A DNA stretch of 61,647 nt, filler included, from an uncultured virus (IMG/VR IMGVR_UViG_2061766007_001776) (Duplodnaviria > Heunggongvirae > Uroviricota > Caudoviricetes). It is 7 parts of one record of this genome, joined end to end, with 100 filler letters (N's around TTAATTAATTAA, not from the genome) between each part and the next. Parts side by side here need not be neighbours in the genome. Positions count along the whole stretch, not along the records: positions 1 to 13,238 come from IMGVR_UViG_2061766007_001776; positions 13,339 to 15,343 come from IMGVR_UViG_2061766007_001776; positions 15,444 to 32,054 come from IMGVR_UViG_2061766007_001776; positions 32,155 to 43,951 come from IMGVR_UViG_2061766007_001776; positions 44,052 to 46,839 come from IMGVR_UViG_2061766007_001776; positions 46,940 to 56,743 come from IMGVR_UViG_2061766007_001776; 1 more part is not named here. One strand, given 5' to 3'. Made by a program: the position numbers and the translations under genes. The first letter of the stretch is position 1; the number at the start of each line of letters is the position of its first letter. Positions 1-61,647 of this stretch are shown here, one piece after another. The notes under the pieces are model-generated. The model was not told the origin of the DNA, did no database searches, and was given only the letters and a program-made list of their open reading frames with translations.

Positions 1-109
1 CCATTTAATGGTCCCATGCAATCCCACGCACCCCCCCGGGGTGTAATCCTAGCTATTTTCGACAGGGGGTCGATTTTAGCTGGATATTCTGCCTTGATAT
101 TTGATAATA

Positions 110-412
110 TTATTCGTCATAAGCTTTCTCAGCTTCCTCTTCCTGCTTCAGCAAGCTCTCGTAATCGATGTCAGCCTCTTCACTGACTACCTTCTTGTAT
201 GTAAGAGGGAACTTAGCAACCCAATCATCGATTGCTTTCTCCTTTAGCATCTCATTGTATGCATCAGGTAAGCTCTCGACAGGGTTAGGAGCAATACGAG
301 CAAGCAGTGCACAAGTATTGTACTGGAACTGCATGTCGATCTTGTACCATTCCTGGAAGTTGTCGAAAGGGTTGAAAGGATTGTCGACGGTTGTTAACAT
401 TACTGCACGCAT
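110..412 (-). CDS. Conserved hypothetical phage protein downstream of the RNAP gene
   Basis: 100-aa ORF with RBS (GAAAGGAGG at ~422-430) and motif MLTTVDNPFNPFDNFQEWY; co-oriented with the RNAP gene. Confidence 0.75.
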   Translation of the reverse strand: MRAVMLTTVDNPFNPFDNFQEWYKIDMQFQYNTCALLARIAPNPVESLPDAYNEMLKEKAIDDWVAKFPLTYKKVVSEEADIDYESLLKQEEEAEKAYDE

Positions 413-416
413 AGCA

Positions 417-3326
417 TTAACCCTCCTTTCCCTTTACATACTTGAATACAGTTGACTTGGATACACCAAGCTCCTTAGCGATGTCTTCCATTGTGTANNN
501 NNNNNNNNNNNNNNNNNNNNCTTTAGCTTTAGGCAATGCTGTAGATATCAATTTAGGTGAAGCCATCTTCTTTACTTTGTCAGTATCTGTATTCTTCATT
601 ATTTCCCTAAGCTTACTAGGGCTTATTGCATTCTTCTGAATTGCTTCCCACTCACGAGGAGTAATATCAATCATTACGTCCTTCTTGTTAGCACCAACAG
701 CTGCTCTTGCTCTGGTCATCTCGAGCTGACGGAACTTCTTCATACGGTCACGGTCAATGCCAGGATTAGCTTCCATGATCTCCTTGATAGCTATGTTGGC
801 GATGACGAGTGCCTGACGCTCCTTAGGTGCATTACGCTTAGCATTCTCGAGCTTCTGATTGAGTGACTCGACCTCATCCTTGTAAGCTGCTGCAGCTTCA
901 GGGTTACGAGGTGCTGGCTTAATGGCAAGCGATTCCTTACGAGCCTCGATAGCAAGGTGCTTCATGTCATTAGCATACTTAGCATAGAGCTCTTCCTGAA
1001 TGTATCCATGCTTCGGATTACTCATCAGCTCTCTTGCATCCTTAACTAGAGACATTTTAGCAACTTTCTCTCTTACAGGCTCTTCCTTGTAAATAACATT
1101 ACCGTTTTCGTCTTTAGCTAAACTTCCATCTTTATTCTTAACTGGTTTCCACATTGTTCTACCAGTTTCCATATATGTAAGTTCTCCAGATGCATCAGGA
1201 CGCCAAGCTTTCTTCATTTTTCCAGTGTCTTCATCATAAGTAGCTAATTGACGCTCTAAAATATGTGCTTCACTTCCTGCTCTACTTAATAATGTAGATG
1301 CTCCACCATAACCTACAGGATTACCATCTTCATCATATTTAATTTGGTATTTTCTCTTAAGTGCATCAATTCCATTTTCTTTATATGAACGCTGCCAATC
1401 CAAATTATGTTTGTCTGCATCTATAACTGTTTGAGAATATCTGACTGCTCTTGCTAACTCATCTGCTGTTGCTGACTGTAATGTCATGTCAGTGATCAAG
1501 TTAGATATAACACCCATTTCTGTCTGAGTTCTTGACTTTGTTAAGTGAACCATTCCTTCTCTGTAAGGGTATTCTCTCTTTGCATCGAAGTCCTTAAGTC
1601 CATCAAGAGGAGCCATGTTCTTAATATCCTTAATGTTTCTTGTAGGTATTACTGTAACAGTGTCTCCATCAAAGTCTGCTCCTGACAATATCTCAGCAAC
1701 ATTATGGTTAATACCAATTGCATCTGGTGCCACATTACCAATGAACTTCTTACCTTCTTTATTCTTATTATTAACAATAAGTCGAGGTATCTGGAATACA
1801 CCTTCATGAGGATATCTGACGAGTACTACTTCTTCTCCATCTTCATATCCAGGTGCATAAACTTCATTGTCTTTAAGTGTATTAATTGGAATCAACACGT
1901 GTGACTGCTGTCTTGGTAATGCTGCTGCCTNNNNNNNNNNNNNNNNNNNNNNNNNNNNNNNNNNNNNNNNNNNNNNNNNNNNNNNNNNNNNNNNNNNNNN
2001 NNNNNNNNNNNNNNNNNNNNNNNNNNNTGCATAAGTTAAATCCAACTGTTTCTTTATCAATTCCTTAGGCTGCTTTGACAAGAACTGAGAAGGAAGTGTT
2101 TTGGACCATTCCATCCAAGTGCCTTCTGCTGAGATCTTGTTTATTGCACCTAATTGATCATTTCCTTTTTCATCTTCATAGTGATATTGTCCATCAGTCA
2201 TTATCTTAGCACCAAAGACTGCATCAACATCATACTTATTCTTGATAGGTTTGAATGCTTTTGCATCGCCTTTGGATCTAGCTTTTGAACAGTTAACAAC
2301 AATATCATAACCTTCAGGAATCTCATCAGAATATACAGCCATTCCCTTAATATAACGATCTGATGGTTCAGGATTGCCATAATCATCGGTCTTTCCTTCA
2401 ACATCACAGTTCTTAACTGCTATTCTGACCTGAGCATAAGTTGAATTTCCAAGTGATAAGTCTTTAACACCTGGTCTAATCTCAACCATACCATCTCGCT
2501 CAGCTCCACCTTCATCAGGCCATCTTACATAAACTCTTGATCTATCAATATAAGTTGGTAATTCTGGTGACCACCAAGTCTTACCTGCATCAGGAGTATA
2601 ATCTTCCATCGAGTGAAGGTTCTGTAGATTCTCGACAATATCCTTTTTAGTTGTTCCAGGAGGTGCTAATACGACAGTACCAGTATACTGCTTCGGATTA
2701 GTAACCTGACGAATATCAATTTTCTGAACAGAGTAACCTTTCTCTTTAAGCATTAATGAAGCAACTCTCATCTGACTTGCTGAAATACCAGTTCTCTGCT
2801 GTCCGTCTTCCCAAGGATATCCAAGTTCTGTACCTGACGAAATATCCAAATATCCGCCTTTATCCTTAAGAATCTTTTCAAGCCTGTCAGCAACTTGCTC
2901 ATTTAACTGCTTTTTAGGATGCTGTGCTCTTTCATAAATTGAACGGGCTGTTGATTCATTCTTCAAGCCCATTTCTTTAGCAATTGCAGTCCAACCCATT
3001 CCTTTTTTATCATGAAGTCTAACAACTCGAACTGCTTGCTGTTTCTTTTCTTGCTGAGATGACATTGAACGTCTTGCCTTAAGTTCATTAATTGAACAGT
3101 TAAAGTGTTCTGCAATCTGTTTATCAGTCCATCCCATATTATGGTATTCATTGTAAACTCTGTGAAATTCCTCATTTCTCTGATAAGGATTATCTCCAGA
3201 ACCCCAAGGATATCTACCCGAATGCCTTGGAGTACCATAATGTTCGATTACATCTTCAGTTCGATGTAAGTCGATATAAGCTCTAAGTTTTTCATCAAGA
3301 CTACCTTCAACCTTATGCGCTCCCAT
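417..3326 (-). CDS. Single-subunit two-barrel (YonO-like) DNA-dependent RNA polymerase with N- and C-terminal HTH segments
   Basis: 969 aa; catalytic motif SGADFDGDTV preceded by VLVRYPH (R-x-P motif); HTH-like segments WTAIAKEMGLKNESTAR and MEDIAKELGVSKSTV; N-terminal IEHYGTPRHSGRYPWGSG; two N gaps. Confidence 0.8.
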   Translation of the reverse strand: MGAHKVEGSLDEKLRAYIDLHRTEDVIEHYGTPRHSGRYPWGSGDNPYQRNEEFHRVYNEYHNMGWTDKQIAEHFNCSINELKARRSMSSQQEKKQQAVRVVRLHDKKGMGWTAIAKEMGLKNESTARSIYERAQHPKKQLNEQVADRLEKILKDKGGYLDISSGTELGYPWEDGQQRTGISASQMRVASLMLKEKGYSVQKIDIRQVTNPKQYTGTVVLAPPGTTKKDIVENLQNLHSMEDYTPDAGKTWWSPELPTYIDRSRVYVRWPDEGGAERDGMVEIRPGVKDLSLGNSTYAQVRIAVKNCDVEGKTDDYGNPEPSDRYIKGMAVYSDEIPEGYDIVVNCSKARSKGDAKAFKPIKNKYDVDAVFGAKIMTDGQYHYEDEKGNDQLGAINKISAEGTWMEWSKTLPSQFLSKQPKELIKKQLDLTYAXXXXXXXXXXXXXXXXXXXXXXXXXXXXXXXXXAAALPRQQSHVLIPINTLKDNEVYAPGYEDGEEVVLVRYPHEGVFQIPRLIVNNKNKEGKKFIGNVAPDAIGINHNVAEILSGADFDGDTVTVIPTRNIKDIKNMAPLDGLKDFDAKREYPYREGMVHLTKSRTQTEMGVISNLITDMTLQSATADELARAVRYSQTVIDADKHNLDWQRSYKENGIDALKRKYQIKYDEDGNPVGYGGASTLLSRAGSEAHILERQLATYDEDTGKMKKAWRPDASGELTYMETGRTMWKPVKNKDGSLAKDENGNVIYKEEPVREKVAKMSLVKDARELMSNPKHGYIQEELYAKYANDMKHLAIEARKESLAIKPAPRNPEAAAAYKDEVESLNQKLENAKRNAPKERQALVIANIAIKEIMEANPGIDRDRMKKFRQLEMTRARAAVGANKKDVMIDITPREWEAIQKNAISPSKLREIMKNTDTDKVKKMASPKLISTALPKAKXXXXXXXXYTMEDIAKELGVSKSTVFKYVKGKEG

Positions 3327-3886
3327 TACATTTCTCCTTTAATAGTTTGTAATATCTTGTCGAATTGAATTATCTGATCCATAATTGGTAAAATCAGTTC
3401 ACCAGTTGGATTTGAAATATCAATTCCATCATTCTGGTAGATTCTTAATTCGAATCCCATTTGTCCTGGTTTCTGATGATATTCTAAACAAAATAGAGCA
3501 GCATAAATATATAACTGCTCCATCTTAGCTGGTATTTCTCCAGTTTTGAGATCGTGAATTCTTAAAAACTTTAGCTTTTCATCATAGGCTATTGCATCAG
3601 CTGTACCAAAACAATTATCAGAGTAATATAAAGGTTGTTCAGGTCTCATTCGAAATCCAATTGCATCATTTACATATTGATCGAATGTTTTAGTTGTTTG
3701 AGGTAACTCGACTCCAAGCTTTATTAATTTTGCAGCTAAGTCATGTAACTCAGTTCCTCTTTGCACTGCCATAAATCTTCTATAACGGTTTTTAAGTTTT
3801 TCAGGATCGTCTTTTAGCCATCCATGTTTTGAAGCTCCAAGAAAGGCATGACTACCTAATATCTTGGAATGATTGTTCCATTGCAT
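3326..3886 (-). CDS. PD-(D/E)XK nuclease-like protein (DUF2800-like)
   Basis: Motifs HAFLGAS, GTELH, FGTADAI, IHDLKTG, QLYIYA. Confidence 0.7.
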   Translation of the reverse strand: MQWNNHSKILGSHAFLGASKHGWLKDDPEKLKNRYRRFMAVQRGTELHDLAAKLIKLGVELPQTTKTFDQYVNDAIGFRMRPEQPLYYSDNCFGTADAIAYDEKLKFLRIHDLKTGEIPAKMEQLYIYAALFCLEYHQKPGQMGFELRIYQNDGIDISNPTGELILPIMDQIIQFDKILQTIKGEM

Positions 3887-4148
3887 TCAGTACCTCCTCT
3901 TTATTCTCAGGATAAATAAAGGAGGAAAAAGACATCTCATTCATTTTATTAACATAATAGTCCTGATTAGGTCTATGTGATGCCTTTTCAGATTTCTTAT
4001 CTTCTAATGTCGCCCAATGATTATTATAGAAGATTGTCAAATCAGGAACACCTTGTAAATATCCAGAATCGTTCTTAACAACGATACAACCTGGAAATCT
4101 CTCATGCAGTTCCTTGATTAGATTTGATTGAAAATCTCGTTCTAACAT
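3852..4148 (-). CDS. VRR-NUC / Holliday-junction-resolvase-like nuclease
   Basis: MLERDFQ...GVPDL...LEDK...PNQ pattern; ATG at 4148 with AAAGGAG RBS. Confidence 0.75.
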   Translation of the reverse strand: MLERDFQSNLIKELHERFPGCIVVKNDSGYLQGVPDLTIFYNNHWATLEDKKSEKASHRPNQDYYVNKMNEMSFSSFIYPENKEEVLNAMEQSFQDIR

Positions 4149-4185
4149 GTCGTCTCCTTTTGTGCTGTTGATATTTGTAAAAAAA

Positions 4186-4240
4186 CAGGACACTATTTTA
4201 CTCAAGCCAAATTAAGTTAGAAGTTTTGCTGTTAGTGTCC
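4186..4240 (-). ncRNA. ACAGCAA-family structured RNA unit
   Basis: GGACACT-AACAGCAA-...-AGTGTCC-TG; 7-bp closing stem. Confidence 0.6.
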
Positions 4241-4259
4241 AAATATCATTTTTGTTAAA

Positions 4260-4330
4260 CAGGATACTTAAATAATTGAAAGGAGTTCGCGCATCAAAGA
4301 TTTTCCAAATAGATTTGCTGTGAGTATCCC
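4260..4330 (-). ncRNA. ACAGCAA-family structured RNA unit
   Basis: GGATACT-CACAGCAA-...CTTTGAT...-AGTATCC-TG. Confidence 0.6.
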
Positions 4331-4438
4331 AATATCATTTTCATAAAAAATATAAAAGGGATTTACGGTATGCTTTCAAATCGACTAAATCCTCATTCGA
4401 TATAATCGATTATCCAGAAAGCTTACACTATCCCCTTC

Positions 4439-4465
4439 TTATAATAGAAGCGAATTTTTTCGCGA
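4439..4465 (-). promoter_or_regulatory. Phage 27-bp promoter-like motif
   Basis: TCGCGAAAAAATTCGCTTC-TATTAT-AA; same spacing as >20 other copies. Confidence 0.65.
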
Positions 4466-4492
4466 ATTTTGGCCTGTTTGAGAAAATATCAT

Positions 4493-4771
4493 TTATTCTC
4501 TATCAACAAACTCACCTTCTTGATTCACTATATCACTACCTATCTTTATTAACTTAGCTAAACAGTTGTCACAAATATCATGTATGGTAATGTAACTGAA
4601 ACGCTGATGCTTACCATCAAATATAAATTCTTCTTCCATCACTGGAGCAGGTAATACTATCTTACCGTTTTTCCCAGATTCATTTACTGAATTCGGTAAA
4701 TACTTACTATTGTTAGGACTGTATTCCTGCATACAAATATCGCAGAATGTTTTCTCAATAACTCTCTTCAT
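4493..4771 (-). CDS. Small CxxC..CxxC zinc-binding protein
   Basis: CDIC ... ICDNC; RBS present. Confidence 0.6.
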   Translation of the reverse strand: MKRVIEKTFCDICMQEYSPNNSKYLPNSVNESGKNGKIVLPAPVMEEEFIFDGKHQRFSYITIHDICDNCLAKLIKIGSDIVNQEGEFVDRE

Positions 4772-4797
4772 ATTATTCTCCTTTGATAAAATATCTT

Positions 4798-5103
4798 TTA
4801 ATAAATACCAGCTTGCTTTGACTCAAATGTAATATCATAAAATAAAGTAACATTAGGATTTTCATGTGGTTCAAATGCTAATCCTTGGCAACCATAAAAT
4901 ACATTATTATCAAGTATTAATGTAAATGATTCTTCAGGGTATAACTTGGCTGACGTTAGGATTTTCTCAGCTTCCTCTTTACCTAGTTGTTCTACTTCTA
5001 TAAATAAGTGATCTTTATAAACAGTATAACTAAATAATTTAAGATGAATATTAACATCGCCTAACATTTTAGTATCTTGTATATAACAATTTATATCGCA
5101 CAT
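4798..5103 (-). CDS. Hypothetical protein
   Basis: 101-aa ORF with AAGGAG RBS. Confidence 0.6.
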   Translation of the reverse strand: MCDINCYIQDTKMLGDVNIHLKLFSYTVYKDHLFIEVEQLGKEEAEKILTSAKLYPEESFTLILDNNVFYGCQGLAFEPHENPNVTLFYDITFESKQAGIY

Positions 5104-5120
5104 ATTAATTTCTCCTTTCT

Positions 5121-6326
5121 TTATTCAAACAGACTATCATAGAACTTCTGTTCATTAAATTTCTTTTTAGTGTGTATTGCTCTGTCTATACCCTTGTCAA
5201 TGGAAGAACGTGTTTTAAGATGATAATACCACAAGTCTTTGTATTTTGTAGTAAGTCTATCGATACGACCTGCTGCTTGTACCATCATTTTATATGAATA
5301 GTTTTGTGAAAAGAATATAATTGTATCTGTCAGTGTACAGTTCCATCCTTCACTTCCTGCACTATACTGAACTAGATACGCCCATGATCGAGTTTGAGGG
5401 ATTGGTTGGTGTACATGTCCATTCCATTGAGCAAAGGGTAATTTCATTTGAGTAAACAAGTCTGTAAGTAATTCGAGTTCATAGTTGTAATTGTAAAATA
5501 TAATTACTTTCTGCTTCTCTTCAATTTTATCCATTACAACCATTAGTTTCTCTGGCGAACTATTACAAACTTTTCTTAAAGCGCCACATAACTCTGCAGC
5601 ATTTTTAAATGGTTCATTCTTATCATAGTTAAACTTGTCATGCAGTAACTTGCGATATAAAGTTTCATCATAATGTACATAAATATCTATATGATGTTGT
5701 TCAGTTGGTCTTTCGAATGGCATGTCTACGAGTAACTGTGCTCTTAACTGTTCAAGCTTCTTTACATTCAAATACCTTTCAACTTTCCTAAACTTGGTAA
5801 AGGGACTATAGACAACATGTTGTAACCTGAAGTCAGTGAAGTTACGGTAAAAGCCATTTGCTATAAACACTGGAATGTAGTCAAGCCAAGTGTCACCAGG
5901 AGTAGCACTTAATAGAATCCATTCATTACGTTTAGTAATCTTAAGGAACGCCTTAACCCAAGCACCTGTACCTATTACTCGCTGTTCGTCAAATATAAAG
6001 TAAGCATCAGTTACATTTATATAGTTCTTAACATTATTCCAGCTGTCTATGTAAATATCATTTCCAAAGTTCTTACCATGCTTGACCAAACCAAAGTGAA
6101 CAAGCTCGTCATCCCATTCATTAGTATCACGCTTTCTTGCAGTTGTGATAATATAAAGGTCTTTCATTTTCTTTGGAAATTTGAAAGGCTCAATAGAACC
6201 TCCAGCTTTTAAGAAAAAATAAGAGATACTTGTTATACTCTTACCTGAACCAACACCACCACATAAGATACAACCATTATGCATTTGTTCAAGTGCTTTC
6301 TTTTGGTGTTCTCTTAACTTAACCAT
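5121..6326 (-). CDS. Superfamily 2 helicase
   Basis: Walker A GGVGSGKS, Walker B FDEQ, motif III LSATP, motif VI QAAGRIDR. Confidence 0.9.
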   Translation of the reverse strand: MVKLREHQKKALEQMHNGCILCGGVGSGKSITSISYFFLKAGGSIEPFKFPKKMKDLYIITTARKRDTNEWDDELVHFGLVKHGKNFGNDIYIDSWNNVKNYINVTDAYFIFDEQRVIGTGAWVKAFLKITKRNEWILLSATPGDTWLDYIPVFIANGFYRNFTDFRLQHVVYSPFTKFRKVERYLNVKKLEQLRAQLLVDMPFERPTEQHHIDIYVHYDETLYRKLLHDKFNYDKNEPFKNAAELCGALRKVCNSSPEKLMVVMDKIEEKQKVIIFYNYNYELELLTDLFTQMKLPFAQWNGHVHQPIPQTRSWAYLVQYSAGSEGWNCTLTDTIIFFSQNYSYKMMVQAAGRIDRLTTKYKDLWYYHLKTRSSIDKGIDRAIHTKKKFNEQKFYDSLFE

Positions 6327-6553
6327 TACATATTCTCCTTTAAGAAAATATCATTTAATTCGATTTCATCATTATGAAAGTTCTTAATGAATTCCTCTAA
6401 ATATTTGATATCTCTGTAACATAATCTTTGTGTAACACCATACCTTTTCATTAAAGGACATTCATCGCAACCAAGAGTAGGATCTACGTTATAGTGTTCT
6501 TTGCATATTGCTACTTTTTGACTATCGGTCAAGCATTTACGTGGTATCTTCAT
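6326..6553 (-). CDS. Hypothetical Cys-rich protein
   Basis: 75-aa ORF, translationally coupled to neighbours. Confidence 0.55.
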   Translation of the reverse strand: MKIPRKCLTDSQKVAICKEHYNVDPTLGCDECPLMKRYGVTQRLCYRDIKYLEEFIKNFHNDEIELNDIFLKENM

Positions 6554-6830
6554 ATGAACTCCTTAAATTATTATCCTTAAACTCAGGAACATCTACATTA
6601 GCAACTGATATGTAACCTAATACTTCAACTTCGTCATAACCTTCGTTCCAATCGTTATGCCATGTATAAACATTTGAATCAAAAGTACATTCAAGGATCT
6701 CATTACTATAATTCCAATCGTCTTCCCAAGAATATTTATAACGAAGTTTAACGATATAATCGTCTATTGGCTTATTACCTAAAAATTTAAAAAAATCAAT
6801 TAATGTCATACTTATTTCCTCAAATATCAT
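6537..6830 (-). CDS. Hypothetical protein
   Basis: ORF within the operon; start may be slightly internal. Confidence 0.55.
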   Translation of the reverse strand: MIFEEISMTLIDFFKFLGNKPIDDYIVKLRYKYSWEDDWNYSNEILECTFDSNVYTWHNDWNEGYDEVEVLGYISVANVDVPEFKDNNLRSSYEDTT

Positions 6831-7451
6831 TTAGTGTTTAACAGGCCACTCAAAACCAAAGTCACTTCTTTTAATCTTACAAATTGGATAGTCACCTGTA
6901 GGGTCAGTTAACCAGAATACTATTCCTTCTATTTCGTTATTATCTAAATACTCTCTAAGAATATCTATATTTAATTTACGATTTTGTAATTCTGTAATAA
7001 TACAAGTGCCATGTTTGTACAAAGTATCTTTCTCTAATTTATAAGGATTGCCTTGGAAATGTGGCCCAATAGCTTCATAAGTTACTGGCTGTATTTCATC
7101 GCCACTTTCAATTGCATGTGACTCTTTATAATTATTAAAAGCAGCAATATACCATTTATCTTCTGCTTTATCTGAATTAAGTTCTACCCAATGGGGCCAA
7201 TGTCCTGTAACTTGATCTGGAATATCTTGACAAGGTATTGCACCTTCTGGAACTTTCTTACCAGCTTTAGCATCATATCTCTTGTACCATTTATCATTAA
7301 TTACAGCACAACAAGATCCATCAATCTTAACAGTAGGAATGCATTCACCGTTTAATACAACTTGTAATCTTTCGTCTGATAGTTTATCTGTTATTCCAAC
7401 AACTTTATGATTTTCATATATTCTTTCAAATAATGTAGGTATTTTTCTCAT
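6831..7451 (-). CDS. ATP-dependent RNA ligase-like protein (DUF5565 / RNA ligase 1 family)
   Basis: Nucleotidyltransferase motifs TVKIDG (I), YEAIG (III), EGIVF (IV), KIKRSDF (V). Confidence 0.75.
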   Translation of the reverse strand: MRKIPTLFERIYENHKVVGITDKLSDERLQVVLNGECIPTVKIDGSCCAVINDKWYKRYDAKAGKKVPEGAIPCQDIPDQVTGHWPHWVELNSDKAEDKWYIAAFNNYKESHAIESGDEIQPVTYEAIGPHFQGNPYKLEKDTLYKHGTCIITELQNRKLNIDILREYLDNNEIEGIVFWLTDPTGDYPICKIKRSDFGFEWPVKH

Positions 7452-7465
7452 ATTATTCATCTCCT

Positions 7466-7789
7466 TTACCAATTTGTAGCAGCATTAAATATCTTTATTT
7501 TAACTTCTTCATATGTATTAGGTGTACAAACTACATTACTTTCTTTATCTAATGATATAATTTCTATTATGCAATTAGCATTCAAAATATCATTTTTAGT
7601 TTTATCCATTTTTTCTTTTAAGTTATCATCTGCAAATAATATTAACGAAGCTAAACCCTCACTATTAAAGTAATCTTCAGCAAAGTTTTTATCGCATTCA
7701 GTAACTGGATAAAACTTACTAATGTGATCCACATTAATTGCATACTTACTACCTTTTTCAACACCATCAACTTCAATAAAATTTATCAT
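7466..7789 (-). CDS. Hypothetical protein
   Basis: 107-aa ORF with GGAGG RBS. Confidence 0.6.
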   Translation of the reverse strand: MINFIEVDGVEKGSKYAINVDHISKFYPVTECDKNFAEDYFNSEGLASLILFADDNLKEKMDKTKNDILNANCIIEIISLDKESNVVCTPNTYEEVKIKIFNAATNW

Positions 7790-7819
7790 ATATATTCCTC
7801 CATTTTTAAATATTGCTTA

Positions 7820-7891
7820 CAGCCCCTACTGGATTCGAACCAGTACATGACAGAATCAAAATCTGCTGCCTTACCATTTGGCGAAGAGGCT
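7820..7891 (-). tRNA. tRNA-Gln(TTG)
   Basis: Cloverleaf: acceptor AGCCTCT/AGGGGCT, D-loop AATGGTAA, anticodon arm GCAGA-TTTTGAT-TCTGT, T-arm ACTGG-TTCGAAT-CCAGT; no encoded CCA. Confidence 0.92.
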
Positions 7892-7898
7892 ACAAATA

Positions 7899-8129
7899 TC
7901 ATTTTGTATAATATAGAGTGGCTGACTTAAATGCTTCAACTTCAGTAAAAGCATGAATAAAAGCAATTTTATTATCAGTTAAACAAACACAGTTAAATAC
8001 ATTATCGTTATCTATATCTTTAGTTTCTGTCTTCATGTATACTTTTTTATCTATCATGAAACATTCACCTGGTGCAATATCACCAAACTTCTTTGTTGTT
8101 TTAGACATTTCTTCTATCTTCATATTCAA
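7899..8129 (-). CDS. Tandem paralog family member (F.D..PG.CF motif)
   Basis: FGDIAPGECFM...YMK...FNCVCL. Confidence 0.65.
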   Translation of the reverse strand: MNMKIEEMSKTTKKFGDIAPGECFMIDKKVYMKTETKDIDNDNVFNCVCLTDNKIAFIHAFTEVEAFKSATLYYTK

Positions 8130-8136
8130 TCTCCTT

Positions 8137-8403
8137 TTAAATTATTACTTTATCTTCTATAACAATATGTGCTTTTATTGGTTGAATTTCAGTATTGTTA
8201 GTAATACATAACAAACTGTTTTTAGTTAAGTCAACCGTATTAAATATATGTTCATCATTATACAAAGTTGTTGACTTCACTTTCATAAACAAATTCGGTT
8301 CTGAATCAGATATTGGTCCAACTAACATAAAACACTCACCAGGAAGAATATCTTTAAAGAACGTTTCACCTAATTCTTTAGGTTCTGGTCTTATTATTTT
8401 CAT
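8137..8403 (-). CDS. Tandem paralog family member
   Basis: FKDILPGECFM...FMK...FNTVDL. Confidence 0.65.
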   Translation of the reverse strand: MKIIRPEPKELGETFFKDILPGECFMLVGPISDSEPNLFMKVKSTTLYNDEHIFNTVDLTKNSLLCITNNTEIQPIKAHIVIEDKVII

Positions 8404-8413
8404 ATTTACTCCT

Positions 8414-8629
8414 TTAATAACTAAGTGTCGCGTCTAACTTATATACGCTTGTAAATGGTGCTATTTCTGTAATCTTATTAGTATTTAAGTTAACTGCATT
8501 GTATGCATCTGCAATTACATAAAGAGTGTTTATCTTTAAATATACTTTTTCGTCATCAATTATCTTAAAACAATCGCCTGGTTTAAGATCTTCAAATGCT
8601 ATTCTTAATTGTTCTTTTACTATTTTCAT
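8414..8629 (-). CDS. Tandem paralog family member
   Basis: FEDLKPGDCFK...YLK...YNAVNL. Confidence 0.65.
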   Translation of the reverse strand: MKIVKEQLRIAFEDLKPGDCFKIIDDEKVYLKINTLYVIADAYNAVNLNTNKITEIAPFTSVYKLDATLSY

Positions 8630-8631
8630 AT

Positions 8632-8916
8632 TCAGTCTCCTTTAATAATTAATGTTGCATCAATTGGTATCACTGGTGTAATAGATCCTACCACTGTTGC
8701 TTGATTAGTTGTTAGATTTATAGCATTATATATGTTATTTAAACCTAAACTTGAATTAAACAGGAAAGTATATTCATTACCAATAAATAATACTAAAGGA
8801 TTTATTTTCAGAAACATATGATTAGGATTACCAGCTAACATAAAGCAATCACCTGGATGAAGTGTTTCAAAATCTACATGCAACGCCATAAGCGTTAAAC
8901 TATTAACTATCTCCAT
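8632..8916 (-). CDS. Tandem paralog family member
   Basis: FETLHPGDCFM...FLK...YNAINL. Confidence 0.65.
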   Translation of the reverse strand: MEIVNSLTLMALHVDFETLHPGDCFMLAGNPNHMFLKINPLVLFIGNEYTFLFNSSLGLNNIYNAINLTTNQATVVGSITPVIPIDATLIIKGD

Positions 8917-8927
8917 AACATACTCCT

Positions 8928-9139
8928 TTAAAATATCACAACTTTTGCATTTAATAATAAAACGGTGCTATCTGGTAAAAAGAAATGTCCAGTTCCTTTT
9001 AATAAATCAATAGCATTTACTGATTTAAATGTATCAACTCCAGTCATTGGTTCAACTTTCATANNNNNNNNNNNNNNNNNNNNNNNACTTCGGAAAAATA
9101 TATTGTATTCTTTTCATGTCTTTTATCTTCTATATTCAT
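8928..9139 (-). CDS. Fifth tandem paralog (gap-interrupted, absent from the ORF track)
   Basis: Manual translation MNIEDKRHEKNTIYFSEV-gap-MKVEPMTG...VNAIDLLKG...LNAKVVIF; AGGAG RBS. Confidence 0.55.
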
Positions 9140-9391
9140 ATTATACTCCTAAAATGATTTTATATCATACTTGCACGCTGAAAGGATAACATACATTTCT
9201 TGTAGTCAAAACATCATGATACTTTACTTTATTACAATAAACGCAAGTATACTTCCATGTATACACATTACTTTTATCTTGTTTGCTAATACGATATACT
9301 ATTTTTTTCTCATATCTGTGTAAGCACATATCTTTCCTCCAAATATCATTTTTCACAATACCCAACCGCTAACGCGTAGACTCATTTACCA

Positions 9392-9510
9392 AATGCCTCT
9401 GTAACGCACCAGAATGCCCATTTAGGCCCCTTTCGTATTTTACCCTGCAATTATACCAGGAATATACCAAACAGGCCTTAAAAGGCAAATCTGTGCGTTC
9501 TAAGGCTATT
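9392..9510. repeat. 119-bp imperfect palindrome, copy 1
   Basis: AATGCCTCTGTAACGCAC...GTGCGTTCTAAGGCTATT; homologous to 31525, 32975 and 41538. Confidence 0.85.
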
Positions 9511-9522
9511 CTAGAATATCAT

Positions 9523-10059
9523 TTATTCAAACGGAACCTCTTCAACATTATTCTCATCCGGGTCATCATACATTTCATACTGTGACTCGAATTCATCAAT
9601 ATGAAGATTCATAAACATCTTGTCAAGATAAGCTGCTACACCACTATTGCCATTTACTTCCCAACCATAAGGTCTGATAACAATATCACAATAGTCAAGT
9701 TCAGCCTGGTCTGCAATTGCTGCAAGCTGAGGTGTAACGAGTTTCTTATTTACTATCTTTTCAGGATTGTTAGGGTCCCTCTCAACAAGATAGATATGAG
9801 GACTAAGTAACTCAGTTCCATCATCACTATACCTGAAGTTAACTTTAACCTTAAGATAAGGAACATCAGGTGCTGTAGGTTCTTTCTTGTTGAAGTACTT
9901 TACAGGGAATCCCATATTAATAAGTGACTCCACATCATCATAGTTATCCAATACGATTGCAAAGTCTCTTACTCCACCTTTAGAGTTAAACTTAGTGGGT
10001 TTGCCTGCAAGATTCCTGAAACAAATCTGTGCCTTTGAAATGTTAATTTTTGGTGCTGC
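9523..10059 (-). CDS. Single-stranded DNA-binding protein (5' end lost in a gap)
   Basis: Frame extends upstream of the track ORF (ICFRNLAGKPTKFN...RDFAIVL); acidic aromatic tail DDPDENNVEEVPFE; next to the polymerase gene. Confidence 0.65.
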   Translation of the reverse strand, partial: AAPKINISKAQICFRNLAGKPTKFNSKGGVRDFAIVLDNYDDVESLINMGFPVKYFNKKEPTAPDVPYLKVKVNFRYSDDGTELLSPHIYLVERDPNNPEKIVNKKLVTPQLAAIADQAELDYCDIVIRPYGWEVNGNSGVAAYLDKMFMNLHIDEFESQYEMYDDPDENNVEEVPFE

Positions 10060-10504
10060 NNNNNNNNNNNNNNNNNNNNNNNNNNNNNNNNNNNNNNNNA
10101 ATGTAAATCATCTATTTTGTCTTTTTCAGATGTTGGACGAAGTATTTCATAATCGTGCACTGCAGTAATAACTTGTTTTGTGAAAGCATCTTTATACTCA
10201 GCATGTTTNNNNNNNNNNNNNNNNNNNNNNNNNNNNNNNNNNNNNNNNNNNNNNNNNNNNNNNNTTTAACCTCTATGTATTGGTCAGTTGACAAAACATA
10301 AAGCCAAGTATCTTCACATGGTGAAACATATGAAAAGACGACTTCTGTTTCTATAAGATTGGTTGTTGTAGTAACTCCGTCTGTACTTGTTCGTGTTACT
10401 TTTCTTGGAATAATATTAACATTACTAGTTTCAACAATCCTAGTAACTTCTTCCTCTTTAAATATTAATTTCATACATACTCCTTTAAAAGCCCTAGGAC
10501 TCCT

Positions 10505-13238
10505 TTATTCAAGGAATCCAGGGTCATATTGTGAAATATCATTTATTGCTTCTTCAACGAGTTTGTCAAAGTAACCATAATCAATCTTATCCTCAAGATG
10601 ATTATTCTTGACATATCCAGCTTCAAGCCATCTAACACCTTTAGTACCTGATGGTGACGAATATTTACCCTCGTTCAAACACATTAATTCTGCTCCACCA
10701 TATCCAGGGATAATAGGACAGAATCTTCCAACCTTTCCAATAAAGTTCCTATTATGTCCAGAATCAACTATTTCATCGAGTTCTGCTTCTGTATGATCCA
10801 TAAAGAACTCATTCTTCATATTAATTTCTCTCTTTGTATACTTCTTAGAAATATCATTTCCGAGAGCTTCATCAACAACAATATCTTCTATAGTTTCATA
10901 CTGACTAACATCAGGTAAGTTCTCATTATAATCGAGATATAACGAACCTTTTGATACATTAATTGTACTACATACATCTTCAAATGTAATAGGTTCTTTA
11001 CTAAACAACATCTTGAAGACATAAGGTTCCTGGAACTGAGCTCCTGTTGCTGTCCATCGAGTAGGAATATCTTTACCTTTCTCAATTGCATCTTTACACT
11101 CTTTAATCCAATCTTCATCTGTCTCCGCTAATTTACCTATATAAACTGCATCATTTACTAAGCAGATCTTTTCAAATTCATGTTCAACTTCGAACGAATA
11201 ACCATATCTCTTTCCAAAGTTAAGAATAAAGTTTTCAATATATTCATCAGGATTAACAACCTTAAGTGAATCTGTCTTAATATGAAATATCTTGTAACCT
11301 TGTGCTATAACTTCATCTCTCAAATCCATCATAAACAATGCGCCACGCTTTGCAACAATATTATCAATATTTCTAGGATCCCTAAACTTATTTTCAAAGC
11401 TTGCTGCTGTCTGACCATATATTGCGTTAATAGGTGTCTTAAGAGATGTACTCAAGCGTTTCTTAACATCTTTATTTTCCATATACTTCATAAGTTTACC
11501 ATCAAACAATTTACTTAAGAAGTCCATATCATCATGTTTAATAGCTACTCTCGCCTGAACCAAACTATATGCAACTCGTGTATATCTTCCTAACAAATAC
11601 TCTGCTGCCATGCTGTGAGGATGCATAGAAGTTACATCAAATGTCTTGGAATGACCATACACACCGGGAGTTGCTCGAACTAAACCGCCTTCACCAACTG
11701 GTTCTCCCTTATAAAAACTCTTTTCATTCTTTTTGCCATATGGATCAAATGTATAACCCTCAAAATATGGAAGTAAACTCTTCTTGTCTCCGTGAGGTTG
11801 AGACATCATTTCAGGGAAAATTTCTTCTAAGAATTCCTTTTGATCCGGCAACAATGTATAAACAGGTTCTGCAAGATTTCGATAACAGAAACTGGATTGA
11901 GGTTTCCTTTCGTTTCCAAATATCAGTTTTGCAGTTAACATGTTATCTGTATCATTAACAGTTCCACCTGAGATATCTGCTAATATTTCTCGAGAAACGA
12001 AATCAGCCTGAGTTGCCAACCATACTGCCTCGGTCGCGTCCAAGTCATACCCGTTGTACTCTTTTGCTTGTTCCCATTTCTCTTCTGGAAGTGGCTTATC
12101 CCAATCAGTTTCCATCTCTTTATGATAAATACCTAATTCGATTTCCCACTTCTTTAATGATTGTTTCTTTTTACTATAGTCATAAATATCTGTATAAGAT
12201 AAGTTATAAGCTTCACCAAAGAATGCTTCACGAGAACCTTTTTCTGCATGAATTATCTTTTGTGACAAGTTAAATAACTGTTCATTATTATAACCATTTA
12301 CATGTGCATAAACAATATGATTGTCATAACGTCTACAGTTAAATCCAATTAACTTATACTTCAATAACGGTTCAATATCTTGAGGTGTTGGATTCAACAA
12401 AATGTGCTTTTCTCCACCTAAGAACTTGAAACCAAATATATAAAGATTCTTCCAAACTTCTATATCAAAGAATACTGGTTTGTCATAATCTTTTTCATAC
12501 TCAACTGCATCACTTGCTTCTTCTGACTTAAATGGCATCTTATCTAATAACTCTAAACAATAATCAGAACTATTTGACGACGCCATTGCATACTTCAATA
12601 CGCTTTGATACATATCTGACAAGTCATAATGAACTCCATTATCATATGCATCTTTTAATATCTTGTAGATGAAATCCATATTAGGTTTGTGATGACCATG
12701 AATCTCATTTCGAAGACAACGCATGATAGTTTTACGCATTGCATTTTCATTCTGCATTGCACTGATGTCTAACATTTTACCTCCCTTTTTCTCTTTGAGA
12801 GGCAAACATCCGTCATTAATTTTGGCTATAGGAATATCATTAAATTTTGTCAGCTGCCTCCTCAATGAAGCATTACCTGTAAATATCTTTATTTCTATAT
12901 CATCACCTAAGATACGACTTAACTCATCTACNNNNNNNNNNNNNNNNNNNNNCAAGTGAATACCGGCACCAGACTTACTTAACTCTGCATAAGTTTTAGG
13001 AAACTGACTCGCTGCTTCGATGTTAAGCTGTATGTCTTTTTCACCATTTTCATTCTTTCTATCAAAGTCTAATGTTACTAACGAACTAGGACCTTGAACA
13101 TAATGCAAACGACTTGTATCAATATCTTTAAGTTTAGTTGTGACATTCTCCCAACGCTTACCAGGAATGCCATCTCCTGTTGCATATTGTGCCTTATAAT
13201 CTTGTAAGAATATATCGAGGACTGACGAATCGTTTGCT
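10505..13238 (-). CDS. Primase (AEP-like) - 3'-5' exonuclease - family B DNA polymerase fusion, 5'-truncated by a contig break
   Basis: AEP-like LDFD and ELSKSGAGIHL; ExoI FFDIEV, ExoII GFNCRRYD, ExoIII YNGYD; Pol motifs DVTSMHP, KTPINAIYG, HIKTDS; frame open to the gap at 13239. Confidence 0.85.
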
Positions 13239-13282
13239 NNNNNNNNNNNNNNNNNNNNNNNNNNNNNNNNNNNNNNNNNNNN

Positions 13283-13294
13283 TTAATTAATTAA
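13283..13294. other. Artificial contig-joining linker TTAATTAATTAA (also 15388, 32099, 43996, 46884, 56788)
   Basis: Identical six-frame-stop 12-mer embedded in N runs at six sites. Confidence 0.95.
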
Positions 13295-13339
13295 NNNNNN
13301 NNNNNNNNNNNNNNNNNNNNNNNNNNNNNNNNNNNNNNA

Positions 13340-13678
13340 CATCCAAAAGAACTGATACTTTTCTAGGTTAACTACTTGTGTTAATCTTTCACTAAACGCT
13401 ACAAGCATTTCTAATATCGAACAAGGTTTATTTGCTAAAATATCTATAAACTGTTGGGCTTCACCTGGGGATAACATTTCAGCAAATCGTTTCCTCATTT
13501 CTAAACCTTCAATAGCTCTATTCTCGTCTAGAGGAATGTTTTGCATCCACACGTATTCGACATAATATAAATGTAACAATAACGATTCATATAATGCTGT
13601 TTTATCATCACAATCAATCATGTCAGTTAACCAGTCATAATATGATTTTTCTAAATAATTACTGAAAGTTTCATTCAT
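13340..13678 (-). CDS. Conserved hypothetical phage protein (3'-truncated)
   Basis: YYDWL...DENRAIEGLEMRKRF...CSILEMLVA; ATG at 13678 with GAGG RBS. Confidence 0.6.
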
Positions 13679-13776
13679 ATTACACCTCGCATACGTAACT
13701 CCTTTCTGGTCAAAAACCAAAAATAATAGGAGCCAACTCCTGACTCCCATGTATAATGTAAAATAAATCCGCGAGC

Positions 13777-14629
13777 TTAATACTGTTCACGAATCTTCTC
13801 AAAATCTTCAGTTCCGTTGTAAATTATATGGAAATCAAGTAACAAAGCTCTGTCTCTTAAATAGATTTCGTAAGGGTCAGACTTTCCATCTAAGCTAGCT
13901 TGATCAGTTCCGAATAAATTGAGATTGTCGAGGCCAAAATATTCTTCAGTATATTCGTCAATTACATTGTCATTCATGTCCGCAAAGATTCCGTTTTGCT
14001 CATAATAAATTAATTCTTCTTTCTTATAACCACCACTCATCTCATAATTTTCTTTTGTGATTTGGTGGGGNNNNNNNNNNATAACTCCTTTCTGGTCAAA
14101 AACCAAAAATAATAGGAGCCAACTCCTGACTNNNNNNNNNNGCTTTATTTACGTTCTCATATTTACGACTAATCTTTGCATAATCTTTTTTATACTGAGG
14201 TATGATTCTTAAACCTCTATCTACTTCGAGTAAGTTAGTTCCCTCATTAAAGTCAGCTGGGTCATACTCACCTTCTTCATACTGTTTTGCGATGTCAGCA
14301 ACAATATCTTTAGGTGAAGGATTCTTAATAACTACTTCGGGTTTGTTGTCTACTTCAGGCAATTTAGATATGTCCATTTTCATAACTTTTTCAGGTGGAT
14401 TGTCTTTAACTATGTTATCAATCTTAATATCTTTAGTTGTCTGAAGTTCCTTTATTTTATTCTCGTAAAACTCTTGCATCTGTTCAATATCTTTTTGGTT
14501 CTTTTTATTTTGTTCTTTTGCGTCAAATTTCTTTAACTTCCGCATTACAAATATTGCACCAACAGAACCAATTATTGAACCTACAAATGTACCCAATACG
14601 AAACCTAAATTATCGTCTCTAAATCTCAT
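13777..14629 (-). CDS. Membrane-anchored acidic phage protein, probably one gene broken by gaps and a misplaced fragment
   Basis: N-terminal TM segment; C-terminal ELIYYEQNGIFADMND segment; 14082-14131 duplicates 13697-13746. Confidence 0.5.
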
Positions 14630-14776
14630 GTTTGTTCGTCTCCTGTATCTCCAGAATCATTTATGTAACCTAAGAATCCATCAAACTTATCATTCTTCTT
14701 TTTCTTTTCATCCAAGTAATAAGCATTCTCGGCTTCCTTAGATGTCTTACCAGCATCTTCTTCATCNNNNNNNNNN

Positions 14777-15343
14777 AAATATCTTTAACTTCCTTCTTTT
14801 TACGTTTATTAGTGTTTCTTATTTTCTTAAATGGTTCTTTCTTAAAAACCATATAAACATGACGAGTTATCTTATCACTTCCATCAAGTTGATACTCAGG
14901 ATAATACTCATAAAAATAATCTTTAAGATTCTCTCTTACTTGTGTCTTAGTGAATGTAACNNNNNNNNNNNNNNNNNNNNNNNNNNNNNNTACATCTTAT
15001 AGTAACGCCATGCTTCATCCAAAGTTGTCATGTCTCTTTCTTTAAAAATATCATAACAACTCTCAACAAAATTGAAGAAAACATCAGTCTTATATGACAT
15101 TGAGATTCCTTCATATTTGTTGTAATAATTCTCTCCTAAACGTTCAAAAGTTTGAAGACACTTATATGCAATTGCACCTCGTTCATATTTCCTTATTGTC
15201 TTATTAAGTTTGTCATAAATATCTTTAGGAACCAAATCACCTGTTGGCCAAATATCTATAAGTCTTCTCTTAATACCTGACTTCGAATCAGTTATCTGAA
15301 CAGGTGAATTCGAACACAAAATTAATACAGAATGAAATCTCAT
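14777..15343 (-). CDS. Fragment of an SF3/D5-like helicase domain, probably the upstream part of the primase-polymerase gene
   Basis: ILCSNSP...SGIKRRLIDI (SF3 motif C and arginine-finger-like); bounded by gaps. Confidence 0.6.
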
Positions 15344-15537
15344 NNNNNNNNNNNNNNNNNNNNNNNNNNNNNNNNNNNNNNNNNNNNTTAATTAATTAAN
15401 NNNNNNNNNNNNNNNNNNNNNNNNNNNNNNNNNNNNNNNNNNNTTCAAAAATAGTTTCGAAGAAAAGTCTCATGTCTTCTTTAATCATTTTCTGTAACAA
15501 TATCTTTTTCTCGTCATCACTTAACCGAGATATAAAC

Positions 15538-15825
15538 TCATATATTATTTTCTTTTTCTGTTCGTAAACTGTCGATATCGCCATTGTCTTCACCTTCTTT
15601 CAATTTGTTTACTTTTTCACCATACCATTCTATAGCTGCATGAAATAATGCACCAATAAAACTAAAAAGACTAATTAACCAAAGTATAGGCCAAAATACA
15701 ACCATTGTGGGATATACATCACTTACTGATTTATCATAACCTTCAACATAAATATGTATACCTAACGATATAAAACCAACTATCAAATAAGCTACTATAC
15801 ATAATATTATTCCCCAAACTGGCAT
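15538..15825 (-). CDS. Small membrane protein
   Basis: Two hydrophobic segments, FWPILW motif. Confidence 0.6.
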   Translation of the reverse strand: MPVWGIILCIVAYLIVGFISLGIHIYVEGYDKSVSDVYPTMVVFWPILWLISLFSFIGALFHAAIEWYGEKVNKLKEGEDNGDIDSLRTEKENNI

Positions 15826-15826
15826 A

Positions 15827-16881
15827 TTAATTACCTTCTTTCTCTAAGAATTCTACCATGAACCCAGCAAACTTCGGATCCAAGTTTAATAATTGTGGCA
15901 AGTTATAATTGTATTGCCAACTTAAATAATTTAATCTGTCTTTATAATCTGTAAGAATATCTTTATTTGTTTCAAGATACCTACAGAATGTCCATAAGTA
16001 TATTTCCAATTCGTTAAACTCTGCTCTTGCAAACTGAGAAATTTGAACAAAGTTATACCGGTCAATACCATGTGGTAAAATATCTTGAAGCCATACAGTT
16101 CTCATGAAATACATTCTATCTTCATGTGCTTTGACTATATCTTCTGTCTTATAAAGGTTACTATCTGCTAATGAACCACCTCGTCTATAATAGTATGTTA
16201 TACGAGAATTAAAGTAAATCTTATTAGCAGCCCATATTAACCAATGCGCAGTAAAGTTGTCGTCTTTAGTTCTGAAGTTAGGGAATTGGATAGTCATCGG
16301 AAAGAAGTCATATTCATGTTCCTGATAGCTTTCCCTAAAGAATATTTCAGTTCTAAATATCTTGTTCCAGGTTGCACAAAGAGGTATTGAATACTTATTA
16401 AACTTTGCACCTGGGAATACATAAGTATCGCATAAATATAATAGAGCCAAATACTTATCCATATACTCGCCAACAGGTTTGGGTTGTCTTTCTGGGAAAC
16501 GAGTTTGCGCTGAGAAAACACATACTTCACGAGTATAATTACCTACAGAAATATCTATACCTCTATCGTTTAACATTGGTTCAATTAGTGTTTGTACTGC
16601 GAAAGGTTGTAACTCGTCATCCGCATCACAGAACATAACAAAGTCAGTATGGAATTGACTATCTTGTGAATCACCAAGCAAACTGACTCCCCAATTTCGA
16701 CAAAAAGAATGGCCATGATTATGCTTAACTTCATCATATGGACCAGATTGAGGACGCTTAACTAATCTAAACTTTGTATCTGGTTCATGGTCGTCTTTCA
16801 TACCGTATTGAGTTTTCATCTCTTCCCAGAATGCATCTAACTCAGGCATATCAGACCAATCATCAATTAGCAATAATCGAG
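15827..16881 (-). CDS. Glycosyltransferase family 2 (GT-A fold), 5' end lost in a gap
   Basis: LLIDDWS, RNWG, FVMFCDADD (DxD), ATWNKIFR, YYYRRGGS. Confidence 0.8.
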
Positions 16882-17081
16882 NNNNNNNNNNNNNNNNNNN
16901 NNNNNNNNNNNNNNNNNNNNNNNNNNNNNNNNNNNNNNNNNNNNNNNNNNNNNNNNNNNNNNNNNNNNNNNNNNNNNNNNNNNNNNNNNNNNNNNNNNNN
17001 NNNNNNNNNNNNNNNNNNNNNNNNNNNNNNNNNNNNNNNNNNNNNNNNNAAAGGAGGTAAAAGCGTATGGATTTAAATGCA

Positions 17082-17142
17082 CAACACCTTAAACTCCGGA
17101 ATAGGACTCTCAAAATATCTTGTGTATTGCTGTGTTAGGTGT
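17082..17142 (-). ncRNA. Divergent ACAGCAA-family unit
   Basis: ACACCT-AACACAGCAA-...TTTTGAG...-AGGTGT-TG. Confidence 0.4.
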
Positions 17143-17653
17143 AAACAAACTAAAGAATTAAGGTAGGAGGTTTAATTCAATATGAGTTTTGGCAGGTGTA
17201 GATATCTCAAGAGCCCTACTCCGGAGTCTAAATTTCAGACCCCAGAGCTCATACGTTAGAGGACAAAAGTTAAAGATAGTAAGCTAATTTAAAAATGTTC
17301 TATACTCCAAGTTAAGAAGTTAATAATCATTATTATTTTAATTGTCTTACAAATCATTTTCCACATATTTTTTACCCTATTATTACCGGATCCCTTCCAA
17401 TCCGTCCGCCAATGACACCACCATCTNNNNNNNNNNNNNNNNNNNNNNNNNNNNNNNNNNNNNNNNNNNNNNNNTATATGTTTCACTTACATGAACGCAA
17501 CCTATTAGATAAAGTTTTGCTATTGGCTCCTGCTGTGGATCGAAGCCATAACCTCTTGCAAATTCCGGATTATATGCCGGGTCATGTATCTTAAAGTCGA
17601 TTTCATCAGTTAAGCCTTTATACCAGCACCACTGATAACCTCCAGCAATCTCC

Positions 17654-18361
17654 TCATGACCAAANNNNNNNNNNNNNNAAGCATCTCATTACATCATTGA
17701 CATAGACTCTCTTTCCTTCTCGGAACTTATTATTCAATTCTCTCTGACCTGTGTCAATTAAGAAACTATTTGCCTGAGGACATCCCGCTTCATAATCTTG
17801 CAAACTATCGTTAAACAAGAGATATGAGCCTTCCACAAACGGCCCTTTATAATCGTCAACATCTTTAGCCGTTTCAACCTGAGCTTCAAGATAAATTTCC
17901 TGCTCTCTCTCAACGCCAACTTCCTGTGCGACTTTATCTCTATACTTAGTAAATANNNNNNNNNNNNNNNNNNNNNNNNNNNNNNNNNNNNNNNNNNNNN
18001 NNNCTTCCATGCAATGTGCTTTAACAATCAGACCATAACCTGCTGCCAATAAACCAACTGCAGGCCAGAACTTTCTTACATAATCTGCACCAACATGACG
18101 ATAAGCTTTCATTACTTCCTTCTTTGTATGCTTTTCGTCCATTCCGGCTTCTATACAATTTGCTCTTGTGTCTTCTACTAAACGCTTGTGTTCAGGTGCT
18201 TTTTCAGATATCTTTAATGTTGCACGACAAGCGAAGATTGTTCCTGCTAATGCTGTAACGATTCCAATACCTGTGATGATGCCTGTATGCTGACCAACTG
18301 TATTCTTTAAATCGTTATAGTTATGCCAGAACGAATTACATAATTCATTCCATTTTCCCAT
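17654..18361 (-). CDS. DUF6353-like phage protein (3' part gap-broken)
   Basis: TM segment followed by ACRATLK; YRDKV...G.ERE pattern; paralog of 30539..31435. Confidence 0.65.
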   Translation of the reverse strand: MGKWNELCNSFWHNYNDLKNTVGQHTGIITGIGIVTALAGTIFACRATLKISEKAPEHKRLVEDTRANCIEAGMDEKHTKKEVMKAYRHVGADYVRKFWPAVGLLAAGYGLIVKAHCMEXXXXXXXXXXXXXXXXXFTKYRDKVAQEVGVEREQEIYLEAQVETAKDVDDYKGPFVEGSYLLFNDSLQDYEAGCPQANSFLIDTGQRELNNKFREGKRVYVNDVMRCXXXXXXWS

Positions 18362-18668
18362 TATCTTTATTTTCCTTTCTTTCTTCTATTAAATCACCAA
18401 AGAATTCATCTAAGGTTATTTGATGACAACCGCTTCTCGCTTCTTCCCTTTTTAATTTCAATTCCTGGACTTCCTTGGGAGTGCGATAGTATATATTTCC
18501 GTTGTCATCGAAGTTTATTACTCCGTCTTTTTTAAACTTTTCGAACACCGCATAAACTTGTAGAGCTGGCATTTTTCGCACTCGCTCTAACCACTTTTTA
18601 TCATTGTAGGCCAACATTATCGCACTTCGACGTTGCTCTGTTGTTAAATATCTTATCATTTCTTCCAC
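18345..18668 (-). CDS. Conserved hypothetical phage protein
   Basis: R.AI..AY...KW.ERV..MP..QV.A motif. Confidence 0.6.
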   Translation of the reverse strand: MEEMIRYLTTEQRRSAIMLAYNDKKWLERVRKMPALQVYAVFEKFKKDGVINFDDNGNIYYRTPKEVQELKLKREEARSGCHQITLDEFFGDLIEERKENKDNGKME

Positions 18669-18887
18669 CTACTTTCAATAATTGTTACAATTTTATGCTT
18701 CGTTCCTTGATCAATAGTCATTNNNNNNNNNNNNNTTTTCATTTTCTGTCATGCGGAGCACTCGAGTATACCAAAGTCTTAATTCATTATCAGACATATT
18801 TAGTATATCGTTTACATCATAATTCATTAATTTGCAATACTTAATTATCTTTTTAAATTTCTGATAATCTTTCATACATATTCCTCA

Positions 18888-19127
18888 CTACGGACTGAAC
18901 AATCGGACATCGTCCAATATTTCCCATCCGACTCCTCTAAAACACCATGTTAAATCTCTTACTGGGATTGACATACCTGTCTCAATTCGAGTTCGTAATT
19001 CCTCACTAATACGGTCTCTCATATCTTGAACATAATCGTCAATCTTTTCGTCAGGCCATGTTAAAATATCTATAAGATTTGACCTGTCGATTTCGCTTAC
19101 CGCAATCAAGTCTTTAACATCATTCAT
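18888..19127 (-). CDS. Hypothetical protein (paralog trio)
   Basis: YVQDMRDRISEELRTRIETG. Confidence 0.55.
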   Translation of the reverse strand: MNDVKDLIAVSEIDRSNLIDILTWPDEKIDDYVQDMRDRISEELRTRIETGMSIPVRDLTWCFRGVGWEILDDVRLFSP

Positions 19128-19357
19128 TAGAATACCTCATACTTATTAATTAAACCATTCATAACTATTCCTAATAATTCTGATGTATTTATCTTTACTG
19201 GAGTTTTCCCATCGATACGTTCATTAAGTTCCTCGCGAACGAACTCAACATATGCATTATACCACAAATCCGCTTCTTCCAATGGGATTCCCATAATATC
19301 ACAATCTGTCATTAATTCCTGATAGAGAGGATCTTTAATATCTTTACTCATGACCAC
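19127..19357 (-). CDS. Hypothetical protein (paralog trio)
   Basis: YVEFVREELNERIDG. Confidence 0.55.
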   Translation of the reverse strand: MVMSKDIKDPLYQELMTDCDIMGIPLEEADLWYNAYVEFVREELNERIDGKTPVKINTSELLGIVMNGLINKYEVF

Positions 19358-19620
19358 ACCTCATAAATACTTAACTTGTGAACTTCACCTGTACGTATCC
19401 TGTCTTGCATACTTTTTCTTACATAATTAATATAATCTACATACCAATACGGAAAGTTACTGAGACGTCCCTCACAAAGACTCAATAACTCCTGTGGATC
19501 GACATTATGATGCCTACAAAACCTATTAAAATTCTTTATTAAAACTCTTCTTTTAACTTGAGTTACCATCCAACCATCCTCTTTCATATTAAATATCTTT
19601 ACTTGCCATTTAGGTAGCAA
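19348..19620 (-). CDS. Hypothetical protein (paralog trio)
   Basis: YINYVRKSMQDRIRTG. Confidence 0.5.
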   Translation of the reverse strand: MLPKWQVKIFNMKEDGWMVTQVKRRVLIKNFNRFCRHHNVDPQELLSLCEGRLSNFPYWYVDYINYVRKSMQDRIRTGEVHKLSIYEVWS

Positions 19621-20273
19621 GGTTGAGGCATCTTAAGAATCCAAGTTCCATCAGCTAACGGAACAACTCGATGCCAAGGAATATCATACCAACCCCAATT
19701 CTGCAAGATAACCTCGGGATTGCTTACATTGCTTAAATCATATAAATTTCTTACTGTTGCCACTGAGTAGTTTGCGATACGATTACATAAACCGCTATAA
19801 ACATTCTCAGCATCCTGCCATGAACCATAACGAATATATTCTGGGTCATATACATCTGTACTACGATATGAACCAAGTCCAGGATTATCGACTGACACCT
19901 TTGGACCAGTTGGTGCTACTGAGTTTGGACTATTCTGAACACGATAAGCATTTGCATAATTTGTTGTTGTGTTCGAGAATAATGGCCTATAAACTCCTCC
20001 AGGACCTGTCGAATAACCATTTTTACCAAATAGCCACATATACACAGCCGAAGTTACTGCGTTTGCTATACCTGTCTTTATGGATTGAGTTATTACATTC
20101 TTAAATGTATCTTTCGCAACTGTCTTTAAATCCTCTGCGAAGAACCCTTTCCACAAACTTTTCAGAGCAGATGACTTTTTGGTCTTTACAACTGTTGAGA
20201 CTACTGGCTTCAACGGCTCGTTTGCTTTTGCCGGAACACCAACAACCTCTCCTTTTACTCGCTCAACTGCCAT
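19599..20273 (-). CDS. Conserved hypothetical phage protein
   Basis: 224 aa; C-terminal YSVATVRNLYDL...WGW...LKMP; RBS AAAGGA. Confidence 0.7.
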   Translation of the reverse strand: MAVERVKGEVVGVPAKANEPLKPVVSTVVKTKKSSALKSLWKGFFAEDLKTVAKDTFKNVITQSIKTGIANAVTSAVYMWLFGKNGYSTGPGGVYRPLFSNTTTNYANAYRVQNSPNSVAPTGPKVSVDNPGLGSYRSTDVYDPEYIRYGSWQDAENVYSGLCNRIANYSVATVRNLYDLSNVSNPEVILQNWGWYDIPWHRVVPLADGTWILKMPQPCYLNGK

Positions 20274-20364
20274 TTAATTCGTTTCCTTTCGTGAAAAAAA
20301 TAAAAAAGATAGAACCGAAGGGACTAGAATTTCTCTAATCCCTTTTGGTTCCACAATTACAAAA

Positions 20365-20673
20365 TTACTTTGCTTCGGGAGTTGCCTCCTTGGAAGCGTC
20401 GTCTGCTGCAGCATCAGCTGCTTCTTCTGTTTCCGGCAACGGACCGAACTTCTGCTCGTACTGATCGAGCTTCTTCTTCATCTTGCGGTACTTGATGATC
20501 GCAAACGGAATACCGATTCCTGTGATACACAGGGCACCGATAATCACGTAGAAAATCACCTTGTGACCGGTGTCGACGTTCTCGTCAGTTACGACAGGTG
20601 CTAAATCTGTCTGTGCCTCAGTTACTACTGTTGCTTCTGCTGCTTCTGCAGCTACCATGTTGTTATCTTCCAT
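20365..20673 (-). CDS. Single-pass membrane protein in its own promoter-terminator cassette
   Basis: Promoter motif 20712-20738, AAAGGAG RBS, hairpin plus T-run terminator ~20295-20352. Confidence 0.7.
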   Translation of the reverse strand: MEDNNMVAAEAAEATVVTEAQTDLAPVVTDENVDTGHKVIFYVIIGALCITGIGIPFAIIKYRKMKKKLDQYEQKFGPLPETEEAADAAADDASKEATPEAK

Positions 20674-21276
20674 TTTGTTCTCCTTTCGTTTTCAAAACAA
20701 TTTCTTGGTTGCTATAATATGAACCAAAAATTTCGCGTCTGTAAAAAGATAAAGGAGCATAAATTACATGCTCCATATATCTTGTGTAAGCTTTGTTTGT
20801 TCATTTGTCTTTCCACTTACTGATGCCTNNNNNNNNNNNNNNNNNNNNNNNTAAGAATAATTCAAACATAGAAATTACCTCCTTCATCTTTAATATATAT
20901 AGTAAAGGTGACTTGCTCAAATCGTATCGTCACCGTCCTATTAGACTCCCATAAAAAATCGCGAAGGAAGTAAATATCTTTAATCGTCCTTATGTTTACT
21001 TCTGAACTTGTAGATAAGCGGTTCGTTCTTACCAGTTAATATATAATAAGCTAACAGATTCTTTCCTGATATATACTGTTCCTGCATATTTTTGTCAACA
21101 ACTGTTACCGACTCTAACTTATCTTTCTTATCTACTCGTAAGTCAGTTATATATAACTTTTCATTACTCATAGTATGCTTAAGTTCGTCTCCTAGGCGAT
21201 ATTTTTTACTATCATTGTCATANNNNNNNNNNNNNNNNNNNNNNNNNNNNNNNATTCCATACTCCCCTTTTCGGTT

Positions 21277-21636
21277 TTACTCTGCAGGCTTCGTCTCCGA
21301 AACCTTATCTTCCGGCATAACAGGAATATAGTCGTACTTAATATATTCCTCTTTAGATGTCGGGACTGCCTGATACTGGTCCCATATTGTAGGATCCGGT
21401 GTTGCCGCTATTTCGACAGTCTTAGTCTTGCTAAACATTTTAGCTCCTAAGAATATCAAAGTTATCGGCAAGAATACCGCACCAACAATTACCAGTGCCT
21501 TATGGTCTTTCGCCCAATCTAAAGCCTTTTCATACCAAGACTTCTCCTGTTCTGTCTCTTCGATTTCTTTGTACTCTGCATCTTCGTATCCCATACGAAA
21601 TTCCTCCTCTAATAATATTGATGGTTCAATGACCAC
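21277..21636 (-). CDS. Single-pass membrane protein
   Basis: TM segment; promoter motif at 21637-21663. Confidence 0.55.
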   Translation of the reverse strand: MVIEPSILLEEEFRMGYEDAEYKEIEETEQEKSWYEKALDWAKDHKALVIVGAVFLPITLIFLGAKMFSKTKTVEIAATPDPTIWDQYQAVPTSKEEYIKYDYIPVMPEDKVSETKPAE

Positions 21637-21667
21637 CTATTAAACGCACATAAAAAATAGCGTTTTA

Positions 21668-22048
21668 TCACTTATTTTTCTTATAGTCTCTCTGAGACTT
21701 TTCATTAATAAATATCTTGTTCATAATGAACTGCTTGTAATTGTCAAATATCATTAGAGCAAGAGTCTTAGCATAATCGCCGTTAGTTGAGACCATCTCA
21801 TATGTCTTTCCTTCGAGACCTAGTCTATAATCATACTTAATTCCATAACAGATAATACTAGTAAATACCGAATCAACCGAAACATCATCGTTCTTTTCCT
21901 CCACTTTTACGAAGATATGACCCTTAATTTTGTTCTTTAAGGTCTGAAAGATTATTCTCTGAATCTCTTCACGAGGATCCTTTGCTACTTCGTCGTCGAT
22001 TGCATTGTTTATTACTTCTTCACTCATGTTACTAACCTCTTTCATCAT
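21668..22048 (-). CDS. Hypothetical protein
   Basis: 126-aa ORF. Confidence 0.55.
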   Translation of the reverse strand: MMKEVSNMSEEVINNAIDDEVAKDPREEIQRIIFQTLKNKIKGHIFVKVEEKNDDVSVDSVFTSIICYGIKYDYRLGLEGKTYEMVSTNGDYAKTLALMIFDNYKQFIMNKIFINEKSQRDYKKNK

Positions 22049-22053
22049 TATTT

Positions 22054-22308
22054 TTATTCAGTTGTACTAAAATCGTCCCGATAGTAATCTTTACCATTTT
22101 CTTGGATAAAGAGGAAACGATCCATATCATCGCAGCATTTTGTACAAAGATTTACATCTGCAGGTTTCGAATCGTAATCTTTGTAACGCTGTATCTTATA
22201 AACTGGAAAAACCATAGAAGAAATATCTGATGAACCGTATAACATTTGTTCAAACTCATGACCGCATCTCGAGCATTTGACCATAGTTTTTTGTCTATTT
22301 CCTCTCAT
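22054..22308 (-). CDS. Small CxxC..CxxC zinc-binding protein
   Basis: CSRC ... LCTKC; GGAGG RBS. Confidence 0.55.
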   Translation of the reverse strand: MRGNRQKTMVKCSRCGHEFEQMLYGSSDISSMVFPVYKIQRYKDYDSKPADVNLCTKCCDDMDRFLFIQENGKDYYRDDFSTTE

Positions 22309-23652
22309 ATAATCTTTCCTCCTTTTTCAGGATTATTCGTGTTACCACTTTGCCTAGCGACACGATAAACAAGACTTACAGGTATTTCCAATTCGATAGA
22401 TATGTCTTTTATACTCATACCTTTCTTTAAAAGTATAAGAATATCTTTGTATGTTTTATCATCCATCGCATACACCTCTTCGAAAAACTTAGAGAATCGA
22501 ATATTATCGATTCCCTAAATCTTTGATTCATCTTATTTTAAAAACTTATCGTTCTTCGGTTCTTCAACCGGAGTTTCTTTTACAGGTTCAGTTGTATCGG
22601 TTNNNNNNNNNNNNNNNNNNNNNNNNNNNNNNNNNNNNNNNNNNNNNNCAACATTTCCAGCTTCATATTCTTCCATACTAACCGTTATAGTCTTTAATGT
22701 TGTACCTTCTGGAGCATTTTCATCATTTGTAACTAAATATAATTCTACATCATCAAATGAATAATGCATTTCACATAATGTTTCTTTTGTCTTGTTTGTA
22801 TCATTTCTGTGTAAACATTCTTCAAGACAGAGAGTAACAAAATTATTCCATTCTCTTTTAGGTCTTTTAATCATTTTGGTCTCCTACATCTTAATACATA
22901 ATCATTAGTCACACTACCAAATCTATATTTCTCTCGAAGTAATTGAAAGAAATAAGCTAGAATATCTTTATCATCTTGTACTTTCGAGGCTTTATCGTAT
23001 TCTTGTTTATTATACTTTAACGAATAACGTTTATTATAACCCTCATATAAAACTTTAATCTGTATTACATTTTCTTCTGGAGTCACAACAAAAAACTTAA
23101 GGCCGGCATCATTCGTTTCCCTGTCGGCCCAAGTCTTTGCTAACTCAACAAATTGTTCCCATTTGCTCAATGGAGTCTACCACCTTTACAATTTATTGAT
23201 TTGCGATTTCGTATCCAGTTCGAGATAAGGTAGTACTTTCATTGTACCAAGCTGGAGTTTCATCACTCATAGTATAATTAATATACTTAACTTCTCCAGT
23301 GTTATTGTTAACTAATTTTGTAGCGAAGTCTCCATTATGATAAAGAGTATCGGCAACTTCATTTACAAAATTGTCAACTCCTTCACCTCTGGCATCGGAC
23401 AATAATTTCTGCATTCCGTCGGTTGAAAGAATTGTCTTCTGACCTTGTGACTTACCGATAAGATAAGCTGTTCCGCCTGATACTGCTGCAATTCCAAGAC
23501 CAATTCCAACATACTTAAGAATCTTCAAGAACTTCTGCTTACGTGCTGCTTTAATCTCTTCTTTGGTTAATACTACGTCTGCCATTTTTGTTCGTCTCCT
23601 TATTTTTTTTTTTTTNNNNNNNNNNNNNNNNNNNNNNNNNNNNNNNNNNNNN

Positions 23653-23778
23653 TGCTCGCTATTAGATTCTTGTAAGTTTGCTGTAAGCGTCACTATAAAT
23701 ATCTTTAATAATCAGGACTCTGTCAAAGGCGCGTTATGAGTGTGTTTTCTATTCTTGTAAGATTGCTGTAAGAGTCCC
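23653..23778 (-). ncRNA. Two ACAGCAA-family units downstream of the DUF2828 gene
   Basis: 23713-23778 GGACTCT-TACAGCAA...CTCATAA...AGAGTCC-TG; 23653-23692 TGACGCT-TACAGCAA (gap-truncated). Confidence 0.65.
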
Positions 23779-23801
23779 TAAAACTCGATGAAGTTCCGCA
23801 G

Positions 23802-25185
23802 TTACTGAACAGTAACCGCAGAATATCTTTCATCGTTTAATACTTTGAGCATCGCCTCAAATGGTGTCATGNNNNNNNNNNNNNNNNNNNNNNNNNNNNN
23901 NNNNNNNNNNNNNNNNNNNNNNNNNNNNNNNNNNNNNNNNNNNNNNNNNNNNNNNNNNNNNNNNTTTTGATTCATAGCGTGTAGCCATGTAGTCGTAGAA
24001 TGACCAACCACTGTCTTCACACCTATCAATTTCCATGTCAGATACTATAATAAGAGCTTCGGGCATGTCTTTTGGTGCAAGGTGATTCTCACAAGCAACA
24101 TCTAATATCTTATTAAATGCAGCTTCCAAATCAGTATTGCAACCCCAATCGGCACGCTCACAGTTTTTTATTTTCTGCTCAAGCGTTGAACCTTTTATAG
24201 TCTCGAACTTCGGATACTCAGAGAATGTCATGAATAAGTTCTTGTAAGGACCTTCATTCCTCTCTGCAAAGTAAATAGCAAGACCAATAGATGTAGCCAT
24301 CGGTCTTCCACCGGAACAAGTCATCGAACCGGATACATCTGCCATTACTATTGCGCTTGATCCAGGCTGAACATAATTAGGTAACTGTCTCCACTGAGCT
24401 TCCAGAATATCTTTATTGTTATTCGGATAGGTATTAGGATACAGTATAGGCAGAACTATGTCGTAAGGGTACAGTGTAGAGGAGTTGATCTTTACTTCTC
24501 CGTTAAGTGCCTTACTAGTGAAGTCGTTGAAGCGAACCTGATCGTGTTTCAAGAACGCTTTTGCATACAACTTCATTGCTCTAGAAGGAACCTGAGAGTA
24601 TTCGATTTCATTCCATTTCTGAGCTGACATGAGAGCTTCGACTATGTTGATACGTTTCCTCAACTGCCTTAAGATTCTCTTGAAATCGTATACCTGATAA
24701 CCCAATTTATGAGCTGTCAGGATACCGAGTTTCCTGGTGTTAGGTGAACTTGCATCAGGGGTCTTAATCCATTTAGCAAGAAGAGATACAGCTCCTTTAG
24801 GATTAGTGAGGTTGGTAATATCTTCATCGAGCTGTTTCTTCATTGCTGCCCACATATCAAGTTCCAGAGGAGTACCGATGAGTTCGTACATANNNNNNNN
24901 NNNNNNNNNNNNNNNNNNNNNNNNNNNNNNNNNNNNNNNNNNNNNNNNNNNNNNNNNNNNNNNNNNNNNNNNNNNNNNNNNNNNNNNNNNNNNNNNNNCA
25001 AGAAGTTTGTCTTCAGAGTAAGCATCTTCGAAGAGTCTTGTGATTCTTGACTCGTCTGCTTCCCTGAGTGCACCAATGCAGGAATAGAGGTTAACTAAGT
25101 TGTCGCCCGAGGTGTTTTTAGCCTTAGCACCATTTTCAGTGTAAGTGTGTGTAGTTTCTTCTCTCATGATGTCTGCAAAGTTCAT
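23802..25185 (-). CDS. DUF2828-family protein with C-terminal vWA domain (possibly Ro60/TROVE-like)
   Basis: N-terminal TENGA, SLLAKW, YSQVPSRAM, TLYPYDI, MIDAS DVSGSM, T and SDME motifs; C-terminus MTPFEAMLKVLNDERY lies after a gap. Confidence 0.8.
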
Positions 25186-25200
25186 TTTGGTCTCCTTTTC

Positions 25201-25461
25201 CCGGACGCTTTGTTGGTTTGGGATTATGCAATTTTCAATAGAGTTTGCTGTAAGCGCCCGCTTGTATAAAGTTAATAGTTACACAGGACTCAGTTTACTT
25301 TTGTGTTTTGGCAAAGAGATTATTTTTCTAATAAAGTGTTNNNNNNNNNNNNNNAGGATGCTATTAAAAGATAGGTTAACAGTCTATTCTAATATAAAAT
25401 TGCTGTAAGCATCCCGAGTAATAATTACATGACACTTTTAAAATGACGGCTTCAAATGCGA
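25201..25461 (-). ncRNA. Array of four ACAGCAA-family units upstream of the DUF2828 gene
   Basis: 25201-25260 (GGGCGCT/AGCGTCC), 25284-25340 (3' half, GAGTCCTG), 25355-25415 (GGATGCT/AGCATCC), 25428-25461 (3' half, AGTGTCATG). Confidence 0.7.
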
Positions 25462-26430
25462 NNNNNNNNNNNNNNNNNNNNNNNNNNNNNNNNNNNNNNN
25501 NNNNNNNNNNNNNNNNNNNNNNAAAAAACTTCAGGGGACTGAAATTAAATATCTTTTCAATCCCCTTTCGGTTTAGGACTTCTTTACGTAGTTTGCCTCA
25601 AAGTCTTTACGAGACATTATTACTGTATCGTCCTTTTTCTTTTTGATCGCATCGACCAACTTGGTTGACGATTTAATTAAACTCTTCGCCAATATGAATA
25701 CAATTGCTCCTANNNNNNNNNNNNNNNNNNNNNNNNNNNNNNNNNNNNNNNNNNNNNNNNNNNNNNNNNNNNNNNNNNNNNNNNNNNNNNNNNNNNNNNN
25801 NNNNNTCTCCCTTCTATATTCAAAACATAACACACTACATGTTCCTACTAAAGGAAGGAAGATTTTCGCGAATGAAATCATTCAACAACTTCGAGATCCG
25901 GAACTACTTCGCCTTCACTAACTTCAACCTGNNNNNNNNNNNNNNNNNNNNNNNNNNNNNNNNNNNNNNNNNNNNNNNNNNNNNNNNNNNNNNNNNNNNN
26001 NNNNNNNNNNNNNNNNNNNNNNNNNNNNNNNNNNNNNNNNNNNNNNNNNNNNNNNNNNNNNNNNNNNNNNNNNNNNNNNNNNNNNNNNNNNNNNNNNNNN
26101 NNNNNNNNNNNNNNNNNNNNNNNNNNNNNNNNNNNNNNNNNNNNNNNNNNNNNNNNNNNNNNNNNNNNNNNNNNNNNNNNNNNNNNNNNNNNNNNNNNNN
26201 NNNNNNNNNNNNNNNNNNNNNNNNNNNNNNNNNNNNCCTGAGCTAACTTAATATCTTTCTTTCTTTTTGCTAATGCGTCAGCTCTTGCTCTGGATTTTGC
26301 AAAGAACTGCTGTTTCTGAGAGTTACGACTTCTGCTATTCATATTTATTCTCCTTTANNNNNNNNNNNNNNNNNNNNNNNNNNNNNNNNNNNNNNTTTCT
26401 CTAATCTCCTTACGGAATACTGACTTAATT

Positions 26431-26940
26431 TCAGTCAATATTCAGCTTTTTCATGTTATCAATGTCTTGTCTGACATTTTTTGTCAGTTGCTCTGAGCGT
26501 TTACCGGTAGAAGTTCTCCAACTATTAGTTTCCTCGAACTTCATGCCTGCAACAAGACTCCAGATTCCGTACAGCACAGATGCTATACAAGATCCTACTG
26601 CAATCACAAGCTTACCAACATTGAGCCAGAATTTCTTTTTCTCATTTTTAATCTCGAACTCGTTCTTCTGCTTCTCAACCTCGAGTTTTTGCTTCTCAAG
26701 TTCAAGCTGCAGCTTACTCTGTTCGATTTCAAAATCGAGCTTTCTGTTCTCCAGCGCAATGCTGTCTTCCTTGTTCTTCTGATCCATCATCGTAGCTAAT
26801 GCTTTTGTACGATTCTGGAATGTCTTGTTGTCAAGCTCTTCCATGTCCTTGTCGAGGTCTTCATAATAGTATTCCTCTACTTTCTCCATCTCAGAGTTAA
26901 TCAATTCTTTGTCCATAAAATGCCCCCTTTCATAAGACAC
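26431..26940 (-). CDS. Coiled-coil single-pass membrane protein
   Basis: Heptad-rich segment plus TM; promoter motif 26955-26981; start probably the MDKELI ATG. Confidence 0.6.
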   Translation of the reverse strand: MSYERGHFMDKELINSEMEKVEEYYYEDLDKDMEELDNKTFQNRTKALATMMDQKNKEDSIALENRKLDFEIEQSKLQLELEKQKLEVEKQKNEFEIKNEKKKFWLNVGKLVIAVGSCIASVLYGIWSLVAGMKFEETNSWRTSTGKRSEQLTKNVRQDIDNMKKLNID

Positions 26941-27516
26941 ATTTCAACAATGCTTCATAAAGCGAGCATTATTTTCTGCGACTATTTGCCAAGGCTCTTA
27001 CGACAGCAACAATACCATCAACAATAACAGTAAGTGCTAAGAAACCAAAGAAACCAATCCTGCCAGGAGCGAAAATGAACTTCTTTTCACTCTTAGGTTT
27101 AGCCTGCTGCTTATTAGATACTGATTTAACAGCATCAATAATGGTCTGCTTGAGCTGGTCATCGAGGTTAATCTTTCCATCGATACTATCAGCTGCCTTA
27201 GGTTCCTCGGTCTTAACATCTTCTCCGCTCTTGTCATCAACAATAGCATCAAGTTCCTTTTCCTCAACCTCTACTTCGTTCTTAAGTTCTTCACTCATCG
27301 TTTTTGTCCTCCGTTGTATTATTTTTATTTTCTTCAGCCTTTTCTTCAGCTGCAAGTAACATTTCCATACCTTCAACAGTTAAACCGTCTTCGGCAATTA
27401 GATTTCTAAGTGTATCAACATCATACCATATGTTTTTATCCGATTCACAATCCGTTATAGTCAACAAATTGGTTTCAAAATCGAACATTATCATAAGTTT
27501 ATGTGANNNNNNNNNN

Positions 27517-29797
27517 AAAGAGAACGAAAGAATAGAAAAAGAGAACAAGGAACGTCTCGAAAAGCTTAAGGATTCACTTAATAAGTTGGGTGAACTTCTT
27601 AATATATTAGAAGAAAAAGACGAAGATATTCGTTCAGCTGACTTCGATTCAGAGGATGAGTTTAGCAAATGGTTACACGGAGATGATTAAATGGGGACTT
27701 TGGAATTTGTAATTCTGTTAGGTTTACTTGGACTTGCTGCATTTACACTTATAATGAATGTAAGACTTGATAATGACCAAGATTATTATAAGTGTTTCAT
27801 GAAAAGATTTTATAAGAATAAAGCAAGTTTTGAAACTGGTTGTGAGGGTGATGGAAAGGAGTGCAAACATTGCCCTCACTTTAAGAAATTTAAGGAGGTT
27901 AATAAAGATGTTAGGGGCGATTAACTACCGAGGAATGACAAGGATTGGTTATCCTGAGGTAAAAGATTTAAAAGTCGGAGATGTAGTCTATTATAGATAT
28001 ACTCACGACCCAATACCGAATGCTTTATATGAAGCTACAGTTATTGGCAAGTATCCGCATATATTAACTTTGGATTGTGAACTTATACCTGATTCAGTTG
28101 AAGGTGTAACTGTCAATCCATTAGCTCAGATTCACCATGTTGAGTCTGTAGCGTATATTGAAGCATTCCATGAAATGAGCACACAAAGATTATTTAAAAA
28201 TATTAGTTATGTTTATTAAGGAGGACAAAAGATATGAGAGACTATTTCTTTACATTTAAGGACGAGGAATCAAGAAACGTTGTATTTGACAGCTTTTACG
28301 AGTTGTTCAAGGGTCATAAGGAATTTGAAACCGGAAAAATCATATTCTGCAGAACAGTTGAAGACGGTATTAACAAGGTATATTTAAGTATCAGTGATGA
28401 AGTCACAGGTTCTTTCGGTATTATTAACATGAATGCAATGGGTGAGAAGCTTAAGTTACAGTTCTTTGCTACCAGCGAGGCTTGTAATGATTTTGATGTA
28501 GTTCTTCCGAGTGATTGTATGTTTGGTTCGTCATGGGAGGAGGAAAAGAAGAAATGATTATAAGAGATACTATCTATGTAACTAGAGATGATGATGAAGA
28601 TCTCACAGAGACTTTACATATCATGAAAAACGTTCATAACATATTTGAGAATTGCGCTTTTGAACGTGTTTCAACCAAGACATTTAATGACTGTCAGTTT
28701 ATTAACTGTTCTTTCGAAGATGTTGGTTCGAGTGTATTCAGTAACTGTCAGTTTGATATGCCCAAGTTTTATGAAGGATTCAGAGGGTCTTTCTACAACT
28801 GCAGCATAAGCACATATACCGGAAAAATAGGAGAACCAAAGACATGACACATATAGTAGAATACGATGGACCTAAGGGTTGTCACAATTGCAAGTTTTTA
28901 AAGAATGACGAGGATGATTATCCTTGCGATGAGTGTTTAGCTGAGCCGGTTAAGGATGATGGAAAAGTACCGATTCACTGGATTGCAAGTGAGCAATATC
29001 TCGCAGAGGAACGTAAAAAAGAGCAACAGAAAAATAAAAAGAAAAAATAGAGGAGTGTGATATTAATGCAAGGCGCAATCGAGAACTTCTTTAAAGTATT
29101 TGATGAAGCTCGTAGACAATATGCAAATATTAAATATGAATTAACTTATGAAACTTTCTGGCGCATGCAAATGACTTGTAATGGTAAATTGGTATTTGAC
29201 TTAAGACAGTTAGATACCAATATGCTTTTTGATAACGCAGCTCACAAGTTGTTGGCGTATATACGAGGTGAAAATTAATGGAGTGGTATGTATGGGCATT
29301 ATTATTTGGTGGATTTGCATTTGGATTGCTTGCTGGCGGTTTGTTCGTAGCTATAAGACATCGCATCAGTATTCCTTATGCAGGCAACGTAATAGTCGAC
29401 ATGAGAAGAGATTGTGATGATGCAATACGTATCGAATCACATCGAAAGTTATCTCATTGGCAAAAGTATAAACATTTAAAGTTTGATGTGGTCGTAATGT
29501 ATGATAAACCAGTTAACCAGGTTATTAATTTGCAACACAATGACTTTACGACACGATTATGAGGTAAAGATATTTATGGGTAATAAGAAACATTATGCAA
29601 ATGTACCTATAGTTAAATCAACCGATGATGAAGGTCATCTTGAAATGTATAGTAAAGGAAATAATGTTACATTTCTCGAAGATGGAACTATGGTACATAA
29701 TACTAATAATGATATTTTGACATGGAATTGCGGTTCTGTAACACACTTAAATTTCATGTCACATAAACTTATGATAATGTTCGATTTCGAAACCAAT
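27517..29797 (+). other. Block of ~8 small hypothetical genes, probably mis-oriented by scaffolding
   Basis: Plus-strand ORFs with RBSs (27691, ~27909, 28234, ~28554 pentapeptide-like, 28844, 29057, 29278, ~29576); 29759-29797 is the reverse complement of 27468-27506. Confidence 0.65.
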
Positions 29798-29974
29798 NNN
29801 NNNNNNNNNNNNNNNNNNNNNNNNNNNNNNNNNNNNNNNNNNNNNNACTAGCATTATCAGCATCATCTTCCAAAATCATGTTGTAAATCTCATAAATTAA
29901 AAATATCGATTCCGGTATAAGCTGTCCAATACTTCCCTGAATTTCAACTCTATGGTCTGTGGTATCATATTTAA

Positions 29975-30358
29975 TCATTTTATTAATCCTCCATTTATTA
30001 TTATAGGTGTTTTTAATCCTCGTACAGATGAGTCATTCACCCATACGGACATCTCTAAATTACATCCGAACGGAATACTTCCATCCGGGTTAGTTATTAA
30101 TATAAATGCATCACAAGTTGCCATCTTCTCTAATGCTTTTGACAAATCCATAATACGCTTTGAAACATTAGGATCCTTAACGTAATCAGGTTCATTATTC
30201 TTGTCATACCAATTACAAATCATGTGAATCTCATCATCATCACGTAAACCCTCTGTTTGATCTCGATAATAAGCGCCGGCATAGTTCAAGCATTTACGAA
30301 TATCTTCTTCAGACTTATTCTTAAAAGGCATGCTCACAAATACTCTAATTCTTAACAT
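29975..30358 (-). CDS. Nucleoside deoxyribosyltransferase-like (DUF4406-like) protein
   Basis: VFVSMPF ... LEKMATCD ... GCNLE. Confidence 0.5.
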   Translation of the reverse strand: MLRIRVFVSMPFKNKSEEDIRKCLNYAGAYYRDQTEGLRDDDEIHMICNWYDKNNEPDYVKDPNVSKRIMDLSKALEKMATCDAFILITNPDGSIPFGCNLEMSVWVNDSSVRGLKTPIIINGGLIK

Positions 30359-30538
30359 AATATCATCTCCTAAACAAGTAGGTTAACACGTCCCCAGGCC
30401 AACACATTGCTGACCTGAGTACTATTCTTACAATTATCAATTTTCTCAACCATTATTTTATACTTGGGTGTATTCAACCCATAAAAATCTTTACAAATTC
30501 GTTTAGCTTGTTTCTGATAAAATATGAATTCTTCTTCG

Positions 30539-31435
30539 CTAGTGTAACGAGCCATTTAATTCACNNNNNNNNNNNNNNNNNNNNNNNNNNNNNNNNNCAT
30601 TCTGTGTTACTTCTGTATACGCTCGATATCCAATCTTACCTACAAACAATCCATTTGGTGCTTGAACTCCTTGGTCTAACCGATAAGTAATTCCTCGACT
30701 ACATCTTTCATTCGGCCATCCAAATGTTGTTGCTATCGGTGGATGTTCAACTTTACCTTCACTATAACTCTCTAATGCCCATAGGAATTCGTCGAACGAT
30801 ACAAAGCTTTCGCCTGTCTTGACTCGGAAGTTCACCTCTTCGAATGCTTTGGTCAAGTTGGATTCAGTGGCATAAATATATTGTCGTGTATTCGGTTCCC
30901 ACCAAGTTTGGTTTGCGTTATATATGCCATTAATATCGTTCGACTTTTGTTCTTTCTTGACTTTGTCTTCTAGTTGCTTTGGCATTGGCTTCTCTTCAAG
31001 TTCTGCTTTCATCTTCTCTTGTTCGAGTTGCTTTTCACCAAGTAACTTCTCTGCAACTTTCTTATATGCATCTCGTGACTGCGTGGTTACTGTAAGTGCT
31101 GTCGTCAACGCAACAATTCTTTTTGCAGATATCTTGTAACTAAAAATCATACATGTAATCGTGATAGCGCCTGATATAACTACTGGAGCTAATGCCGGCC
31201 ACTTCTCTCTTACATGTAACACAATACTTTCTTTCTTTGTAACAACTTCGCCTGCTGCTTTTTTCTTTTCAATCTTTTTCTTGACGACATCATCTTTTTC
31301 TTTTAATGTCTTTCCTGCGAAGATTGAAATGATGCTGGTTGCAACTACACCAATACATGCAACACCAGCAAGAACTAAAGGACTGTTATGTTTTAAGTCC
31401 TTTAATCCATCTTCAAAAATATCATAGAGTTTCAT
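30539..31435 (-). CDS. DUF6353-like phage protein
   Basis: NSPLVLAGVACIGVVAT TM segment; promoter motif 31486-31512. Confidence 0.7.
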   Translation of the reverse strand: MKLYDIFEDGLKDLKHNSPLVLAGVACIGVVATSIISIFAGKTLKEKDDVVKKKIEKKKAAGEVVTKKESIVLHVREKWPALAPVVISGAITITCMIFSYKISAKRIVALTTALTVTTQSRDAYKKVAEKLLGEKQLEQEKMKAELEEKPMPKQLEDKVKKEQKSNDINGIYNANQTWWEPNTRQYIYATESNLTKAFEEVNFRVKTGESFVSFDEFLWALESYSEGKVEHPPIATTFGWPNERCSRGITYRLDQGVQAPNGLFVGKIGYRAYTEVTQNXXXXXXXXXXXXELNGSLH

Positions 31436-31524
31436 ATTACTTTTCCTTTCTGACCTCCTANNNNNNNNNNNNNNNNNTCACCTCTCCAATATACGATTAA
31501 ACATTTTCGCGCCACTTTTCACAG

Positions 31525-31643
31525 AATGCCTCTAGAACGCACCAGAATCGATTTTAAGGCCTGTTTCGTTTTTACCCATAGATTTATACCACTAATATAT
31601 GAAAGGGGGCTAAATGGGCGTCCTGGTGCGTTACAGAGGTATT
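31525..31643. repeat. 119-bp imperfect palindrome, copy 2
   Basis: AATGCCTCTAGAACGCACCAG...CTGGTGCGTTACAGAGGTATT. Confidence 0.85.
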
Positions 31644-32956
31644 ACAGAGGCACATTATAATCATACTCATAAACATTGTTCTGTTTTACTATATTTGTAT
31701 GGTTTTGTTTCTTACTACTTTTGTTATACTGCTGGAATGCCTGAGCGTCATTCTTAAGTTGGAATATAGTATTGTTCTCGATAGTAATATCTTGACAAAG
31801 ACCATCACCTTCGCTTGCGGTTACTTTCTTTCCGTGTATGTCATAACTATAGTCTTTCGAATAGATACGAGCAACTCTCCTACAATAGAAAGTATTATCG
31901 TAGATACGAACATCTTTCATATTAGTTAAACTGATACAAGCTTGCCTTAATTCAGTATCAAGTTTGCAATTGAATTCATTAGTATAAATTCTAATATTTT
32001 CATGTTTTTTACCATTGTTCAATTGACTATGATTACCAATACATGCATACGGATNNNNNNNNNNNNNNNNNNNNNNNNNNNNNNNNNNNNNNNNNNNNTT
32101 AATTAATTAANNNNNNNNNNNNNNNNNNNNNNNNNNNNNNNNNNNNNNNNNNNNTCGACTGTCATTTCTCTACTTGGTGCTGGTATTTTTACATTTTCTT
32201 CTTCTGCCATTTTTATTCCTCCTATTCGTCCCGCTATTCATAACAGAATAACTCAGGTTTACTTTGTCCTTTTACTTTTATTGACTTGTATACACCAGAA
32301 CCATTCTTACTCATTCCTTGGTATACGACATTCTTTGGACAAATTGGACCATAGACTATTAAATATTTTGCTAACAATTTAGTATGCTCTGGTGCGTTAT
32401 GTGTTTTAAAGTTGTTACGAGTTTTCGAAGCGTATTGACCTTTAGCCAATATTATTTCTTCAAGTGTATCACCTTTCCAGTTCTTACTATTTATTCGATT
32501 AATCGGAACTGAACCAGTTANNNNNNNNNNTAATCAGTATTCTTTAAGTTGTATCCAATAAATCGACAGTGAACAACCTGTGCTTTGTATGTTGAGTTAA
32601 GTTCAAGTGCATGACATAATGAATCTTGGAATATTACATTTTCTATACGAATATCATGTGAATGAAAGAAGGTAACAAGATTATCGTACGAATAGCCACC
32701 CATTCCTTCGAGTGTACCATTAATAATCATTATGTTACCTGCGCCATTATACATAGTTGTATTCTTTGTTACTTNNNNNNNNNNNNNNNNNNNNNTTTCT
32801 TTGTAATCTTGCACCGTTCAAGTCTATCACTGTGTTCGCTGGAATAATTAACTGTTTTGTAATCTTGTAAGTAGCTCGTTCAAACAAAACCGAGCCGCCT
32901 TCGTTTATTTTCTTTTGTATAGTCGTCATTGAATCATTCTTTTTTACTAGTGACAT
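31642..32956 (-). CDS. Right-handed beta-helix (pectin-lyase-fold) protein, split across gaps and a linker, with an unrelated fragment (32155-32520) in between
   Basis: IQKKINEGGSVLF..TYKIT..LIIPANTVIDLNGA; HDIRIENVIFQD..HALELNS; NIRIYTNEF, DVRIYDNTF, DITIENNTI repeats. Confidence 0.6.
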
Positions 32957-32974
32957 GGTAATCTCCTTTCGTAG

Positions 32975-33093
32975 AATGCCTCTGTGACGCACCAGAAGCC
33001 TCATTTAGGCCTGTTTGGTATTTCAGGGTAGATTTATACCAAAGTATACCCAAAAAGCCGAATATGGGCATTCTGGTGCGTTCTAGGGGCATT
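32975..33093. repeat. 119-bp imperfect palindrome, copy 3
   Basis: AATGCCTCTGTGACGCACCAGAA...TTCTGGTGCGTTCTAGGGGCATT. Confidence 0.85.
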
Positions 33094-33649
33094 GTAGAGA
33101 ATATCTTTATGGTAATATGATTTCTCCAGTATAACCAATCTCTTTTGCTATGTCGTCATTCATACGTATTATAAGNNNNNNNNNNAGTCAATAACTGCAG
33201 CAAGTCGATTCATATACGTTTCGTCTACATCTGCAATTATTTCACTTGGTTTAGTTATTACGCCACAATAAATCAAAGCTAACACCAGAGCAGCCATTGT
33301 GNNNNNNNNNNNNNNNNNNNNNNNNNNNNNNNNNNNNGAAGAAAGAAAGAACATACATTATTTCTATTCTCAGTGGATAAACTTTGAATACTGCATATTC
33401 TTTACTTTCTTTACTTGACATTCTACTAACTAGTATATTAGTTACAGTATAAAACAGTAACATTACCACAAACAAAATTAAACTAAATATCATTTAACCT
33501 CCTTATTAGATGTGCGGTTACGAAGTTCTTCACGAAATCGTTCACGCCTGTAATAAGTACTCATAGACATGTAATGACTTTCTTTCGAAGGTAAACCAAG
33601 TCCTTCTCTTTTTACATTATATACATGTCTATAAGCTTCTTTGTGTGCT

Positions 33650-34156
33650 TCAGCAGGGCTCATTCTCATTATCATTCTCCTTTGGATAAGTGAATAAACT
33701 ATCATAAGTTTCCTGACAAAGTTCTGTCATGTTCTTTACACCATTTGCAATCTTAAGCCAATCTTTAGGCGAGATAACACCATTGTCAAACATTTCTTCC
33801 AAGATTAAAATACATTGCTGCAAATATCTTGAGTTATGCCAAGTGTCAAAAATGTTTGTTTCTTCTATATTTGTGAATATGTCTGTTTCAGCATAGTTCA
33901 TTATATAGTGCATAAACGTAGAATCGTCAATCCGGTGTCCACGTCTAGCGTATTCATCTTTGACCAGCATGTAATAAGTGTAGAAATGCGATATAGGAAA
34001 TTGTAATATCTTTGAGATTTCCTCAGAACCAGGATAGTCATACCGATACAGATTCTCAGCTATTATCTCGGCATTCTGTATCATATCCAAAAGCAAATGG
34101 TCCGGCAAGAAAGGTATTAAGTCCTTATGCCATAATCTTAAAGTTCCGTATTTCAT
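33650..34156 (-). CDS. Pyrimidine-dimer DNA glycosylase-like (DenV / TIGR02328-type) protein
   Basis: N-terminal RLWHKDLIPFLPDHLL; LVKDEYARRG; WHNSRYL. Confidence 0.55.
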   Translation of the reverse strand: MKYGTLRLWHKDLIPFLPDHLLLDMIQNAEIIAENLYRYDYPGSEEISKILQFPISHFYTYYMLVKDEYARRGHRIDDSTFMHYIMNYAETDIFTNIEETNIFDTWHNSRYLQQCILILEEMFDNGVISPKDWLKIANGVKNMTELCQETYDSLFTYPKENDNENEPC

Positions 34157-34275
34157 TTGGTTCTCCTTTTTCCGTGTACACACTTCGCAGCCAAACAGAT
34201 TAATTCTCCGTTGTCGTTATAATCAGCCTTANNNNNNNNNNNNNNNNNNNNNNNNNNACCGGATATTCAGCCATG

Positions 34276-34985
34276 TTATTCTCCTTTCAACTTATAACCA
34301 AGCGAATGAACTTTATCGAGTATTTCCTGACCTGACTTTCTACCAAGATTACGTATAGCAAACAACTCATCAACACTCATATTGCATATATCTCCAAGAG
34401 TTTTAATCTCAGCTCTCTTTAAGCAGTTGTAAGGTCTTACCGATAAGTCGAGTTCAATTATCTTTAAATCAAGAGGATAATCTTCAGCGAGTTGCATCTT
34501 GTGTGTCTCGATTTGATAGTGAGCTAAAGCTGTTTCGTATTCGAGTTTTGCTCTGTTAACTGCATCACTTAAGTCAACTCCACCAAAGATACGTTTATAC
34601 CTTGATGGATGTCTGAGTTTTCTTAATGCATGTTGTATGATACGCCNNNNNNNNNNNNNNNNACCATCATGGCAACATGACTAGGAGTTAACTCATCAGC
34701 AAATATGAAACGAATACACGATCTCTCGAGTTCACTTAAACCGGTATTGTCAATAACCCAGTTTAGATTAAATGTAACTTCATCTATTAATTCTTGGTCA
34801 GTAGCAAGCCAATATTCGCCCATAAGAAAGAACAACAGGTTAAAAGGATAATGTGCTTTATATGTATCCTTTTTGTCAGGCGCCTTATAAATATTATTAA
34901 AGAAGCGATATAATATACCAGCTTCTTCATTAGTAAGTTTCTCGTTAGTTTCAAGTTTATTGACTATTTTTACCATTTTGGACAC
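34276..34985 (-). CDS. Sigma70 region-4 HTH fused to an RNA polymerase alpha-CTD-like domain (frame broken only by an N gap)
   Basis: LSELERSCIRFIF...-gap-RIIQHALRKLRHPSR reads through without a stop into IELDLSVRPYNCLKRAEIKTLGDI...IRNLGRKS. Confidence 0.75.
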
Positions 34986-35223
34986 TGAGCAACACCTCCC
35001 CTAATTTAGCATATATTTTGTTATAACATTTATCACATACGAAAATATCTTTTTCAAGTCTGGCCATCTCACTGGTAGGTTCCCAGTTCTTGTTTTTACG
35101 TATAACCAAATGATAACAGTTTATTTCGAATATCTGTTCTTCTTTGCAGTAATCGCAATAGTACTTAACTTCTTTCATTTTAATCACCTCAATCCCATTC
35201 ATAACCTGAATATTTAGAAAAGT

Positions 35224-35994
35224 CTAATTCTNNNNNNNNNNNNNNNNNNNNNNNNNNNNNNNNNNNNNNNNNNNNNNNNNTAAGAGTCGTTCACTTAAGT
35301 ATCCAAAGAATCTCTGGTTTTCATTAGTACGCATTAATTCTGGAAAATTAAGTTCTTTCTCCATCCAAGAGTATAAAGGAAACAGAAATGAACAAAACTC
35401 ATCTAAATATTTTTTACGAGTTACCATCATATTGCATATAGCCATTGCTCCATTTTGTCTAAGTTCATAATTTATTACTGGATACAAATCTGGATAAAGT
35501 TTCTTAATTCCTCGTAGAGCACAATCCATATCCGAAATAACATGACAATCTCTGTATCCACGATAAACCGAATATTCACCTAAGTCAAATTCACCGCATT
35601 CAACTTGAGGTCTAACTAAATCTTGTAACTCGACTGCAGCTCCATTTACTATAAAGTCATAATAAGCTAATATGTGTTCTGCATGTTTATGACTTAATGG
35701 TGTATTTTCATCATCTCCAAAATATCTTCGATAATGCTCTATTCCGACTATGTCATCAGGTTGCGACTTATCGTTTTTCCATATCCAATACAATCCTGTT
35801 AATTCACAGTAATACCTATTCTTCCATGAAATGTTATCACCTGTGTTATCTCCAAGTTCTGGTAAATAACCTTGTTCAGTATCTATATAAATAGACTTAC
35901 CACAATGTATTGGTATATAGCCTGGAATATCTTTAATCGACTTTAAGTAATCGAAGGGACGATGAGCTACTATATACATTTTAAATCCGTTCAT
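35224..35994 (-). CDS. DUF4422-family glycosyltransferase
   Basis: GDNTGDNISWKNRYYCELTGLYWIWKN, VGIEHYRRYF, CNMMV, RFFGYLSERL. Confidence 0.85.
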   Translation of the reverse strand: MNGFKMYIVAHRPFDYLKSIKDIPGYIPIHCGKSIYIDTEQGYLPELGDNTGDNISWKNRYYCELTGLYWIWKNDKSQPDDIVGIEHYRRYFGDDENTPLSHKHAEHILAYYDFIVNGAAVELQDLVRPQVECGEFDLGEYSVYRGYRDCHVISDMDCALRGIKKLYPDLYPVINYELRQNGAMAICNMMVTRKKYLDEFCSFLFPLYSWMEKELNFPELMRTNENQRFFGYLSERLLXXXXXXXXXXXXXXXXXN

Positions 35995-36360
35995 GTTATA
36001 TCACCCCATTTAATCGGTTCGCATATAAAATCAAGACATTCTCTAATTTTTGCTACTGCGCGGTCAGCATATATTTCAGGAGAAAGTATACTCCAAGCCT
36101 CGAGAGACCTCTGCGCCATAATGTTTGCCTGAAGTATACGTGGATCAATATCGTGATGTCCAGAACAATAATAATCCCATTGTTGACGCATTATCTTAGC
36201 AGCTTCTTCAATAGTTATCATTCTGTTTGGATCAATATATTCTTTATTTAACCATTCTTCAGTTCCGTCAGGGACATCAGTAAATTCATCGAGTAAATCT
36301 ATTAACTCTACTCCTTCTAATTTCTTTAATGCTTCTAAGTTAGTCATATTTTTCTCCTTT

Positions 36361-37008
36361 CTAATTAGAGTATTTCGGAAGGTCATCAAGCTCGGGTTTA
36401 TTGTTAAATGTCCAGAGCAATCCAAACATGTTCCACAAAAAGGCTCTGTCGTGTGGTTCATCATTATCACCTCTTAAGTATTTAGTTAAGTGCCTTAAAC
36501 CACTATCAATATAACAGTGAAGAGGGATTCCTTTCTCCCAGTTTCTTTCATCATACTTCTTAGCGCCTTCTTCGTAATGTTTACTTAACTCGAGTATTGC
36601 ATCGTAAGGTGTTTTGTAATAACCTTCTGAGAAAATTAATATTGCTTCATGTATGTACTTTATATCTCTATTAACAATAAATGTACTGATACTATCAAGT
36701 ATTTCACAATATTTTTCTAATTTTCCGTCTTCAATTTCATCCATCTCACGTAAATATCTAATACTGTCAATCCAGCATGAAATAGAATACAAAGGCAACA
36801 AATCCATTCTACCTTTACCTTCTTGTATGTCCCTAACTGCTCCAGAATCAAAACTCCTGCGTTCACCTGAGTCTAATATCTTTTTAAATGTATTTATTGG
36901 ACTTTGCCTATAGCCGCTACAGTACATTGGATTGCTCTTGCTATGCTCGCAATCATGTTTTTCTACACAAGTTTCACACATACTTTTTTCTTCACTCATC
37001 TTTACCAT
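36361..37008 (-). CDS. dATP/dGTP diphosphohydrolase (DUF5664-like)
   Basis: DSGERRSFDSGAVRD..EGKGRMDLLP; YEEGAKKYDERNWEKGIP; DSGLRH; EPH. Confidence 0.8.
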   Translation of the reverse strand: MVKMSEEKSMCETCVEKHDCEHSKSNPMYCSGYRQSPINTFKKILDSGERRSFDSGAVRDIQEGKGRMDLLPLYSISCWIDSIRYLREMDEIEDGKLEKYCEILDSISTFIVNRDIKYIHEAILIFSEGYYKTPYDAILELSKHYEEGAKKYDERNWEKGIPLHCYIDSGLRHLTKYLRGDNDEPHDRAFLWNMFGLLWTFNNKPELDDLPKYSN

Positions 37009-37134
37009 CTTCAGTCTCCTCGCTTTCTTTGTCTTTCAGAAATCTTTTAACATCGCAATCATCTGCATCCCGTTCACATTTCTTCTTATCACACATTGGG
37101 CAACATATCCATCTTGCTCTTGCTTCTTCTCTTG

Positions 37135-37428
37135 TCATACTTCCTCACTTTCTTGTGGTTTAATCATCCTTGCCCCGCAGTTAGGGCAATAATTGCCTTT
37201 TTCATGCACTGATTTTATACTACGCCCACATATAGAACAACCATAAGCCATACGTGGTTTATCTTCGTCATCAAATAATTCCTCTCGGTATACCCATTCA
37301 CCTTTGGGAAGTGGTATTCCTTTTGTTATCACCTGTTCCGCTTCTGACGACACTCCACCAATATTTGATTCTGACTTCATTTTAATCAGATTGTATTCCT
37401 CTTCTGATATATCAATTATTAGTTTCAT
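37135..37428 (-). CDS. Zinc-ribbon phage protein
   Basis: GEW...CSICG...YCPNCGARM. Confidence 0.65.
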   Translation of the reverse strand: MKLIIDISEEEYNLIKMKSESNIGGVSSEAEQVITKGIPLPKGEWVYREELFDDEDKPRMAYGCSICGRSIKSVHEKGNYCPNCGARMIKPQESEEV

Positions 37429-37615
37429 TCACTTTCCTCACTTTCCGCCTTAAATAATTCTATTAATTTTGGGCATTTTCCTTTTTCGATTATTCGCATA
37501 CATGGAAGACAATAATCACAACATATTACATCCGACAAATATCTACTCTGTCTGCCCGTTTGATAATCATTTCGTCTATGACAAGTTCTGATAACACGCT
37601 TAATATCTTCGTCTG

Positions 37616-38008
37616 TCATTCACTTTCCTCCATCTTTGCTCCACAGTTAGGACAGTATTTTAATAAACCTTCATCGTGTTCAGAATCTCTATAGCAACCA
37701 CATTCCGAACACCAATACCAATTAGGCATATCCGGTGCTTGCATCCACTTTCCTTCTTTTTTCTTTGGTGTAGGCATAACTGGCGGTAAATCCTTATAAC
37801 ACTCACTCAGCAATTTCTTGTAATTCTCTACTGTCCTATCAGTATCAAGTGCTTTATCCATTTTATTTAAAGTATCTAATACTGCCTGTCTGCTTATGCA
37901 ATTGTAATCTTCACAAGACTGTTGTTTTGTCTGTAAATAATAATCTTTTTCCATTTGTGTTTGGGGTATATCATCTCCATATACTAAATGTTGATCTGTC
38001 AGTCCCAT
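37616..38008 (-). CDS. Zinc-ribbon phage protein
   Basis: ISRQAV...GKW...CSECG...YCPNCGAKM. Confidence 0.65.
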   Translation of the reverse strand: MGLTDQHLVYGDDIPQTQMEKDYYLQTKQQSCEDYNCISRQAVLDTLNKMDKALDTDRTVENYKKLLSECYKDLPPVMPTPKKKEGKWMQAPDMPNWYWCSECGCYRDSEHDEGLLKYCPNCGAKMEESE

Positions 38009-38457
38009 TTATTTTCCTCACTTTCTGACTCATATGGTTCAGGTAAAGGCATCCATGCCAGAAGTCCTTTTTCTCCAACTTTCCACTTCTCACAGTTTTC
38101 TTTGATTTGANNNNNNNNNNTATTCCGCAACCCTTACTACCTTATCTTCATTATAATTCACAATAGTGACTAAAACTCGTTGAAAATCTTCCGGATGGTA
38201 TGCAGAACTAACAGAAATCCAATCTGTTTTTCCCTTTGGTATGACAGAAGGTAAACCTTTAATCCCATACCAAACGTCGCCTTTTGTATTAGTAAATTTA
38301 AATAAATCTAGTGCAGCCTGTCTACTTATACAATCATTGCAAGTCAGTTGTTCTAATATTTGTGTCGCTATCTTGAAAAACTCATACGTATTACTACCTT
38401 TCGAATCTTCCTGCAATTCAAGCCACATTTTACCAAAATCTATTGCTTCGTCTAATG

Positions 38458-38980
38458 TCATTCTTTTTCTCCTTTTAAATAATTAAAATTAGCAATAATT
38501 TCATTTACATGATCTTCTATATTTTTATTGTAATTTTCGTAATCTACAACAAATCCAAGAGTTGCTAAAGAAGTCTGTACACGAATATCTGTTTCCCTTT
38601 TATAACCTTTTTCAACAGTAATAGCAAGACGCATTTCCAAATTTGTAGGAAATCTCATCTGCATTCTGCAAATGTTCCTGCCAAGTTCATACATACAAAT
38701 TGGTTGGTCTGATTCTCCTGCACAAAAATACATTGAGAAAATATCGCATTGTTCAAGCATATTAAATTCCCACTTAATTTGTTCTTCAGCTGCATTTGGG
38801 TCATTAATTGGAAAATCTTTCCTTCTTGGATTAAAGATTACAAGATTATCTAAATTTTTTTCATTTAACAATTCTATTGCTTTATCTTGCCATTCCCAAC
38901 AATTTGTAATACCGCCTGCTAGGAATATTGTTATGTCGTTAGGTTGTCTTATATATTTTTCAGGTGCTGTTATGACTCTC
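38458..38980 (-). CDS. Nucleoside 2-deoxyribosyltransferase-like protein
   Basis: IFLAGGI, FNPRR, QIKWE, YELG. Confidence 0.75.
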
Positions 38981-40010
38981 ATATTATTTCTCCTTATCTT
39001 CACTTTCCTTTGGCATTTCAGTTATAGTTAATAGTATCTTTTCATTATAATACTCATCTAGATATGCCTTAATAAAAATCAAAGCAGCATGTAATGTCAT
39101 TTCACTAGCTAAAACTGTTTTTCCCTCTAATACCATAAATTTTCTTTCTTCCATTTTAATTCCCCCTATTTGCTACTCTATAACCATTATCTAGAGCATC
39201 TAATAATACATTAATATCGTCAGTTGCTTGTGTTGCTTGACCTTCANNNNNNNNNNNNNNNNNNNNNNNNNNNNNNNNNNNNNNNNNNNNNNAATCTTCT
39301 ATTTCTTTTAGTTGTCTTTCTAATTTCTTTGGTTCTTTTATTCGCCCAAGTATTTTAGCCATATATCTTTTTCCTTTCTACAAATCTAGCAGTTATTGTA
39401 GCTTCGAAGTTGAGTTCATCTACATTTTGCATATCTAATACTTCATAAATATCTTCATATAAATCATATCCATAAAGTTTCGCCCATTTCTTGCTGATAC
39501 GAGTTTTATGATGTCTTCTCTTCGGGATTTTAACAGTCTGACTAAATGTAAACTTTTGAGGCATTTGCGCTTCTTGTAATGCTAATTCTTGCAAGTAATG
39601 ACTTAACTTTGGTACTTCGATATTACATTCAAAACTTAATGGCTGATTTAATAAAACTGGCTTTGTAAAAAATGATGGTTCATCCCAATCTAATGTGCAA
39701 CAATTTATACTCGCCAGCTTTTTGCCATCCATGAAAATTATTTCACCCATACAATACTCCTTATTTATTTTGCATTTCTGCTTTCATAATTAATTCTTTA
39801 ACTGTTTTATAATAAGCTAAAACATAAATTGGATAATATGATGCATCACTATGACCAGTTGTAATAATTACGGTTTTAGCGTTCTTGTGATAATTAACTG
39901 GATGAACTTCGATTATATGATTTATATTAATTAATACATCATCTCCATCACTTGTTGCTAATTCTATAAACATATTATTCTTCCTCTCCTTTAAATAAAA
40001 AAAGGGCCAA

Positions 40011-41063
40011 CTAANNNNNNNNNNNNNNNNNNNNNNNNGAAATTCCAACTTCTCTTAATACTCTGCTCAACTCAGCTAATCCAATCTCACCAAAGCAGCG
40101 AGTATTTTCTTTAATCTGTGCAGGTGAAGTTCTCAATATATCTCCAACTGTTATGTATCCAGCCCTTACAAGAGCATTACGATACCTCTTATCAAGTTTG
40201 GGATTGAAGAACTCTGAAACTTTCTTGTCATCCCAACGGTCAGTATCAATCTTGTAAGTAAATCCAATAGACAGCAGGAATTCCTTAAGATTCGTCATAT
40301 TCGAAGCCTTGAAATTCTTAAATGACTCGATAGTTACCTTCTTAACACCGATAATATCTTTAATCATGTTAAGACCATGTGCTTCGAGAATAATCCTTGT
40401 CGCAGGCCATAACTTCTTGCTGTCATATTCGGAAAGCCTAGTCCAGAGTTTTTTATTAATATCTTTGTTATTCATCATGCGCATTGACAAATTAAAATCG
40501 TCAAGTAAAGGCGTAATGTATTTCCATTTGTATGCAAAGTAATACGGAATGCCATTACGATCCAGCACATTAACAAAGTTCTTAATCATACCTCTATCAA
40601 AGTTCAACTTCTCGACTATATCAGCTACCTGAACAGTCTTACCGAGTCTATCATCATTAATCAAATCACCAACAGTAAAGAACTTACCATACTGTAGAGC
40701 TGTGCGAGTTGCTTCGTTAAATCCAAGAGTATACAACTCAGTGTCAAGGTCCCATGCTGGAATATCTTTATTCTTGCTTGAAGCTGCTGCCAAGAGTTCT
40801 TCCTTTGGATCCTGCTCAATTACTGTAACTTTCGGAATAGTTAAGTTCTTACTAAAAGATTCTGGTACAGGAATAACCTGCGGTTCTGTAACTGACTGAG
40901 TCTCACTAGGATCCTTCTCTGTAGCACCGTCACGATATTCTTCAATAATCTCAATACACTGATTAAACGCCAAGCACATGCCCTTTGTTAACTCGGTGTT
41001 AATCTCTTTGAATCTTGCTTCTTCCTTATAAATTTTATCAATTACTTTTGCCCAATTGTCCAT
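40011..41063 (-). CDS. Protein with three RNAP alpha-CTD-like (HhH) repeats
   Basis: TRTALQYGKFFTVGDL; TRIILEAHGLNMIKDI..FKNFK; YRNALVRAGYITVGDI...FGEIGLAEL. Confidence 0.6.
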   Translation of the reverse strand: MDNWAKVIDKIYKEEARFKEINTELTKGMCLAFNQCIEIIEEYRDGATEKDPSETQSVTEPQVIPVPESFSKNLTIPKVTVIEQDPKEELLAAASSKNKDIPAWDLDTELYTLGFNEATRTALQYGKFFTVGDLINDDRLGKTVQVADIVEKLNFDRGMIKNFVNVLDRNGIPYYFAYKWKYITPLLDDFNLSMRMMNNKDINKKLWTRLSEYDSKKLWPATRIILEAHGLNMIKDIIGVKKVTIESFKNFKASNMTNLKEFLLSIGFTYKIDTDRWDDKKVSEFFNPKLDKRYRNALVRAGYITVGDILRTSPAQIKENTRCFGEIGLAELSRVLREVGIXXXXXXXXX

Positions 41064-41367
41064 AAATTTTCGTCTCCTTTTAATTAATCAAATTTGTGTA
41101 ATTGTTACGATGTCATAGTCAAAATCATAACCGCATTTCTTTGCCAATTTTGGACTTACTGCTACTGCACAACTCTCAACACAATCTGGTTTATTATTAA
41201 CAACCAAATCAACATAATCAATACTTCCAACACCTGGTACTTTACTGATTCGTACCTTGGTTCCATTCTTGAAACCTGGAGCGTTAACTTCACCTTCTTT
41301 CAAATCATTATTGATCATTACGAATACAAACCGTTTCACTTTGTCACCTCTTTTCTCACAAATTTTT

Positions 41368-41510
41368 AAGAAACTAAGGAACCGTAACTTTTCGTTATCA
41401 GCTCCTTAGCTTCTGTTATCAAACTTAGGGAGGTAGCCAACATGAACAGATCTGTGTCATAACTAAATATCTTTAGTCATCACATAGATTTGCACAAGTG
41501 ACCTACCACT
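41368..41510 (-). ncRNA. Putative promoter-to-terminator small RNA (long hairpin)
   Basis: Promoter motif 41511-41537; nested stems closing on a GATA loop; terminator hairpin; no RBS-led ORF. Confidence 0.45.
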
Positions 41511-41537
41511 CCATTATACAGTCATTAATTTTCGCGG

Positions 41538-41656
41538 ATACCCTCTAGAACGCACCAGAATGCCCAAATAGGCCCATTTCGTATTTCAGGGTAAAATCCT
41601 ACCACAATTATATGAAACAGGCCTAAATGAGGCTCCTAGTGCGTTACAGAGGTATT
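41538..41656. repeat. 119-bp imperfect palindrome, copy 4
   Basis: ATACCCTCTAGAACGCAC...GTGCGTTACAGAGGTATT. Confidence 0.85.
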
Positions 41657-42142
41657 CTAGTTAATACCGTCGTCTGTTGAATAAAGTAACTTCGGAACCA
41701 GCAATACTTCTCTTGCTAAGTCTTCCATTACTCTTGTTTCAAATCCATGCAAACTTCCACCATTATTATTCTGGAACTGGATTACTTCTTTGTTAAATAT
41801 GCATATATGGAAAGTTTCGTTCATAACAACAATATCTTTATACTCCTTGAAGTGAGGATTACCTTCAAATGCGTTTTTAATTAACTCGGAGTTAATTTCA
41901 GCTTCACCTGTATCAATAACGTCAATAACAAGCTTTAATCCACCATATTCATACTCATCGTTCAGCAAGTGCTTGAGTGAATATGCTTTCTTTGAGTTAT
42001 TAACCAGCATTGTCATGGTTGTACTTGATGATGACGTATCAATATCTATAGAGATATCGGGGTCATCACCAAAGATAGCTCTGATACGGTATGCCATGGA
42101 CACATCGGGACGGTTTGCAGTTGCATTAATAATTTCTTTCAT
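41657..42142 (-). CDS. Conserved hypothetical phage protein
   Basis: 161 aa; AIFGDDPDI, AFEGNP, FNKEVIQF motifs. Confidence 0.65.
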   Translation of the reverse strand: MKEIINATANRPDVSMAYRIRAIFGDDPDISIDIDTSSSSTTMTMLVNNSKKAYSLKHLLNDEYEYGGLKLVIDVIDTGEAEINSELIKNAFEGNPHFKEYKDIVVMNETFHICIFNKEVIQFQNNNGGSLHGFETRVMEDLAREVLLVPKLLYSTDDGIN

Positions 42143-42332
42143 AGTTTAATCTCCTTTAAGAAATTTTATTATATAATCCAAGTTAACATCTTCAACTAAA
42201 TGAAACTGATTAATCCACTTAAGTCCAATGCTAACCGGATCAAATTTTTGGTCAAGTGCTTTTAGACGTTCATCACCAATAAGCACTACTAAATATCTTT
42301 TACCCTTCTCATCTTCAATGATAGAGCCTCTT

Positions 42333-43028
42333 TTAATCTTTGTGATTGACATAATATTTCCTCATTACTCTAGTTAGTTTCTTGTTAACGTTCTCTAAAT
42401 ATTTATCTGCTTCTTCATACTTCTTTAAGTAATCTGATGGAAAGTATTTAGGTTTCTTTCTATCTTTCTCAAATATTTGTTTAACTCTTCGATCAAAGTT
42501 ATCCTTATTAAAATAAAATACATATGCTTTTCCATTAAGAACTTCTTCTAATCTTTCAGGATGTTTCTTAATATTTATTATTTCGTGAAGACTAATACCT
42601 ACTTCATCAAATCCCGCATCAAAGATTAAAGCTTTAATTAAATCTTCTGGTAAACGAGCATACTTATTAAAGAAAATATACGGATAATCTAATTCATAAG
42701 ACGGTCCGGTTCTGCCAGTTTCCTTATCTTCTTTAATACAGAAATTTATATGTCCGCCACATGAATATTCTGTATCATAACCCATAAAGTTAAGCCACGC
42801 AATAGACTGAGCTATTCTTCTATCAACCATAAAGTGGTTTCTATTTTTTACTTTTAATGTCTTTGCACAACGAGGACAGAATGTACGTATTTCCAAGTTA
42901 TTAATATATACATCTCGTCTGTCCTCAGGTTTATCAAAACTAAACTTTAGCTTAAGTGGTTTAACATTATAGCAAGTACCACAGATCAAAGCAACATCTT
43001 GAGTTTGTCCAATTTCTATTTTACTCAT
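42333..43028 (-). CDS. Hypothetical protein with CxxC pairs and an LN..GY.T..SC.GH motif
   Basis: CGTC, CPRC, LNFMGYDTEYSCGGH; start MSKIEI with GAAGG RBS. Confidence 0.55.
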   Translation of the reverse strand: MSKIEIGQTQDVALICGTCYNVKPLKLKFSFDKPEDRRDVYINNLEIRTFCPRCAKTLKVKNRNHFMVDRRIAQSIAWLNFMGYDTEYSCGGHINFCIKEDKETGRTGPSYELDYPYIFFNKYARLPEDLIKALIFDAGFDEVGISLHEIINIKKHPERLEEVLNGKAYVFYFNKDNFDRRVKQIFEKDRKKPKYFPSDYLKKYEEADKYLENVNKKLTRVMRKYYVNHKD

Positions 43029-45027
43029 TAGCATCACCTTCTTCCTCATCATCATCTTCGATTTCATCAAACAAATACTCCGATAAATCAAGTAAACCNN
43101 NNNNNNNNATTATTCATTTATTTCATAAACGCCAGTTCTCACTATGTTCAAAAAACACTTTACTTCGTAAACTGCAGTTCTCACTTTGTTCGATCTGAAA
43201 GAACTAAAGGAACCAAATTTCTTTGATTCCTTTAATCCTAGTTTCAAACTTCAAATTACTTTACTTCGGTTTTGACACGCTTCTTAATGTCAACCTCACA
43301 AAAACTATCAATCTTAGCCTCAAGGCCATCTATTCTGTTGTCAAGTCCCTTAACTTTGGCTTTAACTTCCTCAAGCTCTTCGCTGGGAATCTCAACCTTT
43401 TCAGGTTCAGTTTCCTTTTCTACTCGCTTGTATCTTTCATAAGCTCCCATTAAGGTGTTAACAAGGCTGTCAATGTCCTTTTCCAATGATTCACTTTCAT
43501 AGTTAATGTTGATTGTATACTTCATTTCGTTTACCCCCTTAAAATAAAATATTTTAGGTTATTCACCTATAATAATCGTATNNNNNNNNNNNNNNNNNNN
43601 NAGATTTCTCTAGACTCTAACGAAAAGGCGTTCCTCTTCGTGAATGTTTGGGAATTCCTTTCTAAAGTACAACTCGTAATCGTACTGTCCGACATATGAA
43701 AATCCTTCCTTTTCCAACTCCTCATTTAAATCATCAAAGTTGGTTGTGCTGGATTCCCATCGTCTGGACTTCTTTACGTAGTCGTCCTTTACGGTATCCC
43801 AAATAAAAATTCTACCTTTAAACATGATATCACCCCCTCTATAATGAGAGTAAATATCTTTGCGAAAAAACGAAATATTCCTGTAAAAAACGAAATGGAA
43901 CCAAAAGTCCCATCTCGTCTGGATAAGTTACGGTTACTCTTTTAATTCTCCNNNNNNNNNNNNNNNNNNNNNNNNNNNNNNNNNNNNNNNNNNNNTTAAT
44001 TAATTAANNNNNNNNNNNNNNNNNNNNNNNNNNNNNNNNNNNNNNNNNNNNATCAAATATCGTCTGGTTATAGTCAATTAAATGACCATACCATAATATA
44101 AATCCAATAATTGTACCTGCGAATGCGCCGATCGCTACCATTCCAGTTGCTAATAAAAACATCGGTAAACCAACTTTAAGTTCCTCTTTTAAAATGTCTT
44201 TTAATAATTTCTTCATAATTTTTACCTCCTTTTTGTTCTATAATATGCAGTTTTTTTATTGCGAATCGCATTTATTTCATAAACGCCAGTTCTCACTATG
44301 TTCAAACTGAAAAAAATATGGGAACGCTCTATTCCAACGTTCNNNNNNNNNNCCTACAATAGTTTGTTTGGTTTCTATAATATGCAGTTTTTTTTACGCG
44401 AATAGTAAGACATTTATGACTTGTTTATTTAAGTACTAACATAATGTAATTATGGTTTATGCAAAAAAAAAAGAGCAACAGATTTTTCTGCTACTCTCTT
44501 CCGACAAGATTAAATATCTTTATTATTTACTTTGTGTATTNNNNNNNNNNNNNNNNNNNNNNNNNNNNNNNNNNNNNNNNNNNNNNNNNNNNNNNNNNNN
44601 NNNNNNNNNNNNNNNNNNNNNNNNNNNNNNNNNNNNNNNNNNNNNNNNNNNNNNCTTTGTTGCTATTAATGGATTCCCTGTACAAAATACAATATAAAAT
44701 ATTAACCATACTATTCCAATAATTAAATACATAATATCATCTCCTTTCGTTTTCTTGTCATTAGAGGAGTGAATATCTTTGCGAAAAAAGAAAGGCCCGG
44801 ATTACTCCGAGTCTTCTTCCTTTGATTCACGATAACCTTTAATAAATCCTTTAATAAAGTCTACAATTTCTTTGATTATTACAAATTCAATAAATGCTTT
44901 ACAAAATCTTTTAAAAGTCATTCTATCATCTCCTTTCTATAAATAGAGCATAAAAAATAACGAAAAAAAAACAGACCGAACAAAAGTGAGGACTGCAATT
45001 TTTGAACGAAGTGAAAAAAATGTAGAA

Positions 45028-45100
45028 GAGTATTAGATAGCTTCGAACTATCGTCTCCAAGGTATACACCCTGGTGTACTACCATTGTACTATATTAACA
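45028..45100 (-). ncRNA. Degenerate tRNA-like RNA
   Basis: D-arm GTAC-AATGGTA-GTAC, arm CCAGG-GTGTATAC-CTTGG, T-arm GATAG-TTCGAAG-CTATC; weak acceptor stem; promoter 45129-45155. Confidence 0.6.
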
Positions 45101-45461
45101 GGGTATCAAAATCCCTTTTATCTCTCTTCCGTTAAAGAAACGTTTTTTATCGCGACAAAAAATCTAGGAGATATTATCTCCTTAGATGTACAACTGTAAT
45201 GCCGCCAATACCATTCCTAATATTGCTATTACACTTGCACCTATTTCAAGTATATCTCCTAAATTTTTCTTTCTTTTCTTAAANNNNNNNNNNNNNNNNN
45301 NNNNNNNNNNNNNNNNNNNNNNNNNNNNNNNNNNNNNNNCTCCATGAATTTTTGTTTTTGGTTTCTATAATAGTATATTAGTTTCCCGCGTCGCGTAAAA
45401 GAAATTGTGTATTATAGAAACAGAAACAAAAAATTAAATTTTAAATTATGGAGGTAGAACT

Positions 45462-45683
45462 ATGACAAACGGAACTAGCAACACAATTAAAAGATGTGAT
45501 TTATGTGGAAAGATTTTAAAAGATGGAGCAAAAGACATTCATGAGCTTAATAAGCCCTATGAACTGCCTTACCAGATCGAGTGGAATGGAACAGAATGTT
45601 CGATTACTAACAAGGTAGTCAGACATATCTGTAACGACTGCTTGACCAAGGTGATGGAAACAGTTAAAGGACTTATGATGTAA
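45462..45683 (+). CDS. Small CxxC..CxxC zinc-binding protein in a divergent cassette
   Basis: Plus-strand promoter motif 45391-45417, GGAGGT RBS, CDLC...ICNDC, terminator GGGAG..CTCCC plus T-run at 45692-45720. Confidence 0.75.
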   Translation: MTNGTSNTIKRCDLCGKILKDGAKDIHELNKPYELPYQIEWNGTECSITNKVVRHICNDCLTKVMETVKGLMM

Positions 45684-48600
45684 AGCTTTACGGGAGGTAC
45701 TTTTACTCCCATTTTTTTTTAAATTCGCAAAGCATTTATTTTATAAACGCCAGTTTTCACTTTGTTCAAAACACACTTACTAAAGTAACTGTAGTTCTCA
45801 CTTNNNNNNNNNNTGATGATGAAGGTCATCTTGAGATGTATAGTAAAGGAAATAATGTTACATTTCTCGAAGATGGAACTATGGTNNNNNNNNNNNNNNN
45901 NNNNNNNNNNNNNNNNNNNNNNNNNNNNNNNNNNNNNNNNNNNNNNNNNNNNNNNNNNNNNNNNNNNNNNNNNNNNTTCCGGTTTCTCTACCAGCGCTGT
46001 AAATAATATCTCCAGCAATTACAATAACAGCTATCAGTGCTACCAATGTCAATATCTTTCTAATTTTCTTCATATAAACACCTCCTATAATATGTGTGTA
46101 AAACACCTTTAGTTGCTATATAAGAGGTGTAAATTTTAGCGATTTAAATTGGTTTAAAGTCCTTACAATCGTTNNNNNNNNNNNNNNNNNNNNNNNNNNT
46201 ATAGCACCTTTGTCACAAACATGTACGATTCCCAAACCAAGTATATCGTCTTCATAACCATTATCTGGGTTATAATTTTGGCAATCTCCACATTTTTCAT
46301 TTGTGTTATTTGAAAGGTTTTCTTCTGTCATCTTAGTTCTCCTTTATTCCCAAGCTATTCTAACAGTTGCTTCATATAAACCACCATTTGGGCGACGGGG
46401 ATTATCGAATCTTTCAACTATTTTGAGNNNNNNNNNNNNNNNNNNNNNNNNNNNNNNNNTCGCTAGCAATTTCCTCTCGTATAACAAAAGGAATTCCATC
46501 TTTATCTTTAGGAAACATTGACAACATCTCAGGTGGATAGTCAAATATCTTTGTTGACTTATAAGTTTCTGTCTGAACACCGATAGTTCGAACTAGGNNN
46601 NNNNNNNNNNNNNNNNNNNNNNNNNNNNNNNNNNNNNTTAGCTTTTTGTCTTTTATTCATTAGTTCTCCTTTGTAACAGTTACTCTCTTATTTGATATAG
46701 TTACTTTGTATTCACCTTTTTCTCTAAAGTTTACAGTAATACCAGTCTTTTCGAAATGATCTTCTCTGATATAAGCTATTGGACCAGATGTAGTTGCGAT
46801 AACAGATAACACTCCGTTACGTATAAAACTTAGTTCTCTNNNNNNNNNNNNNNNNNNNNNNNNNNNNNNNNNNNNNNNNNNNNTTAATTAATTAANNNNN
46901 NNNNNNNNNNNNNNNNNNNNNNNNNNNNNNNNNNNNNNNGAATGGAACTAAATATCTTAGCTCCAAACGTTCCTAAAATTCAATCAACGCCTTTCAAAGT
47001 AGTAATAATATCGCTTGTGTTTTCTTTGAGCTTCGATCATCTTCTGAATATTCTTATGACGCCGCTTTTCCTGCAACATCATCAATATATAAATCGCTCC
47101 TCCGCTCATCGCAATACTACAAATAAACATTATTAACAATTCTATCATACCTTTGTCCTCCTTTTAGATTTCTATTATATGAAAGAAAAAAAATACGAAA
47201 CACTTTACTTCGTAAACTGCAGTTNNNNNNNNNNNNNNNNNNNNNNNNNNAATAACTTAGCTCTCTCTAAAACTACTAAAAGTCCAGATTAATTCATTAA
47301 ATCTGTATTTGTGTCTGGACCAATTTCACTCACAACATTTGCAGTGAGGTACTTTGCTTCACCAGTTTCATCATCTGAGACCTTGGCTACGACCGAATCG
47401 CCATGCTCGTTGCAATAACTATAAGCGTCGTAAGCAAATGACTTTCTACCGTAATCATAAGCTTCGTTATATACATCGCATAGTTTACGATTGTATTTAC
47501 TCAAAAAGTACAATCCCAAGCCAAGAGTTAGTATTGTTATTACTATAGTCTTGACCATTCGTCTCTTCTCNNNNNNNNNNNNNNNNNNNNNNNNNNNNNN
47601 NNNNNNNNNNNNNNNNNNNNNNNNNNNNNNNNNNNNNNNNNNNNNNNNNACGCAATGGCTTTACCTTTCTGGTCGTCTTTATACCAGCATCTCAGTGTGT
47701 ACTTCTGTACCTCACTCAATTCTGTTGTTTTGTTTAAAGTGTCCAACTGTTTACTCCAAAACATATTTTAATCTCCTTTCTTTTAGTTTCTATAATAACA
47801 ACCTATATTTTCACGAATCNNNNNNNNNNNNNNNNNNNNNNNNNNNNNNNNNNNNNCGAATTGTGCTTAAAAGCCATTCGTCAAATAAAATAACTTTTTC
47901 TGTTTTATAAAAATCGAATGTTTTTACAATCTTTGCACGATATATTGTATAAGTTTCGTAATCATCTTCAATCTTTGTATAAACAGTCCCTTTACTCGAC
48001 CATCTTTCTTTATAGCCATTTTCTGATAAATATCTTAATGCCTCTTCTTCTTTTTTAAACTTGTGCAAATCTTTGACAACACTCGGTAACCAGAAGTCAC
48101 TTTTTACTNNNNNNNNNNNNNNNNNNNNNNNNNNNNNNNNNNNNNNNNNNNNNNCTCCTTTCTATAAAGAGGGCATAAATAAAAGCGAGAGAACTAAATA
48201 TCTTAGCTCTCTCTTTGAGTATCATCCAAACTTCCATTCATTAATAGATGCTAAATTGCCTTCCTNNNNNNNNNNNNNNNNNNNNNNNNNNNNNNNNNNN
48301 NNNNNNNNNNNNNNNNNNNNNNNNNNNNNNNNNNNNNNNNNNNNNNNNNNNNNNNNNNNNNNNNNNNNTGTATTAATCAAGATCCTGTTCTCACTTTCTA
48401 CACTTGTTACTTTAATGAACATAAATTATTTACCTCCATAAAATTGGTGTTAGTTGTTTACTAAGTTCTTCAATATATAGGCATAAAAAAATACGAAAAA
48501 AAGAGAACTAAATATCTTAGCTCTCTCTTTANNNNNNNNNNNNNNNNNNNNNNNNNNNNNNNNNNNNNNNNNNNNNNNNNNNNNNNNNNNNNNNNNNNNN

Positions 48601-49292
48601 NNNNNNNNNNNNNNNNNNNNNNNNNNNNNNNNNNNNNNNNNNNNNNNNNNNNNNNNNNNNNNNNNNNNNNNNNAAGCGTATGTTCCATGTCCAATATATC
48701 CATGGTTTGAAAATATCTTACATTTTCTGACAATATAAATTCTACCGTATATATATTTTTTTCCATATAATCATCTCCTTTCTATAAAGAGGGCATAAAT
48801 AAAAGCGANNNNNNNNNNNNNNNNNNNNNNNNNNNNNNNNNNNNNNNNNNNNNNNNNNNNNNNNNNNNNNNNNNNNNNNNNNNNNNNNNNNNNNNNNNNN
48901 NNNNNNNNNNNNNNNNNNNNNNNNNNNNNNNNNNNNNNNNNNNNNNNNNNNNNNNNNNNNNNNNNNNNNNNNNNNNNNNNNNNNNNNNNNNNNNNNNNNN
49001 NNNNNNNNNNNNNNNNNNNNNNNNNNNNNNNNNNNNNNNATCAACGATATCACTATTATTCGTTAATTCCTGATATTTTAAATATCCTTCGTGTACTTCT
49101 TTACGTACCCTCGTTACAGTTTTCCAATTGCATATCAAGCCTACAGNNNNNNNNNNNNNNNNNNNNNNNTTTCTGTGTATAAGTTTGTAAGTACCTATTA
49201 TATAAAACAAAAAAATAGCGACAGTTCTCATTACATTCAAACTGAAAAAAAAATAAAAAAGAAATTGTACCATGAATTATTGTTTCCAATAA

Positions 49293-49370
49293 CCGGGATA
49301 AAGGCGATTCGAACCCTATTTCTCAACTAATATTACAAGTTGTGTTTTAACCTATATAAACTAATCCCCG
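49293..49370 (-). ncRNA. Degenerate tRNA-like RNA
   Basis: CGGGGAT...ATCCCGG acceptor-like ends, D-arm GTTT..AAAC, arm CAACT-TGTAATATT-AGTTG, GGTTCGAATC; promoter 49392-49418. Confidence 0.55.
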
Positions 49371-49679
49371 CCATGCTGGCCTTGATCTCTTCTATAATAT
49401 AGAGTTATTTTTTAGCGACAGTTCTCACTTTGTTCAAAACACACTTACTAAAAGTAACTGCAGTTCTCACTATGTTCAAAACACACTTACTAAAGTAACT
49501 NNNNNNNNNNNNNNNNNNNNNNNNNNNNNNNNNNNNNNNNNNNNNNNNNNNNNNNNNNNNNNNNNNNNNNNNNNNNNNNNNNNNNNNNNNNNNNNNNNNN
49601 NNNNNNNNNNNNNNNNNNNNNNNNNNNNNNNNNNNNNNNNNNNNNNNNNNNNNNNCGAAGATAAGAGAGTTAGCTTAGA

Positions 49680-51820
49680 TTAGTTTTTGTTCATTTCCTG
49701 TTTTAATTTAACTTGTCCTTTATGTTCTTCCCATTCTCTACTTTCTTGAGCATTTCTTAATAATCCTGGACGATAATTCTCGTGATAATAATCATAAACC
49801 ACTGCTAAAATACTCTTTTCTTCTTTACTTAAAGAACCTAAGAAATCCATATACGCATCAGTATCACTATGTATCGAATAGCCTTCATTTAAGTTCTTAT
49901 TTGCGCTTCGTTTCATAGCTTCACTTAATTTTTCTTCAATTTCTTTAACTACTTGTTCTCCATCTTTGTCAATATATGGCATATTAACGCTGCCTTCGCC
50001 TGGTTCATGATTTTTAGGATTAAAGAACTTTTTAACTGCTTTTAAAGTATCTTTTACTTTTTTAACTTCGTCATTAACTATCTTATCATAATTTTTACGC
50101 ATTGCTTTTGAAACTTCTATAGCTTTCTTAGGATCTTCATCAGCTTCTGTTAATAATTTACTATATAATTGACGATCTTTTTTAATTTCATCAAGCGATA
50201 TATCATTAATTTCGGCTAAAGCTCGTTCATAAGCTTGTTTAGCATAAGAATCTTCCGAAAGATTACTTATTCCTAGATCTTTACTGGATTGTTTAAACAT
50301 ATAATCCATGTNNNNNNNNNNNNNNNNNNNNNNNNNNNNNNNNNNNNNNNNNTTTTGTTTCGTTGCTTTTTCTGACTTTTTACTATTCATGTCTTTATCA
50401 GCATTCTTAGCATATTCTTCATTCTTTCTGATTATATCAGCTTTGTTTTTGTTATATGCGTCAGCTTTATTTTTCTTTTCCTGTTCGGCTATACGTCTCT
50501 TTTGTTCATCTGTATAAGCTTTATTAATAGCAGCTTCTCTTCCAGACTGAGCTTTCTCTAAAGAACTTCTCGGATCAGCATTACTTTTCTCTTTACTAGC
50601 TCTATCAGCTCCAGACTGCTGTGATGCTTTCTTGTTGTTCTGGTAGCCATCCCATTCAGCTTTCGAATAGAAANNNNNNNNNNNNNNNNNNNNNNNNATA
50701 ATACTTATTAGTACCTGAAGCAGGTCCATATTTAGCTGTATGGATTAATACACATTCATCAGCATAGTCTTCATGGTACTTACGATTAAGTTCAGCAGGA
50801 GAGATAAACTTGCTATGTGCTAAAGTGTTCTTTTCTTTTCCAGCCTTAGCTCTAGCCATGAATGCTTTATATTCGTCTATAAGTTCCTCTTCGTGGAGAG
50901 AATCATTCGTAGCATGTTCCAAAACATCATCATCTTCGAAAGAGAAAGCAGAATGTTTAGCTTTGCCATATTTCTTCCAGAGGGCTTCGATTTCATCAGA
51001 TATCATCTCGCCAACAGCATCTCTTACCTTTGCGCCACTGCCAGATTCTTCACCGACCCATTTACACCATTTCTGGATATTGTTTGTATAATATTCAATA
51101 TCTTCAGTATCGCCATTAATTCTACCATCTTCATCTAATGACAGGCTTCCATTCTTGAAACCTTCTTCGACATCGTACATGAATTCGTCAAGGCCAAAAT
51201 CTCTAGTCTTAACTATTTCCTTAGCTGCTGCTTCAGGACTCTTTCTGGCAATTTCACCGTATTTCTTTACAGTAGCAGCATCTTTGTTTTTTGTATAATT
51301 AGCTGTAGCAGAGTCATCTACGGCTTTCTTCTTTTCCTTATTTACCATAGAACCGGAATTCTTTACAGCTGCTTCTTCACCACTCTTGTTATATGCATCC
51401 CATTCGGCTTTGGTGTAGAAATATCTTGACTTTCCATTAGGTAACACTATTACCTGATAGTATTTNNNNNNNNNNNNNNNNNNNNNNNNNNNNNNNNNNN
51501 NNNNNNNNNNNCTTAATACCATCATGCATAGTCGCAGCGTGAACTAAGCGTCCACTAGAGATCATATCATCGTAAAACTGCTGGTTCATTTCTCTGGGTG
51601 AGAAAGTCTTCATGTGAGCTAACTTGTTCTTTTCTTTTCCTTCTAATACTTTTCTTCTGTACTCATAGTAACTGTTATCGTAACTTTTTGACATATCTGT
51701 GCTCCTTTCAGCTGAATGTATTAAATTGTCGTTTCCATCCATAATCCTACCAGTTCCGAGTTTACCCCACTTTGCTTCATAAAGTTTGATTTTGTTTAGT
51801 ATCTCTTCTCTACTGGTCAT
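49680..51820 (-). CDS. Large repeat-containing LxH-motif protein, probably one gene broken by gaps
   Basis: Track ORFs 51437..51820, 50656..51525 and 49680..50729 join across N gaps; duplicated KNxLAHxKxxSPxExN...LxH and KYY...FYxKAEWD modules. Confidence 0.6.
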
Positions 51821-52209
51821 AATATTCTCCTATTTAAATTATAAAGTGTTTTTAAACTAAAAAACACAAGTTTTCACTCTGTTCAATCNNNNNNNNNNNN
51901 NNNNNNNNNNNNNNNNNNNNNNNNNNNNNNNNNNNNNNNNNNNNNNNNNNNNNNNNNNNNNNNNNNNNNNNNNNNNNNNNNNNNNNNNNNNNNNNNNNNN
52001 NNNNNNNNNNNNNNNNNNNNNNNNNNNNNNNNNNNNNNNNNNNNNNNNNNNNNNNNNNNNNNNNNNNNNNNNNNNNNNNNNNNNNNNNNNNNNNGATTTC
52101 GTCTTTAGTATACTTTTCATCACTGTTAGTTATAATGGTGTCAATACCTTTAACCAACTCTTCACCATTCTTGTAGTTCTTAATCGAAGAGACTATACCA
52201 ATCGGAATT

Positions 52210-52939
52210 TCACCAAGNNNNNNNNNNNNNNNNNNNNNNNNNNNNNNNNNNNNNNNNNCCAAATTTAGTATTTAAAGTTTTCTCTAATTGATATTTAAGA
52301 GACTCACGCTTAAACTGCTGTTGCGCATCATGTACCCAATCGGTATCTTGTCCACCTGGAAATTCGATTTTTTTAACTAATTCTCTTATTTCATCATCAC
52401 TCAAATTAACTGCATCATAATCTTCTCTATTTTTAAGAATATCATCAACCATCTTTTTTCTATGATGATTTGCTATTGTTCCTTTATTAAAATCTTTGCT
52501 AACTTTTCTTGAAAAACTGAACATTGAACCTATTTTTTCTTCGTCGTCATAATCAAAGTCAACTTTGATTTTTCCATCTTTATCTACATTTACTGTCATG
52601 TTTTTAGGAATATTTTTACCATCGGATATTTCTAATGTGTTTTTTAATATTTTTTGAGCTTCTTCATTTATTTCTTTTTGGTATTTTTCCATACTAGGAT
52701 CAACATTATAATTAATTTTTACATTATTACTAGTCTGTTTCGTTTCTTCGTTCTTAACTTTATTATTTTTACTATTAGAACCAAAATATCTTTCTTTTCC
52801 GGCTTCGTTGAAAGTGCCATCTTGATTCTGCCAACGTCTAGTTCCCCATTTCTGACCTATAATACCATAGTGAGCTAGAGAGTCTTCTTTGGTTTCTTTA
52901 TAACCTCGAATATTATCATAAAACTCGTGTCTATTCATA
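52210..52939 (-). CDS. HYG..QKWG.RR-motif phage protein
   Basis: MNRHEFYD...LAHYGIIGQKWGTRRWQNQDGTFNEAGKERY; AAAGGA RBS. Confidence 0.65.
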
Positions 52940-52951
52940 ACGTGTCCTTTC

Positions 52952-53215
52952 TTAAATACTCTTGTCGTGATAGATAAGANNNNNNNNNNNNNNNNNNNNN
53001 NNNNNNNNNACATCAGCATTATCAAGGTAACTAACACCATCAATCTTACCTTTTGAGTATACATAATACGGGTCCATTTCCGTTTCCCATTGAGAAGGAT
53101 CCTTAACACCCAGTATTACATATAAGTCTTTCTTGTTCCATATCTTCATAACTGTCTTTGCAGGTCTGAACTCTTTGAATTTGTCTATAACCTGCCCTAC
53201 CATATCATTACCCAT
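52952..53215 (-). CDS. Hypothetical protein
   Basis: 87-aa ORF with AAGGAG RBS. Confidence 0.55.
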   Translation of the reverse strand: MGNDMVGQVIDKFKEFRPAKTVMKIWNKKDLYVILGVKDPSQWETEMDPYYVYSKGKIDGVSYLDNADXXXXXXXXXXXLIYHDKSI

Positions 53216-53306
53216 TTTGAATTCTCCTTTTAACCTTTAAGTCTATTTACTTCAGCATTAATTTTATCCCAATCCGAATCGCTAAGATCTTTATAATTAA
53301 TATTAT

Positions 53307-53985
53307 TCATTCCAAGATTATCAACTGCTTTCCATAAGTAAAANNNNNNNNNNNNNNNNNNNNNNNNNNNNNNNNNNNNNNNNNNNNNNNNNNNNNNNNN
53401 NNNNNNNNNNNNNNNNNNNNNNNNNNNNNNNNNNNNNNNNNNNNNNNNNNNNNNNNNNNNNNNNNNNNNNNNNNNNNNNNNNNNNNNNNNNNNNNNNNNN
53501 NNNNNNNNNNNNNNNNNNNNNNNNNNNNNNNNNNNNNNNNNNNNNNNNNNNNNNNNNNNNNNNNNNNNNNATACTCTCTTAAATACTCTAAAGGATTCTC
53601 TTTATACTTTTCGTATTCGGCATCAACATCGCCCCATTCACCAGTTGTATCATTTGCATCTTCCATAATATCAGCAAAGTCTCGGTCGTAGTTATCGTAT
53701 AAATATTTTAAAGCTTCTTTCTGATTTTTTTCAAATTTTTCAGGATCGAACATGTCATCCTGGCTTTCTCTATCTAATTTTTTAAAATCAAAGGAACCTA
53801 TTTTCTGTTTAGAATTCTTACTACCAATCTTTTCTTCAGGAGCGTTAGTCTTACTTCCTTTACCAAAATATCTTTCCTTACCTTCTTCATTAAAAGTACC
53901 GTCAGCATTCTGCCATCTTCTAGTTCCCCACTTNNNNNNNNNNNNNNNNNNNNNNNNNNTTGTCATAAAACTCATATCTATTCAT
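53307..53985 (-). CDS. HYG..KWG.RR-motif phage protein (gap-broken)
   Basis: MNRYEFYD-gap-KWGTRRWQNADGTFNEEGKERY. Confidence 0.6.
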
Positions 53986-54864
53986 ATTACGTCCTTTCTT
54001 ATGAATGAAATGCCTTGTTGATTTGTACAAGGTTGGCTATTCATAGAATACACCTCACTTAATCTCGGGTAATTTAGGTTCCTCTATTTCACTGTTCTGA
54101 TATATAAGATGCTCTGGATTAAGTAATTCAGCATATAAATCCGGATACAGAATCTTTGGAGCATTAACANNNNNNNNNNNNNNNNNNNNNNNNNNNNNNN
54201 NNNNNNNNNNNNNNNNNNNNNNNNNNNNNNNNNNNNNNNNNNNNNNNNNNNNNNNNNNNNNNNNNNNNNNNNNNNNNNNNNNNNNNNNNNNNNNNNNNNN
54301 NNNNNNNNNNNNNNNNNNNNNNNNNNNNNNNNNNNNNNNNNNNNNNNNNNNNNNNNNNNNNNNNNNNNNNNNNNNNNNNNNNNNNNNNNNNNNNNNNNNN
54401 NNNNNNNNNNNNNNNNNNNNNNNNNNNNNNNNNNNNNNNNNNNNNNNNNNNNNNNNNNNNNNNNNNNNNNNNNNNNNNNNNNNNNNNNNNNNNNNNNNNN
54501 NNNNNNNNNNNNNNNNNNNNNNNNNNNNNNNNNNNNNNNNNNNNNNNNNNNNNNNNNNNNNNNNNNNNNNNNNNNNNNNNNNNNNNNNNNNNNNNNNNNN
54601 NNNNNNNNNNNNNNNNNNNNNNNNNNNNNNNNNNNNNNNNNNNNNNNNNNNNNNNNNNNNNNNNNNNNNNNNNNNNNNNNNNNNNNNNNNNNNNNNNNNN
54701 NNNNNNNNNNNNNNNNNNNNNNNNNNNNNNNNNNNNNNNNNNNNNNNNNNNNNNNNNNNNNNNNNNNNNNNNNNNNNNNNNNNNNNNNNNNNNNNNNNNN
54801 NNNNNNNNNNNNNNNNNNNNNNNNNNNNNNNNTGTTATGATCTTTTTTGCTCTTGCTTCGTTAA

Positions 54865-56261
54865 TCATTTCTTTGCCCCCTTTACATTTTCTATATTAAC
54901 CTGTCCAACTTTATTTGATTTCTTCATGTTTTCAAGACCTAAGAATTCCTTGTCGTCAAGTCTCTTGTAACGAGCACTATAAAGTTCACCATACATACTA
55001 AAATCAGTTATTTCCATACCAAGCTGAGTATCATAATAATGAACTGTACCACTATTATCAACTTTATAGAATATGCTATGACCACAAGGCCAACCGCTAC
55101 TGTCATAATATGTGAAATTGAAATCACCAAAACTGTTAGCTGGTTCTTTAGTTATATTGCTCATTGTTTCATAAGCCTGTTTTACTTCAGTAAAGTGACC
55201 AGACCATAAATCATCATACGCCATTCCAACTTCTGGATCAGTACCTTCAGACAGAATGCCGTAATCTCTTAAATCCGGACCAGCTGTTACATCGTATCCC
55301 ATTTCTCTTAATGCCATTGTAGTAGTGCAGGCGTAACAGTTAGTTCCATAATCCATAGCTCGACTATCACTATACCATACTCCAGGATTAACCATTTTGA
55401 TATCTTCTTCAATTGGTAAGGAATAGTTTTTAATCTTTAATCCAGTTTCAGGATCTGTCTCTTCTGTTTCTTTATAATTTGCAATCTTGTGATATACTTC
55501 ATCAATTGCATTATCCATATCAGGTCCTTGATAACCGTTAAGTGAATATTCCTGTATGTCATTACACCAACGGAAAGGAGATGATTCGTCATTTAGCATA
55601 TAATTTGTATTAGCCTGAATCTGTGCTTTCTTTTCTTCTTCTGCAGTCTGTGCTGACTTTTCAGCTTCAATACGAGCTAATTCAGCTTCTGCTGCTTCTT
55701 TTTCAGCTTTAAGTCTAGCATTCTCTTCAGCTACTTTATTCCATCTTTCAGCTTCAGCATTCTTAGCAGCTGCTTCGTTCTTTCTACGTTCATCTTCGAG
55801 TTTAGCTAAACGCTCTTTTTCTGCTGCTTCGATTGCTGCTTCTTTCTGTGCTCTAAGTCTTGCCTGCGATTCCTCTTTATATCTAGCATACTGAGCTTTC
55901 TCAAGAGCAGTTCTCTTGTCAGCTGTTTCTTTCATTCTTTCACCTTTAGCTTTTTCAGCATTCTGAGCATATCCAACATTCTTTGCAATATTTTCTTCAC
56001 GCTGTTTTTTAGCTTTCTGCTCGTTTAAATATTTCTGATAAGCTTCACCGTTAAAGTCTCCAGATGAACCCTTACCAACAGCAGTAGGCTTGTGAGCGGC
56101 ATCCCATTCGGCTTTGCTATAGTAATATCTATAACTTCCGGGTTTGCCTTCTCGTTTATAATATTTCGTATTCTGTCTCTGCTGACCATATAAAGGACTT
56201 GCTATATGTTCCAAGTAATCTTTATATTGGTCGAGATTCGAATAAAACTCAAGTCTGTTCA
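54865..56261 (-). CDS. Coiled-coil protein with a C-terminal papain-fold toxin (Tox-PL / Gln-deamidase-like) domain
   Basis: MNRLEFY start; VNP...NCYAC..LREMGYDVTA...GHSIFY...YYDTQ (Cys-His-Asp/Gln). Confidence 0.7.
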
Positions 56262-56275
56262 TATGATGTCCTTTC

Positions 56276-56740
56276 TTATGAATNNNNNNNNNNNNNNNNN
56301 NNNNNNNNNNNNNNNNNNNNNNNNNNNNNNNNNNNNNNNNNNNAGTAACAATGTCCAGATATGTTTGTATTAACATGTCTTGCTATGGTGTTAACATTGT
56401 ATTTCTTATTAGACTGAGCATCATAAATTACAGGTTTACCATTTTCAATCTGATAGAACATACTGTGACCACCACCCATTGCCCAGAAAACCATTATATT
56501 ACCATGTGATCCTTCTGGTTCTGACTTGAGCTGATTAACAATATCTTTAAACTTACCTGTAGTTGCATCTTTTTCTTCTTTATACCATTTCTTAAGATCA
56601 GATGCATAATAACCATCAGCAGAAGTACCAGCCTTTACATCATAGCCTCTTCTCTTTAAGTCAAGAGCAGTTGTGCAGAGCATACAATTTTCTGTATGTC
56701 CCATTGATTTCTCTGACTCAGCACCAATCCATCTTCTCAT
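56276..56740 (-). CDS. Papain-fold toxin-like domain (fragment)
   Basis: NCMLC..LKRRGYDVKA...GGHSMFY...IYDAQ. Confidence 0.7.
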   Translation of the reverse strand: MRRWIGAESEKSMGHTENCMLCTTALDLKRRGYDVKAGTSADGYYASDLKKWYKEEKDATTGKFKDIVNQLKSEPEGSHGNIMVFWAMGGGHSMFYQIENGKPVIYDAQSNKKYNVNTIARHVNTNISGHCYXXXXXXXXXXXXXXXXXXXXXS

Positions 56741-56843
56741 AAANNNNNNNNNNNNNNNNNNNNNNNNNNNNNNNNNNNNNNNNNNNNTTAATTAATTAAN
56801 NNNNNNNNNNNNNNNNNNNNNNNNNNNNNNNNNNNNNNNNNNN

Positions 56844-58226
56844 AAATGTTTGTGAACCATGTGGTAATGTTTCTTCATAAGTAAAGAAGTAAGTATAACC
56901 TTCCATTGGTATGTTAAACATCTTTGCAAGGATTTCATTTCGTAGCGATGGGAACGTTTCGGCTTTCCTAACATCCTGAATGTAATCGTCAATAGAAGTC
57001 GTAACACCAATNNNNNNNNNNAATAGGATTCTCTTTCGTATCTCCTGAAAGCCATTCGTCTAAACTTGCAACTTTACATCTTAATCCTTGTAAAGAGTCA
57101 ATCGATAATGGACGAACNNNNNNNNNNATTCGGATTAGCTTTAATATACAGATCCGGATACTTAAGCTCTTCGATGTTATCAAGTCGATAATACCAAATG
57201 CCAGTAAACGGATCAACGAACTCTCCTTTGAGAATGTCAAGCAACATCATTTTGATTGTGTCACCAACACCATGTCGGATAGTTCCTTCTGATGAAGTTG
57301 CAAGGATTAACCAATCTGGAACTTTCTTTGCACCTTGCTCAATTGCTTCGATAGGATTCTCTTTCGTATCTCCCGATAGCCATTCGTCCAAACTCGCAAC
57401 TTTACATCTTAATCCTTGTAAAGAGTCAATCGATAATGGACGAACTTCGAGTAACGAATTAGTAAGGAAATTCTGTATTCCCTTCTTTGTGCTTGCAACT
57501 TTAACACGATTAGCTTTAGAGCCAGTCGTATTGTTAATAGAACCTTCCGTGAGAAACTTCATGTAAGGTCCTCTAGCTTTGGCCATTGCAGTCTTGATAG
57601 GTGAGATAACTTCTTCAGCTTGTCTCATCGTAGGCGCAACAGCTATTTGGTGTGTTGTAGAACTATCTACATTTAATATATAATTGTGAATAGTACTAGC
57701 AAATAATGATTTCGAGGCACGTCTTCCAACTATTAAAAAGAACTTGTGAATAAGTCTTCGACGAACTTTTCTTGTTTCATAGTGTCCAGGTTGTCCGTCA
57801 TGTCCTTTAATAAATACCTGAGCTGGTTCGAAGTAATACCAACCAAATATCTGTTCTCCCCAAACTTTAAACGATAGAAGCAATACCAAGTCTTCACCAT
57901 CAGTTAATGTTAATTCTTTCTCGCAAAACTTAATATAACCCTCAACACGTCCTGGGTCGTAATAGATACGCTCGTCAGCTATTAAAGTATCTATTCGNNN
58001 NNNNNNNTAATACCAAGTCTTCGCCATCAGTTAGTGTCAACTCTTTCTCGCAAAACTTAATATAACCCTCAACTCGTCCTGGGTCGTAATAGATACGCTC
58101 GTCAGCTATTAAAGTATCTATTCGGTTCATTTCTTGTGAAATTGTCGAACAAACCGGAATCTCACCTCGAAGAACAGCATCTCGAAATTGCCCATAATAT
58201 TTCGGAACAGCTGTATTAGAAATCAT
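56844..58226 (-). CDS. terL: Terminase large subunit (fragmented by gaps and duplicated strain variants; 3' end missing)
   Basis: Walker A LIVGRRASKS, APTMRQA, Walker B ASLDEW, ATSSEG, KANPN. Confidence 0.9.
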
Positions 58227-58235
58227 AGTAACTCC

Positions 58236-60098
58236 TTAAATCATATCATCGTCATACAGATCAAGCCAGTAGTCAACGTAATCTTCAGCTTTCTCTTCTG
58301 CTGCCTTAGCTGACAAACCATGCTCTTTCATGTATTTCTGTTTCATTTCTTTAACCCACTGATCAATTATACGTGTATCGCCAGCTTCTTTTTTCATCGT
58401 CTTCTTCCACTTAACGTCACGTGCATCAGTTGTAACATTACCTTTTCTATCGATACTGTAACCAAGTTTACCTTCGTCGTGATTAGCAACATCTTTGAAG
58501 TAAGCATCATTAAGTTTTCTCAGATACTTCTGATTCAAATCCTGAATTTCCTGATCTGAATTTTCCCAATCGTACTTACCGGACTTTTGGGTCTTCGATT
58601 TGTCTTTCTTACCCCAACCGCCAAAACGTTCATAATTATCCCAGTAATCGTCGGAATAATAATTAGTATCGTACTCATACTTTTCCAGTTTAGCATTTGC
58701 CTTATCAACATTTGCTTCTGCTTTTGCGGCATCATTTTCCGCTTTTTCAGCACGACGAGTGTTGTTTTCAGCATCTTTTGCTGCTTGCTTTGCTTTCTTT
58801 TCGGTATCATTTACCGAGTCTTTTGCTTTATCGGCGGCTTTATCGGCTGCTTTGTAATAATCTTTTGCTTTATCAGTCTGATTACGAATGTCGTTTTCAC
58901 GAGCTCTGTAATAATCGTATTCTTGTTCGTACTCTTTTACATTAGGATCGTCATTCTTTTTAGCTTCTTTCCATTTTGAACGAGCCCAATCAGTGTACTC
59001 TTCTGCAGCTTCGAGTTCAATCTGCATTCTCTTATACTCTTCTTTAGCTTTATCACGTTCAAGAGCTTTTATTTCGTAATTAGCTTTTTCTTCTAGTAAT
59101 TTAGCTTCATTAGACTCAACTAATTTCTTATTTAATTCGGCTTGCTCTCTGAATACTTGCGCATTTCTCTTATTCTTTTCAGCCTCAGCTAAATTCTTTT
59201 CGGCTTCCGATTTAGTCTTTGCTATATCGGCTTTATCCTTCTCGGTAAGAGGTTTCTTAGAAGGATCTTCAGTGTATTCAAGTTCCTTCTGAAGTTTCTT
59301 AAGTTCAATCTCTTCTTTCTCCGTCTTAGGTTTAGACTTGGGATTCTTAAGCCACTCAAGTTCAAGTTCATCTTTTTCAGTCATCGGTTTAGACTTAGGA
59401 TCTTTGAGCCACTTAAGTTCAAGTTGCTGCTTCTCAAGCTCGAGTAACTCTTTATCGGTCTTAGGTTTCTTCTGAGGATGTCTAAGCCACTCAAGTTCCT
59501 GTTTATCCTTGTCCAAACTAACCCTAGTCTTCTCGAGATTTACCTGAGTAGTCTTACGTTCAGCAGACTTCTTCATCATATCGTTAATGTTATTCGAAAT
59601 CTCAGAAACTGCTTTAGTTCCCCTACTGCCTTTCTCAAGCCAATAGATGGTCTTGTCAACAAACTTGTCAAGTTTCTTCTGTTTATCACTCGCATCCAAA
59701 TCTTTTAAACTCTGCATTGTCTTGTAACGAGTAATCGATTCATTGATTTCGTCGTTTGTAAATCTGCTGATATTTTTAGAAATAAAGGAGAGATCACCTT
59801 TATCGATTGCCTCTCTCTTATCTCTATTGAAATTTCTTTGTTCTCGTCTTGCAGCTTCATTGTGTCTAGCTCTCTTCTTAGCAGCTCTGCGCTCACTCCA
59901 AGACATATCCTTGTAAGCCTTGCCACCAACTTTTTCTTCATCAGTAGCAGTAGCTTCTTTCTCATATCCAACACGTCTACGAGCCTTACCCAGGTCGGTG
60001 TAAGTGCCGTCTTCGTTCTGGTATCTTCGCTGATGCCATTTCTGTCCCTTGACTCCATAGTGCATCAACTCATCGGCTTCTATGCATTCATTCGCCAT
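58236..60098 (-). CDS. HYG..QKW-motif coiled-coil protein with internal repeats
   Basis: LMHYGVKGQKWHQRRYQNEDGTYT; four ELEWLK.PK.KP.TEK-like repeats. Confidence 0.7.
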   Translation of the reverse strand: MANECIEADELMHYGVKGQKWHQRRYQNEDGTYTDLGKARRRVGYEKEATATDEEKVGGKAYKDMSWSERRAAKKRARHNEAARREQRNFNRDKREAIDKGDLSFISKNISRFTNDEINESITRYKTMQSLKDLDASDKQKKLDKFVDKTIYWLEKGSRGTKAVSEISNNINDMMKKSAERKTTQVNLEKTRVSLDKDKQELEWLRHPQKKPKTDKELLELEKQQLELKWLKDPKSKPMTEKDELELEWLKNPKSKPKTEKEEIELKKLQKELEYTEDPSKKPLTEKDKADIAKTKSEAEKNLAEAEKNKRNAQVFREQAELNKKLVESNEAKLLEEKANYEIKALERDKAKEEYKRMQIELEAAEEYTDWARSKWKEAKKNDDPNVKEYEQEYDYYRARENDIRNQTDKAKDYYKAADKAADKAKDSVNDTEKKAKQAAKDAENNTRRAEKAENDAAKAEANVDKANAKLEKYEYDTNYYSDDYWDNYERFGGWGKKDKSKTQKSGKYDWENSDQEIQDLNQKYLRKLNDAYFKDVANHDEGKLGYSIDRKGNVTTDARDVKWKKTMKKEAGDTRIIDQWVKEMKQKYMKEHGLSAKAAEEKAEDYVDYWLDLYDDDMI

Positions 60099-60102
60099 GA
60101 TC

Positions 60103-60438
60103 TTACACCTCCGCCTGTAGTTTTAATCTCCACTCGTACTGAGCAAGTTGTTCTTCCATTGCCTTCATTACTGTGGAATTTGCGGGAGCGTCCCATAAGC
60201 TCTTAACCTTCAATGCAACATAATGTTCTGCCATTGAACGCTGAACTATGTCTACTTGGAAATCGTCCCACGTTGCGCTGTCGTCTCTAATCGTGAAGCC
60301 TTCCTCAGGACCGACACCAAGCTGTGTCAGTATAGAGAACGCAGCATTAATAAATATAATTAATTCCTTGTCAAATGATTCGTCATCTGGTTGAAGGGAT
60401 AATTGTATTTTGATTGATGTCAGTATACTCTCTTCCAT
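60103..60438 (-). CDS. Putative head-tail adaptor/connector-like protein
   Basis: SILTSIK...FDKELIIFINAAFSILTQLGVGP; position upstream of terL. Confidence 0.55.
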   Translation of the reverse strand: MEESILTSIKIQLSLQPDDESFDKELIIFINAAFSILTQLGVGPEEGFTIRDDSATWDDFQVDIVQRSMAEHYVALKVKSLWDAPANSTVMKAMEEQLAQYEWRLKLQAEV

Positions 60439-60449
60439 AAGTATCTCCT

Positions 60450-60635
60450 TTACAGAGTTACAGTACCTCTCTTGAATGATTTAACCTCGTCAGCTGTTTC
60501 TACTTTAGCCTTGGGTGCTTCCTTAACAACGGGCTCGGTTTCAACTGGTTTAGTCTCAGCAACAGTTTCATCAGCCACAGCGTCAACTACTTCGTTCTCT
60601 ATAGCCTCATTGTTCTCTTTAAATTTTTTAGACAT
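60450..60635 (-). CDS. Small acidic hypothetical protein
   Basis: GGAGGT RBS; within the operon. Confidence 0.55.
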   Translation of the reverse strand: MSKKFKENNEAIENEVVDAVADETVAETKPVETEPVVKEAPKAKVETADEVKSFKRGTVTL

Positions 60636-60641
60636 TGTTAA

Positions 60642-61181
60642 TTACCTCCACGGACTTTGATCACCAGGAAACCGTCTCGCTGGATCCTTGCCGATCCTTG
60701 AAACATTAATGTCTCCGTAGTGAATTGCGTTATGTGTTTCAAACGACACACAAATCAAGTATTCTGGATTCGTAAGGTATGGTGTTCTGTTGAGAATATC
60801 CTCAGGGGTAATCGGATTCATGTGATGTATGTAAATCCTATTACTTGTTAAAGGATACTCTGGCAAACCCATATCACAACCATTGTCTCGAATCAGTACT
60901 TGGTTCTTTATTTGTCGCCATTCGGGTGAACGATAAAATTGTTGGTTCATCCATCTTTTACTATAATTGCCAAACGTATCTTCTCCGATCTTTCCGTCTA
61001 ACTTGAGATAGTTGAATCTCTCTTCAAAAGTTGGTAACGTCATTAGTTCGGAGTAGGTTCTAGTATACCATGTATTCGTCTTCTTCACCTTCTTCGTAAC
61101 TAATGCCTTGATACTCTTGAAATGCTGCGATTGCTTGACTATACAGTTCCTCAGCGTTACGTGAGCTCTCCATATCAGCAA
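60642..61181 (-). CDS. HNH endonuclease (packaging-associated; start uncertain)
   Basis: FYRSPEWRQIK..VLIRDNGCD...IHHMNP...LICVSFETHNAIH. Confidence 0.8.
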   Translation of the reverse strand: MLIWRAHVTLRNCIVKQSQHFKSIKALVTKKVKKTNTWYTRTYSELMTLPTFEERFNYLKLDGKIGEDTFGNYSKRWMNQQFYRSPEWRQIKNQVLIRDNGCDMGLPEYPLTSNRIYIHHMNPITPEDILNRTPYLTNPEYLICVSFETHNAIHYGDINVSRIGKDPARRFPGDQSPWR

Positions 61182-61413
61182 CCTTGGCTTGGATTAACTT
61201 TACATCTTCTGCCAGTTTAATTCTCTCAAGTCTGGCTTCTTCAGATCCTTGTTTTACAAAATATAATATTTCTGCGGACGAGGCTCTCCCTTCTCGTAAT
61301 CGTTGTTCAGCCAAGTCCATTGCAAGAGAGGCCATCTGTAGAGTACGTTCCTCATCAGAAGCTGCCGGAGGGAATTCCGGAGTGTTTGGCACCACTCTCT
61401 TGTCTTCTCTCAT
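61060..61413 (-). CDS. Putative terminase small subunit / conserved first gene of the packaging operon
   Basis: Helical 117-aa protein (LAMDLAEQRLREG.ASS) upstream of HNH and terL; AAGG RBS. Confidence 0.45.
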   Translation of the reverse strand: MREDKRVVPNTPEFPPAASDEERTLQMASLAMDLAEQRLREGRASSAEILYFVKQGSEEARLERIKLAEDVKLIQAKVADMESSRNAEELYSQAIAAFQEYQGISYEEGEEDEYMVY

Positions 61414-61647
61414 ACACTTTCCTTTCTTTTGGGTATGCTTTCGAATAGAGTTAACCTCACTCTAAAGCTCCATTGAACCCACTTTAGCCACAGTTTATTG
61501 GGCTTAAACAGAGCTAATACCTACTTTAGGATAAGGAGACGAACCTTAGTGCGACCAATGGAGCTTCAGAGGGAAACTAACCCCCTAGATAGCTGCCCGG
61601 TATAAATATCATTTTTCGGCAGGTCCCCCCGGAGAATTTTTAAAGGT

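Follow-up and report, generated by a model that had tools for sequence, protein, structure and literature searches.

The window, which is the whole stretch of 61,647 nucleotides that was analysed, consists of seven parts of one record of an uncultured rumen (cattle-gut) phage of the Caudoviricetes (IMG/VR IMGVR_UViG_2061766007_001776) joined by filler. N replaces 8.1% of the window, 22.9% of 43.5-49.7 kb and 12.4% of 49.7-61.6 kb. A polymerase gene is located near the left end.

417-3326, minus strand: 969-aa single-chain two-barrel RNA polymerase with fused helix-turn-helix (HTH) motifs, PHROG 4291
1662-1676, minus strand: DFDGD catalytic loop, residues 551-555, invariant in a 30-sequence alignment (A1)
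3177-3242, minus strand: conserved N-terminal tag HYGTPRHSGRYPWGSG..., residues 29-50, predicted to be disordered (pLDDT <50), with invariant A1 columns
3066-3131, minus strand: HTH motif 1, residues 66-87, helices in the model, aligned in six polymerases
2925-2996, minus strand: HTH motif 2, residues 111-134, recognition helix ES(S/T)xR, Pfam HTH_28 (residues 100-134)
429-497, minus strand: C-terminal HTH motif 3, residues 944-966, Pfam HTH_23 (E 7.9e-11) and weak Sigma70_r4_2 (E 3e-5)

The ORF was matched to phrog_4291 over residues 22-967 (E 5.6e-279) and is 35-41% identical over its full length to 'RNA-dependent RNA polymerase' or HTH proteins of Arthrobacter, Gordonia, Streptomyces, Lactococcus and Faecalibacterium phages. 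The DFDGD loop reported by the first-pass annotation was located in it; 41 residues read X because the DNA is masked. A structure model of P0002, a protein 95% identical to the window polymerase (pLDDT 81.4, pTM 0.72), matched the folds of QDE-1 (E 1.4e-9) and of gp64-type polymerases of the P23-45 family (E 2e-7). A profile of the N-terminal tag had its next-best window matches, both weak, in two DUF7211 ORFs that belong to the structural block (E 0.0057 and 0.042). The polymerase gene is followed by a small conserved gene, phrog_4303 (110-412), and a small gene is found likewise in all five reference phages.

An HTH-flanked 'putative RNA polymerase' is described by Koert et al. (bioRxiv 10.1101/842583) as the signature gene of a supercluster of Lactococcus 1706, Faecalibacterium FP_oengus and actinophages, and the phage 1706 protein was listed as a family apart by Ruprich-Robert and Thuriaux (2010). 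The window polymerase shares with the supercluster polymerase (PHROG 4291) its full-length homology, the DxDGD loop and the N- and C-terminal HTH motifs; the gene order (endonuclease, exonuclease, polymerase, small gene, adjoining packaging genes) is also shared. The available text of the preprint predicts the enzyme only and contains the word 'promoter' 0 times.

A motif with the consensus T-CGC-N15-TWTWAT-RG recurs in the window. With a 44-nt matrix, 21 unmasked sites were found, all but one on the minus strand; 20 of the 21 were used to train a 29-nt matrix, which at a cut-off of at least 8 bits returned 25 matches. The match at 42672 (8.7 bits) falls within ORF 42333-43091 and was excluded as a motif copy. 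The 24 retained copies (23 minus, one plus) include four that were absent from the training set (31511, 47815, 48187 and 48807). Eight lie outside and 16 (15 minus, one plus) inside an array at 43.5-49.7 kb, exactly the numbers of the first-pass annotation, which had counted at least 24 copies with 16 in the array; the eight sites that it listed singly (4439, 20712, 20938, 21637, 25845, 26955, 31486 and 41511, the 3' ends of the pattern) are all present on the minus strand. Additional copies may be hidden in the array owing to its share of N.

4437-4465, minus strand: motif copy (29.1 bits) heading the endonuclease-exonuclease-polymerase operon (3852-4205, 3326-3886, 417-3326)
20710-20738, minus strand: motif copy, 39 nt to SD+ATG of ORF 20365-20673
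20936-20964, minus strand: motif copy, ~60 nt to SD+ATG, ORF partly masked
21635-21663, minus strand: motif copy before ORF ending at 21277
25843-25871, minus strand: motif copy, masking begins ~50 nt downstream
26953-26981, minus strand: motif copy before ORF 26431-26940
31484-31512, minus strand: motif copy before DUF6353 ORF 30539-31435, outside training set
41509-41537, minus strand: motif copy, then 172-nt leader, mini-ORF 41088-41339 and alphaCTD-like ORF 40011-41063
43837-43865, minus strand: array copy before ORF 43610-43825
44236-44264, minus strand: array copy before ORF 44004-44216
44373-44401, minus strand: array copy, terminator-like hairpin 44342-44322 ~30 nt on, possible short RNA
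44756-44784, minus strand: array copy right behind terminator 44811-44796, before small ORF
44935-44963, minus strand: array copy before small ORF
45127-45155, minus strand: array copy behind terminator 45182-45166, before tRNA-like gene 45028-45099
45363-45391, minus strand: array copy back to back with the plus-strand copy
45391-45419, plus strand: sole plus-strand copy, before plus-strand ORF 45462-45683
46114-46142, minus strand: array copy before small ORF
47170-47198, minus strand: array copy before small ORF
47788-47816, minus strand: array copy before small ORF, upstream flank masked, outside training set
48160-48188, minus strand: array copy adjoining terminator 48213-48187, outside training set
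48468-48496, minus strand: array copy adjoining terminator 48530-48498
48780-48808, minus strand: array copy 16 nt before ORF 48470-48766, 29-nt identity to the 48187 copy, outside training set
49193-49221, minus strand: array copy, downstream DNA partly masked
49390-49418, minus strand: first array copy, before tRNA-like sequence

The simpler pattern CGY-N15-TWTWATRR matched the window 14 times against 1.19 expected, a count reached by none of 100 dinucleotide shuffles, and 12 of these matches belong to the motif set; the matches at 21024 and 28665, both on the plus strand, lie outside it. The motif has its three conserved boxes at intervals of roughly one helical turn, namely CGC (positions 0-2), ACA (10-12, weak in the window copies) and T-n-T-n-A-T-G/A (18-24).

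A copy is followed by SD+ATG, a tRNA-like gene or a short RNA, which begins ~14-60 nt downstream where the distance was measured. Their orientation matches that of the downstream gene (23 of 24 copies on the coding strand), including the single plus-strand case, which had been noted earlier as preceding a plus-strand cassette; the C of its CGC lies at 45392. Terminator-like hairpins number 15 in the window against 7.6 expected, and several adjoin motif copies. The structural block at 49.7-61.6 kb (12.4% N) gave zero matches to the 29-nt matrix, in keeping with the earlier report that the packaging/virion region holds no copy.

A search of related polymerase-encoding genomes, as proposed in the first-pass annotation, gave the same register (CGC at 0-2, hexamer at 18-23, then purines) in FP_oengus, Arthrobacter Circum, Streptomyces DrGrey and Gordonia Tanis, with 13, 7, 11 and 12 copies, respectively, all on the coding strand. 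The nine copies in Lactococcus P118 are of a variant type that has TTACA and TATAAT and lacks CGC. The register is kept in each lineage of HTH-flanked two-barrel polymerases examined, with hosts of two phyla and 30-60% G+C. Coding-strand counts of CGY-N16-WTWRTRR were 13-17 in the window, FP_oengus, Circum, DrGrey and Tanis, against 2-6 expected for both strands together. When the matrix was derived solely from the five other genomes, 13 of the 20 window model sites ranked among the best 30 of 107,328 positions, and seven of the top eight positions were such sites. At 12 bits or more, a matrix made without the window sites recovered only one of them, so the window version of the motif is diverged.

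In 80 IMG/VR loci retrieved through the polymerase, the motif matched 149 times on the polymerase strand and eight times on the opposite strand, with a match in 70 of the loci; a copy precedes the polymerase gene (median 881 nt upstream) in 61 of the 68 loci with sufficient upstream DNA. Four polymerase-less phages, of Lactococcus, Streptomyces, Faecalibacterium and Gordonia, gave 0 matches on either strand. In the reverse direction, the motif pattern alone was searched against 2.9 million IMG/VR viral contigs; at least 122 stretches were retrieved and 80 were fetched. A polymerase lay within 4 kb in 29 of these, and in 28 of the 29 it was on the same strand ~0.9-2.8 kb (mostly ~1 kb) downstream. 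Ten other records were checked whole: seven encode the polymerase, including all five that are at least 90% complete.

Repeats of this kind are already on record. The cluster DJ 50/43-bp motif (Vardy, PMC9671010; Conley, PMC10868162) and the cluster AU 32-bp repeat (Giantsbane, bioRxiv 10.1101/2020.01.10.891226) are described in the available text as having 5-6 copies and a TATAAT core and as sitting between small central genes of polymerase-bearing phages. Compared by description, they are very probably the same element as the window motif, and the Tanis (cluster DJ) copies agree with the published cluster DJ description. The accessible portions of these reports neither tie the repeats to the polymerase gene nor compare them between clusters or phyla. 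The Giantsbane preprint, in the part available, sees the AU intergenic repeat as promoting gene shuffling. That the repeats are not promoters at all, and instead are recombination 'boundary sequences', operators bound by a regulator or signals for RNA processing, is scarcely credible given their strict strand polarity with the downstream gene (single plus-strand copy included), their placement behind terminators and shortly before ribosome-binding sites, the conservation of position-specific boxes across phyla and over 30-60% G+C, and the constant copy ahead of the polymerase operon, outside the shuffling regions. Gene shuffling could arise as a by-product of repeats lying between small genes.

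Column counts over the window sites gave no TTGACA-like box at 16-18 bp, bearing out the first-pass annotation, and a sigma70-type scan of the window showed no enrichment (48 matches versus 57.6 expected and 32 versus 40.7 expected). TG at the extended -10 position, which Firmicute promoters lacking a -35 box normally require, was found in none of 20 window sites and in four of 130 distinct IMG/VR sites. At the A(-11) equivalent the 130 IMG/VR sites have 59 A and 60 T, and A is found in none of the 13 FP_oengus sites. T20, A22, T23, C0, G1 and C11 are each conserved in 122-128 of the 130, and the non-sigma positions C0, G1, C11 and A12 are almost invariant. Without a -35 box, without TG and with the A(-11) equivalent not kept, the motif is not a sigma70-type promoter.

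Judged by A at 19 and T at 23, the hexamer nevertheless passes as a good sigmaA -10 box at 12 of the 20 window sites, as it does at every site of Circum (7), DrGrey (11), Tanis (12) and P118 (9), and host holoenzyme might fire at sites with such a hexamer. Actinobacterial promoters often have no -35 box. Host sigmaA holoenzyme could thus read the TATAAT-like hexamer, either alone or with a phage protein on the CGC and ACA boxes, much as at T4 middle promoters; the phage polymerase would then have a different, unseen promoter for late genes, like YonO, a late-gene enzyme. Downstream of the sites are small genes that look early and also the polymerase operon, whose expression must come before the enzyme exists, and FP_oengus is temperate. 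The cluster DJ motif is taken as a sigma70 -10 promoter in the available text of the Vardy and Conley announcements (PMC9671010, PMC10868162). We consider this explanation possible but unlikely in view of the non-sigma70 features above and the absence of such sites from the four same-genus phages without the polymerase. The same upstream boxes in phages of two phyla call for a conserved phage-encoded reader, and the polymerase is the only conserved DNA-binding protein known for the phage group.

A small unrecognised phage sigma-like factor, comparable to T4 gp55, might instead bring host core polymerase to the motif and leave the two-barrel protein another role. Most small window ORFs are without a family assignment, a small gene follows the polymerase gene in this phage and in all five reference phages, and profile searches miss highly diverged sigma factors. 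We nonetheless regard such a factor as very unlikely: a search of 115-116 window ORFs turned up neither a sigma factor nor a T7-type polymerase nor a MotA/AsiA-like protein (sigma domain absent among 115 ORFs at E up to 0.001), and the catalytic loop, intact here and invariant in 30 diverse members, argues for an active enzyme that needs promoters of its own. Every phage with the motif would need to have kept this factor, and Koert et al., in the available text, report none as a signature gene.

The 24 sites are probably promoters of a class specific to phages encoding the PHROG 4291 polymerase and read by that polymerase itself; the motif is most likely the enzyme's own start signal because it is found together with the polymerase gene in phages of very different bacteria. 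The proposal of the first-pass annotation that it is the cognate promoter of the 969-aa RNAP is thereby supported by the cross-lineage register, the polymerase-less controls, the motif-only search and the non-sigma70 features. In the suggested mechanism the fused HTH modules would bind the upstream boxes as double-stranded DNA, the AT-rich box would melt and RNA would start at or just past the conserved purines at 24-25. HTH2 may contact the CGC box, as suggested by one lineage: the HTH2 Arg is invariant in alignment A1 and replaced in P118, whose motif has no CGC box. Under the control of the motif would be the small genes of the array, which look early, replication genes at scattered places and the endonuclease-exonuclease-polymerase operon. 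Transcripts of the polymerase operon that read through the joined genome ends may cover the structural genes, which have no copy of their own. The polymerase operon itself lies behind the same motif (window copy 4464), a point against this reading. FP_oengus is temperate with an integrase gene, and its copy before the polymerase operon comes after a strong terminator; no virion-borne enzyme is possible at prophage induction, so the first enzyme must come from host polymerase somehow.

T7 and SP6 promoters are compact and phage-specific, run into the start site and end in TATAG(A/G), and in T4 middle (MotA/AsiA) promoters an upstream box replaces the -35 element and is combined with a -10-like box; the enzyme here is of the two-barrel type. 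SPbeta YonO (Forrest et al. 2017, PMC5467207) is likewise a single-chain two-barrel RNA polymerase encoded by a Firmicute phage, of a different and distantly related family and without the fused HTH motifs. It serves one late operon with one mapped start, whereas the window has many copies before early/middle genes and none before structural genes. YonO is the one characterised relative and transcribes late genes, whereas the window motif is absent from the structural block, which counts against the motif being the polymerase's promoter. The closest solved phage folds are the P23-45 two-barrel polymerases (8f72_B, E 2.2e-7; 8f5m_B; 8h2m). According to the available text of PMC10770324, Thermus phage P23-45 has two such enzymes, gp64 (non-virion) and gp96 (virion), with GC-rich and AT-rich promoters. 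This offers a precedent: the motifs that these enzymes read occur in many copies ahead of early genes and are missing from relatives that lack the enzyme. Start sites and occupancy were measured there, whereas the window motif, to which the P23-45 motifs are unrelated, is known from sequence alone; the same text contains 'helix-turn-helix' 0 times and mentions no fused HTH modules.

The polymerase family is already in print as a prediction, and the repeats are in print in single clusters, read as sigma70 -10 boxes or recombination boundaries. A compact 'orthogonal system' is a prospect and not a result. The rumen phage adds a member to the polymerase group and, with its relatives, a shared promoter-like motif.

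The window (61,647 nt, ~35% G+C, with N's making up 8.1%) carries nearly all of its genes on the minus strand. The first-pass annotation had described a promoter-like signal in at least 24 copies, and this observation is confirmed as written. The strict pattern CGY-N15-TWTWATRR gave 14 matches against 1.19 expected, a number reached in 0 of 100 shuffles, and a 29-nt matrix at a cut-off of ≥8 bits gave 25 matches, from which 42672 was dropped as a weak match within an ORF. The 24 copies comprise eight scattered ones and 16 in the array at 43.5–49.7 kb (22.9% masked); the eight sites that had been listed singly were all found, on the minus strand. Of the 24 sites, 20 served to train the matrix, so that their scores are circular; neither the other four nor the shuffle test has this circularity. 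Twenty-three copies lie on the minus strand, and the sole plus-strand copy is located, as had been stated, ahead of the only plus-strand ORF of its region. The structural block (49.7–61.6 kb, 12.4% masked) holds no copy. The consensus in the window is T-CGC-(G/A/T)-an A/T run-...-T-A/T-T-W-A-T-A/G-G-R-A-A, with positions counted from the C of CGC as 0. One arrangement within the array was as follows.

45363–45419: minus-strand copy 45390 and plus-strand copy 45392, set back to back, their CGC boxes overlapping, as a divergent pair of putative promoters

Over-represented words were sought in each of five reference genomes and the sites were then read, giving the following copies.

FP_oengus (Faecalibacterium; 49% G+C): 13 copies, coding strand, gaCGCGAAAAAtnCAGnnTnCTTTATGGAaGg
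Circum (Arthrobacter; 45% G+C): 7 copies, TCGCGTAAATTACAnGGGCTATAAT(A/G)(G/A)A
DrGrey (Streptomyces; 60% G+C): 11 copies, TCGCA-N4-wTTACAnGnCC-TATA(A/G)T-GAGACCCC
Tanis (Gordonia; 51% G+C): 12 copies, TCGCA-N4-wTTACAnGnCC-TATA(A/G)T-GAGACCCC
P118 (Lactococcus): 9 copies, TTTTACATACCCTATAATGAAAGG, without the CGC box

The register is the same throughout (CGC at 0–2, CA at 11–12, hexamer at 18–23 and purines from 24), except that P118 lacks CGC; because of this missing box P118 is also the exception in the pattern counts, which were 13–17 on the coding strand against 2–6 expected (both strands together). A matrix built from these five genomes alone placed 13 of 20 window sites within the top 30 of 107,328 positions. 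At a fixed 12-bit cut-off the same window-free matrix recovered just one window site, so that the window version is a diverged one, chiefly at the ACA box and across the G+C-rich spacer; the rank of the scores, not this cut-off, is the informative measure here. In 80 IMG/VR loci fetched via the polymerase, a family matrix gave 149 matches on the polymerase strand against eight on the opposite strand. A copy was present upstream of the polymerase gene (median 881 nt) in 61 of the 68 loci with enough upstream DNA, heading the endonuclease–exonuclease–polymerase operon as copy 4464 does in the window. No motif match was obtained, on either strand, in four polymerase-free phages from the same host genera. 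In the reverse search the motif pattern alone (16 bases specified) was run against IMG/VR and returned at least 122 stretches, of which 80 were fetched; the polymerase lay within 4 kb in 29 of them, and in 28 of these 29 downstream on the same strand. Ten other records from this search were checked whole: seven carried the polymerase elsewhere and the remaining three are fragments (37–56% complete). As in phages of the P23-45 kind, the motif occurs in relatives that encode the two-barrel enzyme, and the four polymerase-free phages lack it. This co-occurrence across genomes speaks for the cognate-promoter reading put forward in the first-pass annotation, and comparative genomics thus supports the motif as the polymerase's putative own promoter.

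The polymerase gene and its neighbours lie, in the order below, at the end that adjoins the packaging genes.

3852–4205: endonuclease
3326–3886: exonuclease
417–3326 (−): polymerase, 969 aa
110–412 (−): small gene directly after the polymerase, phrog_4303, E 8.9e-21

This order is identical in the five reference phages, with a small gene in the last place in all five; the phrog_4303 gene could encode a polymerase partner or a genome-end-linked function. The polymerase matched phrog_4291 with E 5.6e-279 over profile positions 7–908 of 909, and its metal-binding DxDGD loop (GADFDGD, residues 549–555) is invariant in 30 members. A model of a 95%-identical relative (pLDDT 81.4) was matched by Foldseek to QDE-1 (E 1.4e-9), to the gp64-type 8f72_B of P23-45-like phages (E 2.2e-7) and to RDR2 (E ~1e-5), with low whole-chain TM-scores (0.24–0.45); by this model the polymerase is predicted to have the two-barrel fold. 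Two of its helix–turn–helix (HTH) motifs lie near the N-terminus and one is C-terminal; HTH_28 was matched at residues 100–134 and HTH_23 at 944–966, and both terminal HTH modules are present in a six-way alignment.

Proteins with 35–41% full-length identity occur in 250 phage records with Arthrobacter, Gordonia, Streptomyces, Lactococcus, Faecalibacterium and other hosts, under the deposited names 'HTH DNA-binding protein' or 'RNA-dependent RNA polymerase'. The family comprises at least 7,996 clusters at E up to 1e-20 and is found in phages of gut, rumen, dairy and soil. Koert et al. (bioRxiv 10.1101/842583) describe a putative polymerase with HTH at both ends as the signature of the phage group, and the word 'promoter' is absent from their text; in Ruprich-Robert and Thuriaux the phage 1706 protein makes up one of the families of YonO-like proteins. 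A short stretch resembling the polymerase occurs elsewhere in the window.

41088–41339 (−): 83-aa ORF downstream of copy 41536, like polymerase residues 476–563 (32.6% identity, E 1e-5), ending DFDYD where the polymerase has DFDGD

At merely 83 aa this ORF was rejected as a second polymerase; it may be a barrel fragment retained as a small protein, or a remnant.

The repeat has been read otherwise. In the cluster DJ notes (Vardy, PMC9671010; Conley, PMC10868162) it is a sigma70 −10 box, and the Giantsbane paper (bioRxiv 10.1101/2020.01.10.891226) reads the cluster AU repeat as a recombination boundary. In the window, as in the actinophages, the hexamer makes a good −10 box, which counts against recognition by the phage enzyme: A at hexamer position 2 together with T at 6 was found in 12 of 20 window sites, in all Circum, DrGrey, Tanis and P118 sites, in 57 of 130 distinct IMG/VR sites and in 0 of 13 FP_oengus sites. 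In sigma70-type −10 boxes, A(−11) and T(−7) are the bases that matter most. Position 19 of the motif, the equivalent of A(−11), is A in 59 and T in 60 of the 130 IMG/VR sites and is never A in FP_oengus, and the extended −10 TG was seen in 0 of 20 window sites and 4 of 130 IMG/VR sites. The best-kept positions in the latter set are C0, G1, C2, A10, C11, A12, T18, T20, A22, T23 and G24. Column counts also agreed with the earlier statement that there is no TTGACA-like −35 hexamer 16–18 bp upstream of the −10 box. A sigma70-type scan was not enriched (48 against 57.6 expected; 32 against 40.7), the motif sites were not strong matches in it and it found no promoter ahead of the polymerase operon. 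Position 19, the rarity of TG and the non-sigma conserved positions argue against the motif being a host promoter.

Among 116 (PHROGs) and 115 (Pfam) ORFs there was no T7-type right-hand single-subunit polymerase and no match to MotA- or AsiA-like genes of the T4 middle type, of which diverged analogues could escape such a search. Two ORFs contain a domain resembling the C-terminal domain of the bacterial RNA polymerase alpha subunit, which in cells binds A/T-rich upstream DNA and activators.

34276–34497 (−): stand-alone PF03118 protein of 73 aa, E 6.6e-23
40011–41063 (−): 350-aa protein ending in a PF03118 domain, E 3e-5

These proteins could interfere with host transcription or assist at the A-run of the motif.

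Where measured, the distance from the conserved G at position 25 to a strong ribosome-binding site and ATG is 14–60 nt; longer leaders follow copy 4464 (234 nt) and copy 41536 (172 nt). Terminator-like hairpins number 15 against 7.6 expected at 41.6–61.6 kb, an approximately twofold excess, and several adjoin motif copies. Two copies have tRNA-like sequences downstream; the stretch behind another closes with a terminator-like hairpin.

44322–44401: copy 44400, a short untranslated stretch, then a terminator-like hairpin
45028–45099: Rfam tRNA match (35.9 bits) with copy 45154 upstream, not called by ARAGORN
~49300–49390: tRNA-like sequence with GGTTCGAATC loop and copy 49417 upstream, called by neither tool

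The transcript from copy 44400 is possibly a small RNA. The 11-mer GAAAGCATACC occurs at 4367–4377, within the polymerase operon's leader, and at 61432–61442 (−), ahead of the first ORF at the other window end; as a shared signal it was rejected as not significant, since two or more matches arose in 20 of 100 shuffles. The window ends and the first 9.7 kb of Tanis showed neither a motif copy nor any other obvious repeated signal; the top motif score in that part of Tanis was 7.2 bits, on the wrong strand.

By its gene content the window belongs to a tailed phage, with terminase, connector, DNA polymerase, helicase, exonuclease, annealing protein and RNA ligase genes, and the DNA was found in gut metagenomes of cattle and other ruminants. 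A megablast search of window positions 1–25000 against the phage collection gave no match. A query of IMG/VR with the single polymerase protein returned no relative, whereas the 30-sequence polymerase alignment did find relatives. Further features were as follows.

10505–13108 (−) and 14936–15343 (−): DNA polymerase (phrog_4210) in at least two pieces, profile positions 511–1279 and 268–384, with unrelated ORFs between them
57098–58027 (−): terminase large subunit, profile covered only in part
6831–7472 (−) and 23857–25185 (−): RNA ligase (RLIG1-like) and DUF2828/DUF7788 protein, PHROGs 'RNA-binding protein'
7819–7892: tRNA-Gln
56276–56740 (−): in the structural block, papain-fold glutamine-deamidase toxin-type domain, PF15644, E 1.6e-8
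36361–37008, 38458–39003 and 35224–35994 (all −): dATP/dGTP diphosphohydrolase N-domain, nucleoside 2-deoxyribosyltransferase-like and DUF4422 proteins

The split DNA polymerase and partial terminase, with masked DNA nearby, may reflect introns, inteins or homing-endonuclease insertions. The RNA ligase, DUF2828/DUF7788 protein and tRNA-Gln together suggest a module for RNA repair or tRNA maintenance, the PF15644 ORF may be a virion-borne cargo domain and the last three proteins hint at nucleotide or DNA modification.

That the polymerase operon itself stands behind the same motif also counts against the motif being the polymerase's own promoter. In FP_oengus a strong terminator at 27608–27684 (9 pairs, 7 G-C) lies ~50 nt upstream of this copy, so that the operon looks insulated from upstream transcription. 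FP_oengus also carries an integrase, and with the copy shielded in this way the first enzyme at induction must come from the host polymerase. Weak host firing at the motif, or virion delivery during infection, would solve this first-enzyme problem. A profile of the conserved N-terminal tag (polymerase residues 22–56) gave weak matches to two DUF7211 ORFs in the window's structural block (E 0.0057 and 0.042) and no convincing second protein in the five reference phages (all E above 0.1). The stretch 'D-x-L-x-HYG' opens the following matches.

3177–3242 (−): polymerase tag
58236–60098 (−) and 52210–53109 (−): DUF7211 matches of these two ORFs

The resemblance is a weak hint of virion delivery, and the stretch is a possible signal for capsid loading or for a protease. 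Of the relatives, YonO alone has been assayed; it transcribes late genes (PMC5467207), and its promoter was left open in that work. Here, by contrast, the structural genes are without a motif copy in the window and in Tanis, a further point against the reading. No strong coding-strand terminator was seen in FP_oengus from the polymerase operon to the end of the capsid gene, so that read-through from the operon promoter would be possible.

The conserved boxes of the motif, like the HTH motifs of the polymerase, are three in number, and their spacing of ~10.5 bp places all three on one helix face; we infer that one box could correspond to each HTH motif. The recognition helix of HTH2 is PGSVTN in P118, which lacks the CGC box, and ES(S/T)xR in all other members. 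This pairing, which is one lineage and one evolutionary event, points to HTH2 as the possible reader of the CGC box. A sigma-free one-chain transcription machine that is carried in the capsid and has a self-promoting operon reading into the structural genes is, with all its parts taken jointly, improbable. In such a scheme three fused HTH modules would read the CGC, ACA and T-T-AT-G boxes on one DNA face, and a single polypeptide would replace core and sigma in hosts ranging from Actinobacteria to Firmicutes. Polymerase copies would enter the capsid through the conserved N-terminal 'D-x-L-x-HYG' tag, which two structural-block proteins share, and would fire the early array upon entry. The motif copy ahead of its own operon would give feed-forward expression of the polymerase, and transcription of this operon would continue past the joined genome ends to reach the structural genes.

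The polymerase family had been predicted before, and the repeats had been noticed within individual clusters but interpreted differently. A literature search, with figures, supplements and the phage 1706 paper outside its coverage, found no paper linking motif and polymerase across phyla, and one for a promoter description or a bench test of the enzyme, literal motif strings included, gave unrelated papers at most; in Klyczek 2017 the terms 'promoter' and 'RNA polymerase' both occur 0 times. Recognition by the polymerase would correct existing annotations, namely genes named 'RNA-dependent RNA polymerase' or 'HTH DNA-binding protein' and repeats taken as sigma70 boxes or recombination boundaries. 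With promoters of their own, the T7, SP6 and N4 phage polymerases are standard tools and textbook examples. To our knowledge, the widely used phage polymerases are all of the right-hand type, and promoter recognition by single-chain two-barrel polymerases is poorly understood. Several phages of the polymerase family are culturable, on Gordonia, Arthrobacter, Streptomyces and Lactococcus as harmless hosts. With a 30-nt three-box candidate promoter and three candidate reading heads, sigma-free promoter finding by a two-barrel polymerase becomes directly testable; should motif and enzyme suffice on their own, they would make a compact expression system for Gram-positive bacteria.
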